Assembly: GCF_004010195.1 (NCBI RefSeq)
Contig: NC_057718.1
Location: 44,423,341-44,487,340 of the forward strand
Length of the DNA: 64,000 nt
From: Chiloscyllium plagiosum
Lineage: Eukaryota
Reading direction: 5' to 3'
This document shows, piece by piece, positions 1 to 64,000 of this stretch. Both the position numbers and the translations under genes were made by a program. Each line of letters starts with the position of its first letter. The stretch's first letter is position 1. The notes below the pieces were generated by a model. The model ran no database searches and was not told where the DNA came from. It saw nothing but the letters and a program-made list of their open reading frames with translations.

Positions 1-59
1 CATGGCACCTTGGGACTGGGAGCTGCGAGGAGTGGAAACAGAAAGTTAGCAATGGTACA

Positions 60-430
60 GAATACAATAGGGATCTAGATTTTGTTCTCTGCAGCTGTGA
101 GCAGGACTCCGGAAGGCTGTGTTGCTTCCCTAATTCAAGAGTTCAGGACATCTACTCCAAGCTGGAGAGGAATTTGGAGACAAAGGAGGGATCTAGTAAT
201 CAGCATCCATGTTGGCACCAACAACATTGGTAGGACCAGAAAGGCCACTCCATTCGAAGATTTTGAACAAACAGGAGCTAAACTAAAAAGGAACTAAACT
301 AATAATCTTTGGATTACTACCTGAGCCACAGGCATACTGGCATAGGGTAAATAAAGTCAAGGAATTAAATACTTGACCAAAATTAGTGTTGGTGCAATGG
401 GTTTCAGTTCATGGCTGCACTGGTAATGGG
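60..430 (+). mobile_element. CR1 LINE ORF1 (SGNH esterase-like) fragment
   Basis: IHVGTNNIGR...EQTGAKLK resembles the CR1 ORF1 HIGTND motif. Confidence 0.7.
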
Positions 431-599
431 GTCATGGAGTGAAGGAGACAGAAAACAGTTAACCACGGACCAGTTAGCATAACATTTGTCAATGGAAAAA
501 TGCTACGGTCTGCAACAAAGAATGTAATAGCAGAACTTTAAGAAACACTTAACATTCAAATGTATTATTGAGCTCTGAAATCTACTACTTTTAAATAAA

Positions 600-785
600 A
601 ACTTAACAGCAATTTAGTTTTGTTCAATATATTGTTTCAGTTGCATGACACTGTAATCTTTTGCTATAAATTCTGTGTCTAATGAAGGAGCAGCGCTGTC
701 TGAAAGCTAGTACTTTCAAATAAACCTGTTGGACTATAACCTGGCATTGTGTGATTTTTTTAAAACTTTGTCCACCTCAGTCCAA
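600..785 (+). mobile_element. Penelope 3' tail fragment with degenerate hammerhead
   Basis: Homologous to 31730-31915 (ttgctataaattctgtgtct...gaaggagcagcgct..gaaagctag...ggactataacc). Confidence 0.78.
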
Positions 786-955
786 CCCCCTCTGCCCGTC
801 AATCTGTCCTTACGATAACACGTGTATCCTTGAATATTCATTTCCCAGGCCCTGTCCACTTGAAGCCACGTCTCAGTTATCCCCACAATATCGTATCTGC
901 CAATTTCCAAAAGAGCCTCAAGCTCATCCATCTTATGTCTAATGCTTCATGCATT
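785..955 (-). mobile_element. CR1 ORF2 endonuclease N-terminus (inverted fragment)
   Basis: NA*SIRHKMDELEALLEIGRYDIVGITETWL...YRKDRLTGRGG. Confidence 0.85.
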
Positions 956-956
956 C

Positions 957-1855
957 ATGTTTGCTGATGATATGAAGTTAGGTGGACAGGCAGGTAGTTC
1001 TGAGGAGGTGGGGAGGCTGCAGAAATATTTAGACAGTTTAGGAGGGTGTTCCAGGAAAGGGCTGATGAAATTCAACATGAGCAAATGTGAGATCTTGCAC
1101 TTTGAAAAAAAAGAGTACAGGCATAGATTATTTTTCTGAACGGTGAGAAAATTCACAAAGCCAAAAGTACAAAGGGATCTGGGAGTATCAGTCCAGGATT
1201 CTCTAAAGGTTAACTTGCAGGTTGAGTCCGTCATTAAGAAAGCGAATATAATGATGTCATTTATCTCAAGAGGGCTGGAATATAAAAGCAGCGATGTGCT
1301 TCTGAGACTTTATAAAGCTCTAGTTAGGCCCAATTTAGAATACTGTGTTCAATTTTGGACCCCACACCTCAGCAAAGACATACTGGCACTGGAACGTGTC
1401 CAGCGGAGATTCACACAGATGATCCTTGGAACGACTGAGGATCCTGGGATTGTATTCATTAGATTTTAGAAGGTTGAGGGGAGATCAAATAGAAACTTAC
1501 AAGATAATGTATAGCTTAGGAAGGGTGGATTCTGGGAAGTTGTTTCCATTAGGTGGGAGACGAGGACCCGTGGGCACAGCCTTAGAATTAGAGGGAGTCA
1601 ATTTAGAATGGAATTGAGGAGACATTTCCTCAGCCAGAGAGTGGTGGTCTGTGGAATTCATTGCCATGGAGAGCAGTGGAGGCCGGGACATTAAATGTCT
1701 TAAAGGCAGATAAATTCTTGATCTCGCAAGGAATTAAGGGATAAGGGGAGAGTGTGAATAAGTAGAGTTGAAATGTCCATCAGCTGCGATTAAATAGCAG
1801 AGTGGACTTGATCGACTGAATGGCTTTACTTCCACTCCTAAGTCTTTTGGTCTTA
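957..1855 (+). mobile_element. CR1/HER1 LINE RT C-terminus and 3' end
   Basis: FADDMKLGG, QRDLGV, LYKALVRPNLEYCVQFW; 3' tail. Confidence 0.92.
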
Positions 1856-1856
1856 C

Positions 1857-3850
1857 GGAATACTGTGAACAGCTTTTGGGCCTCTTATCCAAGGCAGTAC
1901 AGAGAAGGCTCACTAGGCTGATTCCAGGTATGGAAGTACTGTTTCAAGAGGAGCAGTAGATGGGGAGGGGTGGGGGGCTGTACTCATTGGAATTGAGAAG
2001 AATGAGTGGTGACCTTATTGAACCATGCAAAGTTCTTGGGGGAATTGAGAGGATGGATGTGGAGAAGTAGATTCCACAGGAGGGAGAATTTTGTAATCTC
2101 AGAATAACAGGTTGCCCATTCAAAACAGAACAGGAGAAATTTCTTTTCTCAGAAGATACTTAATCTGTGGAATTCTTTACTAGAAGGGGCTGTCGAGGTT
2201 GGGCCATTATATATATTCTAGGCTGTGATGGAGAGATTTTTTTTTTACGGAAGTGAATCAAGGCTTTCAGACAAAAACTGGAAAGTAGAGCTGGGGATTA
2301 TCATATTAGCCATGATATCTCTGAATGGTTGAACAGAGTTTCTGAGCTGAATGGCCTACTTATTCTCTTCCATCTTTTGGTCTCATGTGGGGGTATGAAG
2401 AGTCTCAAACCAACTTAATACTTTACAAGAGGCAAACGTTGAAGGAATTAAAATGGAATTGCTCACAGTAAAAAGGGCTGAACAGATTTTGGGTAACATG
2501 CAAAGCAACAGAGGGAAATGTTTGATAGGATTGAAAACTCGGAAAGACATCTAAAAAGTAAATACCTCATTTGCACAATTAGCAACCAAGTGTAGTAAAT
2601 AAGATAAGAGGCAGTATCAAACTTAGATATCACATTTTATATATGATGATAGATAATATAGAGATAATAGTCTAATATAGATAATAGTCGAAATAATAAT
2701 AAAAATTCAATGGAGAAAATAAGATGTCTTAAGATAGAGAAATTTCCAGGGCCTGAAGATTTCTATCTCAGATCATTAAAAGCAGTAGATAAAGCAATTT
2801 TGGATAATTTCTCAAAATTCTCTAGAATCATAAATTGTGGCTTTGGATTGGCAAATATCACTGAATTATTTAAGAAGCAAGGAAAATTATATTAACTATA
2901 GACCAGTCAGTTCAATACTAGGTGCATGAAGTTACTAGAATTTATTATACAGTGAATATTTAAATAGTCATAAGCTGATCAAAATAAAAGAAAGTTATAA
3001 ATACCAACTTTCAGATGTGACCACATTTGGAGGCAAAAGTTACACAAACAGGAACAGGAAGCTTCAAACAGAATAAAACGGACTAAGTGATGAGTAAATT
3101 TAAGGCAAATTAAGTTCAGTGAGGGAAATACAGGGTCGTCCTAAGAAAGACAAGCTGAATGCATTCTTAATGGTGCAAAGCAGTGAGCTGTGGAGGACCA
3201 TGGGGAATTAGGTCCCTAGGTACACAGAAAAGAAAGAGTAATAAAAGCAATAAATAATATACTGCATTTTAATTTGAGGTGCCTGGAATTCAATAAAAAT
3301 TGGAACATGACACTTGCTCAGGCTCCACCTTTAGTATTGCCTTCAATTTTGAGCTCAAAATAGCAAGAAAGTTGCACTGGCCTGGAGTGGGTATAGCACA
3401 AATTCTCTACAATTACATTAGGATTTGAATGATTATATCACAAGGACAGATTACAATATGGTTCCATTACCTTGAGTTTAGAAGGTTGAGGCAGTGATCT
3501 GTGTCCTTAACGTAAGGAGCATTCATATTACAAACTCAAGGCACTGGTTTCCTTTGTTAGTGTAAATCAAAAATATATGTCATCTTTGACAGTTGATGAC
3601 AAATCAAAAACAAGGTAGCGTAATCTTAAAATAACAGGTACACTGTTTCGGAGTAGAAATGAAGGACGGTGGAGATTTGAAACTTATCCAAATGTTTGCG
3701 ATTACTGGGGTCACTGAAGTGTGCAAAATTAGATTGTTAAGGTCTTTGATGGGTAAGTGTATCAAGGGATCTAAACCAGAGTGGAGCAAATGAAACTGAA
3801 GCACAGACACCCAATTATCTAACAGAGGAGCTGACTGGCCCACACTTAAT
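1857..3850 (+). mobile_element. Further degraded CR1 fragments
   Basis: EYCEQ..W / RFTRLIPG-like segments; CR1 3'UTR tails at about 2380 and 3850. Confidence 0.65.
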
Positions 3851-4741
3851 CTTACTTGACGCAGCTGCATGATCATTTAGCCATGCGTCAACCAAAGAAC
3901 TGGGCGCGGCACCATTCCATCACTTGCCCACAGACTCTGTGCCCCAATTGGGTTTTCTTTTACTTAATAGATTCTTAACAGTTATCCGTTTCCATCTTTT
4001 CCAATGGTTGATAAATATCTAAATTGAAGTTTGAAGATTGAAAATTATAATTTGTCTACATATGCAGGCATTTACCTTCAAAAAGCAAACATGGATTTTT
4101 AATTGGATCTTGCTGGCTACAATTTTCATTTTTATTCCATTGGGCCTATTCCCCAAACTAGCGCAAAGCTTCATTGACAGGTGAGAGCAAATATTTTAAA
4201 AGAACAAATATAAATTCTAGATAGTTGACTTGCAGTTTAATCATCTGAACAAGTAATGCAACAAATAAAAAAAAACAAGTTTTGTTCTGGCTGCAGTATT
4301 TCAGTTCAATGTTTAGTCACTGAATCAACTGTTTTGTATTTGACAACATTTTCAATGTTATAAATAGAAACATTTGACCTACCCACAACTTCCTCTGTGG
4401 CTGGAGTTTGCATATCTTAACACATGAAAGAATACAGGAACTTGGTAGCAGTATCAACAAAATTACTCGTTTGCTAAGCATGACAAATTTATCACCTGTT
4501 GTATGACCATTTGTGAACATAATTCCCTGAAGATTATCCTGAAACTTTCATATTTATAAAATGAATGATCACAGATACTGAAAATAATTCACTCAGTTCT
4601 GTACTGCATTTGCAAATTATGAATGTGAGGCACCAGCAAAATAGATATGGCCACCATATTGTATATCAACTGCATAGCATCAGAAATTTTAAAAAGTAGC
4701 AAATTCATTTTTTATTACATTTCATAAAGGTATTAGCTCAC

Positions 4742-4857
4742 CTGCCAGTGTTGAGTGACTGCATTCCACACTCCTACTTTTCCAGTATGACTGGTTGCAA
4801 CCAGCTGATTCCCAATAAAGAAGAGTGCATCCACTGGAACTCCAAGACTAAACACAC
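4742..4857 (-). CDS. KCTD3: KCTD3 exon 10 ([39 protein letters not shown]); gene continues beyond window start
   Basis: ttgtag| acceptor, |gtgagc donor; 116 nt; WD40 repeat peptide; cumulative CDS 945 nt is in frame. Confidence 0.96.
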
Positions 4858-7800
4858 CTACAACACAGAGCAGCAGAAACAATTTATTGTTACAAATTTT
4901 GTTACATTTCATAACAAGTCACTCATCTGAAAACTGACAACTCTATCAATAAATAGGAACTTTTATTGATCCCAAGGTCATGGGGTATTATGTAACAAAG
5001 ATCTTCACCACCTCCCGCCACACACCCTTCCCCTGTCCCCCCCAAAAAAAATTCAATTAAGTTTTTTTAAAAATATGATAAATCACAAGTTTTCTTAAAA
5101 GTATGGATTAGGTGTAACAACAAATATTTGCCAGTGATTGCTGTTTATTTTACTCTTCTACAAAAGAACCACCATCAACCTGCACATTTGAGGCTTCCAA
5201 TGCTGGATTCAGAAACAACAACAGGTTTACAAGCAATGCCACTGTACATTTTCTTTTCAATTGATGTGTACAGAGCTACAATGGAACACAGAAAACAAAT
5301 GCACAGCGGGCAGATTACTCCAGAGGGAGGACACACAGTGAAAATTATCCACAACAGCATGTCAACTCCTTCCATATTTGAAGTGTCTCTCCTGCTTAGT
5401 TAAAGCAGCCATGAAAGCTGCCAGAAAAATAAAGTATTTCACGAAGAATGACAGGAGTATTGCCCTGAGGGTGGTGCATGGAGGGTTAGCGAAAGTACCC
5501 TGAGGAAAATGGAAGTTAATGTTTCCTTTAAGTAATATGAAAGGTGTGAAACCACAGGAGGTAGGCAATAATAAATACAACTTGCCAATGAACACATTGT
5601 AGAGATTTGGAAGGTGTTTGCATAAATTTGTTTATACTTGACAGATAAGAGCAGTTTCCATCTCTTGAAATTTGAGTCATTTAATAGTGACCTTCAAATG
5701 CTTAGTGTCAAGGGATCGCAAATAAAATTCAGAAAGTGCATAAGTTCCTACTGTAATGGTGGAATGTGGGTTACTGCTCCTCTCAGCATAGATAATCTTA
5801 TCCAAGTATTTGCTAAGTGCTCCCCTCATAGAAGGGCTTGCAGGATTACAGTAGCTTTTAACATTTTTAAAAAATACATCAACTTGTAGGAGTCCTTTAT
5901 TTGTAAGCAGTGTGGTCATAATGTACCATAGCAAAATGGGCACTTTGAAAGGAAGCAGATAGAAATGGTTGCAAATCAAAGTGAACTTACACACTTCAGT
6001 GAATTCAAGTGCCATTAACTAGCAGCATTATTGCTGAAAGAAAAATATTTTGTTGAAGATTTTTATCTTCCACTTATTAGGACAAATTACAAGTATTACC
6101 AAAGTAATGGCAAAACATATTCAAATTACTTAAGCGGAAAATGTGGATCCGTTGGCAGTGAACTCTGATCAGTACAGGCATTGCCAGAGAATGCACTAGC
6201 TACAAGATGACTGAAAATTAACTTCCAAGATGTCAGTCATCATCTAACAGGTTAAGTTTTTCACTGCCAACTGTGTTTTCCCTTTACCTTGATAATTCTT
6301 GCAAATTGCCCTGATTGAATGCAAGACAAAAAGCTCAAACAAAATTCTTTTGTCAGCCATGCTCAATGTTCTATCCAACAAAATGATGATTTGTTTACAG
6401 TATTATAGAAAATTTATATTTTTTTTCTATTTTTGAGCTTGGTTTACCACTACTATAGATTTCAGTACACATTAATGTTGTGGAAATTATTTTCTTTTAA
6501 CCTTCAGCAAGGTTTGGAAGGGCCTTTGGCCCTGACCTGATGGTTATCTTTTTTAATCAAAAAATTTCAATGTGATTAAAAGTTAAGAATAGATTGTATT
6601 GGCTTGATTATTCCTTAGAATTTTAAGTACTGCTCCTACTCATGTGGCAACACTGGATATAAAAGGGCAAGTCGTCTTTTGAATTCAGTTTTGATACTGC
6701 CATGATACAGTTGACAGAGAAGTGCTCTCATCATCTGCATACCATTTAACTAATACTCTCAAATTTGGATTTTTTTTTCGTAAGCCATGTGCCCCTTGTA
6801 AATTGAAATAAAACAGATATTGAAACCAGTGATCCAGTACTATGTTTCTACAATCCCTTTTTGTGAACATTGAAATATTGTCATTATTTCAACTCAGTGT
6901 ATATATAGGAAACAAAATCAAATGTTGTGTAGATCAAATATGTTAAATTTTCAGACAAAGATTCCTTCATCCTCACTCATATCTAATTACACAGAATTGA
7001 AGAAGACGTGCATATGTTGAAAAAAGAATGCTTACCATGCCAGTAATTTCTCTGGCACAAGATGAAGCAGAATTCAAATACAATCTTTGCTGTGATAAAA
7101 ACACAATGTAATGCTTGCTTCAAGTGACTGCCATTGACGTAACTTAATTACAATTCTGAAAATTTTACTTACCGATCTACATGGGTCTGATACACGCGAT
7201 TTTGGAAGGGTATTAAAGGTGTATCAGACTTTAGACACTGTTCAAACCAGGAATTGCCACCAGTTGGAGCAAAAGTAAGTAAGTAGAACATTTGAAAGAA
7301 TGAATGCAGATGATGAAACTAGAGATTCAGTCCTCTATTAGTAGAAAATTTTTAAATGCTTTACAATGGTGTGTTAGCCAGTTAACTCAGTTATATGGAG
7401 TCACTGAAACACACAAGGCTATTTCACAAATCGTTACGCCAGTCTTAAGTCCACAACATCTTAATTGCTAAGTTTTCATTATCACTTGCAACCAAAGATT
7501 GAAGTTTGATGCTTCAATATATACAACTATTAAAAAAGTGAAATGTTTCATTAACTGATGGCTCACTTAGCTCCGTTGACAAATGTCTAATATAAAACAG
7601 AATTTCATACAGGAACCTTAGCCACTTATTGCAAAACATTCACACCATCTGAGTTGGTCTGAATTAGAACAAAATTCAGAAGTGTAAAAATCAAAGTTAT
7701 TTCATGTATTTGTTGAGACTTCCTGACATTGTTAAAATGTAATTTAAAAATGTCATTTACAATCTGTGAAATTCTAAATTACTATTGTGAATGGTAGATT

Positions 7801-9879
7801 CCCTCCAATTCCTACTTGATAGCAAAGAATTTTAAACACAAATTCAGTTCTCACGACATAACAGACCATATTCTCGTGAGAAATTGGAAGGTATATGCAC
7901 TGACCAGTAAAATTATTTGACCTCTGAACACAAAATGTGGCTGCACAATCAGCGCCTCTCAGCTGTTGAGTACAAACAGTCGATTTAAACGGCTTGAAGA
8001 TCTAATTGTGGCTGAAATCAGCAAAGCTTTTAAAATAGTAAGCCCTGAACTGCCAAAATAGCCAGCAAACTTCGCAATTGATAACTGGCAAAAAGTGCCA
8101 GTTGCCTGATACATCCCACTATCCATGATAAGGTGGGACAGTACAAGCCACAATGACTTTATGATTTTGCTATCAAGGAACAAACAGCAAATTTCCCCTT
8201 TTTAATATGAATTGTGGGAAGTAGGGAGCAAAGTGTGAGCAGAGGTCATTGAATTAAATACAAAACAGGGAAATACGTAAACAAAACAACCTGATGTGTA
8301 ATTTCTATAAACTCTTAGAACAATTATACAGTTACATTGGTGGTGAAGATCTGGAAATAGGTTGCTGTTTCTATTTGTTCCTTTAGTGGGATTTAGTGCT
8401 ACTGTTAACTACAGTTAGTGAAGAATATCTTGACCTCAGAATAAGCAAGTGTCACAAATGCATTTGGACTTTCCACAGCTTCACCTTAATTATACGTTTC
8501 ATGAGAAATATCGCTGCATTGGAGAAACGTTCATATGCAACATCGTATTCTGATTTCAAACCATTGATGCTACTACAGCTGCAGATCTAAGTTCATTAAA
8601 TTATGTAAATCTTTGTTAGGAATGATGGCTCTTGGAATCATGTATGCACATTTTGGACATAAATCCATTTCAATGCTTGATAAGATGTATAACTAAAAGT
8701 AACATAGAAAACTTCCACAATTTTTGGGGTGTTTAAAAGCTAGTTGGAATTTCTCCCCATTCCCAACTCTGTGAAATTCAGTGTCTACATGGCAATGTCT
8801 CTCTATTATCAATGACAAGTTAAGCAGGCTACACTTCATTACAATGAGAAAAAAAAATCTAAACAAGGAAATATTATGGATACTTTAGAGTCAAGTTGGA
8901 AGAAGTGTTTGAAAATCACTTTTAGGAGGGTTCAATCTCTCAGAAGCAAAAATATTTTCAGAACAGAATCCACTAAGTTTAATTCCACCTTCAGCCCCAT
9001 GCGCGTCAAGTGTCATAAATATTCATGTCAATTAAATAATGCTACAATTTACATAAACATCTGTTGTGCATATTAAACCCCCTTTTTCCAATTGTATGTT
9101 GACAACTGGTAACTTGTAATAAATTCACCTGGGGAGAGGAACCATCTCCCAAGCCCAGCAAAGGACTGACAGCCTTACAGGCAGCCACAGTAATGGTGAT
9201 CACTTGCTTTAATTTATTTTCAAAATATGCATTAGAAGCTATTCTGAAATAGATTTGGGTTGACATATAAATCTGCTTATTTGCTAGCTTTCTCCCTGTA
9301 GAAATCTACTATGCAGCTTATAACAAAGAAACAATAGATATGAAAAATGCAAAATCAGGGATTTTCAGAAACATCTCTCTCAAGGAACCTTAAATTAAAA
9401 GGAGGAAATTGCTAGAAACTTCACAAAGACAAAGTAGTGCAGCTGCTGTAAACCTGAAATATGAATAGAAAGTGCTAGAAAGACAAAACAGGCCAGAAGG
9501 CTTGAGCTTTTCCAGCACTTTCTGTTTATAAGCTTTCATCAAAATGAAGTCAAGGAAAAGAATGCCTCAAGACATACTTAACTAGTAATTGAAATACTAA
9601 CTATCTGAACAATCTACCAGATTATCACATATGCAATAGCTCCTCCCTAGCATATCACAGCCACGTCTATTACTGCCCCGAGAAGACATTCCTTGCAGGC
9701 AAACTACAGTACAGATTACTGGGCAGGATGAGAATCAGCTAATATTTCCTCTTCCTTAACCAGTGGCTGGCTCAATTGTAACACCTTTATAGCCACCTCA
9801 GGAGGAGCAGCTTACTGAATTCACTCAGTCAAACCTAGGGGTGTCTTGTGCTCTAGGTGCAGTACTGTGCCACTTTTTT

Positions 9880-10490
9880 TGCATTTGTTCACAGGATGCA
9901 GCATCAGTGACTGGGTCAGAATTAAATGCATAGCCCTTGCCCTCAAAAAGATGGTACCGAGCTGCCTTCTTGGCCCACTGCAATCCTTGGGTTGCTTGTT
10001 AGTAAGGGAGTTTCAAGATTTTGACCCTGCAATTGTGAAGGAATATCAATATAGCTCCAAGTCAAGATGGTTAGTGACTTGGAAGGGAAGTTGCAGGTGA
10101 GTGTTCCTGTGCATCTGCCATCCCATTCTAAGTGATAGAGGTTGCAGGTTTGCAAGTTGTTATTGAAGGAGTCTGGGTAAGTTACTGCAGTGCTCCTTGT
10201 AGCTCAGACACAGTGCTGTCCCATTGTGTTGGAGGGAGTGAATGTTTAAGATAGGATGGGATGACATTTAACCAGACAGTTTTACCTGGGTGATATTGAC
10301 TTTGAGTCCATTACACTTCTGTCTTGTGCCTTACAGTGGACAGACAATAAGGAGACAGGAGGTGAGTTACTCGCTGCATGATTTTTAACCCCTGAATTGC
10401 TCTTGCAGCCACAGTATGTATATATGACTGGTCCAATTCATTTTCTGTCAACCGTATCTCTTAGAATATGGATAGGAGAGGATTCAATAA
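9880..10490 (-). mobile_element. CR1/L2-group (Zenon/Crack-like) LINE 3' fragment; related pieces at about 22945-23620 (-), 50870-51080 (+), 59780-60330 (-)
   Basis: NWTSHI.TVAARA...RVTHLL and KTQVRTEMEFSP..WMNAA..KKLDT motifs; clade assignment tentative. Confidence 0.6.
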
Positions 10491-12048
10491 CCAGACAATC
10501 TCATACCAAATTATATTAAATCTAGTGCTTCCCGATTAATGCCAGTTCTATGTCAACTGAATCATGACAAAATCCCAACAATTTATTCACAAAAATCTCA
10601 ATTTATAAAGTAAGTTAAATGACAGGACCAAAGTTGAAACCCAAAAATTAGAATGTTTTTGTTTTGGAGAAAACTAACAAGTGGTTACTAGAAAACTATG
10701 CCCAAGTATATGACAATGACAGCTAATAGCTTTACCACCAATGCTGTATTAATTGGTCAGAAGATGAACCCAAGAATAAATTGCACAAAACCATGGTGCA
10801 ATAATTCTTTGAGCACTATCCTCCTTAAATTTTCCTTGTATCCAAAAAAACTATTAACTCTGTCTAACATACACAATGTTTGAGCATTCAGAGCATATAG
10901 GGTAAACAATTCCAAGGATTCACTGTTCTCTTAAGTCATAATTGGCTGACCACTAATTTTAAGAATGCGACCCAAACAAGGGAAATATTTTGTTCAACAT
11001 CTACCCTTAGGAATTTATACTCCCATTTTTAAACCTCCCATTCATGTAAACTCTAGCAAAGATAGATCTCATCTACTCAATCTCTTCTCATAGAAGAATC
11101 CCCTCATCCTAGGAACTGATCTAGTAAATCTTTACTGCATTCCCTCTTGTGAAAGTATATTCTTCCTTGTGTAAAATAACCAAAACTGCACTTGAACCCT
11201 TCTTAACAAAATCCAGCACTCCATTTGTTTTCCCAATTGTACTCACATGTTAACGGTCATACTTTATGTCCAAGAAAACCCAGCTTCGGCTGAAGGCAAA
11301 TGTTTCCCATTAAGAACCCAGAGCTAGACCATCTAAAGGTGACACCAGATTGCAATTTTTCACACAAAATTTAGTGGAAATCTGAAACAGTATTCCCAAA
11401 TGTTGGGCTAATTGAAAAGTTTCAAGACTAAAACGGATAGATTTTTATTAAGTAAAGATATTAAGAAACATGGAGAAATGGCAGTTAGAAGTAGTGGCAG
11501 TAAAGATTCACCTTGACCTAATTGAATAGCAGAACAAGCTCAAGTTATTAATAAACAGCATATGCTACTTTTTTGTCATATCCCTATGACAGAGGCTGAT
11601 GGCAACACAGACTTTTCACAAGGTACAAAAACAATCTTCAGTTGGAATTTGTGAAAAAAAAAAGACTGAAAAGAATGAATCCTAAGGTAATAAAGGCATG
11701 GATAATGTCTTGGCGGTGGCGGTGGTGGTGGGAGTTCAATGTAGGGCCACCAGTAAGATCACTAGCATAATGATACAAATAGATATGTGGCTTGATTCAG
11801 AAATTATTTCCATTATTCAGACTGAACTTTCCTCAACCAGTACTGAAAAGTTAGTAAGTTAATGCTGAAGGTCAGTAAATTAAACTACTCAGCTCTTAAG
11901 TGGAGACTAAACCTACATCATTTCCAAAGCGATTGAAGAGACTGTTCCATTCGTTCAACTCTGAGCTTAGAACCAATTTTAAACTGCCTTTTCCTCATTT
12001 TAGATGATAAAAAAATGTTGTTTTATTCCAGAAACTTGCAATACGTAC

Positions 12049-12239
12049 CTATTTCATTGCCACTTCCTCCATCCTGAATGCTCCACAGGATTATACTACT
12101 CTCAGATGCCACAGCTACCATCTTGTCTTTATCACCAAAAGGTCCTCCAACAACTTTAGCATTAACTGCTACTCGCTCTATTGTCCAGTCTAAATACGGA
12201 CTCGTAAAAACCTGCTGCCATCCAGAGGACTCTTTAATT
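12049..12239 (-). CDS. KCTD3: KCTD3 exon 9 ([23 protein letters not shown]...GGSGNEI)
   Basis: ttctag| acceptor, |gtacgt donor; 191 nt; peptide inside ORF-track entry 12023..12253. Confidence 0.96.
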
Positions 12240-14366
12240 CTAGAAAGAAACAAGAAACCTTATTGAGCAATTAACACAATGCACACTATGTTTTTGAAAA
12301 CAGAATATGTTGGAATAACCATTAGTACTTAGGATTTTCATACGTATAATTTTGAGAATAGTAATCTAACAAAGTTGAGCTAATTTTTATTCTAAAAGAG
12401 TTCAAGATGAAGCCCTGAATGAAGTTTGAAAGATGACCTAGGGAACTGATAAAAGTTAATGCAAAATTATAGCGAACGTTTTTCAAACACCATAGGACAT
12501 AAATTATAAATTTAACAGAAGAGGGAAAAACAAAATAAAGTAACACTTTAAAAAAAAAAGTATTTGAAAATAAGCTACGTTAGAGAAGTTCGTTTCTGGA
12601 GGAAGTGGGGATTGAAGGATTTATTATTAATGGACTTCACCAGTTTCTAGCAATTCGTATGTCAATAAATTTTAACAGAATGGTCAACAATTGCTAGCCT
12701 CTAATAAAGGGCTGCATTCTACAACTGGCCCCCTTTAGGTTAATTGTTTAAAATCTGACGAGACATTAACTTATTAGCAACCGCAGTACTAACTCAAGTG
12801 GCTTTTATCACCCAACACTTTTAATTCCTGTACCATGCAGGAATTTAATGATTTTTTTTTTCAAAATGTCCTTGACTCTAAGGCTTGAGAAAGGGATTTG
12901 AACTTCAGAGGCCCAGGACAGGTATAAAAGATAGGATCAGGATCCAGGGGTCATGGTAACAATTTAAAGGTCTGGGAAGATGATCAGATAACAGAAGGGG
13001 TTGTACCAGATGAAGAGATCTATCTGGAGAAGCAGCTGAATCCAGCACAAAGGTGCTAAGTTAATTATCTCTTGGGTCTGGCACACTCCATCTGTTAAAT
13101 TTCAAAGGTTGAACAACTATAAAGCTCAGTTTCATTACCAGACTTGAAGTGCCAACTGGCCACTTTGGAATAGAGGCTGATCACTTTCCTACTACAATTA
13201 AAGCAGGAAGCAAGATTGGAAACTGGATTCTGATTTTCAAAACTTTAAAGCCCAGCTGACACAAAACGCATGTGTTTTTGCTCAGTTAAAATATCCACTG
13301 TAGTTACAACTAATGATGAATACCATAAAATTTAATGGGAGTGTTAAAAGCTGATGATTTCCCACCTACCCTCCCTTCTGGGCCAACATCTGAATCTTTT
13401 GCCTTAATTTATGCAACTGCATTTTGAACTGGGTTCTTTAGTGACCAAAGGGCAAGAATTAATACCAACATGTTATCGGATAAGATGAAATCAAGTAAAA
13501 TGGTTTTAAGCTTCAATTTCACGATGTGGAAATACATATAAAAACCAGAAGTGTAACAAAAGTCAAAAGCATTAAATGAAAGCAACAAGCACGACAAATC
13601 AAAAAAATAATTCTCTGCAACATCCGCAACGGAGCTTCGAGCAGACATTTTATTGAAAATTAAGAAATAGTTCTGATGCAATGTAAATTTGATGTGTAGA
13701 GTAATATTTCTGGATTTCCAGAGTATTCCTTGAGAAAACAAACTCTTAGTTTCATAATATTAAAGTTCTTGCTCAGTATTAGTCAAAATCTTCAATGACA
13801 GATAAGCTGCATGCAAGAACTTAATAACTGTGCTTGATTTTTCCACCTGCAGTGTTGGTGAAAAAAGAACTTTTATTCATATACACACATATTTTAACCT
13901 TCAAAAAAAAGTCACAAAAAAAAAAATCACATTCCATGGAATTCTTGAATTCATCACTTTGCACATGCTAGAGTTGCCAGCAAACGGTCAAAAAATATAT
14001 AGACAGTAGATTTAAAAATCACTGTACAAGTGTAATTTACAGCATGTCTGGTTACCTACATTATTTTGATGCTATTATCAATGCTTGGTTTCATTTTTCC
14101 CCAGGTGCTGCATGAGATTTATTTCATTTATGCAACCTCTGGTCTTAAAAAAAAATGGCTATTTATTCTAGAATTGTATGGGCCACATGCGACTACTGCC
14201 TTTCTGTCTCTTAGATCGTAGGCTTTCATCCTTTTTATACTGAGACAGAAAACCACCACTTAAAATTTAAACTGACAGGAATTAAAACAGAAGTAAACTT
14301 TTTTAAATACCAAAAGACAAAGGAAACAATTGAACATGAGACTTGCCAAAGGCAGTCTGTCAGAGA

Positions 14367-14795
14367 TGGCAAAGTGGCTCAGTGACTAGCACTGATACCT
14401 CACAGCACCAGTGACCCGGGTTCAATTCACCCTCGGACAACGGTCTACGTGGAGTTTGCACATTCTGCCCATGTCTGCGTGGGTCTGCTCCAATTTCCTC
14501 TCACACAGCACAGTTGTGCATGGTAGGCAGATTGGCCATGCAAAATTGTCCAGAGTGTTTTGGGACGTGCAAGCTAGGTAGATTAGCCTTGATAAATGTT
14601 GCAGGGATAGGGTAGGGAACTGAAGCTGGGTGGAATGCTGTGGTGTAAAATTATGTCCCTTGTCCAGAGTGTTTTGGGACGTGCAAGCTAGGTAGATTAG
14701 CCTTGATAAATGTTGCAGGGATAGGGTAGGGAACTGAAGCTGGGTGGAATACCCTTTGGAGTATTGGTGTGGATTTTGATGAGCCGTTGTTTTGT
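14367..14795 (+). mobile_element. HE1-type V-SINE with internal 91-bp duplication
   Basis: tRNA-like head (gtggctcagtg...gggttcaattc), V-core gtggagtttgcacattct. Confidence 0.85.
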
Positions 14796-16405
14796 CAACA
14801 GTTATAACACATACGGCACTGCAGCACACTGGGTAATCATGTAAACACAATCACCCAAATGAAATCTTATCATCATATGATTGGGTTTCCAGTGTTTTCC
14901 TAATGTTAGTAGATTCTACATGTGTGTTAATATATCAGTCAAAATAGCTGGCCATGGTGTAAGGTTTGATTGGTGTATTTTGGAAGAAATAAAGACTGTG
15001 GACATGACTGTACCAGAGGTGTACGACAGAAAAAAAGTGCCAGGTAGAGTTGAGTTTGAGACTATTGAGATGCTGAAACATAGAAGTGTTGATTATTTGT
15101 TGATTATTTGTTGAAACGTGAATGGATAGTGTCTTAAGACAGCTATAAAAGGAATGAGGATTGGATTCATGTAGAAAAGGACTGAAAACTGTACAAGTGG
15201 AGTATATGCTAAAATGGAATGTTACCATGAGTTGAGAACAAAAATGAGTTGGTGGTGACATCTGCTGACATTGCCAGAAGCTGGTTTCCTAGGCTGAATC
15301 ACAATAATACAAGGGTTGGAAGAACAGTGATGCTCAGTATGATAAGATGTCTTGTACAGCAGGGATAAGCTACATTTTTTTTGTTGTTGAGGTGACATGT
15401 TTACAAAGTCTCTATTTGAAAATAGTGACAATGAGAATACTCAAGAAATTAGAAGGGCAAAATTCCATTTGCGCTTTAAATACTTTTATACAAAACTCTT
15501 GGATCACTCATTTACATTAATGATGGAATGGTATGCAAGCTCCCAGATAAATCATTAGAAATTAGCCATCAACAATATAAAAAAAGATAAAATGACAGGA
15601 AACCTAGTGGTTGCAAAGGTCCTGTTGAGATATTAAGTTGCCCCCTTTTCCACATGATGATCAATCTACTTCAAGCAACTTTTTAATAAATCAATCAATA
15701 CATCTCCTATGGTAGTCTTGCTCTCCCATCCGTTCAATATACCTATTCAATCTAATCTTGAAAGCTGACATAAGTTCGGTACCTATTATTAATTCTGGAT
15801 ATGAATTTAACCTCAACGGTGACTGAAGAATTTTGTTTTGTCCTCAGTTTTAATATTTTTCAAAGGGTTGTTGTGCATTCAGCTGTTCATTCCAGGGTTA
15901 ACTAATGGAGACTGTCCATCTATCCTGCCCCTTTTTTTATGATTTTAAATTCTATCATATCTCTATAATAGAATGTTAACAGAAATAACCTAACCTTTCA
16001 AGTTTTTCTTTGCATTTGTACATCTATATACAACCTGCAATCACGTAATGCCTTTAACATAGTAAACAGCACAAAATACTCCATGAGAAGATCAACAAGA
16101 ACAATTATAAACCAAAATAGCTGGCAGCTTGTTAGTGGACCTGCTCAAAACCTCAACATTCTGCCTCATATTATACGCTGAGGTATTTAGTAGCACTTTT
16201 AAAAGATATGCAGAGATTCAGACAACATCAGAGTTCTCATCAGGAAAGTCAAATGCATTTTCTACTCACATTTACATTTGAAACTCTCAAGGTAGCACTT
16301 TACTGGGCTGTCCTGTAAACACCAAAGTTCTGTTGTATTTTAGCAAGTTGACTTTTGACCCCTATTTACGGGATAATATAATAAATTGCAATGAGTCTCT
16401 GGTAC

Positions 16406-16496
16406 CTGTAACAAACCACGAAGTGTGCATAAGCTACAACAATCCAGTTGTGATGACCAGCTACTATAAGAACTTTCCGAGGGTCCACCACTGTGC
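16406..16496 (-). CDS. KCTD3: KCTD3 exon 8 ([31 protein letters not shown])
   Basis: tgccag| acceptor, |gtacca donor; 91 nt; start of the WD40 region. Confidence 0.95.
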
Positions 16497-17686
16497 CTGG
16501 CAACAAAATATGCAAAAGACAAAATTATAAAATTAATTTCCTTCAAAATGTAGTTTAATTTTGTGAAATGTATAAGCATCATTACAATACCACAATGAGT
16601 AAAAACTACTTGCAATGAAATCACTGACTGTAACGTGCATTATTCTATAAGGAAACTTTAGCAACAATTTTCAACCATTTAGTCCATAGGGGAAAACAGA
16701 TAGTTGGCAGTAAGACAAAGCAGGTCTTCACAATCAAAACATTGTGTTCTTCAATCCAGAATTAATCACCTAGTGAATCAGAACTAATGTGATATACTCT
16801 GAAGAACACTATGTAATATTCATATTCCCAACCATACTTTTCATCTGATGCCACTTCAGCAGTGTTAAAATTTTACTCCTTGATTGTGTTCAAAACAAGA
16901 ACAATGCTCACGAATCCAGAGACTGTTACTGATTAAATGTTATGCTCGCCCAGAGAATGAAAATCACCTGGATATTTTCCAACTTCTCTCATGGGTACAG
17001 ACAATTTCAAAGCCTGTTAAGTACAAAAGAGAGTCCTCCAAACATGAAAAGGCCTTGATACCCTTATGCATCACTGATTGATCGACAGGTCAGATTTTGT
17101 AATCTGGTAGCTCTGCAGAGATGAGCCTCATGAGTGCATGTTAATCAATTCTTAATAGTATAGTCGTCTTATATGACCAAGACTTCATGACATCCCAATT
17201 CCATCTACAACAATCATGCATAATGATAATTATATCAATAAATTTCTATAATTTGATGCTATGCAAAAATTTTTTCAGTGCAGCACATATCAGCAACAGA
17301 AAGCCTCATCACTGGCAATGCATCCCACAGAATCATGGACAGCAGTCTTCCAGTCACCCATTCACTGCAAGCAAGTTTTGCTGTACTGGCATTGCGATGA
17401 CGCACTGTGATTTATTTTCAAACATATTCTTGAAATTAACATTTTTCTTTACAAAGAGGGTAAGTATGATTTAAGGAACAACATGGTTAATAATGTGAGC
17501 TATATTATGAGCATTTAATAATTTATTGAAAGCAACTTCTGATCAAATAATGTCCAAATCAAAGAAAGGAAACATATGATTGAAAAGCAGATGACGGAGT
17601 GGTGCAATCATAAGCGTTTAGCCAGGCTATTAACGGATAAGCATTTGCACGTGTGTTTTAGAAGAAAAAGTAAACAGCTCTCTCAC

Positions 17687-17836
17687 CTAATCTGGCAGAC
17701 CCTTCGGTTGAGATGACTCCAGCCGACACAGAAGGAGCTGTATTTGAGCGACTTGTACCTTCTGCTGTGCTCTGTCCAGCTTTACTCTCCTGTGAGGGTC
17801 CGGTAACTCCAATACTTCCTTTTCTACTGGGAATAG
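17687..17836 (-). CDS. KCTD3: KCTD3 exon 7 (low-complexity linker AIPSRKGSIG...EGSARL)
   Basis: ctcctag| acceptor, |gtgaga donor; 150 nt, phase 1-1, no stop; IPSRK and RLG anchors match KCTD3. Confidence 0.9.
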   Translation of the reverse strand, partial: LFPVEKEVLELPDPHRRVKLDRAQQKVQVAQIQLLLCRLESSQPKGLPD

Positions 17837-17959
17837 CTAGGAGATTTAAACACATCATTCTTTAGCTATATAAAAAGGTAGAATATGAAAACATTCTCCT
17901 AATACGAAAGTAGAAAATAGCCTGAAGAGAGCATTCAGGCTCACCAGATACAATAGAGG

Positions 17960-18080
17960 AGCAAATTTCTGCAGATCCTAGAATCTGTACGGAGCTCTGA
18001 CGAAGTTATCTAGACTTGAAACCTTAGCTTGCTGTCCCTCCATGGATGCTGTCTGAGCCATTGTGCTTTCCAGCATTTGC
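17960..18080 (+). mobile_element. Older PLE-type short element with degenerate hammerhead (17993-18029)
   Basis: AGCU-CUGACGA-AGUU-aucua-GACU-U-GAA-ACCU-U-AGCU followed by a ggatgctg...tttccagca tail. Confidence 0.6.
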
Positions 18081-19039
18081 CACATAAATTCAGTTAGTTT
18101 TGTCTAGGTTCTCCACTACTCTGTTCTTTTCCTTCAAAGAATAGTCACAATCAGTGTCACTTTCCAAGCACCTTACATTCTATCTAACACTGTATTTAGA
18201 ATCACCTAAACTGCTGACAAGTGTTCCTCGTTCCAACATTTTCCCGATACTTGGACGCAGCACACTTTGAAATAAATTTGAACTTTATAACATTTTAATT
18301 GACAAAATATACTCTTGTACATCTCATTAAAGACTGGAAGGGCAAATTCTGTGTTCTGACCCCTGGGGATTGGGTGAGGGGCAGTGATGGTAGTGGTGGC
18401 AGTGGCATGTAAAACAGGCCCAACAGCAAGCCCAGCACTTCTGTGCCCACTTCCTAGTTCGATTTTATATGCACAGTTTGTGAGCCTCAATGTGAAGCTA
18501 TCCGTCACATACAATTAAACAGATCAAGGGTTTTTCAGGCTTGTAAGAAGCCTATTGACTTAAATAATAAAGCTACCCACCCAAAAAATATAGCTAGCGC
18601 GAATGAGTGAGTGAGCAGGCCATATTTACTGGCCCAAGAAAGAAATGGCAGGAAGGGGACTACACAACATTCAGGATACATACATACACAAGAGACACCC
18701 AGAAGATGTCATTGTCTACCTTCCACATGACCACCGCCCCTTACCCCACTCATTGTGCTCTAGGTGTTTTCCTTGCCTTAAAACGCAAAGACTTCCCTAT
18801 CTGGGATAGCTATGGCATTCCTCAGGCTTCTTCAGGTGTTTGGGGTGTGAAGAAAGGAAGACTGACAGCATTTGAGATACAAGAGTGGCCAATAATGTCA
18901 GGCTGAAAGAGGGAGGCTGAGCACTGTTGCAGTCAGGAAGGGGGTTTCAGAATGACTGGAGTTGAACACTGAGGTTCAGAGACTGAGAATACTCATGAAT
19001 GGAGGAGGGAGTGGACATTTTCAGAACTAAAAAGAGTGA

Positions 19040-20510
19040 CGTACAGCATGGAAACAGACCCTTCGGTCCAATTCAGATATTCTAAATTAGTGTACTCCCA
19101 GCATTTAGTCCATATCACTCGAACCACCCATCCAAATGCCTTTTAAAATATTGCAATTGTACCAACATCCACCACTTCCCCAGGCAGCTCATTCCAGACA
19201 TGCACCATCCTCTGTGTGAAAATGCCCTTTAGGATCCTTTTAATTCTTTCCCCTTATCTTCAACCTATGCCCTCTAGTTTTGGATTCCCCCACCCCTGGG
19301 ATAAAAAAACCTTGTCTATTTACGCTATCCACGCTCTGCATCATTTTATAAATTGTTATAATGTTGCAACTAAGACTCCAACACTCCAGGAAAGTTAGCC
19401 CTAGTCTATTCAGCCTCTCGCTATAGCTCAAACCCTACAACTCTGATAGCATCCTTGTAAATCTTTTCAAGTTCTACAACATCTTTCCTATAGCATGGAG
19501 ACCAGAATTACACGCAATAGTCCATAAGTGGCGTAACCAATAGCCTGCGCAGCCACAACATGACCTCCCAACTCCTATGCTCTGATCAATAAAGGGAAGA
19601 ATTCAAACACCTTTTTCACTATCCTGTCTACCTGTGACTCTACTTTCAAGGAACTATGAACCTGCACTCAGTTCAGCAACACTCCTCCACGACGTTCCCA
19701 TTAAGTGTAAAAGTCCTGCCGTGATTTGCCTTTCCAAAATGCAGCATCTCACATTTATCTAAATTAAACTCCATCTGCCACTCCTAAGCCCATTAGCCCA
19801 ACTGATCAAGATCCTGTTGTAATTTGAGGTAACCTTCTTCACTGTCCACTACACCTCCAATTTTGGGGTCATCTGCAAATGTACTAACCATACCTCCTAT
19901 GTTCACATCCAAATCATTTATAGAAATGAGGAAAAGTAGTGGACCCAGCATTGATCCTTGTGGCACTCCACTGGTCACAGGCCTCCAGTCTGAAAAGCAA
20001 CCCTCCACCACCACCCTGTCTTCTACCTCTGAGTCAGTTCTGTATCCAAATGGCTAGTTCTCCTTGTATTCTACGTGATCTAACCATGCTAACCAGTCTA
20101 CCATGAAGAAGCTCGTCAAATGCCTTACTGACATCCACATAGATCACATCCACCGCTCTGCCCTCAGAAAGCTTCTTCGTTACTTCTTCAAAAAGTTCAA
20201 TTATGAGACACACTCATCTTACGCACAAAGTCATGTTAACTATTCCTAATCAGTCCTTTTCTTTCCAAATACATATAAATCCTGTCCCTCAAGATTCTCT
20301 CCAACAACTTGGCCAGCACTGATGTCAGGCTCATAGAAACATCACTGGCTTTTCCTTACCACCTTTAAATAGTGGCACCATGTTAGCCAACATCCAGTCT
20401 TCCAGCACCTCACCTGAGGCTATCGATGATATAACTATCTCAATAAGGAGCCCAGCAATCAATTCCCTAGTTTCCGACGGAGTCCTAGGGAACACCTAAT
20501 CAGATCCCAG
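19040..20510 (-). mobile_element. CR1 LINE RT to 3' end
   Basis: VTSGVPQGSMLGPLLF, FADDPKIGG, ERLNRLGL. Confidence 0.92.
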
Positions 20511-22315
20511 AGGTTGAATATTTTCAAAAATAAAATAGAAATTACCGAAAAATCTCATTGAAGAACAGAAATTAAGAGTTACTATTTCAGATCCAGTGCC
20601 CCTTCTTCAGAAGTGCCCTGCACGTTTTCAGTGCATGACGATAAAAGATGCATGGCTTCACTAAAATGACACTCATCACTTGATCTCCTAACTCTGGTCA
20701 TCATTGCTAACCTGCTGGTGTTGGTGCCAGAAAGTAAAATGTTCTAATGTAAAATGATAAGTGGGGTTGTCAGTGGGACAGGCAAACATACCTCCCTAAT
20801 CACATGTAGCTCATTAAAAACTATACAGCTCCTTGAAAGTCCAGTCAACATTTTATATGATGTACTCCCATGTCCATGGCTGTCCACGTAAAACATGTCT
20901 AACTGCAACTATAGAAAGATGGAGACCGCATGGGCAAGGAAGAGAGAAAGCAATACTGGTTAAAATAACATTCTTAATAACTTAAATTACTCCACAGTGA
21001 CACTTAGTGGTCAGACCATGTAACCGTGTATGGATTTCTTAGCTGTGAATCTTGCATAATGTTAACATTGAAGTCCTCTATCACATTGCCATCTACAGGT
21101 ACAATCATTACTTAAACATGATGCAAGTTTTATCATTGATTTTGTCATGCATAGAGGCAGACAAAGGATTCTTCAATGTCATTGATTGTTTGGGGCCAAT
21201 CATCTTAATTCTCAACAGCTGAGTTCAGAATCAAAACATTACATTTTAATCACCAAAGATAAAACAGCAGCTGATAGACAACCCATCAAAAATCCTGAAA
21301 CCTTATTAGCGAACAATAGATGCAACTAGGAGCAATACTTCTGGTCATGTTCTTTATCTTGCCATAATCTGCCCGTTAACGTTAACTGGTAGTTACTTTC
21401 TGAATTGAATGGGTAAAGTTCAAATCATGTGTGAAGTCTGGGTACAAATTATTCCTTCCAAACTTCAACTCGATTGGATTCTAATCTCAAACTAATGATT
21501 GCAGGAAATGCCTTTGTGCTTCAATAGCAGTTTGTGTTTCTATAGTTGCTTTAACATTACAAAGATTATTCCCAAATCAAAATTTGACACCAAGTGAGAG
21601 GAGGAACAAATCAGAACAGATTGGTCAAATAGGTAGTTATTAAGAAGCACTTTAAAAGGAGAAAGAAGTTGAGAGGCAGAGGGCTTTAAAAGGGCTGGGG
21701 TGGTTGAATTTGTAGACAGCAGTGGCTGAGGCGTTTCAATCAACGACGAAACTAGGTGTCAACAGTGGAGGAGTGCAGAGATTTCAGAAGTTTGAAAGAC
21801 TTGGAGAAGGCTCGAAATAGTACAGGATAAGGCCAGCACAGGATTTATAAAGGATGAGAATTTAGACATTGAGGTTTTCCCAAATTAAAATATAGTTCTA
21901 AAATTTAGCTTTGTTGATTTTTTAAACCTGCATAATGAAGCCTTTGTGGTCAAATGTCAAACACTAACGCAAAGTAGTGGAGTTGAAACACACTTCAGGT
22001 GCTCTTTCAGTCTGACTGACACAAATTTTCTTTCGGTAGCAGTGGCAAGACGTGTGTTAATGGACAAAATAAAGATTTAAAATAAGGACAATGATAGCAC
22101 TATCATCTTTCACTCTTCCCACGAGAACAAAATGAAGCATAAATAAACATGAAAATATAATGAACATTAGTAGCCTGTATATTTATGAAGTGATGGTACA
22201 TTACTTATTAATGATAGACGTCAAAAGTTGATGTGGTACAAAGAGAATAGTATTAGCAGAGCCATGGTCACACTCTTGAAAAAACTCAGTTCCAGCTTAA
22301 AATAAAAAAATGTAC

Positions 22316-22396
22316 CTGGAGGCGGCAGATAGCCGTGGAAGAGGACACTGCCACAAGATGATCTCTCAAGTTCTTCACACAGCAACAGACGACGAA
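22316..22396 (-). CDS. KCTD3: KCTD3 exon 6 ([27 protein letters not shown])
   Basis: acttag| acceptor, |gtacat donor; 81 nt; peptide visible inside ORF-track entry 22221..22427. Confidence 0.96.
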
Positions 22397-24559
22397 CTAA
22401 GTACATAAATAATTTTGTATAAAGCATTTGATTTCATCTAATTACCTTTTCAAATAATTTATGTAACATATTTAACAAATAGATTTATTTTTCATTTAAA
22501 ACAAGCAACTACATTGGTAAGTGACAATAAGGATGTCTCAAAAATAAAACAATGCTTCAACTGCACATTTAAAAAACATTCCAAGAAAGGGAAAAAAGTC
22601 TAATCTAAAAATTTAATCCAAGCAAAATTTAAATCTTGGTTTATAGTAAATGTCAAGCCCTTTTTAAAAAAAAATTCAATACTAAAAACCAAAAAGCTCA
22701 AGGGGATTAAAACATTTAAGGAAAAAAATGCACATTTGAACAGGAATATATTCTCTTCAAGGGAACCTTTATGAATGGACTCAATTCTATGGATGACTTG
22801 TGCCATACCATTTTGATCCATACTAGGATAGTCTATTTGTAAGTGTTGGTAGCAAATTTGGAAGTGATGTTTTATGTAATAGAAAATTATAATATTTAAA
22901 ATTAAGAAATTAAGTTCTGGATCAAGGTCATAATGGATCAAGGAATGCAGGCGTCACTGGCTGGACTAATGGCTGCTCATTAGATGGGGTCAGTGAACCG
23001 TTTTTTTTGAACTGCTGCATTTGTTTGCTGTGGATAAATTGCAATGGAGTTTCAGGATTGTGCCTCAGCAACAGTCAAGAAACAGCAATATATTTCTCAG
23101 TCAGGGTGGTAAGTGGCTTGGAAGAGAACATGCAGGCGGTGGTGTTACTGAATTTCTACGTGCATCTTGTAAATTATATGCACTGCTGCTACTGAGCATC
23201 AGAGGTAAAGAGAGTGAATGCACGTGGATACAATGCCAATCAAGCTGCTGCTTTGTCCTGCAACGTGTGCAGCCTCTCAACTGCAAATGGAAATATACTC
23301 ATGCAGGCAAGAGGGGAAGATTCCAGCATACTCCTGACATGTGCACAGTGGATGATGGACAATGATGGTTCTTCGGAGTCCGGATGAGAGTTACCCTTGA
23401 ATGTCAAAAGGCAACATTTAGATTCTCTTTTGTTGAGGTGATCATTGCCTGGCACTTGTGTATTAATTCATGTCCAAATGAAGCATGATCAGGAAAGTTG
23501 AAAGTGATGCTGAACATTTCACAATCAACAAGCATCCCCACTTCTGACCATATGAATGGACAGAAGATCATTGATGAAGTAAAAAATGGTTTGGCCTAGT
23601 ACACTAACTCAAGGAACTTCAGAACTATATAATACAGGTTTTCAACAGAATTGAAAGAGGGAAGCTGAACAAAATCAGGAAACTGATTAGTTGACATTAT
23701 CACAGATTGCAGGAAAAAGGGACAGAGAAAAACAAGTTCCAAAATTGTCAAGATTTGAGGTCATAGTAAAGAAAAATATGAGGTTGAGGAGTTGATTGCG
23801 AACAGAAAAGATGTAAAACATCACACTGGACTTTTAAATGCTTCTGTGTTTATTCTAGAGATTGAAAGGTGAAAGCAAGCAAGGGATTAGACTCATCAGT
23901 TGACAAGCTTTTTTTGTAAAGCTGTTAGAACGGCTTCTCCAAAAACTGGAGGAACATTTAAGTATGCAAGTTTGAATAATCTTGGGGTTTTAAAGTAAGT
24001 TGACAACAGGTGAAGGTAAAATGAAATGTTTGGCACAAAACAGAAAATCAAGACATACAGGGATTTTGCGACGAAGAAGAGTCCTTCAGTTAAGTCAGAT
24101 GTAATAGTGAAGAATGAGTAAACGAAGAAAGAATGAATCAACGAAAGAAAGAATGGTTCTTGATCAAAGTGGCTTGTTGGGTCATTTCAAAAGGGATGCA
24201 TGTTGTTTATTAATTACTGACTTTTACGTTCCTTTATTTCATTGGACCAGACCCAGATAAAACAATGGAAATGAATTTACAAAAAATTGAATATAATTGC
24301 TGTAAATTAACCAAGCTCCAAATTGCAAGTTGACGCACTGGAAGGGCCCATAAAAAGTGATGAATGCAAGTACAGCACTGTGATAGGCATCAAAAAGTAA
24401 ACAGACTGTATATGCTATTGAGACATAGGCCTAAAATAACGTTCTGCTTTCCTATTAAAAAGTACTTCAGGTAACATTCATGGTTCAAAGCGAAGGGTTA
24501 GATCAATAGAGAGAAAATAGACTGTTCAGTTTCATTTAAAAGATAATCCTACATCCTAC

Positions 24560-24618
24560 CTAAAGGAGTAATCCCATAAAATTCTGCCTCATGTCTCAGA
24601 ACATTGATGTTTACTCCC
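24560..24618 (-). CDS. KCTD3: KCTD3 exon 5 ([19 protein letters not shown])
   Basis: ttgcag| acceptor, |gtagga donor; 59 nt; EAEFYG motif closes the BTB domain. Confidence 0.95.
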
Positions 24619-25479
24619 CTGCAAGATAAGGAAAACATACAAGCAATTATTTTTAATCAACATTTCAAAAAAAAAGTCAAAAAATGAAATGCATCAAATT
24701 AGGAATTCACTATTTCGGATAGCTGTGGATGTTCAATCATTAAGTACATACAAGGGTAAGATTAATAGATACTTAGAGTTGAAGGGGATCTCAGAATTTC
24801 TCTATCGTTGGGGAGAAAAACAAAAATGAGCGAATGCTGAGGATGTGCCATAATTTTATTAAAAGACAGTTAGCATAAGGAGTTATATAGCCTATTCCGG
24901 CTTCTATTTCTTATGTTCTTTTATGGTGCCTCCAGAAGACTTTTCAAGATCGGCAAAGATATTATGTGCACTTTTTAGTCATAATGAATGCAAACGTAGC
25001 ATTTCATGTGTATAAAGTAAAATCTCATCAGCCCGAAATGAGATCTGTCTATTGCTCATTATTTTTGGTGACAGTGACTGAAGGATTAATGTTAGCCAAA
25101 AATTTGGGAAAACTTGACTATTCTTTCAATAGATCTTTGATATCTACTAGTACTACTAGAACAGGCAGACAGCACCTTGATATAATGTTTAAGAGGCATA
25201 CACAGTTCTGGACTCGGCATGACATGTTCAAAGAAAGAAGAACAACAGAATATGTTTAAGAATCAATTAGAATTAACTGCTTTAATGACATAATGACTAA
25301 GTTGGGGTGGTCCACAGGCTTTCCAACAATAATCACAATGTAGGGTGAAATACAAAAAAAAACACTGGTGCTTGTGATAAAGGCACATAACTGTTCAAAG
25401 CTGAATAGCAGATCAGATGTTTGAACAACACAAAGAATGGCAAAGACTAACTACAATACTAACCAGGAGAAAAAAAAAA

Positions 25480-26480
25480 TTAGAGCGCAAGTAGTTGTCA
25501 ATTAAAAGGTAAATACAGTTAACAGTTTCTACAGATATGTAAAAATGAAGTGAGCAAAGTGAGTGTTCGTGCTGTAAAGAAAGATTGGGGAGTTTGGGAA
25601 TTTATACTAGACAATGAAGAAATGGCAGATAAAGAAACATCTTGCTTCCATGATCACGTTAGAGGATACAAACATATACCAGTCAGTAACAGCTGTAAAT
25701 CAGGCAATGAAATGCAGAATTCACGATGAGTAAAGGGGAGCCTGCAGATGTACTGTAATTGGATATCTAGAAGCATTTGACAAGGTTGTCAGTGCTAAGT
25801 TGTTGCATAAAGTTGGAATATATAGAGAAGGAAACAACATGCTGTGTTAGCATGGATAGAAAATCTGTCAGCTAATAGAAATGGATCTTTTTTCTGGTGG
25901 GCAGAATGTGACAACTGGTATCTCTCAGGAGTCAGCGCGAGGGATTCAGTCATGGAAGTTGTTGCACAGGTACAGCTAATAATTAGATAATTCTCTCTTC
26001 TTATTATGAGAGGAACGGAATATAAAAGAAATATGTTATGCTTTAGTTGTATAGTGTACTAGTGAGACTTCATCTCCAAGATTGCATAACGTTTAGGCCT
26101 CTTTATTTATGGAAGGACACCTGGAATAAACAAGTTGTCTTATGAAGAACAATTTGACAGACTGGGCTTGTTTCTACTGGAGTTTACAGGAGTGAGGAGT
26201 AAATTGGTTGAAGATTATAAAATCCTTAATGATCTTAGAGAGGCTCATGTGGTAAGGTTGTGGGTGAGCCCAGAACTGGGGAGCACTGTTTAAAAATTAG
26301 GTGGCACCCTGTGGGACAGAGATAAGAATTCTTTTCTGAGGGTTGAGTAACATTGGAACCCTCTGCCTCAAGTGTTGGTGCAGGCAGGTTGATGGAATAT
26401 TTTAAGATAGATTTTTACTGGAAAAAAAGAAGCAAATGTGATCGGGGTAGATGGAAATTTCTATGTAGTCAAATGAGAGC
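25480..26480 (+). mobile_element. Degraded CR1 LINE
   Basis: AFDKV, SQESA (PQGS-like), LDRLGLFLLE segments. Confidence 0.65.
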
Positions 26481-27357
26481 CTGGACAGGAACTGTAGGAA
26501 TTATCACAAATATACACTTTTGTTATTTGGTATCTTTAAAGGCTGCAGTTTATTGTCTCAAAATGAAGCTTACCCATAGCTACGTACTTAAACCCATTCA
26601 CTCCACAGAGGTTTAAAGTAGTAACAATACAACATGTAACTTATATTTCAATCTTGTACCATGCAGAGCAATTATCTTCTGATTAATGCGATGGATTGTG
26701 AACAAATAAATATTAATTCAAGACAAGAACGTGCCCGTGGAATAAGTGGGAAACAAAAAAGTAAATTTTGCACACAAATGAAATTTTAAAAAAAATACTA
26801 AATTTGATCTGTGCAACTTCAAACTTGTTGACTAGACAGTTGCAACTGTTCCTAATAATCAGCTTATAGAATTCCCAATACAATGACATTTATCTCTGAA
26901 AAAGGAGAGAGAATAAAATAGCAGTATACAGGTTTGGGAGACTTGGTTAGGCCATAAGTTGATTGCAGATCTCTTCCTTGTCACTAAGATTGCCATTCTC
27001 TTTATGGTTTAAAGGTCTACACTTACACAGCCTCAAATTCTGATTCGAAATTAATACTCTAGATTTGTTTTCAGACATTCTGAGCATCTAATGCAAAGAC
27101 CATGGGGAAAATCATCTTTGATCTCTATGTGTACTGAAATCATAATTGCGTTCTCATTTTGCTATGAAGCATTTTGCTACAAGTATTGAAGAATACCAAA
27201 CTTTTCTCAAGTGTGCAGATATCTGACTGGGACTCATTTCAAGATAAACCCTTGAATTGTGTTTTGAGGAGAATTAAATTTATCCTTCTGTCAGGACCTG
27301 CTGAACTACGGTAGCATTTGCATTATTACTTTTGAGATAAGGAAAGCTTTCTCTTAC

Positions 27358-27431
27358 CTTAAATCTAATTCTTTTGTTCGAAGAAAGTTCAGAATTGGTG
27401 CAAATGCTGTAGGATCTCTATCAATAAATAT
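27358..27431 (-). CDS. KCTD3: KCTD3 exon 4 (IFIDRDPTAFAPILNFLRTKELDLR)
   Basis: ctatag| acceptor, |gtaaga donor; 74 nt; FIDRD motif of KCTD BTB domains. Confidence 0.96.
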
Positions 27432-30215
27432 CTATAGGATGGAAGACATACATATTTCAGTAACAATGAAAGGCATGTATTTTAAACATTTCATGTGACA
27501 CTGATTGCTCATGCTAGCAAATCTACTGCACATACCATATTGTCATCATAAAAGCAAGGCGTTGCTTTAGCTTAAAAGCTCTGGAAGATATCGTGGTTCC
27601 CTCGAAGATAAACAGCAACAAGAATCAAACTTACAAAAAAAGTCACTCCTGTTTGACAGATAGGTGACTCCAACACTTGCTTCTTCATTAGCCATTGAAG
27701 AAGCAAAGACATACGTGCTTCCACTTTGAGCACAATCAGCAATCCAGACACAACATGCACCAAAGATTTCCGGTTTAGAGAAGCTTTTTCTTTTTTCTGG
27801 TTTCCAGACAAACCCATTTCTTTGGGTAGCCCCAAATGCAGACTCTGCCATAGCTCACCACAATCAGGCTGTGTTGAAAACGTAGGGCAGAATCTCACAG
27901 CTCCCCACTTCCACCCCCCAGACAAACCAGCAAGTTCACACATGGTGCTGCCAATATAACTCCCTGACAAAACTGCCTGATCTCTCACCCCTGTCCTGTC
28001 CACAATTTTACAGATGTGGGGTGCCTGGTGACTTCAATTTGAGGCTGAAGGGAGGAGTTCATAGGTTGGGTGGTGGGAAACTCAGCAGGTCACACTGCTC
28101 AAATTTGTGCAAGAAGCGGAAAATGCCTACCTCAACAGTTCCCTTTCCACATCAAGTACCCCCTCAATTACTATTGATCTACCTTTCCTCAGCGTCTCCA
28201 TCAAGAACACCCACACACACCTTGCTCCCCACCCAGAACTTACTAGTTTCTTAGGTCTAGGACTTAAACTTAGTGTTTATCTGTGGTCCCAGGCCCATAC
28301 CCTGTTGCAGTTACAGCTGCTGAAACTACAGTGCTGTACAGCAGGAAGGCCAGCAGCTCTTGAAGATGGGACTTCTGCCCCACCATCTGAATACCTTACC
28401 CGTAATGTTTTTGAAAATAAATTGTTCTATACATGTCAAAAAGTTTGAAGTGGCAACTTGCTACAGTTTCATTGCAACTAAAATGTGATCATCACACACA
28501 AAAAAAAGCATTTTTAATCAGTTATTTCAGTGTTCCTAATTTTTAATTAAGGAAAATTAGTTTAGAAAATGATATTGGGGCAGTTTAGTCAGTTTTAATT
28601 TGAAATAAAATTCAAAAACTTTTTAAATATGTTTTAGTGGTGTCCTTGCAACCAAAAAGAAGCAATTAAACTTTTAAAACCTTCTTGAAAGCTTGGAAAT
28701 CAATGCAATAGCAGATCTTAGACATGCTTCTATTGTGATGTGTTCTGAACTAACAACAGTGCAAACAAAACTCATTTGCAATTTAGGTAGTTTATGCTTT
28801 AAATTTCACAAAGTTTTGCAAGTTATGTCAACCTCAATTGAGTCGCATCAAACGCTACAAATGTGATGTTTTGTAAGATAATTATGTTCTCAACTGTCTC
28901 TTAATTCAATCTATAATGAAGCATGCAACCTCCTAATAGCTCAGGTTGGTGGTAAGCTGATGTGACTTTAGTCCCATTGGACTAGCCCAGGTTAAGTTCA
29001 CTTGAAGCCCAAGTGCCAGATTTAAAACTTGAACATGGAGACAGAAGCAGTTGGGCTTTTCTCTGCATACTTACAGATTCAAGAGCCCCGGATACAGAGA
29101 TGCATATCCAAGCAAACAAGAAAGCAGTTGCTGTTGTTGTCATCAACAGGGATAAAGAACGCTCACCAGATTGACAGAAGTAATTTTCAACAGACTCTGG
29201 ATCCTGAGGCTCAGCAAAACCACTGGTTCCTTTAAAGACTACAAGACTACTGCTAGTGCAGTGTATTGTATAAATGCGGGATTACTGTTCATATTCAGAA
29301 ACTAATTAAGGAACATCTGCTTTGCAGCTTAGAGTATTTGTTGCCAAATAACTAATGTTTAGTTCATGTTGATTTTAGTTTGTTTATAGCAGCAGAAAGA
29401 GCACAACTTGAAATTCTGATATAGAATTGCTTTAAATTAATCTCTTGGAATTCAAAGCTACATCAAAGAAGTCAGTCAATCTCTCTATGACTGCAGCACA
29501 GAAAAACTGTAGTGAAGTAGGAACTCTAAAGAACTTCTATTTATGTTTCTACTTACAGGTGACTGAATAGATACTTGATCAACAAGGGAATTAAAGAGTT
29601 TGGAGGTGGGCAGGAAAGTATCATAATGATAGGATGGGACATCCTGGTATATGGGCAATCAGGCAATGGGACCCTGTGTGAGAACCTCTCTGGCTAAATT
29701 GAAATAATCTTGAAACCCATTGTAGAGGGGATCCCTAACTTCTGTCGCGACACTTGCAGATTTCTTACAGAAACTCAGCACCCATGGACCAAATGGAAAC
29801 ATCCCTCGTCACAATGGATGTTTCAGCACTCTACACCAGCATCCCCCACAATGACGGCATCGCGGCAACAGCCTCAGTACTCAACACCAACAACTGCCAA
29901 TCTCCAAACACCGTCCTACAACTCATCCGCTTTATCCTCGATCACAACATCTTCACCTTTGACAATCAGTTGTTCATCCAGACACATGAAACAGCCATGG
30001 GGACCAAACTTGGATCCCAATATGCCAACATTTTCACGCACAGGTTCGAACAAGACTTCTTCTTGACGCAGGACCTCCAACCAACCTTATACACTAGGTA
30101 TATTGACGACATTTTGTTCCTCTGGACCCATGGCGAGGAGTCACTGATAAAACTACACAGTGATATCAACAAGTTTCATCCCACCAAACTCACCACGGAC
30201 TACTCTCTACTATCT

Positions 30216-30470
30216 TTAGGACAGAGGTGAAGAGAAACTTCTTCACCCAGACAGTGGTGGCTGTGTGGAATGCTCTGCCCCAGAGGGCAGTGGAGGCCCA
30301 GTCTCTGGATTCATTTAAGAAAGAGTTGGATAGAGCTCTCAAGGATAGTGGAATCAAGAGTTATGGAGATAAGGCAGGAACAGGATATTGATTAAGGATG
30401 ATCAGCCATGATCATATTGAATGGTGATGCAGGCTCGAAGGGCAGAATGGCCTACTCCTGAACCAATTGT
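30216..30470 (+). mobile_element. CR1/HER1-type LINE 3' end nested in the Penelope RT
   Basis: CR1 C-terminus (NFFTQTVVAVWNALP) and 3'UTR; flanked by ctatct at 30210-30215 and 30471-30476; removing it restores DYSLLSVSFLDT. Confidence 0.88.
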
Positions 30471-31831
30471 CTATCTGTCTCGTTCTTGGACACATGCATC
30501 TCCATCAAGGATGGACACCTCAGCACCACAGTCTACAACAAACCCACAGACAACCTCACAATGCTACACTTCGCCAGCTTCCACCCAAAACATATTAAAA
30601 CAGCCATCCCCTATGGACAAGCCCTACGCATACACCTGATCTGTTCAGATGAGGAGGAACGCGATGGGCACTTGGAAGTACTCAAGGATGTCCTCATAAG
30701 AACGGGGTACGACGCTCAACTCATCAACCACCAGTTCAGACGTGCCACAGCGAGGAATCGTAATGACCTCATCAGGAGACAGACATGAGCTGCAACCAAC
30801 AGGGTACTCTTCATTGTCCAGTATTTCCCAAGAGCCGAAAAACTATGCCATGTTCTTCGCGGCCTGCAACACATGATCAATGAGGATGAGCACCTCACCA
30901 AGACCTTCCCCACATTCCCACTGCTTGGCTTTAAACAACCACCAAACCTCAAACAGATCATTGTTCGTAGCAAACTGCCCAGCTTTTACGACAACTCCAT
31001 ACAACCCTGTCATGGTAAGCTCTGCAAGATGTGTCAGAGTGTGGCCATAAATACAACCATTACGCATGGGGACACCTCCCACCATGTACATGGTAGGTAC
31101 TCATGCGACTCAGCCAATGTTGTCTATCTCATACACTGCAGGCACGAATGCCCTGAGACATGGTACATTGGTGAAACCGAGCAAAGGCTATGCCAACGGA
31201 TGAATGGGCACCGCACAACAATCAACAGACAGGAGCGTTCCCTCACAGCTGGAGAACATTTCAGCTGTCCAGGATATTCGACCTCGGACCTTCGGGTGAC
31301 CATCCTTCAAGGTGGACTTCGGGACAGGCAGCAGCGAAAAGTGGCTGAGCAGAGGCTGATAGCTAAGTTCGGTACCCATAGGGAGGGCCTCAACCGGGAT
31401 CTTGGGTTCACGTCACATTACAGGTGACCACCATTGCACTATACACCACACACACACATACATTTGTGGGGTGAATTGGTACTTGCAGAGTTACATTGTA
31501 CTTTGCTCAAAAACTGCATGAATTCATGCAAGATTCTGTTAACTCACTTTTTAGATTAGAATCAGTCTAAACATTATGGCACAGACAACAGCACACAGGG
31601 AGTGAACACCTTCAATATATTGTCTGAGCTGACACCAATTGTTAAAGTTGACCTGATAATGTGTTGACCTGAGTTTTGTGATTTACATATGAAAGTGAAA
31701 CTATCATGGTTATTCTAACAGATGAGAAACTTAACAAACAATCAAGGTATTTTTCAATGTAAAATTTCAGTTACACCACACAGTAAACTTTTGCTATAAA
31801 TTCTGTGTCTTACAATTGTGTCCTCCACAAC

Positions 31832-31866
31832 CACCTGATGAAGGAGCGGCGCTCCGAAAGCTAGTG
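31832..31866 (+). ncRNA. Minimal type I hammerhead ribozyme motif in Penelope 3' tail
   Basis: CAC-CUGAUGA-A-GGAGC-ggc-GCUCC-GAA-AGCU-A-GUG: helix I CAC/GUG, helix II 5 bp, palindromic AGCU helix III. Confidence 0.75.
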
Positions 31867-31919
31867 CTTCCAATTAAACCTACTGGACTATAACCAGGTG
31901 TTGTGAGATTTTTAAAATC

Positions 31920-32820
31920 ATTAATTGAAGATTTGTAAACAACAACATGAATTTTAAAATCACAGCATTGTTTAATTGGAGCTTAACAGACACAGGGGTT
32001 ATGGCTAAATAGGGTTGCATAGGTTAAAATGTAAACCCCAGAGTTTTGAATGATCTCAAGTTTGCAGAAAGTAGAACATGAGGCAACCAGGAACAGGTTG
32101 GAATGATCAAAAACAGAAACAACAATGTTATGGACATTGTTTCAGCAGGTGAGCTGAGACAGGGATGAAGTGGTCAAAGAGATGAGGGATAGAGTTAGTG
32201 AGATGGGGAAGAAATTTGGTGTAGGGATTAAAAATACTGATTCAATCTTCCCAATATTTGTTTGGAGAAAATTTCTACTTGCCCGGTTCTGAATGTCCGA
32301 CGAGCAACCTGACAACTTAGATATCGTGCATGGATGCTAGAGATACACAAGTTACATCAATGCCCGTGGGAAACTGATGTTATGTTGTCAGATGGTACAT
32401 CGAGGCACAATATGTAGAAAAGAAACATGAGGGAGGCTGAAGGACAGAGGCAAGAATCCCTGCTCAGCTGCATCAAAGAGGAAAGAGCATCAAGAGTCCG
32501 AGGGGGTCAATCATGTCAAAAGCTGCAGAGAGATCAAGAACTACGAGAGATAGTTTTCCTTTGGTCACAGTCACACAGAAAGTTATGATGATGAGAATTG
32601 TTTCTGTACTGTGGCTGGGGCTTGATGGGAGAAAGTCAAGTGTGAAGTTAGGAATAATGGGTAATGGGTTTGAGAAGTGACAATACACTCAAGAACTTTG
32701 GAAAAGAAACGGAGGTCAAACATTTTAAAAGTTGAGGGATCAAGTCTTGCTTTTCTTTTGAGGGAAGGGCTTATGTTGGCAGATTTGAAGAGAGGGACCA
32801 GGAAGGGAAGTTGAAAGAAC
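31920..32820 (-). mobile_element. L2-type LINE RT fragment
   Basis: HSTETIL...LSLVVLDLSAAFDMID. Confidence 0.7.
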
Positions 32821-33143
32821 AAACTCCAAGAGCTTCACATGACAACTGCAAACAGAATGAAATGTCAACTTGCAACAACTGCATCAGAAAAAGACTGTGC
32901 ATGTGAACGGACTCATTTTGCACTAATCTACATCTCAGGTCTATCAGTCACTGACTGCTCAAGGTATAAGAGCTTGTAAATACAAGCTAGCAGTTAAATA
33001 TTAATTCCTATATCCAGCAGTCCATAAAGAAAGTTATTGTACTCCAGAAACACCAGGCAGAAATAGACATCATTTAGCCACTGGAGAATCTAATTTCACA
33101 CTGTCGGAAATCATTAAGTTTCAACAGTGTACAGACGATTCAA

Positions 33144-33291
33144 GTTAAAAATCACAACATGAAATTATAGTCCAACAGGTTTATTTGGAAGCACTAGCTT
33201 CCAAATAAACCTTTTGGTCCCTAACCTGGTGTTGCGATTTTTAAAAAAAAACTTTGTCCACCCCAGTCCAACACCTGCTCCTCCATATCAA
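33144..33291. mobile_element. Palindromic Penelope-tail element lacking the hammerhead core
   Basis: aggtttatttggaagc/gcttccaaataaacct fold-back; TSD-like acgattcaa/acaattcaa. Confidence 0.75.
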
Positions 33292-34510
33292 ACAATTCAA
33301 AACATTCTATGTAAACTGGTCAGTGTCAATGAGAAATTACACATCAAGCATCACAACCAATAAACGTAGAAACTGCTACAAAAATCCATTGGGTTTTTTT
33401 TGTTACAAATACACCCTCTAATATTTGAAAGCTGGAATGGACTGAATTGCTACTTAATTGACCTAACTGGACTGAGGGGGCCAGAATTCCACATGGAATC
33501 CAGAAGATAGAAGCCCCTACACACCAGAATTCTTTACTTGAATGTCACCACTGACCAATTCCTCACCCTGAAGACAAAAATGATTGACAGGTCTGACCTC
33601 CAGTATTTTTGGGGTTGGGGATGGGGCAGAGGTAAAGGAAGAAAGCAAGGAAACAAACAAGCAAGCAAGGCAGGAGAGAGGTGGAGAGACAAAAGGAGAG
33701 TTGGACTTTGCTGGGACTTCAACAACCATGACAAAGTGAGGCACTGAACTTGTTCGAAGAGGCTCGACTTGTAAAAGAGGGCACTACAACACACTGACAT
33801 AATACTGACTTCATGAACTGTAAAGGCAAGTACATAATGAAAATCTGGATTATTTGAATAAGTTGTTGATTGGAGAGCCTCCTCAGGAAGGCTGAATCAG
33901 GAGTTAGGTATCCGCCTTTTGTATGCACCAAGTTTGCACCTTGGTGAAACTGCTGAGTTTCCCAAGGTTCAGGTAACTGAAACAGCCAGAATTAAAATTG
34001 AAATAGTGAATGACAATGAAACACACAATCGCTAACATATTTAAACTTCTACCCTATCTCTTTGTAGAAAATTGGCAGCATTCCCACCTTCCTGCTTCAA
34101 TTACATTGGAAATAGACAGGCTGTTTTTTAAAAATGCATAACTTTGCCTGTAGTCTTATTTCACTTTGTTACATTTAAATACTAATGCAATAATCAAACA
34201 TAGTTATACAGAGATGTTATACAATGACAAAGATGGCATTTTGCTGTAATGAATTGTGTTGTTGTAGTGTAAGCTCATTCACTAGTTCAAAACTTCTGTG
34301 TCTGTCTTTAGAACTTACAGAATATTAAAGGGATCCTGAGCACAGCACAATCGTCAAAAACTTAGTACAAAACCCAATATGCAATATATTTTCAACAAGC
34401 CTGGCTTCAGCTGTCTATTGTACTAATTTAGAAAATCTATGTATTTGCTCAATTCATTTAGAAGACCAGAAGATAAGGCTAACTGATTTGAAGTTTCAAT
34501 CTTAAGGCAC

Positions 34511-34514
<4 letters not shown>

Positions 34515-34547
<33 letters not shown>
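34515..34547. repeat. (CA)n microsatellite
   Basis: About 16 uninterrupted AC units. Confidence 0.95.
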
Positions 34548-34548
<1 letters not shown>

Positions 34549-35479
34549 CGAGGGAATCACAGAGGATGCTAGTAGAGAATAAAGAAATTGGATTTTTTTT
34601 TTCTTAGATTATATGCCCTAGAGTGTGGAAACAGGCCCTTTAGCATAACCAGTCCACACCAACCCTCTGAAGAGCACCCCACCCTTCTTTGAAGCAAAGA
34701 GCCCAATACAGATACAGCATTCAAAATTATAAATAACTTTAATAGGCCAGGTAGGGCAAAATTGTTTGTAAATAATGTTCGATTTAAAATAACCAACAAA
34801 AAAACTTGAGGGAGAGAAGGGGAGAACGTTTTTAATAGGGAGTTGTTTAGAATTGCTGCATATTACTTTATAAAGTGAATTAGATTCCATAGGAAGTGGT
34901 TGTGACAATCTAGGGGTGAGATACAAAATTGCAGAATTCTTTGAAACTCAGCAGCATAACAGGCAGAATATTATTGCACTGGTAGAATAATTCAGTAATG
35001 CAAGAAGTTGGGTTTTAATTCCACAAGGTGAAATTGAAATGCTCATTTTTGTCACCAGATGGCAGTACATCACTGTAAAGGATCCCTGTTGCAATAACGA
35101 TTTTGCATTACAGGAAAGCTTCCTTTTACGCAGCCCAACATCTTTCAGGAATGGTGTGGGACAAGGATTGTAACTTACACAAGTAGAGGTAACTGCATAA
35201 ACAAAAAGCACATGTGAAAAAAAAATGTTTACTCACGTGTTTTTCAATGTAAAAATCAAAACCAGGATATTATTGCCTCAAGGGCTGAAGCACATGCAAC
35301 TTCTGTGGAACATACACATGCAACTGTCAACTATTTGTGAGCCACAAGTTTAACGCTACTAGCTTATGCAGTATTGACAAAAGATGAGAAATGGCATGAT
35401 ACTGCATCTGCATTTGCTCTTTATGCAATTCAAGGGGAAAATAACAGCCAACATCCACTATTGGAATACTTTTTCTAAA

Positions 35480-36357
35480 TGTTTGAGCATGGCTTGATGG
35501 TGGGTGACAGAGGGTGGTAGTAAAGGGTTGTTGTTTGGCCTGTGAACAGGCTGCAAGGATCAGTGCTAGGTCCACTGTTATTTGTCATCCACATAAACAA
35601 TTTGGATGAGAACACAGGAGGCATGGTTAGTATGTTTTGCAGATGACACTAAAATTGGTAGTATAATGGACAGTGAAGGTTACCTAAGCATATGAAGAGA
35701 TCTTCATCAGCTAGGCTACTGAGCTAAGGAGTGACCAATGGAGTTTAATTTACAAAATGTGAAGTATTGCATTCTGGTAAAATGAACAAGAGAAGGACAT
35801 GTACAGTTAATGGTAGGGCCCGAGATAGAGTTGTCAAACAGAGAGACCCAGGTTCAAGTACATAGTTTTTCAGAAGTTGCAATACAGGTAGACTGGGTGG
35901 TTACGGCAGTATTTGTCATGCTTGCCTTCATTGTTCAAACCACTGAATATAGGAGTTGAGACATCATGTTGAGGGTGTACAAGATGTTGCTGAGGCCACT
36001 TTTGGAGTACTGTGTTCAGTGCTGGTCGCCCTGCTATAGGAAGGATATTATTAAATTGGAGAGAGCTCAAAAAAGATTTACCAGGATGTCACAGGAATTG
36101 GAGAGCTTGCATTGTAAGAATTGGCTAGGTAGGCTGGGTTTTTTTTTCATTGCAGTGTAGGAGGTTTAGGGGTGACGTTATACTTTATAAAATCATGAGG
36201 GACATAGATAAGGTGAATAGCCAAAGTATCTTCCCTATAAAGTCACCCCTCAGCCTCTGACGCTCCAGGGAAAACAGCCCCAGCCTATTCAACCTTTCCC
36301 TATAGCTTAAATCCTCCAACCCTGGCAACATCCTTGTAAATCTTTTCTGAACTCTTT
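35480..36357 (+). mobile_element. CR1 RT fragment (+, to about 36232) followed by an inverted CR1 piece (-, about 36233-36357)
   Basis: FADDTK, RPLLEYCVQCW; reverse piece RVQKRFTRMLPGLEDLSYRERLNRLGLFSLE. Confidence 0.85.
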
Positions 36358-36369
36358 TTGACATAAATA

Positions 36370-37390
36370 TTTGGACTCTCTCAGACTTTACTGCGCACAT
36401 TGTTTGACGGTCTCTAAAAGAGCTCAAACGTCTCATCCCAATCAACATGATTAGCTTTCTGTGGAGTGAAGAGATTCCTTCAAAAAGTGTGAATTCAGAG
36501 CGGTGTCAAAAAAATGTGGCAAATCCTGGAAATGGACTCCTAAACGATTTTTTGCCTTCCTACATCAAATTGTTCCATAACTTTCACATACTGGCCTGGA
36601 GAGGTTTATTTATTTGGACATCCAAGGACTGAATGACATTTGTAAGACCGCAAAGTATAACTGCAATGTTGACGTTTGCCAAGTGAGATTGAACAAGTCC
36701 CACGTGAAAAAACTTTTTCCTTTGTGTAACTCAAGTTTCAAATTCTTCATTTAATTAATTTCTTACTACTGCCTTCATCCACCTCAAATGTGGATAACAA
36801 TATCTTTCTGAAATTTCTCTTTGGAGAGAGCTTTGCACTTGAATATCACCATCGGTTTATTTTGTAACATCCATCATGCAGGATGGAGTCACTGCGAGCT
36901 GTGTCTTCTTGTGACCAGAAGCTTTAACGATGTTTTTTCCATCAATTTTGCTAACAGTCCCATGTGCCTATTTGCCAAAGTTCAACAGTATTTCACACAT
37001 TTATCAAATGTAAGACAATATGAATTCTTGTCTCAATACAAGATGACAAAACAGTGGAAATTGATGATTCTATCAACAATTTCAGGTGGCAGACACTGAT
37101 TTTTCCTTTGTTTTCTGAGTGCCAAATCATACCTTTTAATTAATCCCAAGCACAACCTAGCACTTGCCTTAAATTCAGAAGCAAGATGATATTTGAGTAC
37201 ACAAAGTTAAATGACCACTTTTATTCTCCAGTTTAAATTGAGCTGCCCACTTGTTAATCTTCCTGAAAGACATTACACTACATTGTGCAGTATATAGCCT
37301 TTGTCAATTAGCTGGGAGATTGCTGCTAAAATCAATGGAAGGAGCATCTAAAATGTAAGTGCATGCCCTTAAATTAATGAGCCACAGTAA
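36370..37390 (-). mobile_element. pogo-family (POGK-like, DDE_1) DNA transposon fossil
   Basis: Manual minus-strand translation: EFKASARLCLGLIKRYDLALRK, VKASGHKKTQLAV, PMVIFK, IAVILCGLTNVIQSLDVQINKP; stops and frameshifts present. Confidence 0.8.
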
Positions 37391-37614
37391 TTACTGATAA
37401 GTAATTCATAATCATGAGCACGAGCTACAATAATGTCTATTCACTTTGTTGCTATAGTGCATTGGTGGAGATTGGCTTGGTGGTTCCAGTTTTCAGGACA
37501 TAACCATCTTAATTTGCTCATGAGCAAATCAGGCTTTCAAGCTGTATCAGGAGCTAATGTGTTAGTTAATAACAGTAAGGACTGCCATCCCAGGAAAGTT
37601 CCAATACAGACATC

Positions 37615-37954
37615 CATAGAATCCCTACAATGTGGAGACAGGCTATTCAGCTGAACAATTGCACACCAACCCTCTGGAGACCATCCCACCCAACCCTATC
37701 ACCTTGCCGTGTAACTCTGCGTTTCTCATCACTAACGCACCTAACCTGCACATTAGGGGCAATTTAGCATGGCCAATCCACCTAATCTGCACATCTTTGA
37801 AACATGTCAGGAAACCAGAGCGCCCCGAGGAAACCCATGCAGACATGGGAGAATGTGCAAACTCTACACAAACAGTTGCCTGAAGACAGAATCAAACCTG
37901 GGTCCCTGGTTTGGTGAGACAGCAGTGCTAAATCACCACTGAATCACCTTGCCA
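37615..37954 (-). mobile_element. HE1-type V-SINE
   Basis: tRNA head, V-core and CR1-like tail in reverse orientation. Confidence 0.88.
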
Positions 37955-38722
37955 CGTGTGCAACACAACCATAGCTTTTTAAAATTTCAATACACTTATA
38001 AAATTACAAAACTTAATAACCTGCACATAATATAACAATCTTAATCACTTTAATATTTTTTAAAAAGTTTGGAAAGGGATTCTGGTTTTGCTGAAACATG
38101 AGGCTTGAGACTTCTGTAATGGGGCAGTACGTAAATGCAATACAGGAACAATAGGAAAATTCAACTGAACGCCATTTAGATGTGGAAATATTAGCAGCAG
38201 CCATGAAAAGGATTATATATTACCAATTCAGGAGATTCAGAAAGTGTATTGTGCAACAACAAAACCGCATGTAACATAACAATTCATGAGGTCTGCTGTA
38301 TAGTAAATACCAGCTGGAGAAATTACTGAGCAGAACAATAAGTTACATTGCTTTGTTTAAATTTCAAATGCCCCAGTGTAATTTGCTGAGTTAGCCTTGG
38401 GCACTGAACAGATCTTGGTGATCAGTTCCATAGCAGTGGTCAGATGCTTGGAAATAGAAATACTAGTGATAAACAGTTAAATGTTGGAACTTGTAAGGTT
38501 AATTTCAAGTTTTGGGAAAAAAAAACTTTAAGAAAAGCAAAAAACAGTAAAATGTCAATGACGATTTCTGTATTTGCAATTCTGCCAACTGAAGTAACTA
38601 AAATTTATTTCCCAGTTTAAAAAAAAGAGACATTATTTATATGGTACACCCCTTCAAAGGAATTAAAGAACATTCCACAACAACATTTTGCTTTAAAAAA
38701 ATCAAACAAAGTTTCAGCTTAC

Positions 38723-38768
38723 TGCTCCAGTTTCATCTCGTAGTGTTGAAATTCTCCCGCTCAGCAAG
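38723..38768 (-). CDS. KCTD3: KCTD3 exon 3 (SLLSGRISTLRDETGA)
   Basis: ttctag| acceptor, |gtaagc donor; 46 nt; in frame. Confidence 0.96.
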
Positions 38769-40817
38769 CTAGAACAGAAGTAGTTATTAATGAATTTAGA
38801 TGGAGGTCAATCCAATCTTGACAGAAAACTGCATCACAATTTTGAACAATATGTGCTAGTCTATCTAAAAAAAGAGACTTTGTAAAGGAGATTACAATTA
38901 AAGTTTGACGTATCTGGTATTTGCACTGTTTAACAAAAGCATTGGTTGAAAAGATCCAATTAGAATGGATACAAAATGTAACAAATGCTGGAAATTTGAA
39001 ATAAAACAGGAAATCATGGAACCACTAATGCTTTGGCAGCATCCATCTAGAAGGAGTTACATTAGGTTTACATTTAGGTCTACAATACTTTGCCAGAACC
39101 AAAAGACATTAGACAATCGGAGATGAGCTACTAATCTCGTGATCTGTGTGCTGGCACAAATAATATGTTTCCACCTCTGGAACACTGCTCAACTTAGGCC
39201 GATCTCAGCTCACCTGCTGCTGCTGAAACCCTCACCCTAATACTTAGGAACTTGACATTCTTTGTTGGGTGCACACATTCTATACAGCACGCACCCCCAA
39301 CACCCCCCCCCCCCCTAAAATTCTGCTCCCCAAGTGTTAAGTAACAGCAACTCGTGTTCCTTAATCAACACTGTGCCTTCTGACATACAATGGCTCCCAG
39401 TCAAACACCACCTTGGTTTAAAAACTCATCAGTTTGCAGATCCCTCTGTGGCACTGCTGCCACCAGCCACCGTCTCTCAATCAACCAACTTCCAGCTCCA
39501 GCAGCCTTAAAATCTTGGAAATTGCTTTGGAATTTGGCCTGTTGCACATCCCCAATTGTAATTCCTCCAACATTGCCAGCTACGCATTTACCTACCCTAG
39601 CCCTCTTAAAGCCTTCTCATTCCTTAATACCTTGAAATTTACCTACTTGGCCAAACCTCCTTATAACTCCACCTTGGAATTACCTGAACTGCTCTAATTC
39701 ATTACTCTTGTACATTTCTAATTGTACGTGCTCCACCATTGAAACCTCCTTTCCATGTGCCTGTCCAAATGATACTGTACACTGTCTCTGCTGAATGATG
39801 ATCATTGAGTCACTAAAGCCAAAACACTATCATATTGTATTAAATGTCGACATATCATGCTGGTTAAATGCTAGAGCTGAGTATCAATTGGAGAGTTACA
39901 GACCAACATTGATGATTTTAGACCTGCTGGCAAAATTAGAGATATATCTGTAATGTATACAGGGGCATTGGCTAGCTTAAAGAGAAAACATACAAATCTA
40001 CTAACCAGTTGTGAGATTTTTAATTTTGAACAAAAATGAGGAATGCCTGGCAACTAATCCAGCTCCTTGAATGCTGCCAGACCTGCCAAGTATTTCCAGC
40101 ATTGCGTATGAATGTCAGATTTCCAGCATCTGCAGTATTCTGCCTGTAAGCTGAGACAGTGTGCTGGTGTTTACTATTTCAACACTGCTCATCACATAGC
40201 TTTGAACAAAGGAAATACCGACAGATTTGTGGTCTCCATATCTCCAATCTAGATCATCTTATTCACAATTAATGAAAACAAAAATGCATGCGTGCTACAG
40301 TGAAATGATTTACGCAGAGGGGAACAAAAACAGCAAAGCTAATAGTGGTAGAAACAACATTCAAGATCTTTGTATAACACTATAAAAATCTGTGTGATAC
40401 CACTCCAAATTGGCCAATTATTTTCCTCAACTTCTTTTTATTAAATGCACTTTCTTACCCTGTTTGGTATTACAGGTTGTACCCTGGATGACAGCAGTGA
40501 CTATAGAGCTATTCAGAGAACACATAAGCAGAGGTGAAAGATCCTACTTCAAATGAACAACCAACGCTGTGGGCAGACATAGCTCTACAAAATGAAAATC
40601 TCAAACGTTATTAGCTCTTTTTACTTCTGGGAAGTTTCAAGAATTTCATTTTTAAATGATCAACAGCGAATGAAGTGTCCCAAACTGGAATAATTGTTGA
40701 TCCAATCCAACCTAAGGGAACTGAGGAAATGTTTCACTTCGTAGTTGTGGAATCAGTTTCAGTTTTGGGAAATGTAAATGGGTCCCAAGTGAAAACATTT
40801 TTTCTCTCTTTCCTAAA

Positions 40818-41133
40818 ATTAGATTAGACTCCCTACAGTGTAGAAACAGGCCCTTCCACCTAACAAGTCGACACCGACCCTCCGAAGAGTAACCTACCCA
40901 GACCCATTTCCCTCAAACTAATCCACCTAACATTATGGGCAATTTAGCATGGCTAATCCACCTAACCTGCACATGTTTGGGTCGTGGGACGAAACCAGAG
41001 CACCCAGGGGAAACCCACACTAACACAGGGAGAATGCACAAACTTCACACGGATAGCCGTTGAGGCTGGAATTGAACCTGGGTCCTTGGCGCTATGAGGC
41101 AGCAGTGCTAACCACTAAGCCACTGTGCCACCC
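40818..41133 (-). mobile_element. HE1-type V-SINE
   Basis: Full length; (TCTAA)n tail read as attagattag on + strand. Confidence 0.9.
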
Positions 41134-41352
41134 AAGTATCATTCCAGTTTCTCAAAAAAAACTTACCATATCAAACAGTTTAAATTTGAAACTTAACACT
41201 GCTAAAGCTGCTTTTCTATATCATTATTACATTTACACACTGCAGCTTAGTGTTTTATTTTAATTGAAGCATTTTTATCTGTGCTTTAAAAACTGTTATG
41301 TTACATTCTATACCTCAGATAGTAGAAATCATCTATTGAAACTCAATCTTAC

Positions 41353-41406
41353 CTCGAGAAAAAGGAGTCTGGAATCCACATTAGTGTTTGTCTGGAGGTG
41401 CTGAAT
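41353..41406 (-). CDS. KCTD3: KCTD3 exon 2 ([19 protein letters not shown])
   Basis: gcag| acceptor, |gtaaga donor; 54 nt; peptide matches the KCTD3 BTB domain; phase fits exon 1. Confidence 0.96.
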
Positions 41407-41875
41407 CTGCAACCATAAATAAAAGGATTATGTTTGTACTGGAAATAAATTGAAAATATTTAAAACTATTAATAAAATCAAAAAAACTTACCAGATTCCC
41501 TACAATGAATTACTCTGCGTTTTAAATTTATACAAAAAGGAATAATACAGATCTAGTTAACTTGTGTTCATAGATGGGATTTTCAATTGCTCAAGAGGGT
41601 GGGAACAGTAGCTGACACAATTTGAAAATTGTGCTTCCAAACATTGTGTCAGTGACCTGACACCTCCAGCATGCACTGGTATTCAGAGTGAGACAGGATA
41701 GTAATGGTGGTAGGATGAGGGGGGATGCTGTCCAAGAAACCAAGAATCTGCTGTCTTTCAAATCTCAAATTGCAAAACCAGTCTGGTTCACAATAGTGCA
41801 CAGCTGTTGAGTTCAATGTGGAAACTATTAAATAATTTATTTTATAAAATATATCACAGGAAGGCCACTTCTGTA

Positions 41876-42804
41876 CAGAGGAGCCTCAACTGTCCGAGCA
41901 AGATGGGCGCGCACTACTGTATTTGGTTAATTGATTATTTGGTTAATTGATTCAATACCTCTCCTCGAGGGCTTGGAGATTTCTAAAGTTTCCTTTTTCT
42001 TCTCTCTGCCTGCCTTGCTCCCTCTCTCTGTCTCAGGGTTTGTTTCTGAGCAGACACACACTTGTTTGTAAGGGACCTGCAGCATTGATGATGCTCTCCC
42101 CCCCCCCCACCAAAACAGTTCAGTGGGATTGACACAGCGAGCACTTGGTCAGTCCGCTCCCCATTCAGGACACTAGGCATCAGCACACCGCGCATGAGCC
42201 TCCGCATCCCCCCGTCCCCAAACCCCATCCAACCGCGACCTCCATCTGCCCCCCAAACCTCATCCGACACCCCACAACCTCGCAACCCTCCAAAAAAAAA
42301 AACCCCCGTGTCCAATACCTCCCCATTCCCCACCCTGGCAGCACCAATAGTAAGACTGCTGCTGCCTTTGGGCAGGGGGGGTGAGTCTCCATATAGCAAA
42401 TATGCACAGCTACACATAACACAGACACACACACGACTTTTATTGCAACTTTTTGTCAAGTTCCCACTATGCCCTGTACAGGACAATGTTGTAGAGATTA
42501 TCTGGGGAATGGGGATTTAGGATAACACCATGTAGAACTCCAGCGTAAGTGTGGGGAAAGAGAGAGAGAGAGAGAGAGGGGGTGGGAGGTCAGTCATTTG
42601 GAGACTGTTCCTGGGCTCCCAACAATGTCCAGGGCTGTTCTCAGCAGCATTTCAGTAAGCTGAGGTCATTTTTAATCATTGTAAACAAAAGGCGCGATCA
42701 GTAATGAAACAGCTCTTTGATGCAATGTTTCTGTCAGGACCTCGCGATCTCCTTCGGATAATCTGATATTTGGATAATGATACTCGATAATCAAGGTTCC
42801 TCTG
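41876..42804. mobile_element. Non-autonomous Tc1/mariner-pogo (Tigger-like) element / MITE
   Basis: Imperfect TIRs CAGAGGAGCCTCAACTGTCCGA and (reverse complement of right end) CAGAGGAACCTTGATTATCGA; TA on both flanks (41874-75, 42805-06); subterminal short repeats. Confidence 0.8.
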
Positions 42805-42844
42805 TATTTTGTGAAAGTGTGGACTGCATATCATTGTCAAAGAG

Positions 42845-43650
42845 TGCTGCTGAAAAAGCACATATGGTCAGGCAGCATCTGAGGAGCAGGAGAGTCAACG
42901 TTTTGGACATAAGCTCTTCATCAGGAATGAGGCTTGTGGGCCAAGGGGGCTGAGAGATAATGGGAGGTGGGTGGGGGTGGGGCGTGAAAGTGAGAGGTTG
43001 GAGAGGAGGGTGGAGCAGATAGATGGAAAGGAAAATGGACAGGTAGGACAGTTCAAGAGAGCAGTACCAAGTTGGGAATTTGGGACTGGGATAAGGTGGG
43101 GGAGGTGAAAATGGGGAAACTGGTGAAATCCACATCGATCCCATGTGGTTGGAGGGTCCCAAGGTGGAAGATGAGGTATGCTTTCTCCAGGCTTCAAGTG
43201 GTTAGGGTTTGGCAATGGAGGAGGCCCAGGACCTGTACGTCCTTGGTGCAGTAGGAAGGGGAGTTAAAGTATTCAGCTACAGGGCAATGGGGTTGGTTGG
43301 TGCGGGTATCCTAGAGATGTTCTCTAAACAATCTGTAAGTCGGCATCCTGTTTCCCCAATGGAAACGAGACCACATCAGGTGTAACGGATGCAGAAGAGG
43401 ACATTCGATGAAGCACAGGTGAATTTCTGTTGGAAATGGAAGGATCCTTTGGGGCCTTGGACAGAGGTGAGAGTGGAAGTGAGCACAGGTTCTGCACTTC
43501 TTGCCATTGCAGGGGAAGATGGGTTGGTGGGAGGGCGTGGACCTGACAAGGGAGTTGTGGAGTGAATGGCCTCTCCAAAACACAGATAGGGGTGGGGAGA
43601 GAAATATATCTCTGGTGGGGGGGTCTGTTTGTAGGTGGCAGAAATGGTGC
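42845..43650 (-). mobile_element. Second Penelope-like element 3' fragment (GIY-YIG region, 3'UTR, mutated hammerhead)
   Basis: QGPKGSFHFQQKFTCASSNVLFCIR followed by a CGLVSIGETG-like motif; hammerhead-like tail at 42893-42928 (CUGAUGA...AAAACGUU, G12 mutated). Confidence 0.85.
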
Positions 43651-44339
43651 AATAATATTCTTTAAAGTTCAATATCAACAAATTGCATACTTGCAGTCAG
43701 AGTCCATAAAACACTCTAATATATTGGTAAAGCAGCATCATGAGCATTGTAGTGAAAGTGAGAATGGACAGAAAGAACGTTGAATAACCTGGCTGTATAA
43801 ATATACAAAATTAACTTAGGCAAATACAAATTATAGAACTAGTCTAACTATACTTTGGCTTCAGAGTAGCTCCATTGACTGTACTTTGGTGTCAGTAGGA
43901 TATCCTACTGTTAAGTGCAAAGCCACATCATTTCTTTTTCAGCCAGAAATGACAAATAACTAACAGTGTCACTCGGGTATTTCTTTTTTCAAATCAACAT
44001 GTTCAGGCGTGCTGTGGCGCACCTTTGGAGTAGGTGGGATTTGAAACCAGGCCTCCTGGCTCAACAATATTATTCAGAAATAGCAGGTACTAAACCTTAG
44101 AGTAGAAATTACGATTTAATACTTACAATTTAATGAACAGAATCTCTACAATGTTCTGGAATGATTTGGTAGATGCACAAGTCTCTGGGACACAAGGGGT
44201 TAGGAACCAAACCATAGTTTAGTTTGGCAAGTGGGAAAAAAGATAATTCTTGGCTATCACCAACAGCAGACTGAAGAGACATCCACATTCGAGCTTACAG
44301 GTTGTAATCTCCCAAATGTAAGTGAAACCGAATGGAAGA

Positions 44340-45255
44340 AAGGGCAGAGTATTGAGCACAGAAATTGGGAGGTCATGTTGCAGTTGTACAAGACGTTGGC
44401 TAAGCCACTTCTGGAATATTGTGTGCAATTCTGGTCTCCTTCCTATTGGAAGGATGTTGCGAAATTCGAAAGGGTTCAGAAAAGATTTACAAGGATGTTG
44501 TCAGGGTTGGAGCTATATGGAGAGGCTGAACAGGCTGGGACTGTTTTCCCTGGAGCGGAGGCTGAGGGGTGACCTTATAGAGGTTTAGAAAATCTTGAGG
44601 GGCATGGATAGGATAAATAATCAAGGTCTTTTCCCCAGGGTGGTGGAGTCGAGAACTAGAGGTTTAAGGTGAGAGGGAAAAGATTTAGATTAGATTTTTA
44701 GATTAGATTAGATTACAGTGTGGAAACAGGCCCTTCGGCCCAACAAGTCCACACCGACCCGCCGAAGCGAAACCCACCCGTACCCCTACCCCTACATTTA
44801 CCCCTTACCTAACACTACAGGCAATTTAGTATGGCCAATTCACCTGACCCTGCACATCTTTGGACTGTAGGAGGAAACCGGAGCACCCGGAGGAAACCCA
44901 CGCAGACACGGGGAGAACGTGCAAACTCCACACAGTCAGTCGCCTGAGGCGGGAATTGAACCCGGGTCTCTGGCGCTGTGAGGCAGCAGTACCACTGTGC
45001 CACCGTGCCGCCCACATTTAAAAGGCATCTATGGGGCAACGTTTTCATCCAGTGTGTGGTGCATGTATGAAATGAGCTGCCAGAGGAAGTGGTGGAGGCT
45101 GATACAATTACAATATTGAAAAGGCATCTGGATTGGTATGTGAATAGGAAAGGTTTTGAGGGATATGGGCCAAGTGCTGGCAAATGGGACTAGATAATGT
45201 AGGATAAGTTGGACTGAAGGGTCGGTTTCTGTGTTGTATATCTCTATGACTCTGA
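44340..45255 (+). mobile_element. CR1 3' end interrupted by an HE1 SINE
   Basis: LYKTLAKPLLEYCVQFWSP, ERLNRLGLFSLERRLRGDLIEV; resumes after 45013. Confidence 0.88.
44685..45013 (-). mobile_element. Young HE1-type V-SINE inside CR1
   Basis: CpG-rich, near-consensus; GGGCGGCACGGTGGC head; long TCTAA tail. Confidence 0.92.
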
Positions 45256-45423
45256 GTGGGGAGGAATACATGTTATACATTTTGACATTTCAATCACATG
45301 GCTTTGGAGAGAATTAGGGATAGCAGCGAACCTAACTGGTCAATACTGTACAGAGTTGCCAACATAGGGGATTCAGTGGTGCTACTGCATGTAGTCAATG
45401 CTATGACATACTCATACCTTGAC

Positions 45424-46023
45424 AGAATCATAGAATCCTGACCGTGTGGATAGGGGTCCTTTGGCACATGTCCACACCAACCCTCCAAAGGGTAATCCAC
45501 CCAGACCCATTCCACTATCATACGATTGTATATTTATCCCAACTAATGTACCTAACCTACACATCTTTTGATTGTGGGAGGAAACCAGAGCACCCAGAGG
45601 AAATCCACGCAGACACTGGGTGAATGTGCAAACTCCACACGGACAGTCGCCTGACGCTGGAATTTAACCCGGGTCCCTGACACTGTGAAGCAGCAGTGCT
45701 AACCACTGAGCCAACCTACCATATTTGATTAGATTAGATTCCCTACAGTGTGGAAACAGGCCCTTCGACCCAATAAGTCCACACCGACCCTCCAAAGAGT
45801 AACCCACCCAGTCCCTCTGACTATGGGCAATTTAGCATGGCCAATTCACCTGACCTGCACATCTTTGGACAATGGGAGGAAACCAGAGCACCCAGAGGAA
45901 ACCCACGCAGACATGGGGAAAATACGCAAACTCCACACAGACAGTCACCCGCGGCCAGAATTGAATCTGGGACCCTGGCGCTGTGAGGCAGCAGAGCTAA
46001 CCACTGAGCCACCATGCCGCCCC
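45424..46023 (-). mobile_element. Two tandem HE1-type V-SINEs (45424-45714, 45727-46023)
   Basis: Two consecutive head/V-core/tail units. Confidence 0.88.
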
Positions 46024-47409
46024 AAAATATCTTTTGATATGACCATTAATTTGCTGGATAACATGACAAGTTTTAGTTTCAACTCATTGCCGCTATCGTT
46101 CCAGAGAGCTACACTTTCATGAATCCATTAACTCTTTCGAGATAAAAGGAGTGTTAAGTGCATGGAACAAGCAAGGACAAACCAACATTTGGTGATCCAA
46201 ATTAAAAATGTATCAGGGTAAAAAACTGTGTGGTGAGGCAAAATAGCCAGAAATATTCAACAATGTGCGGAGAAAAATCAAATATTAATTAAAACTACAA
46301 TGTTACTCCTGAAGTATAGATGAGGAAAAAGGTCATGGATGAATGCGAACTGTCCTAATATAATTGAAGTCAAGGCTGTTGCACTTGACTCTGCTCAAAA
46401 GACAGGTAGTTTAGGAATGCTGAGCTAGCCAAGTGCTCTGCTAGACCAGCTGTGGGAACAATTCAAACATCTCAATATTCCCAAACCTGGGAGGATTATT
46501 TGTAAATTTCTGAGAAAAGCATAATGGGAGGTAGTGAGAGAACAAAAAAGCAGACTCAAAGGTTTGAGGAAATACAAAATAAATTACAGTATGCTGTTCA
46601 TCCCAATATTATGTTCTGCATTTAGGTTAACAATTGCTGTACAGCAGAGGTGATGCAAGTGGCATTCTTAACCACATGTACCTCTTCATTGGTAATGACA
46701 CAAAATGGTGTGTGTTATGAATGGCAGTTCTTACATAACTGGGACTACAGTGGTTCAAGAAGGTGGCTCATCACCACCAAGATAATTAAAAACGGGCAAT
46801 AAATGTTAACAAGACTCTGCCATTCTTTGAAAAAAAACTGAGAAAAATATATACTACATTGGGAACCAATCTCAGATTCATAGTTTTTTTTTCCTCATTC
46901 TCATTATGAATAAACAAGAAATGTACAATTTACATTATAGCATCAAACTTGTTTTTATGCTGACAAGTCTGTATCATAGCCTCAGATTATTTAATAAACT
47001 TAAAAATAAATATTCACACTAATAGCCAATATTTCACATTGAAAAATAAAGATCTGTTTGCACTGGCAAATGGTAAGCCTTAAAGTCTTAAAATATGTTC
47101 TGTATAGGAAATAAAAGCATAAACAAAAACTGAGACTTGTGGGACTTCACATGTCGGATAGCCACATCTGCTCTGTTAATCATAGGTGTTGATGCTAAGG
47201 TTTATATTTTCACAATGAAAGCAAAACAACTTTGAAAAGGTGCTTGAGATTTTCATAACAGGAACAGATACAGGGAAGTAACAAAATGCTGCACTACAAT
47301 TATTTGAAAAAAAATACTAAGTCCAGCAAAGCTTCTGGACTACCCAAATCCAGACCAAAATAAAACAAAAAGCAAAGACATGTTCAATCATAAAATATAC
47401 CCAACTTAT

Positions 47410-47740
47410 TTTTATTCATCCATGGGATGAGGAGGATGGCTACACCAGCATTTATTGCCCATCCCTAATTTCCCAGAGGTTAATGAAGAGTCAACCACAT
47501 TATTGTAGATCTGGAGTCACATACAGGCCAGGTAAGTGTAGCAGTTTTCTTCCCTAAAAGGGAATTAGTGAACAAGATTTTTTTTTTCTGACAATAGACA
47601 TGGTCACCATTAGACTTTTAATTCCAGAGATTTGATATGGAATTTACATTCCACCATCTGCCGTGGCAAGATTCAAACTCAGGTCCCCAGAATATTACCT
47701 GGGTTTCTGGATTAACAATCCAGTGATTATACCACTTGGC
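47410..47740 (-). mobile_element. tRNA-headed SINE sharing its 3' tail with the Zenon/Crack-like LINE
   Basis: Head agtggtataatcactgga...gagtttgaatc; tail gggcaataaatg also seen at about 46790 (+). Confidence 0.65.
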
Positions 47741-50700
47741 TGGACCCTCTACACTTTGTCCCTACAGTTCTGTTCTTATGTTATTTCTGAATATGCACCA
47801 AATTTGTCATATGATTTTAACTGCTGGACTACGTTCAGCTGCTAGGCATTATGAACTTACTGTGTCAAGTATCTTTTATTCACTACAACACAAATATTCC
47901 CTATAATAGCAGTCAATAAGATATTATGACAAGTTACACATTTCTTAAACACAAATCAGATTTGACTCATTTTCTTATTCCTTCTATCATACTAACTTAC
48001 TGCATATGATTTTGTAATCATCTTTTGTTCGGACTGCCCCATGACAATACAGCAAAAATGGCTGACAATGGTCCCATGTTTTGCTATCCTAAAGATAAGA
48101 ACATTTCATACAAACTACTTATTTCTTTTAAGTCTCTTTCTAATCAATTAGATATAAATACAACAAGCAGGTTTTAATCAAGATTCTTCAAGATAACTAT
48201 TGATATAAGATTGAGGTGTTATAGAAAGGTGATTATTAATTTCTAATATATTAGAAAGAAAGGTTTAAAACTAATAGTGAGAGGGCTCCCTAATGTTCAT
48301 GTGGACAGCAGCTATGAGAGTTGGAACGGTGAGAAATCTCAAAGAAAACTTTACAGCCCTTTACAAAATAGCAAAACGCAGACATCATAGTTGAGAGTTA
48401 AAAGGTCAAAAGCAACCATGGAAAGTTCAGTTTCCCACACACCAAAAGGGGCCCCATTCAGATCATAGCAACAAGATTACTAATTGAATGATGTACTGGG
48501 AATCCAATTATAGTTGAACAACCCAGCACTACATAAAATAGTATACATGTGGAATGAGAATGTGCTGCCATGTTAATGTTAAAAGAGAAATGTATAAAAA
48601 CATTTCACTTGAAGTTGAAATCAGAGTGTCATGGACTTTTCTTCCAATCTGAACCACAGATTATGAGAGTAATTGAACCTTCCATGTCGAGGCCAGATTC
48701 AAGCGAAGTCTTTGGCCTCTCCTTGTATTGTACCGGTGAAATTCATGAATAAAATTACCATGTGCCTCAAGCTTTGCAGTCTCCTGATCTTATCTCTGGA
48801 AAGAGTTGCTCAAACATCTTTGTTAACTAACCAAAATATATATTTTCTTTCTATATCTACAGCAGCTCGACTTTATGTCTGATGCAGGCCCAGATCACTA
48901 AACTGCAGTCTTTGGTAAGAATTTTTTTTAAACCCAGATTCCATCCACCCAAGAGGCAAAAACATCAAAATCCTAACATGACTGACAGATTCATACATTG
49001 ACTCATATCAAGAACCTTTTTTTGATAATTTTTCTAATAAAATAGATAAGTTAGAAAACGTCTTACAAGTTTATAGTACAGCACATCCCAAACAGTTGCC
49101 GGTTGAAATTGAGTGGACGCAAGCCCCAAGGCCGCAATGACAGCGGAGGAGTTCCAACTGAGTATTAAAGCTGTGAAGCCCCTTTAAATCTAACAGGTTT
49201 TGAGCCATCTAATGGGTATGGCTCAACTATCTATTCTGTAGTTCTCAATCCTGTCTTGGAAAACTGGTGCTATTTACTTAAAAATGCTCACTTCTCATCC
49301 ACTCCAGCCTCACAGATATGGGGTCATGGGAATTTTCAAGTTCTAAAATGATGTCATTATGGGAAAATGCCTGGGAAGCGCTATTAGAATTGATAGAGAT
49401 GGTACACTAGTCACATGGCACTAGTGCAATAGTTAGTACAATGTGTTCTGAACAATCAAAATGTGCCCATTTAACATATTATTCAATCTTTCACAATTAT
49501 GATCTGACAAGTCAAGGGAAGAAGATACATTGAAGCAACTCAGTGGCAGCCCACAGTTTCAAAAGTCATAAACAAAAGGCGTGAAAAAAAAAACTTTTGA
49601 TCAAAATGTTCTAGATAGTGCTTACGTGAGATGATTTCCAAGAACTCAACATTAATGCCAAGCTCCACAGCATGTATGACTAATATAACACTACCCACTT
49701 TGTAGTAGGCTCAGCTCATGTACGGAATAGTGTTGGCTAATTAGTAATGTTTTAGTGAGAATATTTACTGAAAATGCTCTATGACTTAATTTCAGTTTGA
49801 ACAAAAATAATATGAATTTGGCAACAGAATGCTTGCAAGGCAAGTCACCCAGTCTCACTGCTTATTGCATAGTTAGGTTACTAGTAAAGCACACTCTCAT
49901 CTGCCCTGAGGCCCAACCTCAGAAAAGCACTTTTCTACCAATGACATTTTTCTTCCTTTTCCCACACGAGCCATCCTGTAGCATCTGAGTAAGGAGGTCA
50001 ATTATTGCCCAATTATAAAACCTTATCCTATGATTTATCCCATGTTGAACTGGATTGAAAACACCCAAATTCATTCAACAGAACCCTTATAGCGTGTTGA
50101 CGAATGAGAAGCAAACCTGGAGAGAATGTGAAATGGTGTTCCAGAGTGAACGCCCAATGTCTAACCAATTGTGAAATTCAGCTCCTGGAAAATATTGTTA
50201 AAAATTATTTGCTGTTCCACACATTATTGTAAGCACTATCATTCAAATCACTGCATTTTATCCAAATTCATCACAATGCACATTGATAATTTGACGTATG
50301 AGAATGTTATTCTAAATAAAACCTAAATTGATTGTTTCTGTAACCATACCATCATTAACGTTCCAATAGGAGGATGACGACTCGTAATAAAAGAACACCA
50401 AGGGCCATCAAATAAATAATACCATGAATAACAAGGGATGCCTTAAGGAGATCAACTGTTCAGTTTGTTTGGTACACCTTGTTTAGTATCGAGCACCAAA
50501 AGTTTTTGTTTCTTCCAGTAGCATCTCACCAGCAACCTACTTTTATGTTGATCCAACTTAGTTTACAAGCATTCTGCCATTATTTCAGACAATGAGATCC
50601 TTTTTAGAAGTTCACTGGTATGGATTTCATTCTGCTGGAGAAATTCTGGCTTTTTATCAAAAGCTTTGGCAAAATCAAGTTCCCTCTCTATATGACGTTT

Positions 50701-52898
50701 ATTGTTGTCTGAAAAGGCTCAGATTTATCAGCCATACCAGTACTGGTGAAAGAAAGCTCAACTAAACCAGCCATATAAATGTCACGACTTTAAAATCAAG
50801 GATAGTGTCAACAGATGAGTACTATACAGCAAGTGACTCAACTTCTAACTCCCTAAAATATAGCCTTAACACCACCTAAAGACACAAGTCAGAACGGAGA
50901 TGGAATTCTCTCCAACCACTTGGATGAACGCAGCTACAGCCACATGCAAGAAGCTCGATACTAGTAAGGTCAAAGCACCCCATCTAGCATCTTGAACATT
51001 CACTCTCTCTGACACCAATGTTGCAGTGCATTTCATTTTTACAAGCACTGCATCATCCCATTCAGACTCTTTTAACAAGATTCGCCAACCCCTACAAACA
51101 CAGATATCAATGTAAACAAGGAGCAAATGGGCCATTAGGCCCCTAAAGCCTACATTATGGCTGATCAGCACGTAATCTCAAATTTACATTCCTGCCTATC
51201 CAATATAACCTTTCAATCCTTGCTTACCAAGCATCTAACCATCTTTATCTTAAACATATTCAAGGACTTTGCTTCCATCATCTTTTCAGTAAAAGGATTC
51301 CTAAAACTTATGTTTTAAATGGGCACACATTGATTTTTAAAAAGTGACCCCTAGTTCTAGCTTCTCTTACAAGAAGAAACATTCTGTCCATCTTTACACT
51401 GTCAAGACTCCTCAGGATTTTATGTTTTAACCAGGTCACCTCTTACTCTTCTAAACTCCAGTAGATAAAAGCCTAGCTTATCCAACATTTCTTCACAAGA
51501 TAACCTGCCCATTCTTGGCATTTAGTCTACTAACTATGTCTGAACTGCCTCCAAAGTATTTACATCCTTCCTGAAATGTGACCAATACTAAGGAGTACTC
51601 CATATGCAACCCCACTAGTGCCCTGTATAATTGACCCAAAATTTCTTGATCAATGTATCCAATTCCTATTGCTAAATAATAGGATTCTATTAGCTTTCCT
51701 AATTATTCCTTGTAGTGCATAGTCAACTTTTGTGATTCAATTAGTAGGACAGCCAGATTCGTCTGCATATCAGTTCTGCACTCTCTCACCAATAACAACA
51801 TGCATTTTTAAAATTCTTCAGCCAGAATGGACGATTTTACATTTTCCCACTTAGCACTCTATTTGTCAGATCTTTGTCCACTCTATAACTAACTTTTTGG
51901 GGCCTCATCTTCTTTACAACTTACTTTCGCATCTGTCTGTTTCATCTGCAAATTTGGCAATTATACTTTGTCACTTCAGTCCAAGTAATTTATGTAAATT
52001 GCAATCAGGTAATATTCCAGCACTAAGCACTGTAGCACACCACTCGTTATATCTTGCCAAACTGAAAAAGACCTATTTGTGCTCCCTCTTCACTTCCTGT
52101 TGGCCAACCAATTTTCTATCAATGCCAACATGCTATCCCCTATACTGGCCCTTTACATTTTGACAATAATCTTTGATGTGGCATTATTCTAAATGCCTTC
52201 TGAAAATCTAAGTACTGTACATTAACCAATCCCGCTTTTACACATAACTGATTAAACACCACTTTCCCTTCACCAAGCCATGTTGACATTATGTGATTAA
52301 ACTGCACTTATCCAAGCACCCTGTTCTAACATTTTTCATAATATCTTCTCACATTTTCCCTCCAGCTGATAGTAAACTAACAGACCTACATTTTTCTGTT
52401 TCCTTCCCTTTTTGAAGAAAGAAGCCACATTCAAAATCTTTCAATCTAATGAGACATTTCCCAAATTGATGAATCTTTGGAAATCCAACCAATGTATCAA
52501 GAATTTTACTTGCCACGTTTTTTTTGAAAAGAGATTGTAGAGTGAAATCCATCATCACAACCTGGGCACTGGTCAGGCTACAGCTCCAAACATTTACTCA
52601 ACACCACTTCTTTAGTGTTTGGAAATTTACTGTGCTCCTGCTTCCCTTTTCCTGGTGTTTGGCTGCTCTGAGTTGTTGTATTCTCTCTAGTGAAGACTGA
52701 TGCAAAACACCTGTTCAGCTCATCTTCAATTTCCGTATTTTCCAATATTAATTCTCCAGACTCACTTTCTACAGGACCTACAGTTAACTTTGTTAACACT
52801 TGTTAAAATATTTACAGAAACTTTTACTATCTCATTTTATAATCTGGTTAGCTTTCTCTTGTATTTAATTTATCCCTTTATTGCTATTAACTGCAGAT

Positions 52899-53064
52899 TA
52901 GACAAGCTGGGGAGCTGGAAGAATACGGCAAGCCAGACAGCATCAGGAGGTGGAGAAGTAGATGTTTCGGGTATAACCCTTCTTCAGGAATTCCTGGCTT
53001 GTTGTGTTCTTCCAGCCCCCTGCTTGTCTACTTTGGATTCCAGTATCTGCAGTTTTTCTGTCAT
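52899..53064. mobile_element. Short palindromic PLE-derived element (hammerhead-like motif on - at about 52957-52990)
   Basis: CUGAAGA-A-GGGU-uau-ACCC-GAA-ACAU-C on minus strand; TSD-like ttaactgcagat (52887-52898) and ttaaatgcagat (53065-53076). Confidence 0.75.
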
Positions 53065-53153
53065 TTAAATGCAGATGGTGAGCCCATTTCTGGGAAATGT
53101 CCTTACTCTTTGGAAAATATGTGTTTTTTGAAATATCTCCTTGAATTTTTGCT

Positions 53154-53472
53154 GGAGCAGCATGGTGGCATTGTTGCCTCAGCACCAGGAACCCTGGTTC
53201 AATTCCAGCCTCGGGCAACTGTGGGGAGAGCATTCTCCCAGTGTCTGTGAGTGTCCTCCCATAGTCCAAAGATGTTCAGGTTAGGTGGATTGGCCATGCT
53301 AAATTGCCCACAATGTCCAGTTGAGCAGGCTAGTTGGATTAGCCACAGGAAATTATAGGGTTACACGGATAGGGTAGGGGAGAGGGTTTTAGTGGGATAC
53401 TCTTGAGAAGATTGGCGTGAACTCAATGGACTGAATGGCCTGCTTCCACACTACACGGCAGCTACGATTCTA
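53154..53472 (+). mobile_element. HE1-type V-SINE
   Basis: ggaaccctggttcaattcc, gccatgctaaattgccc, CR1-like tail. Confidence 0.85.
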
Positions 53473-54233
53473 GTACATTTCTATTAACATTTCCTTAAAA
53501 ACCTAATTTGCCAATTCACTTTAGTTAGCTTTGCATTTGTGCCCTCATAATTGCTTATATTTAAGTTTCATGAAAATCAGACTATTCCTTTCTTTGAAAT
53601 TAAGTCACATTATGATTACTGTTCCCCCAAGGCACCTTCACTATGAGATCATAAACTAATCCTATCTCATTGTGTAATATCCTGGTGCTCTAACCTCTTT
53701 CTTCAAACAGCATGTTCTGCAGCTAATCTCAGAAACATCCTATGAACTCATCTAGGCTACCTTTGTCCATCTGATTTTTCCAACATACATGTACATTAAA
53801 ATCTCTAATGATTATGGCCATATTTTTCTGACAAGCTCCAATTGTTTCTTTCTTTACGTTCCTCTTTACTGTGTTGTTATTGTTAAGGGGCTCCCTCCAA
53901 TTCCACTCCTTTTGCTTTACCATTTCTCATGTCTGCTCAAAACATTTCCACACCCTGCTCTGCTGAACTTCCATTACCCCTCTCTAACAACCTCTATCAC
54001 CTAAAAAGACAAGGCCACCAGCATACATGCCATGTACAAGTTACCTTCTTTAAGATACCATGTGTACAGCTGTGCCAAAAACAAAAGTCACAATTAAATG
54101 AATAGTTTACACACAAAAAAAGGGTTACAAAGGATTTGAAATCTACCACTACAAAGCCATACACCGTTCTGACTTGTAAAGTATTCTTGGTACAAGAGTA
54201 GGGACCTGGAACTCATAACCTAATAGCACTTGA

Positions 54234-54534
54234 AGATTAGATTAGATTCCTTACAGCGTGGAAACAGGCCTTTTAGGCCAACAGGTCCACACCGACCCTC
54301 AGAAGAGTAACCCACCCAAATACTTTTTCCCCTCTGACTAATGCACCTAACTGACAACTTAAGCATGGCCAATTCACCAAACCTGCACATCTTTGGACTG
54401 TGGGAGGAAACTGGAGCACCCAGAGGAAACCCACGCAAACACAGGGTGGTTGTGCAAACTCCACACAGTCACCTGAGGTTGGAATCAAACCTGGGTCCCT
54501 GGTGCTGTGAGGCACTGAGCTACCATGTCGCCCC
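54234..54534 (-). mobile_element. HE1-type V-SINE
   Basis: Same architecture as the other copies. Confidence 0.88.
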
Positions 54535-55059
54535 ATTGTGTTTAACTTCGCCATATATCTATAACAGTTCAAGAGGCAATCTCACCATGACTTTTGGCAA
54601 TTATGATTAGTGAATAAATATCTCTTCAGTTTAGAGATCCGGCCACTTCTCTGTCCGACTGATATGTAATTGCTTTGTCCAACTTATTTCTGAAGATTGA
54701 CTCGTGTTGCTCTCCTCCAGTGATGGCAGGCACCACAACATTGAGCTCGTTAGCAAACCATAAAATTGCAAAGAGCCAGTAATCGATCTTTAATCCTCAC
54801 AATATTACCCCCAACCAATAATGCTGGCGGGGTCCTTCAATAGCCAAAGGTTTGCTGATTGATATGAATTCAGGACAGAGGGCACCACCCAGTCGGGAGA
54901 GCCCTGTGGAGACTCATGCCATTCGGTGAAAGTTTAACTGAGGACGGCGATGGGTAAGAGTGGGGCGAGGATGATAAGTTACCGAGTGACACAGACAGCA
55001 GGAAGAGGGAGATGCTGAGCCCAATGGGACCAGGACCCGAATGGCACTGAGCTGACAGT

Positions 55060-55560
55060 CAGTACCAAACCGGGGGCTCCTTATTTACCTGGTACCGCCC
55101 ACGTTGAGCTGGATGATCTCTCCGGCCGCCGCCGCCGACGCCGCCGTCAAGTTGGCGCAGCTCCCCGCCATTTTCTTCCCCGAACCCCGTCCCCGTCCTC
55201 CTCCTCCTCCTCCTCCTCCTCCTCCTCCCGGCCACCGCTGACCGAGCCTCCTCCTCCTCCTCTCACACCGAGATCGGTCTAGGCTCCGGCTCACACCGCC
55301 AGTGCCCGTCTCTCGCTCCTCGTCACAAACCCGACGAACAACATCCCGCTCGGTCCCGTCCCCAGCCCCGGGAGCTGGGCCCAGGCGCCCACTTGCAGCT
55401 TGAGGGCAGCCTCGCTCCGCCCTGGGGCCTGTCTCCCTCCGCCTCCGGCACCTCACTGCTCGCCACAGTCAGCGCCCCCCAGCAGCTCCTGCGCGCATCT
55501 ACACCTTCCTTCCTTCCTTCCTTCCTCACTCTCTCTCTCTCTCCCCCCCCTGTCTCTGTC
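55060..55560 (-). promoter_or_regulatory. CpG-island-like promoter/5'UTR of KCTD3 with (GGA)n tract
   Basis: Abrupt rise in GC and CpG around exon 1 in an otherwise AT-rich, CpG-poor window; (CCT)n at about 55196-55228 on + strand; TSS not determinable. Confidence 0.8.
55089..55171 (-). CDS. KCTD3: KCTD3 coding exon 1 (start codon; MAGSCANLTAASAAAAGEIIQLNVGGT-R)
   Basis: ATG at 55171 in strong Kozak context (aaaATGg); GEIIQLNVGG is the start of the BTB/POZ (T1) domain; ends AG|gtaaat; 83 nt, phase 2. Confidence 0.95.
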
Positions 55561-57272
55561 CCTGTCCCTGTCCATCTGGTTCCACATACCACACCACATT
55601 TCAAATTCGTTTAGACATGTCACAATCACGTTATTTATATTCACTTTGGCCATGATTGAAAGGCAGAGCAGATTCAATGGGTCGAATTGCCTAATTTCTG
55701 CTCCTATGTCTTAAGGTCTTATGGCCATCGGAGTGGAGTCAGGTTGTGAAGATGTACCGAGAGCTGAATCAGAATGCATTCTGTGGCTTTGGATGATGTC
55801 CGCAATTATCAAGCTTTCCTCAGTTTTGGTATTTCGAAGAACAGTCATACTGAACTCAAAATATTAATTTAGTTTCTCCCTTCACAAATGTGGCCAGACC
55901 TGCAGAATTACATCAGCACTTTCCGTTTTTATTTCAGAACTCCAGCATCTGAAAGTGTTTTACTTTTATTTTGATCTTTATATATTGCCTTTTCATATAA
56001 GACAACCTTGCTGTAAAAAAAGTTGGCATTGTTTTTGTTCGTGTGCCAACTCATGAAGTGTCAATGTCCTGCAATTGTGGGGCATTGTCAAGATGAAAAT
56101 TAAGCATAGTATTTCCTTCTTCAAACAAAGTCACATCTCTTTCTCATGAATCCTTTGTAGAATTTGTTTTCAAATCTGCCTATTCAGACCAACAAGGTAG
56201 GAATATTACCACAGGTCAGAAGAGCTCTTGAGTTGTTGGTTGAATGCTGCACAACTCAATGAAGAAGTTGCAGCAACAGAAGTCCAGGACTTTTAAAAGT
56301 TTTGGGTAGTGAATCCTGATAACAACATTAATAGTGTAACTTTCTGCTTATTTATGTGTAATATACAATTTAAATAAAAGCAAGATAAATCAATGAAAAA
56401 GTAGCTCTGAATGTTTTACTGAATGGAAATTACTGAATGGTTACAATACTGAAACACTAAAAAATGGTAATTTAAAAGAGTTGTTTGTTGTTCACCTGCC
56501 TCAGAATGTTAAGTGAAAAAAGAAAGACCTTGCTTTCATATGGTGCATCTTACAAACCCAGGATGCCACAAACTAGATCATAGCAAACTGCTTTTGAAGT
56601 ATATTCATGAGTGTAATGAAGGGAGATTTGCACACAGAAAGATTCCAAAAACAGCAATGTGCTGTTCATAGAGGTTTACTGCATTGAAAAAGTCCCTTGA
56701 ATCATTGAGACTACATCAGTCAAAAATAGGCACTTATATAACTTATCTATTCTAATGCAAATTTCAGCACTTGGTCCATAACCTTTTATGCCATTGCATG
56801 TACACATCTAATTCCTTGTTCAAATTATAAGAGCTTCTGCCTCTTCCATCCTTACAAGCAGTGAATCCCACTCTCCCACCATCCTCTGGATAAATTTTGT
56901 TTTTCCCAGCTACCCCATGTATTAAATCTATGCCTTTGGTCATCGATCTCTCCATCACGAAGAAAAGTTCCTTCCTGACTATCCTATCTAAGTCCTGCAT
57001 AACTTTAACCATCTCAATCATGTTTCCCTCAGTCTTCTCTGTTCCATGGAAAACAACCCTAGTATATCTAATTTCTCATCATGATTTAACTCTCCAGCCC
57101 AGGCAACAATCTGGTAGACCTCCTCAACTCCCTCTCTAGTGCAATCACATCCCTCCTAAAATATACGACAGAATACTCAAGCCATAACCTGACAAATGTT
57201 TTATACAGTTCAGTATAGCCTGCCCACTATTAAACTGTATACCTCAGCTAATAAAGACAAGTATTCCTATAT

Positions 57273-57313
57273 TCTCGACTCTGATCTCCAGCATCTGCAG
57301 TCCTCACTTTCTC
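57273..57313 (+). mobile_element. 41-bp PLE-tail micro-insertion
   Basis: ctctgatctccagcatctgcagtcctcactttctc, the same terminus as the 58625 element; TSD caagtattcctatat at 57258-57272 and 57314-57328. Confidence 0.8.
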
Positions 57314-58086
57314 CAAGTATTCCTATATGCTTTCTTAACCATTTTATTTATCTGTTGGTACCTTAAGAGACAGGTGGGCTTGCACATCAAGGTTTCTCTA
57401 ATCCTTGGTGATTTTCAGGGTACAAATATTTATTATGTATTCCCTTGTCATGTTTGTCTTGCCCAGGTGTATCACCTCACACTTATCCAGATCGAATTTC
57501 ATTTGTCACTAATCAGCTTATCTGATCAATCTATATGCTCCTATAATTTAAAGTTATCTCTCACCATTTACCACCTGAATAATTTCTACATCATCCATGA
57601 ACTTACTGATCACAACTTAACATTCAAGTCTAAATCATTTATATATACCACAAACAACAAGGAGGCCAACTCTGAATCCCACAGAACCTGACTGGACATT
57701 GGCTTTCAGTGACAAAAACACCCTTCAAACATCGCTTCTTGACACTTAACCAATTCTGAATCCTATTAGTCAAATTTCCTGGGATCCCAGTGATCTTACC
57801 TTCACTATCAGTCTCCCAGCTGGACCTTATTGAAAGCCTTGCTGAAGTCCACATGGACCGCATTGTATGTATTGCCCTCATCTACGTACCTGGTCAACTC
57901 CTCAAAAAATTCAACCAAGTTGATTAGTCATTAACTTCCCTTAACAAAATCATTCAACTGTTCTTGACCAGTCCTTGCATCTCTAAGTACAGATTAATTC
58001 TGTCCCACAGAATTGCTTCCAATAGTTTCCCTGCTACCAACTGGCTTATAGTTTCCTGGTTTATCCCTTGCTTTTTTCTTGAATAG

Positions 58087-58259
58087 GAGAAATTGAGTAC
58101 TGCAGATGCTGGAGATCAGAGTCATGACTGTGTTGCTGGAAAAGCACAGCAGGTCAGGCAACATCATGATGAAGGGCTAATGCCCGAAACATCGATTCTC
58201 CTGCTCCTCGGATGCTGCCTGACCTGCTGTGCTTTTCCAGCATCACACTCTCGACTCTC
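58087..58259. mobile_element. Short palindromic PLE-derived element (degenerate hammerhead on +)
   Basis: TSD ttcttgaatag at 58076-58086 and 58260-58270; inverted gctggaaaagcacagcaggtcaggca arms; atgatgaagggctaatgcccgaaacatc. Confidence 0.85.
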
Positions 58260-58624
58260 TTCTTGAATAGCAGTGCCACATTACCTATCAACCAGTCCTC
58301 TGGCACCTCTCCTGTGGCTACAAAGGAATTGGAAATTATTTCTAGAACCCTTGTTATGTTCTTCCTTGCCTGACACTACAGCCTGGGATACATTTCATCT
58401 ACTTGTAAGTTGGTCAGACCACTCAGAATCTCCTGTCTGTCTACGCTAATTTATTTAATTACATCACGGCACTTCTCCCTAATTTCTACACCCACATCAT
58501 TCCTCTCACAAGTGAACATTGACACAAAGTATTTGTTTAGAACCCTACCTACATCCTCTGGCTCCATGCAAAAATTGCCACTATGGCCCTTAATGGGCCC
58601 TTTTCTTTCCCTAGTTATCATTTT

Positions 58625-58862
58625 TGAAACTTTATTGCTGGAATAGCACAGCAGGTCAGGCAGCATCCAGGGAACAGGAGATTCGACGTTTCGGGCACAG
58701 GCCCTTCTTCAGGAATGAGCAGAGAGTGTTCAGCAGGAGAAGATAAAAGGTAGGGAGGAGGGACTGGGAGGAGGGGCGTTGGAGGATGCTGCCTGACCTG
58801 CTGTGCTGTTCCAGCAATAAAGTTTCAACTTTGATCTCCAGCATCTGCAGACCTCACTTTCT
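58625..58862. mobile_element. Short palindromic PLE-derived element with hammerhead
   Basis: Inverted arms about 58624-58668 and 58784-58828; TSD cctagttatcatttt at 58610-58624 and 58863-58877; inserted in CR1. Confidence 0.85.
58681..58716 (-). ncRNA. Minimal type I hammerhead ribozyme motif, apparently intact
   Basis: AUUC-CUGAAGA-A-GGGC-cugu-GCCC-GAA-ACGU-C-GAAU: helix I 4 bp, helix II 4 bp, palindromic ACGU, GUC cleavage triplet. Confidence 0.8.
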
Positions 58863-59459
58863 CCTAGTTATCATTTTACCTTTCATGCACTTCTAAATTA
58901 ACTTAGGATTTTCCTTTATTTTGGCTGCCATTATTGTTTCATGCACCCCCCATTTTGCTCTCCTAATTTCTTTTTCAAGTTCCCCTTTATATATTCTGTA
59001 TTCCTCTAGGGCTTCTTCTTGAATCCTCGGCATCTTCCATAAGCTTCCCTCCTTTTCTTCATCCAATCTTGTATATCCCTTAATATCCAGGGTTCATTGG
59101 ATTTATTGGTCCCATCATTTACCTTTATTGGAACATATTGATTGTGTACTTTCCTTATTTCATTCTTGAAAGCATCCCACTGCTCTGACACAGATTTACC
59201 TTGAAGTATCTGTTCCCAATTCACTTTGTCTAAATCATATCTGATTTTATTAAAACCAGCCTTCCCTCAGTTTAGAACTTTGATTTCAGGCTTGACCTTG
59301 TCTTTTCCATAACAATCTCGAATCTAATGCGTTATCATCACTGTCTGCAAAATGCTGCCCTACTGATACTGCAACCACTTGCCTGACTTCATTACCTAAA
59401 ATTAAGTCCAGGACCATGCCCTCTTCATTTGGAGATAATGACGAGATGATGTAACAGTA

Positions 59460-59670
59460 ATGGAAGAAATCCCATATCCCTCTTAAAAAATGGAATCTAT
59501 TCCTCTACCTGAGAGGCCTTAGCTTAATTTTCAATCTGAAGGACAGCACCTCTGAGTGCAGCAATCACACAGTACTAAATTTAACTGTCAATCTGGAGGT
59601 TATGCTCAAATCTCAAAATGAAATTGGAAGACACAATCTTCAGACTTTCAGGCAAGTGTTATCACTGAGA
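59460..59670 (-). mobile_element. Old DeuSINE-like (SacSINE/AmnSINE-like) fragment; related pieces at about 24990-25230 and 56520-56660
   Basis: tctgaaggacagcacctctga..gcagca..cagtact Deu-core-like sequence; family assignment tentative. Confidence 0.5.
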
Positions 59671-60965
59671 AACAACCGATCAACCTCAAGAGTCCTGGTA
59701 ATACAAATTAAAAAAAAACATTTATTGGTCTTGTTGTTAAACGGGGAGTTCCAAGATTTCAACTAGAGACATAGAAGGAATGTAAGTAGTAATGTTCCCA
59801 TGTGTTTGCTGCTTTTGTCCTTTGAGGTCGTAACAGTCATGGATTTGGAAAGTGCTGCATGGGAAGCTTTGGTGAATTTCTGCAGTGAATCTTGTAGCTG
59901 GTACACAATGCTGCCACTGAGGATCTGTAGTGGAGGCAGTGAATGTTTATGGATTTAATACTCCAATCAAATGGGCTACTTTGTTCTGGATGGCATCAAG
60001 TTTCTTGAGTGTTGAAATTGGACTCATCCAGGAAAGTGAGGAGTATTCCCGTCACACTCCTGACTTGTGGATAGTGGATGGTTGACAGGCATTTGGGAGT
60101 CAAGAGGCAAGTTATTTGTTGCAGGTTACCTCACCTCTGACCTGCTGTTATATACACAACACTTATATGACTAAAATAGTTCAGTTTCTAATCACTGGTA
60201 ATCCACAAAATATTAATAGTTGAGGATTTAGTGATAGTAATGCCATTGCACATCAAGGGGCAATGATTAGATTCTTTCTTGTTGGAGATGGTCATTGGCT
60301 GGCACTTGTGTGACACAATACCACTTGCCATAATCCCTTGGTGACAAGCTAACTATCTAGCTCTTGCTTTTCTCTTCCCTTGCTAATGATTTGACCTGTT
60401 AGTTCAATGTCTATAATCATTTAAAAACATCAGCAACTGAAATTCATGTAGCTCTTTTAATTGGAATTTTGTCCGAATCTTTTCAACTGTTCAAAATAAT
60501 TCCTTGGCTCTCATTCAGAACCGTTGGTCATACTTTGTTTTTCGTGTGTTGCCTTCCAGACTATTAGCAATACTCTACAGCTATATGTTATGTTCATGGA
60601 TGAAGTGTTCTTGGCTGGAAAATCACCACTTTTGTTTTCAAGAAATCATCTCCCTCAGAAATAATTAATTCCTAAAACAATTCAAAGCGTGATTTTAATA
60701 CTACCTTCATAGTAGTCCCATTACTTTTCAGCAGACTTCACAGAAATCTTGAGACTGATGTGTCGTGAGCTTTGTGCTTATTATACTTGCATATTCTTGA
60801 CATTGTTTCTGCTACAAATACATCTGGTATCAAGCCAGTTAAATGTGCATAAGATGCTCTTGACATGTACCTCAATGAGTGTGAACTTTTTTGAACTGTC
60901 TATCTACTTTGCAAAATCAATATCATCTCTCTGTTTTTACATGGCATTCTGCATTGTTGCATTAT

Positions 60966-61180
60966 TGTCCAGAGTGTGGTGCTGGAAAAACACAGCAGGT
61001 CAGGTAGCATCTGAGGAGCATGAGAATAGACTTTTCAGGCAAAAGCCCTTCATTCAGGAATGAATGGCTTTTGCCCGAAATGTCAATTCTCCTGCTCCTC
61101 GGATTCTGCCTCACTGGCTGTGCTTTTCCAACACCACACTCGCGACCCTGATCTCCAGCATCTGCAGTTCTCGGTTCCTC
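60966..61180. mobile_element. Short palindromic PLE-derived element with two back-to-back degenerate hammerheads
   Basis: Long inverted arms; TSD-like cattgttgcattat (60952-60965) and cattattgcattat (61181-61194). Confidence 0.82.
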
Positions 61181-62391
61181 CATTATTGCATTATAACCCA
61201 TGCAATTGGCTCAAGCAATCAAATAACAAGATATTAGACAGATTAGTGATAAACATTCAGTGTACTGATGTTGGGTTCAGGACAATTGAAACAACAACTT
61301 TATTTTGCCAGTGTATTAAGCACAAATGGAATTTGCTTACAATTTTGTAGTTCATTCATCTCATGAAAATATGTTGCAATAATATGGATTGCCATCTCCA
61401 TCTAGCTGCCTGATCATTAGTATGAATAAACAAGTTTATGGTCTTGGACAAATGATTTTTTGTTTGTTTTCTGTCACCTGTAACCTTCTGTAAAGTAATG
61501 CATCCTAAAAAGAAGCTACAAAAACAATGAGCTTCTTTGCTAAGCTGAACTGTATTTCATTCTGACCTGAAACAACTGCACATTTGCTTCACCATGTCAA
61601 TTTTTTACTGTACTGAAGTGATTGTAGCAGCATATGATTCATTATATAACTTTTTCCTTTTCACATTTTGGTCGTTTAATAAGGCAAGCAAGGTAATGTT
61701 TTCCCAGAGGGCTGCTCTCCTATTAGCAAAAGATGATTTAACCTGAGGGGGACCACACCTCAGGTGGGGTGAAGAAGAAGAATCATTCACAGTAACCTCA
61801 GCCCGTGAAGGAGTTGAACCCACACTGTAGGTGCCACTTTATAGTTCAAACCAACCATCCAGTTAACTAAGCTAAAAGCCCCCGACTCACAAGGCAGGCA
61901 ACATTTGCTAGCAATCCCATTTTCTGGCTGCCTCCAAATAATGTAAAACAGCAATACAGAAGAGATGACAAGTCATAAAGAGTCACAAGATCATTTGTGA
62001 TATAGAAGCAAGCCATTCAGCTCATTAAATTTGCATTGTCTCCCTGCAGAGCAATCCAATTAGTTCCAATCCCCCATGATCCCTGTGGGCCTCTGAAAGA
62101 GTAAGAAAGAAATAAAGAAAATAGGGCAAAGAAAATCTTTAAATTAAACTTTCACAAAGTAGTAAAGTGTTTGACAGACACATAAATAACAAAATAAAAG
62201 TCAGTTTAGAATAAAGCAGCTGCTTTGCTTTCCTGCAGATATACTCCTCTGTATCTTTCCCACTAGTGGGTGGCTGTTGTATACATCCAGTAGTTTTGAT
62301 AAATGTCTATGAAATGTTATTATTTGATTAGAAACTTGGGTTCTAAAGTGGAAAGAACCATCTTATAGCCCTTTTTGTATTGTATTTAAAC

Positions 62392-62608
62392 TCAGAAGTC
62401 ACACAACACCAAGTTATAGTCAAACAGGTTTATTTGAAAGGACAAGCTTTTGGAGCTTTACTTCTTTGTTCGGTGATGTGAATCCCCTGATGAAGGAGCA
62501 GCGCTCCAAATGCTTGTCCTTTCAAATAAACCTGTTGGACTATAACCAGGTGTTATGTGACTTCTGACTTTGTCCACCCCAGACCATCACCAGCACCTCC
62601 ACATCAGG
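62392..62608. mobile_element. Palindromic element derived from the tail of the 29635-31915 Penelope family
   Basis: Inverted arms about 62392-62447 and 62512-62567; cctgatgaaggagcagcgctccaaat (core G12 mutated); shares ggactataacc tail. Confidence 0.82.
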
Positions 62609-63725
62609 ATTGCATTTAGATATTGTTAATCTTAAGATGGGGAAGATGTAGGCCTTGTCAGTAAGCTTTTTGGAGGGTTTCTTACTGAATTGTATATTGA
62701 GATTTCTTGCCATAGTTTACCAAACTCAGCTCATTAACTACAGACCCCATCTCTGTGGTGCCCTTCCCAGTTATTTCTAGTTTTATCTTATCATGCACAG
62801 TTCTTCAAACAACTTGCCATTCACTGGATATGTGTCAAAAGACCAACAACATTAGTGCTTACACCATCTTGGAAAGGCCACTGCACCCAGAAACACTTTA
62901 GTAATCTGGCATTGCCTCACCAACAACCGAATGGCACAGCAACCACAAAGCCATGATGTTCACAGCACAAAGCCGTCATGGCTGACACTCCAACACATAT
63001 ACAACCCCATTCTCTCATTCTAGTTACTGTTTAACTATCACTCCACACAGTCTAGAAATCCTTAGTTGTATTTTACCTTTCTATGTCATCTTTACTGTTT
63101 CTCCAATGCCTCCTGCAAACCTGCATCTTATCATTGCCAGTAGGGGACATCACACATACAGGCAAGCAATCTGACAGCTATAAACATGAAATTTTATTTA
63201 AGTCACCAAGCAAACACATACAACATGAGTAGAGGTTGAAGTTTGCCCGCAAAATGCAAACCAAATGCTCGCATGATGATCATTGGCAATTCTATATTCC
63301 ATGAAAGTCTACTGCATCCAGTTCCCATCTACTGGAACCAGATATCAATCAGATCCTGTGTGGCTTGTTGAACTCAACACAGTTGAGTTTTGTCATGGAT
63401 CAGGAGAGGTTCCTCCTCCACAATGGCCTCCTCCTTAGAAAACTGCTTGCACTCCCCAATTCCTCAGCATCTATCCTACCATTTTGTCACCTGCTGCAAT
63501 TGTGCAAAGCACAGCATGACAGGATGGTGTATGTCCAGATGGTCCTGGATTGACCCCTACTGACTAATCCAACCAGTGGAACTACATTCTCAATATTCCT
63601 ACTGTCTGCTCCACCACAGCCCTGATCGAAATTTTAGCCATATTCTATCTGCCTAACTGGCTATCCTTTTCCAGCCCCAAACCCTTCAACTCTGATCTCC
63701 AGCATCTGATGTCCTCACTTTCTCC

Positions 63726-64000
63726 ATATTGTATCTGCGCTCTGTTTCAGTTAGGAGGCTGCTCAATCGTTTCATGAGCCAATTTTTCAATGGGTGGCCC
63801 TCATCCCCCAATAAACCTGTCTGCCAATAACCTGAAGGAGGCTCCTGACCAGTCAAACACACTAGGTACATAAGAGTGGTCCAGGATGTGGGGATTGTGG
63901 TGGTTGCTAGGATATAGAGCTCTCATTCCAGGAAGTTGTTACAGTGATCACAGAATACCTGGACATTAATGAAACAGAGCCTTTCCTATTGATGAATTCT
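63726..64000 (-). mobile_element. PIF/Harbinger (HARBI1-like DDE) transposase fragment, truncated by window end
   Basis: FINRKG..INVQVFCDH..RALYPSNHHNPHIL..LLGDEGHPLKNWLMKRL..TETERRYN; frameshifted; 3' side abuts a PLE tail piece at 63685-63725. Confidence 0.82.

Follow-up and report, generated by a model that had tools for sequence, protein, structure and literature searches.

Short palindromic insertions of Penelope-like element ends in Chiloscyllium plagiosum mostly follow a known layout

A stretch of 64,000 nucleotides from the shark Chiloscyllium plagiosum (NC_057718.1, positions 44,423,341 to 44,487,340; hereafter the window) holds eleven stretches related to Penelope-like elements (PLEs): the 3' ends of two larger elements and nine short copies. 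A preliminary description read them as two PLE lineages that had each spawned ribozyme-centred, non-autonomous palindromes. The question raised by this locus is whether the short copies are such mobile elements or the truncated products of ordinary PLE insertion. Our analysis indicates that they are mostly ordinary, in a layout previously described for PLEs, and we are highly confident that they are truncated PLE insertions. The features are summarized in Table 1.

Table 1. PLE-related features of the window. Signed numbers are distances in nucleotides from the predicted hammerhead cut; the last column gives target site duplications (TSDs), with matching letters in brackets.
Feature	Position	Strand	Structure	TSD
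PLE A	29640..31915	+	5'-truncated, broken, putatively Neptune/Nematis-type PLE: RT, thumb, CX4CxxC linker, GIY-YIG EN, 3' pLTR; 5' boundary approximate	
Hammerhead, family A, in PLE A	31835..31863	+	complete minimal type I; stem II 5 bp, stem I 3 bp, palindromic AGCU; predicted cut after 31863	
PLE B	42811..43655	-	EN-only 5'-truncated remnant; decayed hammerhead (core start ~42923); tail with short deletion; boundaries approximate	
Hammerhead, family B, in 58625 palindrome	at 58712	-	complete; in short arm; predicted cut after 58685	
Single arm, family A	599..789	+	-137 to ~+77; decayed tail, broken core	none (p=0.99)
Palindrome 33144, family A	33145..33290		short arm minus 33145-33200 (-6 to +52); tail arm plus 33197-33290 (+3 to +92)	candidate 33132-33143 / 33289-33300 (10/12)
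Palindrome 62392, family A	62389..62608		short arm minus to 62480 (-38); tail arm plus 62481-62606 (-35 to +92)	62379-62388 / 62609-62618 (9/10)
Palindrome 52899, family B, diverged subfamily	52899..53064		short arm minus to -32; tail arm plus from +25	52887-52898 / 53065-53076 (11/12)
Tail-only insertion, family B	57273..57314	+	+56 to +97; no ribozyme	57258-57272 / 57314-57328 (15/15)
Palindrome 58087, family B	58087..58259		tail arm minus 58087-58165 (+18 to +97); short arm plus 58164-58259 (-30 to ~+65)	58076-58086 / 58260-58270 (11/11)
Palindrome 58625, family B, young	58625..58864		short arm minus 58625-58783 (~-99 to +60); tail arm plus 58784-58864 (+17 to +97)	58610-58624 / 58863-58877 (15/15)
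Palindrome 60966, family B	60966..61181		short arm minus to 61063 (-34); tail arm plus from ~61060 (-26 to +97)	60949-60965 / 61178-61194 (15/17)
Single tail arm, family B	63649..63725	+	+22 to +97; no ribozyme	63638-63652 / 63724-63738 (14/15)

All eleven stretches are present. Self-BLAST sorts them into two families, with pairwise identity of 70-98% and best E-values between 1e-8 and 1e-25. Family A matches the 3' end of PLE A, and family B that of the minus-strand PLE B. The descent from two PLE lineages with a common 3' terminus, as first described, is supported. The coordinates needed correction in two places: the copy reported at 63685-63725 begins at 63649, and the PLE B end reaches about 42811. 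The copy at 599..789 is preceded by a direct partial duplicate at 572-599. Further, more diverged PLE-like ends outside both families lie at 17997, 20610, 40058 and 55830.

The two larger elements are recognizable as PLEs. PLE A encodes an RT (29739-30227; Pfam RVT_1, E=2.6e-7) followed by a linker and a GIY-YIG EN (30789-31427), the order of EN+ PLEs, although its ORF is broken; another repeat interrupts it at about 30219-30476. Atlas features of its EN score 0.97 with GIY-YIG clusters (the family being on 18-27% of members), and the best of its 27 homologues are from sharks, with PF00078/PF26215 and in some cases PF01541. The EN of PLE B consists of three collinear pieces with 32-34% identity to that of PLE A (summed E=3e-4 in 900 nt), scoring singly 19.6-23.5 bits against a maximum of 20.0 among 58 control pieces. 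Pfam returned nothing significant for the PLE A thumb, the PLE A EN (no GIY-YIG match) or the PLE B pieces, and no solved structure matched the PLE A RT piece. A CX4CxxC linker precedes the EN in both elements, within the CX2-5CxxC definition given in the available part of Craig 2021 (PMC8557442), and this motif would place them as Neptune or Nematis type, either of the two. Both are 5'-truncated; neither has a TSD match passing the filter or, on reading of the sequence, an inverted tail arm at its 5' end. PLE A ends at the short end (+52). At about 61-85% identity, both are dead relatives and not the parents.

A strict descriptor of the minimal type I hammerhead finds two motifs in the window (31835+ and 58712-), against 0.013 expected per window from 150 Markov simulations. 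Both predicted motifs lie in the pLTR, sense to the ORF remnants, and fit the min-HHR description in the part of Cervera 2014 that was available. The label "hammerhead-bearing" is accordingly true of the families but of only two of the eleven copies: those at 57273, 63649 and 33144 do not extend as far as the core, and the remaining incomplete ones have core or stem changes. None of the five weak Rfam matches at E<=5 is a hammerhead family; an Rfam match to mir-2831 at 33172 was rejected as a chance hairpin, scoring 28 bits where the gathering score is 90. Pattern scans gave no match in viral contigs and none in metagenome contigs. Folding of six 47-48 nt hammerhead regions gave z-scores of -0.97 to +0.58, so that folding energy gives no support, and the folds show stem II only, plus stem I at 58712. 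The core is kept across families whose stems differ, and the copy at 52899 carries a compensatory change in stem II, suggesting that the ribozyme was probably functional in the source elements.

The outer ends of the copies occupy two fixed positions, roughly +52 to +66 and +92 to +97 (family A: +52 and +92; family B: +60 to +66 and +97), and never at the predicted cut. The two sites are 31-40 nt apart, which is the length of the tail. Genome-wide, DNA sequencing runs of three organisms point to the same places: loose ends whose long flanks are unrelated accumulate at 58864-58869 (540+390 contigs in run X1, 581+419+316 in X10 and 312+751+458+305 in X18) and also close to the short end, with 224-288 contigs before 58636. 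The preliminary description left the common 3' terminus to either priming or self-cleavage, and the first is supported. That cleavage set the ends, as 3' terminus or as 5' truncation point, is highly improbable. It would agree with the conserved core and stem II compensation and with one arm that starts at +3 to +7, but the outer ends lie 52-97 nt past the cut, none of the 15 inner ends among the window copies is at +1 (the nearest is at +3), and none of the 24 top loose ends, which are followed by 1336 more, is at 58684/58685. No pile-up of RNA begins or ends was reported for one polyA single-cell run, 2% of it read, a library type that would miss small or circular RNA; the drop of its read depth over about -3 to -59 (1,034, then 482, then 182) is inseparable from the divergence of subfamilies that lies upstream of stem I. 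In addition, hammerhead mutants of the anole element PAc insert normally in vitro, according to the accessible part of Frangieh 2024 (PMC11167929). The ends are very likely set by internal starts of RT.

Six of the eleven stretches (33144, 52899, 58087, 58625, 60966 and 62392) are head-to-head palindromes, confirming the fusion of an inverted to a forward copy. In all six, one short and one tailed arm are paired; the tail is present on one arm only, and the other reaches 3-116 nt further 5' (at 62392 the asymmetry is 3 nt only, in decayed sequence). Because each arm holds sequence absent from the other, neither is a plain copy of its partner. The non-nested arms favour priming from both target nicks. 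In the available text of Arkhipova 2013 (PMC3846280), self-priming on an antisense template was proposed; one strand would be made, its end would fold back and the second arm would be copied from the first. Consistent with this are the short perfect palindromes at the junctions of 58087 (10 nt) and 52899 (12 nt), a feature cited in the same paper, and the 98% identity between the arms of the young copy at 58625. A copied arm must however nest in the first, which it does in none of the six palindromes, and an extra template switch back to the RNA would be required, leaving fold-back improbable. In three of the six palindromes an arm is most similar to its partner, in favour of the insertion model proposed below; in the other three, another copy resembles an arm as closely as its partner does, or more closely, which counts against that model.

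Seven of the nine short copies have significant TSDs of 10-17 bp (all p<=0.018 against 1500 random position pairs), and the candidate at 33144 is borderline (p=0.05), bearing out the TSD-like flanks first reported. Family B TSDs overlap the long end of the element by 1-7 nt. The palindrome at 58625 has an empty site in a related species (organism B), where record 12 of run X10 joins 58513-58609 (record 437-533) directly to 58863-59000 (record 299-436), with 4 and 3 differing letters in its two halves and a single TSD copy left; both arms therefore arrived in one recent event. Record 7 of X1 and record 23 of X18 likewise have their first letter at 58863; with one half listed for each, they hint at empty alleles in organisms A and C. 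The lengths of two skip joints in X18 (285 and 297 nt) differ from the 253 nt of the empty site, and these joints probably derive from paralogues of the flanking repeat.

The central junctions are all different. Their arms overlap by 4 nt at 33144 and 60966 and by 2 exact nt at 58087; clear microhomology is lacking at 52899 and 62392, and at 58625 it was judged from the loose-end consensus only. Palindrome centres are spread from -99 to +25, with no fixed position in the ribozyme, which contradicts the term "ribozyme-centred". A fixed internal structure common to many copies, as a SINE- or MITE-like master would give, was not found: all six junctions differ, and the 15 joints listed (with 254 further) each come from 1-4 contigs per run, so that no fold-back master is evident. 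It is very improbable that palindromic mini-elements were transcribed and mobilised as units. Family B is abundant (30,531-41,434 matching contigs per DNA run, which is not a copy number) and present in polyA RNA (2,873 reads, both strands), non-autonomous retrozymes derived from PLEs exist (bioRxiv 10.64898/2026.07.22.740005, seen in part), and similar junctions recur: 52899, 58087 and one X1 joint connect about -31 with +18/+25. Against these points, the molecules (44 contigs, 152 reads) that reach the 58783/58784 junction continue as linear element, and 96% of the RNA reads continue into unlike sequence, as expected of copies within other transcripts. For 56500-63700, a look-up listed no RNA data set that contains it. 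Nine of the eleven copies have no complete ribozyme. Moreover, a re-copied unit would have a one-sided tail end only by inheriting old flanks, whereas here the TSDs adjoin both arms.

The probable explanation is that the copies are short 5'-truncated insertions of PLE ends, with two fixed outer termini well past the predicted hammerhead cut and palindromes likely built anew at each insertion event. The RT-EN protein would nick both target strands 10-15 bp apart, and each 3'-OH would prime RT within the RNA, with one start at +92 to +97, the tail-end site, and the other at +52 to +66, the short site. Both cDNAs would stop early and then be joined, often via 2-4 nt of microhomology; priming at the tail site alone would give single-arm copies. 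The hammerhead would be carried along by virtue of its place in the pLTR, a short way upstream of these start sites. We infer the sites by analogy with a Poseidon-clade PLE, and priming at both nicks is moderately likely as the cause of the inversion. The constant pairing of one short with one long end and the 1-7 nt overlaps at the family B long end count against this explanation, being unlike the insertions in the available text of Frangieh 2024 (PMC11167929).

A further reading is that a PLE dimer primes both nicks on a single RNA, with RT at the short site ahead of RT at the tail site, 1-7 nt of pairing between target and RNA, and frequent run-off where the RNA has a 5' end shortly upstream of the hammerhead (-26 to -38), giving a strong-stop-like cDNA. 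We consider this doubtful. Six of the 15 inner ends lie at -26 to -38, a clustering that is suggestive only: a uniform null gives p=0.014, length-based nulls give 0.04-0.10, and the arms within an insertion are not independent. A short arm that reaches further is also expected from two RNAs with cDNAs of similar length, and thus does not demonstrate a single RNA. If the dimer reading is true, the integration cycle of PLEs would be preserved at base resolution in shark genomes, through their thousands of young copies and the empty sites found in close relatives.

The element class is not new. The recurrent palindromic architecture noted at first is real, but it matches the published PLE layout of an inverted pLTR with a 30-40 bp tail: the available parts of Craig 2021 (PMC8557442) and Arkhipova 2013 (PMC3846280) describe an inverted 5'-truncated pLTR, a one-sided tail and an 8-10 bp TSD. 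Like canonical EN+ PLE insertions, the shark loci have a head-to-head inverted 5'-truncated copy with a one-end tail (31-40 nt, all six palindromes), short TSDs (seven or eight of nine short copies), a pLTR hammerhead, and RT followed by GIY-YIG EN. They differ in that their arms are cut to 41-229 nt with only the pLTR end left, in TSDs of 10-15 bp compared with 8-10 bp in the rotifer examples, and in a far higher copy number.

For the PAc protein (Poseidon_Ac), Frangieh 2024 (PMC11167929), as far as available, reports nicking and extension of both strands, with internal RT starts at two neighbouring sites, between which the 30-40 bp tail lies. Its main start is at ORF nt 111-118 and its cut at nt 26, which corresponds by subtraction to about +85 to +92 here. 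The two fixed ends around a tail roughly 90 nt past the cut, the AT-rich targets and the absence of a role of cleavage in the ends are shared. PAc, however, belongs to the Poseidon clade, whereas the shark elements have the CX4CxxC linker; no difference in its start site was reported between the strands, and its cut DNA is reported to lack homology to the start site, in contrast to the target overlap of family B. No model for the inverted arm is given in the part of that paper available.

The arms also recall L1 insertions. In L1 twin priming, reportedly described by Ostertag and Kazazian in 2001, two target nicks are said to each prime a cDNA, giving inverted arms, a microhomology joint and a flanking TSD, as here; the L1 cDNAs reportedly cover different stretches of RNA, whereas the shark cDNAs overlap by 35-95 nt and both start from fixed sites. 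Metazoan non-LTR retrozymes, reportedly the subject of work by Cervera and de la Pena in 2020, resemble the copies as well. They are non-coding, pLTR-derived and equipped with a type I hammerhead, and occur as dispersed monomers, but form tandem head-to-tail units, each of which carries a ribozyme (bioRxiv 10.64898/2026.07.22.740005, available part). The shark copies are head-to-head, mostly ribozyme-less and have unique junctions, and no copy has two complete motifs on the same strand, the two in 64 kb belonging to different families.

The literature covered, which leaves out most subscription papers, yielded no paper on shark PLE palindromes or PLE twin priming, and Fig. S2 of Frangieh 2024 may show such copies. 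The copies matter for annotation, where they are open to being mistaken for MITEs, miRNA hairpins or retrozymes. The available parts of Craig 2021 (PMC8557442) and Frangieh 2024 (PMC11167929) leave open the steps that make tandem and inverted structures; the value of the shark copies is that of a dataset, miniature, recent and bounded by TSDs, which allows genome-wide counts of how arms nest, of microhomology at the primer and of the clustering of inner ends.

The evidence comprises the window sequence, four sequencing runs matched to a window segment, and published papers. The short copies are real, abundant and recently active, and they are an instance of an already known insertion pattern of Penelope-like elements (PLEs). 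As the preliminary description held, they form two PLE-related families, A and B, matching the 3' ends of two dead elements, PLE A and PLE B; self-BLAST within the window recovered both families and all 11 cited stretches. The RT piece of PLE A matches RVT_1 (E=2.6e-7), and shark proteins are the best homologues of its endonuclease region in a homologue search, which marks the window as shark-like DNA. With the more diverged ends tabulated below, the number of PLE subfamilies in the window exceeds two. On the minus strand, at ~55108, 41405 and 27428, are three exon-like segments of a host gene with a BTB domain, by name presumably KCTD3/SHKBP1-like, which probably places the copies left of 55,000 in introns. 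Five of the short copies are found upstream of the gene's first exon, at distances of up to ~9 kb.

PLE remnants and other repeats in the window
Feature	Position	Strand	Description
PLE A	~29640-31915	+	RT piece, CX4CxxC linker, GIY-YIG-type EN; disrupted by stop codons and a repeat insertion
PLE B	~43655-42811	minus	EN-only remnant; CX4CxxC linker as in PLE A
Repeat inside PLE A RT region	30219-30476		LINE 3'-like; resembles 1648-1707 and 2164-2223
More diverged family B-related ends	17997-18090 (+), 20560-20615 (-), 40058-40140 (+), 55830-55950 (+)		Hammerhead/pLTR-like
Family A-like fragments	39986-40023, 63808-63849		Weak, short
SINE-like family D1-D7	34603-54514		Separate, abundant
Direct repeat	14546-14750		Perfect, 91 nt, spacing 114 nt

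The fusion of an inverted partial copy to a forward copy, ascribed earlier to many copies, holds for 6/11, which are head-to-head palindromes, whereas five are single-arm. TSDs exceed chance in seven of nine short copies (p<=0.018), with one borderline and one lacking, and measure 10-17 bp. Under a strict descriptor, the hammerheads attributed to the copies reduce to two complete minimal motifs in the window, 31835+ and 58712- (0.013 expected); an Rfam search of the window gave no hammerhead match, and folding energies of the hammerhead regions are unremarkable. The motif agrees with the minimal, probably dimeric hammerheads that passages of Cervera 2014 describe in PLE pLTRs. Directly before copy A600 lies a 28-nt direct duplicate (572-599 vs 699-726; stem II to +15), which has the look of a very short partial tandem or of a template jump; its end does not coincide with the predicted cut.

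Numbered from the predicted hammerhead cut, outer ends cluster at two fixed places, +52 and +92 in family A and +60 to +66 and +97 in family B. Each palindrome has one short-ended arm and one arm longer by 31-40 nt, and this tail is present in 4/5 single-arm copies (600, 57273, 63649, PLE B), copy 57273 being scarcely more than tail. DNA runs of three related organisms (A, B and C), matched to 58440-59000 at 85% likeness, gave 38,074, 30,531 and 41,434 contigs, which are not copy numbers. Loose ends that lead into long, AT-rich and unrelated flanking sequence cluster at 58864-58869 (at least 930 contigs in X1, from organism A) and, among the rows listed, near the short end; none of the 24 rows listed (1336 more are unlisted) ends at the predicted cut, and the table of contig begin/end pile-ups is empty. 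Because the outer ends (+52 to +97) lie past the cut and no listed loose end falls at it, the shared 3' terminus, for which self-cleavage had been one of two suggested causes, is not the cleavage site. Within 58786-58869, a stop-free frame opens at an ATG at +19 and spans the family B tail, which would be expected of a tail that forms the start of the PLE ORF, as in PAc (the anole PLE of Frangieh 2024) and rotifer elements.

Inner ends (short arm/tailed arm) are -6/+3 at 33144, -38/-35 at 62392, -32/+25 at 52899, -30/+18 at 58087, -99/+17 at 58625 and -34/-26 at 60966. All six junctions differ, the 15 joints listed (254 more are unlisted) each occur on 1-4 contigs per run, and molecules reaching the 58783/58784 junction run on into linear element sequence; the view of the copies as ribozyme-centred, non-autonomous elements is thus unsupported. 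A contig from organism B (X10 record 12) runs straight from 58609 to 58863, with ~97% identity on either side, and is an empty site with a single copy of the 15-bp TSD. The 238-bp palindrome at 58625 therefore arrived whole, recently and with its own junction. Differing junctions, rare joints and whole arrival fit palindromes that form anew from ordinary PLE RNA whenever an insertion occurs, though a rare palindrome may be re-mobilised as a unit. Near-identical contigs in X1 and X18 (organism C) begin exactly at the right TSD (58863), a hint that organism A may be polymorphic for the 58625 insertion and that organism C may lack it.

In 6/6 palindromes the tailed arm holds sequence missing from its short partner, which in turn extends 3-116 nt beyond it on the 5' side (a difference of 3 nt being weak evidence). 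Nested arms, unlike these six, are what fold-back copying predicts, also in the form of the antisense self-priming put forward in passages of Arkhipova 2013 (PMC3846280); such copying is not favoured. Two RNA-templated syntheses per palindrome are favoured instead. Each of the two nicks would prime synthesis at a different one of the start sites, both cDNAs would terminate early, and the arms would be joined by microhomology, which measures 4 nt at 33144 and 60966, is 2 exact at 58087, and is not clear at 52899 or 62392. Such both-nick priming is akin to L1 twin priming. According to passages of Frangieh 2024 (PMC11167929), PAc, a predicted dimer, nicks and extends both target strands, but showed no start-site strand preference, which counts against this scheme.

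Two further patterns may bear on priming and templates. In family B, the first letters of the TSD match the element end at five long ends, over 1, 2, 1, 3 and 7 nt against an expected mean of 0.64 (the sum has p=0.0006, or 0.01 when 58625 is omitted); the 58625 locus supplied the sequence past +97, backed by loose-end rows 58865-58869, and the count excludes the diverged 52899 copy, sequence past its end being unavailable for comparison. This overlap could reflect primer pairing or endonuclease preference. Six of 15 inner ends fall at -26 to -38 (p=0.014-0.10 depending on the null), which could mark an RNA 5' end, since the Penelope transcription start lies in the pLTR, or merely local microhomology.

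From 2% of a polyA single-cell RNA run came 2,873 reads, covering both strands, of which 96% continue into unlike sequence, with no start/end pile-up seen in this library, which is uninformative on small or circular RNAs; this pattern fits copies inside host transcripts. At 58863, 176 RNA reads (X21) exit the element end into one common flank (agreement 0.87) with AATAAA, suggesting one well-expressed copy elsewhere in the genome, near a transcript 3' end.

The value of these copies is as a test of the PLE integration mechanism. Passages of Craig 2021 (PMC8557442) describe PLE insertions with a 30-40 bp tail at one end and an inverted 5'-truncated copy, and those of Arkhipova 2013 the same layout with 8-10 bp TSDs. 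In the relevant sections of Frangieh 2024, the tail is explained by reverse transcription starting internally at two sites, chiefly at one ~85-92 nt past the cut, and cleavage is dispensable in vitro. The terminus of the shark copies corresponds to the tail described in these parts of the three papers.

What the first reader, a model, noticed from the sequence alone, without database searches (positions are those of the whole stretch)
58610..58877. Intact-looking minimal hammerhead ribozyme inside a TSD-flanked palindromic mini-element
Seen: the minus strand at 58716-58681 reads AUUC-CUGAAGA-A-GGGC-cugu-GCCC-GAA-ACGU-C-GAAU. That gives a full catalytic core, 4-bp helices I and II, and a palindromic ACGU where helix III should be. 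It lies in a 238-bp element with about 45-bp inverted arms and a 15-bp TSD, and the CpGs are retained, which suggests a young insertion. Established: Penelope-like elements carry minimal type I hammerheads thought to cleave as dimers through palindromic helix III. Inference: this is a recently mobilised, non-coding, ribozyme-carrying PLE derivative (retrozyme-like) in a shark genome.
Basis: partly seen in the sequence, partly recalled or inferred. Interest (0 to 1): 0.8.

Follow-up and report, generated by a model that had tools for sequence, protein, structure and literature searches.

The report
Truncated Penelope retroelement insert with hammerhead
The hammerhead motif and the duplicated, hairpin-shaped insert are real, but together they are one ordinary dead-end insertion of a very abundant Penelope-like retrotransposon, likely made by copying two RNA ends towards each other, and not a small mobile element of its own.

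Summary
The minus strand at 58716-58681 carries a complete minimal type-I hammerhead, inside a 237-bp insert with 43-nt inverted arms and an exact 15-bp target duplication.

The insert is two 5'-truncated end pieces of a Penelope-like element (PLE), set head to head. One is 158 nt on the minus strand and ends at the short end. The other is 79 nt on the plus strand and ends with the 36-nt PLE "tail".

- The joint between the two pieces occurs once in the 3.56-Gb genome, so the insert did not spread as a unit.
- The arms carry different subfamily variants, found 48 and 20,827 times.
- Longer copies lead upstream into a GIY-YIG endonuclease ORF.
- In 384 places the hammerhead region runs through the tail into the ORF start, which is the canonical pLTR-ORF order.
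- The exact 36-nt hammerhead occurs 8,512 times.
- In an unbiased sample, 45 of 77 copies start at the hammerhead's 5' edge and none at its cleavage site. All 17 head-to-head pairs have the full tail on one arm only.

All of this matches published PLE architecture and min-HHR features. Earlier notes of this scan on the same genome reached the same reading. It is a new member of a known kind, of low interest. Self-cleavage is untested.

The parts
58610..58624 (.). Left copy of the 15-bp target-site duplication CCTAGTTATCATTTT
   Evidence: Exact direct repeat. Other insertions of the family have their own 9-17 bp duplications.
58626..58783 (-). 158-nt 5'-truncated copy of the PLE terminal region (3' UTR / pLTR). 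It ends at the 'short' end ...CAATAAAGTTTCA and carries the rarer A variant (GCTGTGCTATTCC).
   Evidence: 98-100% identical to 40 of 40 scored genomic copies over this span. It has one difference from the L004 copy. The A variant occurs 48 times in the genome.
58681..58716 (-). Minimal type-I hammerhead motif. Helix I is AUUC/GAAU and the first core box is CUGAAGA, followed by an unpaired A. Helix II is GGGC-cugu-GCCC and the second box is GAA. Helix III is the palindrome ACGU, with C17. The predicted cut lies between 58685 and 58684.
   Evidence: Sequence; descriptor hit; 8,512 exact genomic copies. The features match the published min-HHR description (Cervera & de la Pena 2014, whole text read).
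58784..58862 (+). 79-nt inverted partner copy: the last 43 nt of the same terminal region, plus AAC, plus the PLE 'tail' TTTGATCTCCAGCATCTGCAGACCTCACTTTCT. It carries the majority G variant (GCTGTGCTGTTCC).
   Evidence: query 1-79 matches the long 3' end of other copies. The tail is present in 12 of 30 loci. The G variant occurs 20,827 times.
58863..58877 (.). Right copy of the 15-bp target-site duplication

Best explanation
This is a single dead-on-arrival insertion of an abundant Penelope-like retrotransposon, likely produced when the element's enzyme primed DNA copies of two template RNAs from both cut strands of the target. The two copies broke off early and were joined head to head.

Shown:
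- The insert consists of a 158-nt and a 79-nt 5'-truncated copy of the element's terminal region in opposite orientation.
- Their 3' ends face outward.
- The optional 36-nt tail sits on one end only.
- A 15-bp target duplication flanks the whole.
- The hammerhead lies in the longer arm because every copy longer than about 95 nt carries it.

Inferred:
- Both target strands were used for target-primed reverse transcription.
- Two different RNAs served as templates.
- The joint formed by end joining with little or no homology.

For the family, the hammerhead sits about 95 nt before the short end of the terminal repeat. It lies upstream of the ORF start in tandem copies. The template RNA likely begins at the hammerhead's first nucleotide.

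At this locus the motif is predicted to be inert. A lone monomer cannot form helix III. An RNA of the insert would fold into the 43-bp arm hairpin instead.
For: Identity as a PLE:
- Copies extend upstream to variable lengths.
- They lead into an ORF with a GIY-YIG domain (PF01541, E 7.9e-5, above the cut-off).
- The terminal region runs through the tail into the 5' UTR and the ATG of the long ORF. There are 384 exact junctions, read in 8 loci, and the N-terminal ORF is seen.

One-off structure:
- The joint 34-mer has 1 genomic match, the window itself.
- Only the window copy matched query positions 1-237 contiguously among the 40 scored.

Two templates:
- The left arm has the A variant (48 copies). 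The right arm has the G variant (20,827 copies).

Standard architecture:
- In the unbiased sample of the first 77 places on contig C1, 34 places form 17 head-to-head pairs.
- In 17 of 17 pairs exactly one arm has the full tail.
- Among the first 100 exact hammerheads I counted 13 close (-)(+) pairs and 0 (+)(-) pairs (my reading of the list).
- Independent insertions have their own 14-17 bp duplications.

Literature:
- Craig 2021 describes an inverted 5'-truncated copy adjacent at the 5' end and a 30-40 bp tail at one end (passages).
- Frangieh 2024 reports that the anole PLE protein cleaves and extends both strands, and that RT starts at two internal sites which delimit the tail (main text).

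Across diverged subfamilies the variation falls on N7 (A/T/G), loop 2 and one helix I pair, while the core boxes and stem II stay the same.

Fold: the whole-insert RNA forms the arm hairpin.
Against: - No reverse-transcriptase domain was seen. The internal parts of long copies are withheld as N, so the PLE assignment rests on GIY-YIG, architecture and hammerhead.
- No Rfam hammerhead hit.
- No compensatory double changes in the helices. The stems are invariant or simply decayed.
- No evidence that the ribozyme cuts in vivo. None of the 77 sampled copies starts at the cleavage site; starts nearby are 96 x3 and 98 x1.
- The two-template inference rests on one variant site and could be a back mutation.
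- The dual-strand priming step is taken from an anole element in vitro and is not shown here.
- 5' ends were mapped by ungapped extension, which misplaced at least 2 of 77 (L063+, L065).
Confidence: 0.88

Rival explanations
1. One reading: the 238-bp palindromic unit is itself a non-autonomous, retrozyme-like mobile element that was recently mobilised as a unit.
For: - It has a TSD, a hammerhead and high identity to other copies.
- Composite palindromic structures can be re-copied. L032, L033, L034 and L036 share one left flank.
- The family does form 224-nt tandem arrays with one hammerhead per unit elsewhere.
Against: - The joint is unique in 3.56 Gb.
- The arms carry different subfamily variants.
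- There is no tandem repeat at this locus.
- Other palindromic inserts have different joints and their own TSDs.
Confidence: 0.03
2. The inverted structure arose on one RNA. The possible routes are snap-back of the first cDNA strand on itself, a template switch, or twin priming as known for L1 (recalled). Two RNAs on two strands would not be needed.
For: - Many pairs in the family are nearly symmetric.
- They show a recurrent microhomology joint, CTTCTTC-AG-GAAGAAG, in 5 of 17 pairs (L064, L079, L080, L091, L092).
- L015 is a symmetric palindrome.
Against: - The window's arms are asymmetric: 158 nt against 43 nt measured from the short end.
- They differ at the subfamily-marker site.
- Exactly one arm has the tail in 17 of 17 pairs. 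Simple self-copying of one cDNA would not give this, because the copied arm would reproduce the first arm's end.
Confidence: 0.25
3. A DNA transposon of the MITE kind, with terminal inverted repeats and a target duplication.
For: Inverted arms and a TSD.
Against: - The arms are the 3' end of a retroelement.
- The two ends are unequal, with the tail on one side.
- TSD length varies from about 9 to 17 bp among copies.
- No family of equal-structured copies exists.
Confidence: 0.01
4. The hammerhead-like motif is a chance match with no selected function.
For: - No Rfam hit.
- The fold is no more stable than shuffles.
- No covariation.
- No copies start at the cut site.
Against: - 8,512 exact copies.
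- It is kept, with the core boxes unchanged, in diverged subfamilies whose flanks no longer align.
- Variation is confined to N7, loop 2 and one helix I pair.
- All published min-HHR extras are present.
- The descriptor finds 0.1 hits per 64 kb in shuffles.
Confidence: 0.03

Closest known systems
Minimal hammerheads (min-HHR) in the terminal repeats of metazoan Penelope-like elements (Cervera & de la Pena 2014, PMC4209133; whole text read)
   Same: - Type-I topology.
- Helix I of 4 bp.
- An unpaired nucleotide between A9 and G10.1.
- A G10.1-C11.1 pair.
- Helix III reduced to a palindrome.
- Thousands of mostly solitary copies, with pairs on opposite strands 100-700 bp apart.
- Location in the PLE repeat next to the ORF.
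   Different: - Helix II is only 4 bp here; 7-8 bp was reported for Schistosoma families.
- This family is in a shark-like vertebrate genome.
- The family is very uniform: 8,512 identical 36-mers.
- Activity is not tested here.
Insertion architecture of endonuclease-bearing PLEs: 5' truncation, partial tandems (pLTR), an adjacent inverted 5'-truncated copy, and a 30-40 bp tail at one end (Craig et al. 2021, PMC8557442, passages; Frangieh et al. 2024, PMC11167929, main text)
   Same: All four features are seen in the family, and three of them in the window insert: truncation, the inverted partner and the tail on one end. There are two alternative 3' ends 36 nt apart, like the two RT start sites of the anole element.
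   Different: - Here both copies are extremely short, 158 and 79 nt, so the result looks like a hairpin mini-element.
- The distance from hammerhead to ORF start differs from the anole element, where the ORF begins inside stem II.
Non-LTR retrozymes of animals (Cervera & de la Pena 2020, PMC7229834, search listing only; Li, Clavereau & Pollet 2026 preprint, abstract and two sections read)
   Same: - A non-coding, hammerhead-bearing PLE derivative.
- Elsewhere in this genome the same family forms 224-nt tandem arrays with one hammerhead per unit.
   Different: - The window locus has a single hammerhead and no tandem repeat.
- No circular RNA evidence.
- The window copy did not propagate.
L1 5' inversions by twin priming (recalled, no call)
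   Same: An insertion with an inverted 5' part, flanked by one target duplication, made during target-primed reverse transcription.
   Different: Here the inverted part is a second copy of the same 3' end, overlapping by 43 nt, and it ends at a different RT start site. It is not the next upstream segment of one RNA.

Membership tests
Hammerhead ribozyme, PLE min-HHR type | Core boxes CUGANGA and GAAA, and a cleavage triplet N-U-H | tested here: met
   CUGAAGA, GAA+A and GUC are read.
Hammerhead ribozyme, PLE min-HHR type | Helix II closed by G10.1-C11.1, with an unpaired nucleotide between 9 and 10.1; helix I of 4-5 bp; palindromic 15.2-16.2 | tested here: met
   Seen here: A | GGGC..GCCC, AUUC/GAAU and A-CG-U. 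The criteria are from Cervera 2014.
Hammerhead ribozyme, PLE min-HHR type | Match to a curated hammerhead covariance model | tested here: not met
   No Rfam hit at gathering score or at E<=10. This is likely because the motif has no helix III hairpin (my inference).
Hammerhead ribozyme, PLE min-HHR type | Compensatory changes that keep the helices | tested here: inconclusive
   The stems are invariant, or decayed by CpG-type changes, in 75 distinct sequences. Variation falls on N7, loop 2 and one helix I position.
Hammerhead ribozyme, PLE min-HHR type | Self-cleavage 3' of C17 | not testable with these tools
   The only indirect test gave nothing: 0 of 77 copies begin at the cut site.
Penelope-like element (EN+) | C-terminal GIY-YIG endonuclease in the ORF upstream of the terminal region | tested here: met
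   L030 ORF of 202 aa, PF01541, E 7.9e-5, 23.3 bits against a cut-off of 22.6. The same ORF is in L104.
Penelope-like element (EN+) | Telomerase-like reverse transcriptase domain | not tested
   The internal parts of long copies read N. I did not pursue them.
Penelope-like element (EN+) | Pseudo-LTR / partial tandem order, with the hammerhead in the repeat ahead of the ORF | tested here: met
   384 exact tail-to-5'UTR junctions, read in 8 loci. A tandem copy is in L002.
Penelope-like element (EN+) | Adjacent inverted 5'-truncated copy and a 30-40 bp tail at one end | tested here: met
   Seen in the window. The full tail is on one arm only in 17 of 17 sampled pairs.
Non-LTR retrozyme | Tandem repeats of a hammerhead-bearing unit at the locus | tested here: not met
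   The window locus has one hammerhead and no tandem repeat. Arrays exist elsewhere.
MITE / TIR DNA transposon | A family of copies with the same two termini and a fixed TSD length | tested here: not met
   The joint is unique, the ends are unequal, and the TSD is 9-17 bp among copies.

The most novel reading that the evidence does not exclude
The hammerhead's first nucleotide is the start of the element's RNA. The promoter sits in the terminal repeat just upstream, the hammerhead is the 5'-terminal module of the transcript, and the tens of thousands of 95-130-nt stubs are run-off DNA copies. These copies would start at the RT start sites only about 94 and 130 nt downstream on the same RNA. 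Template RNAs are then used uncut, so the motif's selected role in this family would be something other than cutting the template before it is copied.

Support:
- 45 of 77 sampled copies start at core 66-74, with a mode at the first helix I base among singles with clear flanks. None starts at the cut site.
- The sequence TCATTCC around that base fits the initiator consensus as I recall it, and an A/T-rich TTTTAT lies 27-32 nt upstream (my reading).
- The repeat is contiguous with the ORF start.
- Short and long copies share the same variants, so they come from one source pool.

Earlier notes of this scan on the same genome made the same suggestion.
Probability: 0.35. Interest if true: 0.5.

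Novelty: new member of a known kind. Interest (0 to 1): 0.2.

Why it matters
By itself it matters little. It is one more truncated PLE insertion carrying the known minimal hammerhead, in a genome that holds more than 20,000 near-identical copies.

The family is useful as a natural record of how PLEs insert:
- Pairs with one tail.
- Two start sites.
- Mixed-variant arms.
- A sharp 5' boundary at the hammerhead.
- No boundary at the cut site.

These bear on the still open question of what PLE hammerheads are for. They agree with the anole in vitro result that uncut RNA is the main template.

Tried and rejected
- Rfam scans gave no hammerhead. The weak hits at E 0.029-9.4 (MIR2118 and others) are far below gathering score and I took them as chance.
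- RNA evidence: no RNA holder was listed. The raw single-cell RNA run X23 laid 0 of 8.3 million records, which is no test. The contig runs X1, X3 and X7 are of unknown kind. They show only that depth rises about fourfold at the hammerhead's 5' edge and stops at the tail end. I did not use the second lay call.
- The idea that the ORF starts at the ATG inside the terminal region (core 118, open through the tail) was dropped. The long ORF starts at a later ATG, downstream of the tail and the 5' UTR.
- Core position 1 as a special breakpoint was dropped. It was a product of how the query was cut.
- A separate master lineage for the short copies was rejected. The same variants at core 84, 106, 116 and 160 occur in 45 short and 14 long copies.
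- An alternative hammerhead reading that would cut at the motif's 5' edge was rejected on topology. There is no room for helix I between CUC and CUGA.
- The two long copies did not give a clean full-length element. L103 is truncated, and L104 is nested and partly withheld.

Full report
**1. The observation**

The minus strand at 58716-58681 reads ATTC-CTGAAGA-A-GGGC-CTGT-GCCC-GAA-ACGT-C-GAAT. An exact 15-bp direct repeat, CCTAGTTATCATTTT, lies at 58610-58624 and 58863-58877 and flanks a 237-bp insert. The insert's ends are inverted repeats. The element-derived arms are 58626-58668 and 58786-58828, 43 nt with one mismatch.

A descriptor of my own asked for the following:
- helix I of at least 4 bp
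- CUGANGA
- an optional bulge
- helix II of at least 3 bp
- GAAA
- up to 8 inner nucleotides
- U and a non-G base

It finds only this site in 64 kb. It finds a mean of 0.1 sites in 30 Markov shuffles, and none of those has a palindromic inner helix III.

Rfam finds no hammerhead, neither at gathering score nor at E<=10. The 53-nt segment folds into helices I and II as its minimum-energy structure, but it is no more stable than shuffles (z 0.62). So the motif is real as sequence. Thermodynamics and curated models add nothing.

**2. What the insert is made of**

The genome is 3.56 Gb, and the window is G000:C9:44423341-44487340. A search with the 237-nt insert gave 1,885 first-look candidates. 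All 40 that were scored match positions 80-237 (window 58783-58626, minus strand) at 98-100%. Only the window itself matches 1-237 in one piece. Positions 1-79 match, on the other strand, what follows the end of many copies.

The family therefore has two alternative 3' ends. One is a short end...CAATAAAGTTTCAAC. The other is longer by TTTGATCTCCAGCATCTGCAGACCTCACTTTCTCC, and 12 of 30 loci have it.

The window insert is thus two copies in opposite orientation:
- a 158-nt copy on the minus strand that stops at the short end
- a 79-nt copy on the plus strand that carries the long end

The 'inverted arms' are the 43 nt that the two copies share. The 34-nt joint between them occurs once in the genome.

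**3. The parent element**

Other copies continue upstream of position 80 for variable distances. They lead into an ORF with a cysteine motif and LLYIGETGR, which Pfam assigns to GIY-YIG (PF01541, E 7.9e-5, above its cut-off).

The end of the long 3' extension is followed, in 384 exact places, by GAAGATTTCAACCTACTGC. In the loci read, this leads into ATG CCT TCC..., the N-terminus of the long ORF seen upstream of a withheld stretch in L104/L107.

The order is therefore: repeat (hammerhead, short end, tail), then ORF ending in GIY-YIG, then repeat. This is the canonical arrangement of endonuclease-bearing Penelope-like elements, with the hammerhead in the pseudo-LTR (Cervera & de la Pena 2014, read in full; Craig 2021, passages).

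I did not see the reverse-transcriptase domain, because internal parts of long copies read N.

**4. Fit to published PLE insertion features**

Craig 2021 describes three things: high 5' truncation, an inverted 5'-truncated copy immediately adjacent, and a 30-40 bp tail often present at only one end. Frangieh 2024 shows for an anole PLE that the protein cuts and extends both DNA strands. It also shows that reverse transcription starts at two internal sites whose spacing is the tail.

For an unbiased sample I took the first 77 places on contig C1 that hold the 39-nt end region (20,827 exact copies genome-wide). I fetched them as 60 regions. I mapped their ends against a natural copy by ungapped extension.
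- 34 of the 77 places form 17 head-to-head pairs.
- In all 17 pairs one arm has the full tail and the other does not. Fourteen of the tail-less arms end at GTTTCAA(C) and three run about 8 nt further.
- Separate insertions have their own duplications of about 9-17 bp.

Among the first 100 exact hammerheads I counted 13 close (-)(+) pairs and no (+)(-) pair. The window insert is an ordinary example, with longer arms than most.

**5. One template or two**

The left arm reads GCTGTGCTATTCC, a variant with 48 exact copies. The right arm reads GCTGTGCTGTTCC, with 20,827 copies. The left arm differs from the A-variant copy L004 at one position only.

A back mutation at exactly this site is possible but unlikely at about 1% divergence. 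I therefore infer two template RNAs, one primed from each strand. This is an inference from one site plus the anole in vitro result.

The rival reading is snap-back or a switch on one RNA. It fits the many nearly symmetric pairs, with their recurrent CTTCTTC-AG-GAAGAAG joint in 5 of 17. It fits the asymmetric, mixed-variant window insert and the one-tail rule less well.

**6. The hammerhead in the family**

The exact 36-mer occurs 8,512 times, and the reversed control 0 times.

Diverged copies exist in the window (58161-58242, 42848-42985, 52914-52991, 60980-61133) and in other loci. They keep CUGA-N-GA, the unpaired A, GGGC/GCCC and GAAACGUC. They vary at N7 (A, T, G), in loop 2 (CTGT, ATGT, TTAT, TTTT, TAAT, TCAT, TCCA) and at one helix I position (GAAT against GATT). 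CpG decay is frequent.

That is the pattern expected of a conserved hammerhead. It includes no compensatory double change, so covariation is not shown.

All the extras that Cervera & de la Pena list as not built into their descriptor are present: a nucleotide between 9 and 10.1, G10.1-C11.1 and palindromic 15.2-16.2.

**7. Where copies begin**

Positions here are in core coordinates: core 1 is window 58783, the hammerhead is 68-103, and the cut is at 99|100.
- 45 of 77 copies begin at 66-74.
- 14 begin further upstream.
- 18 begin at 76-113.
- None begins at 100; starts nearby are 96 three times, 98 once and 101 once.

At least two assignments are artefacts of the method (L063+, L065).

Singles with clear flanks peak at 68, the first base of helix I. 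Short and long copies share the same variants, so the short ones are not a separate lineage. Contig depth in two runs of unknown kind also rises about fourfold at that edge and stops at the tail end.

My reading is that the template RNA begins there, and that the stubs are run-off copies from the nearby RT start sites. The sequence TCATTCC fits the initiator consensus as I recall it. This part is untested.

I found no trace of templates cut by the ribozyme. This agrees with Frangieh 2024: uncut RNA was the main substrate, and no reads ended at the cut site.

**8. Retrozyme-like forms**

Internally deleted derivatives join the ORF start to core 2, 43, 54, 68 or 69. A 224-nt unit forms tandem arrays with one hammerhead per unit, for example five units on C8.

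The family thus does give rise to arrays of the kind called non-LTR retrozymes. This is in line with the 2026 preprint of Li, Clavereau and Pollet, whose abstract and sections I read. That preprint includes one cartilaginous fish. The window locus is not such an array.

**9. This copy's likely activity**

A lone monomer cannot form helix III. The published min-HHRs cut poorly, and only as dimers or with protein. An RNA of the whole insert folds into the 43-bp arm hairpin, in either orientation. I predict that this copy is inert.

**10. Earlier notes of this scan**

I looked these up after my own sampling. There are 164 notes on hammerheads in this same genome. Several reached the same conclusions: palindromic stubs, 5' ends at the front edge of the hammerhead, and no separate mobile family. 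They agree with my results but are not independent evidence.

**Verdict**

It is wrong on the main point, since this is not a mobile mini-element. It is a new member of a known kind, and the interest is low.

Noticed in passing
Family-wide; sample loci L043-L102 (G000:C1): 5' ends of copies pile up at the hammerhead's 5' edge: 45 of 77 at core 66-74, with a mode at the first helix I base. None lies at the predicted cut site. The base sits in TCATTCC, which fits an initiator-like motif as I recall it.
   Followed up: partly
G000:C8:24157653-24158519; also C1:26522054-26522308 (L110) and about ten more places: Tandem arrays of a 224-nt (sometimes 194-208-nt) unit. The unit is made of the tail, the 5' UTR, the first codons of the ORF and the hammerhead region, with one hammerhead per unit. 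These are retrozyme-like arrays of the same family.
   Followed up: partly
window 58161-58242 (+), 42848-42985 (-), 52914-52991 (-), 60980-61063 (-) with 61050-61133 (+): Older, 70-86% identical copies of the same hammerhead-plus-end module, with CpG decay. Two of them also carry an inverted partner.
   Followed up: partly
L032, L033, L034, L036 (G000:C1): Four palindromic double-hammerhead structures share the same left flank for at least 70 nt but have different right flanks. So a composite that contains a palindrome has itself been copied further.
   Followed up: no
L009 (G000:C3:31128171-31131329), L106, L112-L114: Internally deleted derivatives in which the first 30-110 nt of the ORF are joined directly to the terminal region at core 2, 43, 54, 68 or 69. 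They look like template jumps during copying.
   Followed up: partly
L069, L046, L054 outer flanks: Some tail-less ends are followed by target sequence that resembles the start of the tail (TTTGAT). This may mean microhomology between the target and the RNA at the start of copying.
   Followed up: no
one search run table: Runs labelled with five different coded organisms hold 54-92% of the 31-letter words of the 301-nt terminal region. Near-identical copies therefore exist under several species labels.
   Followed up: no
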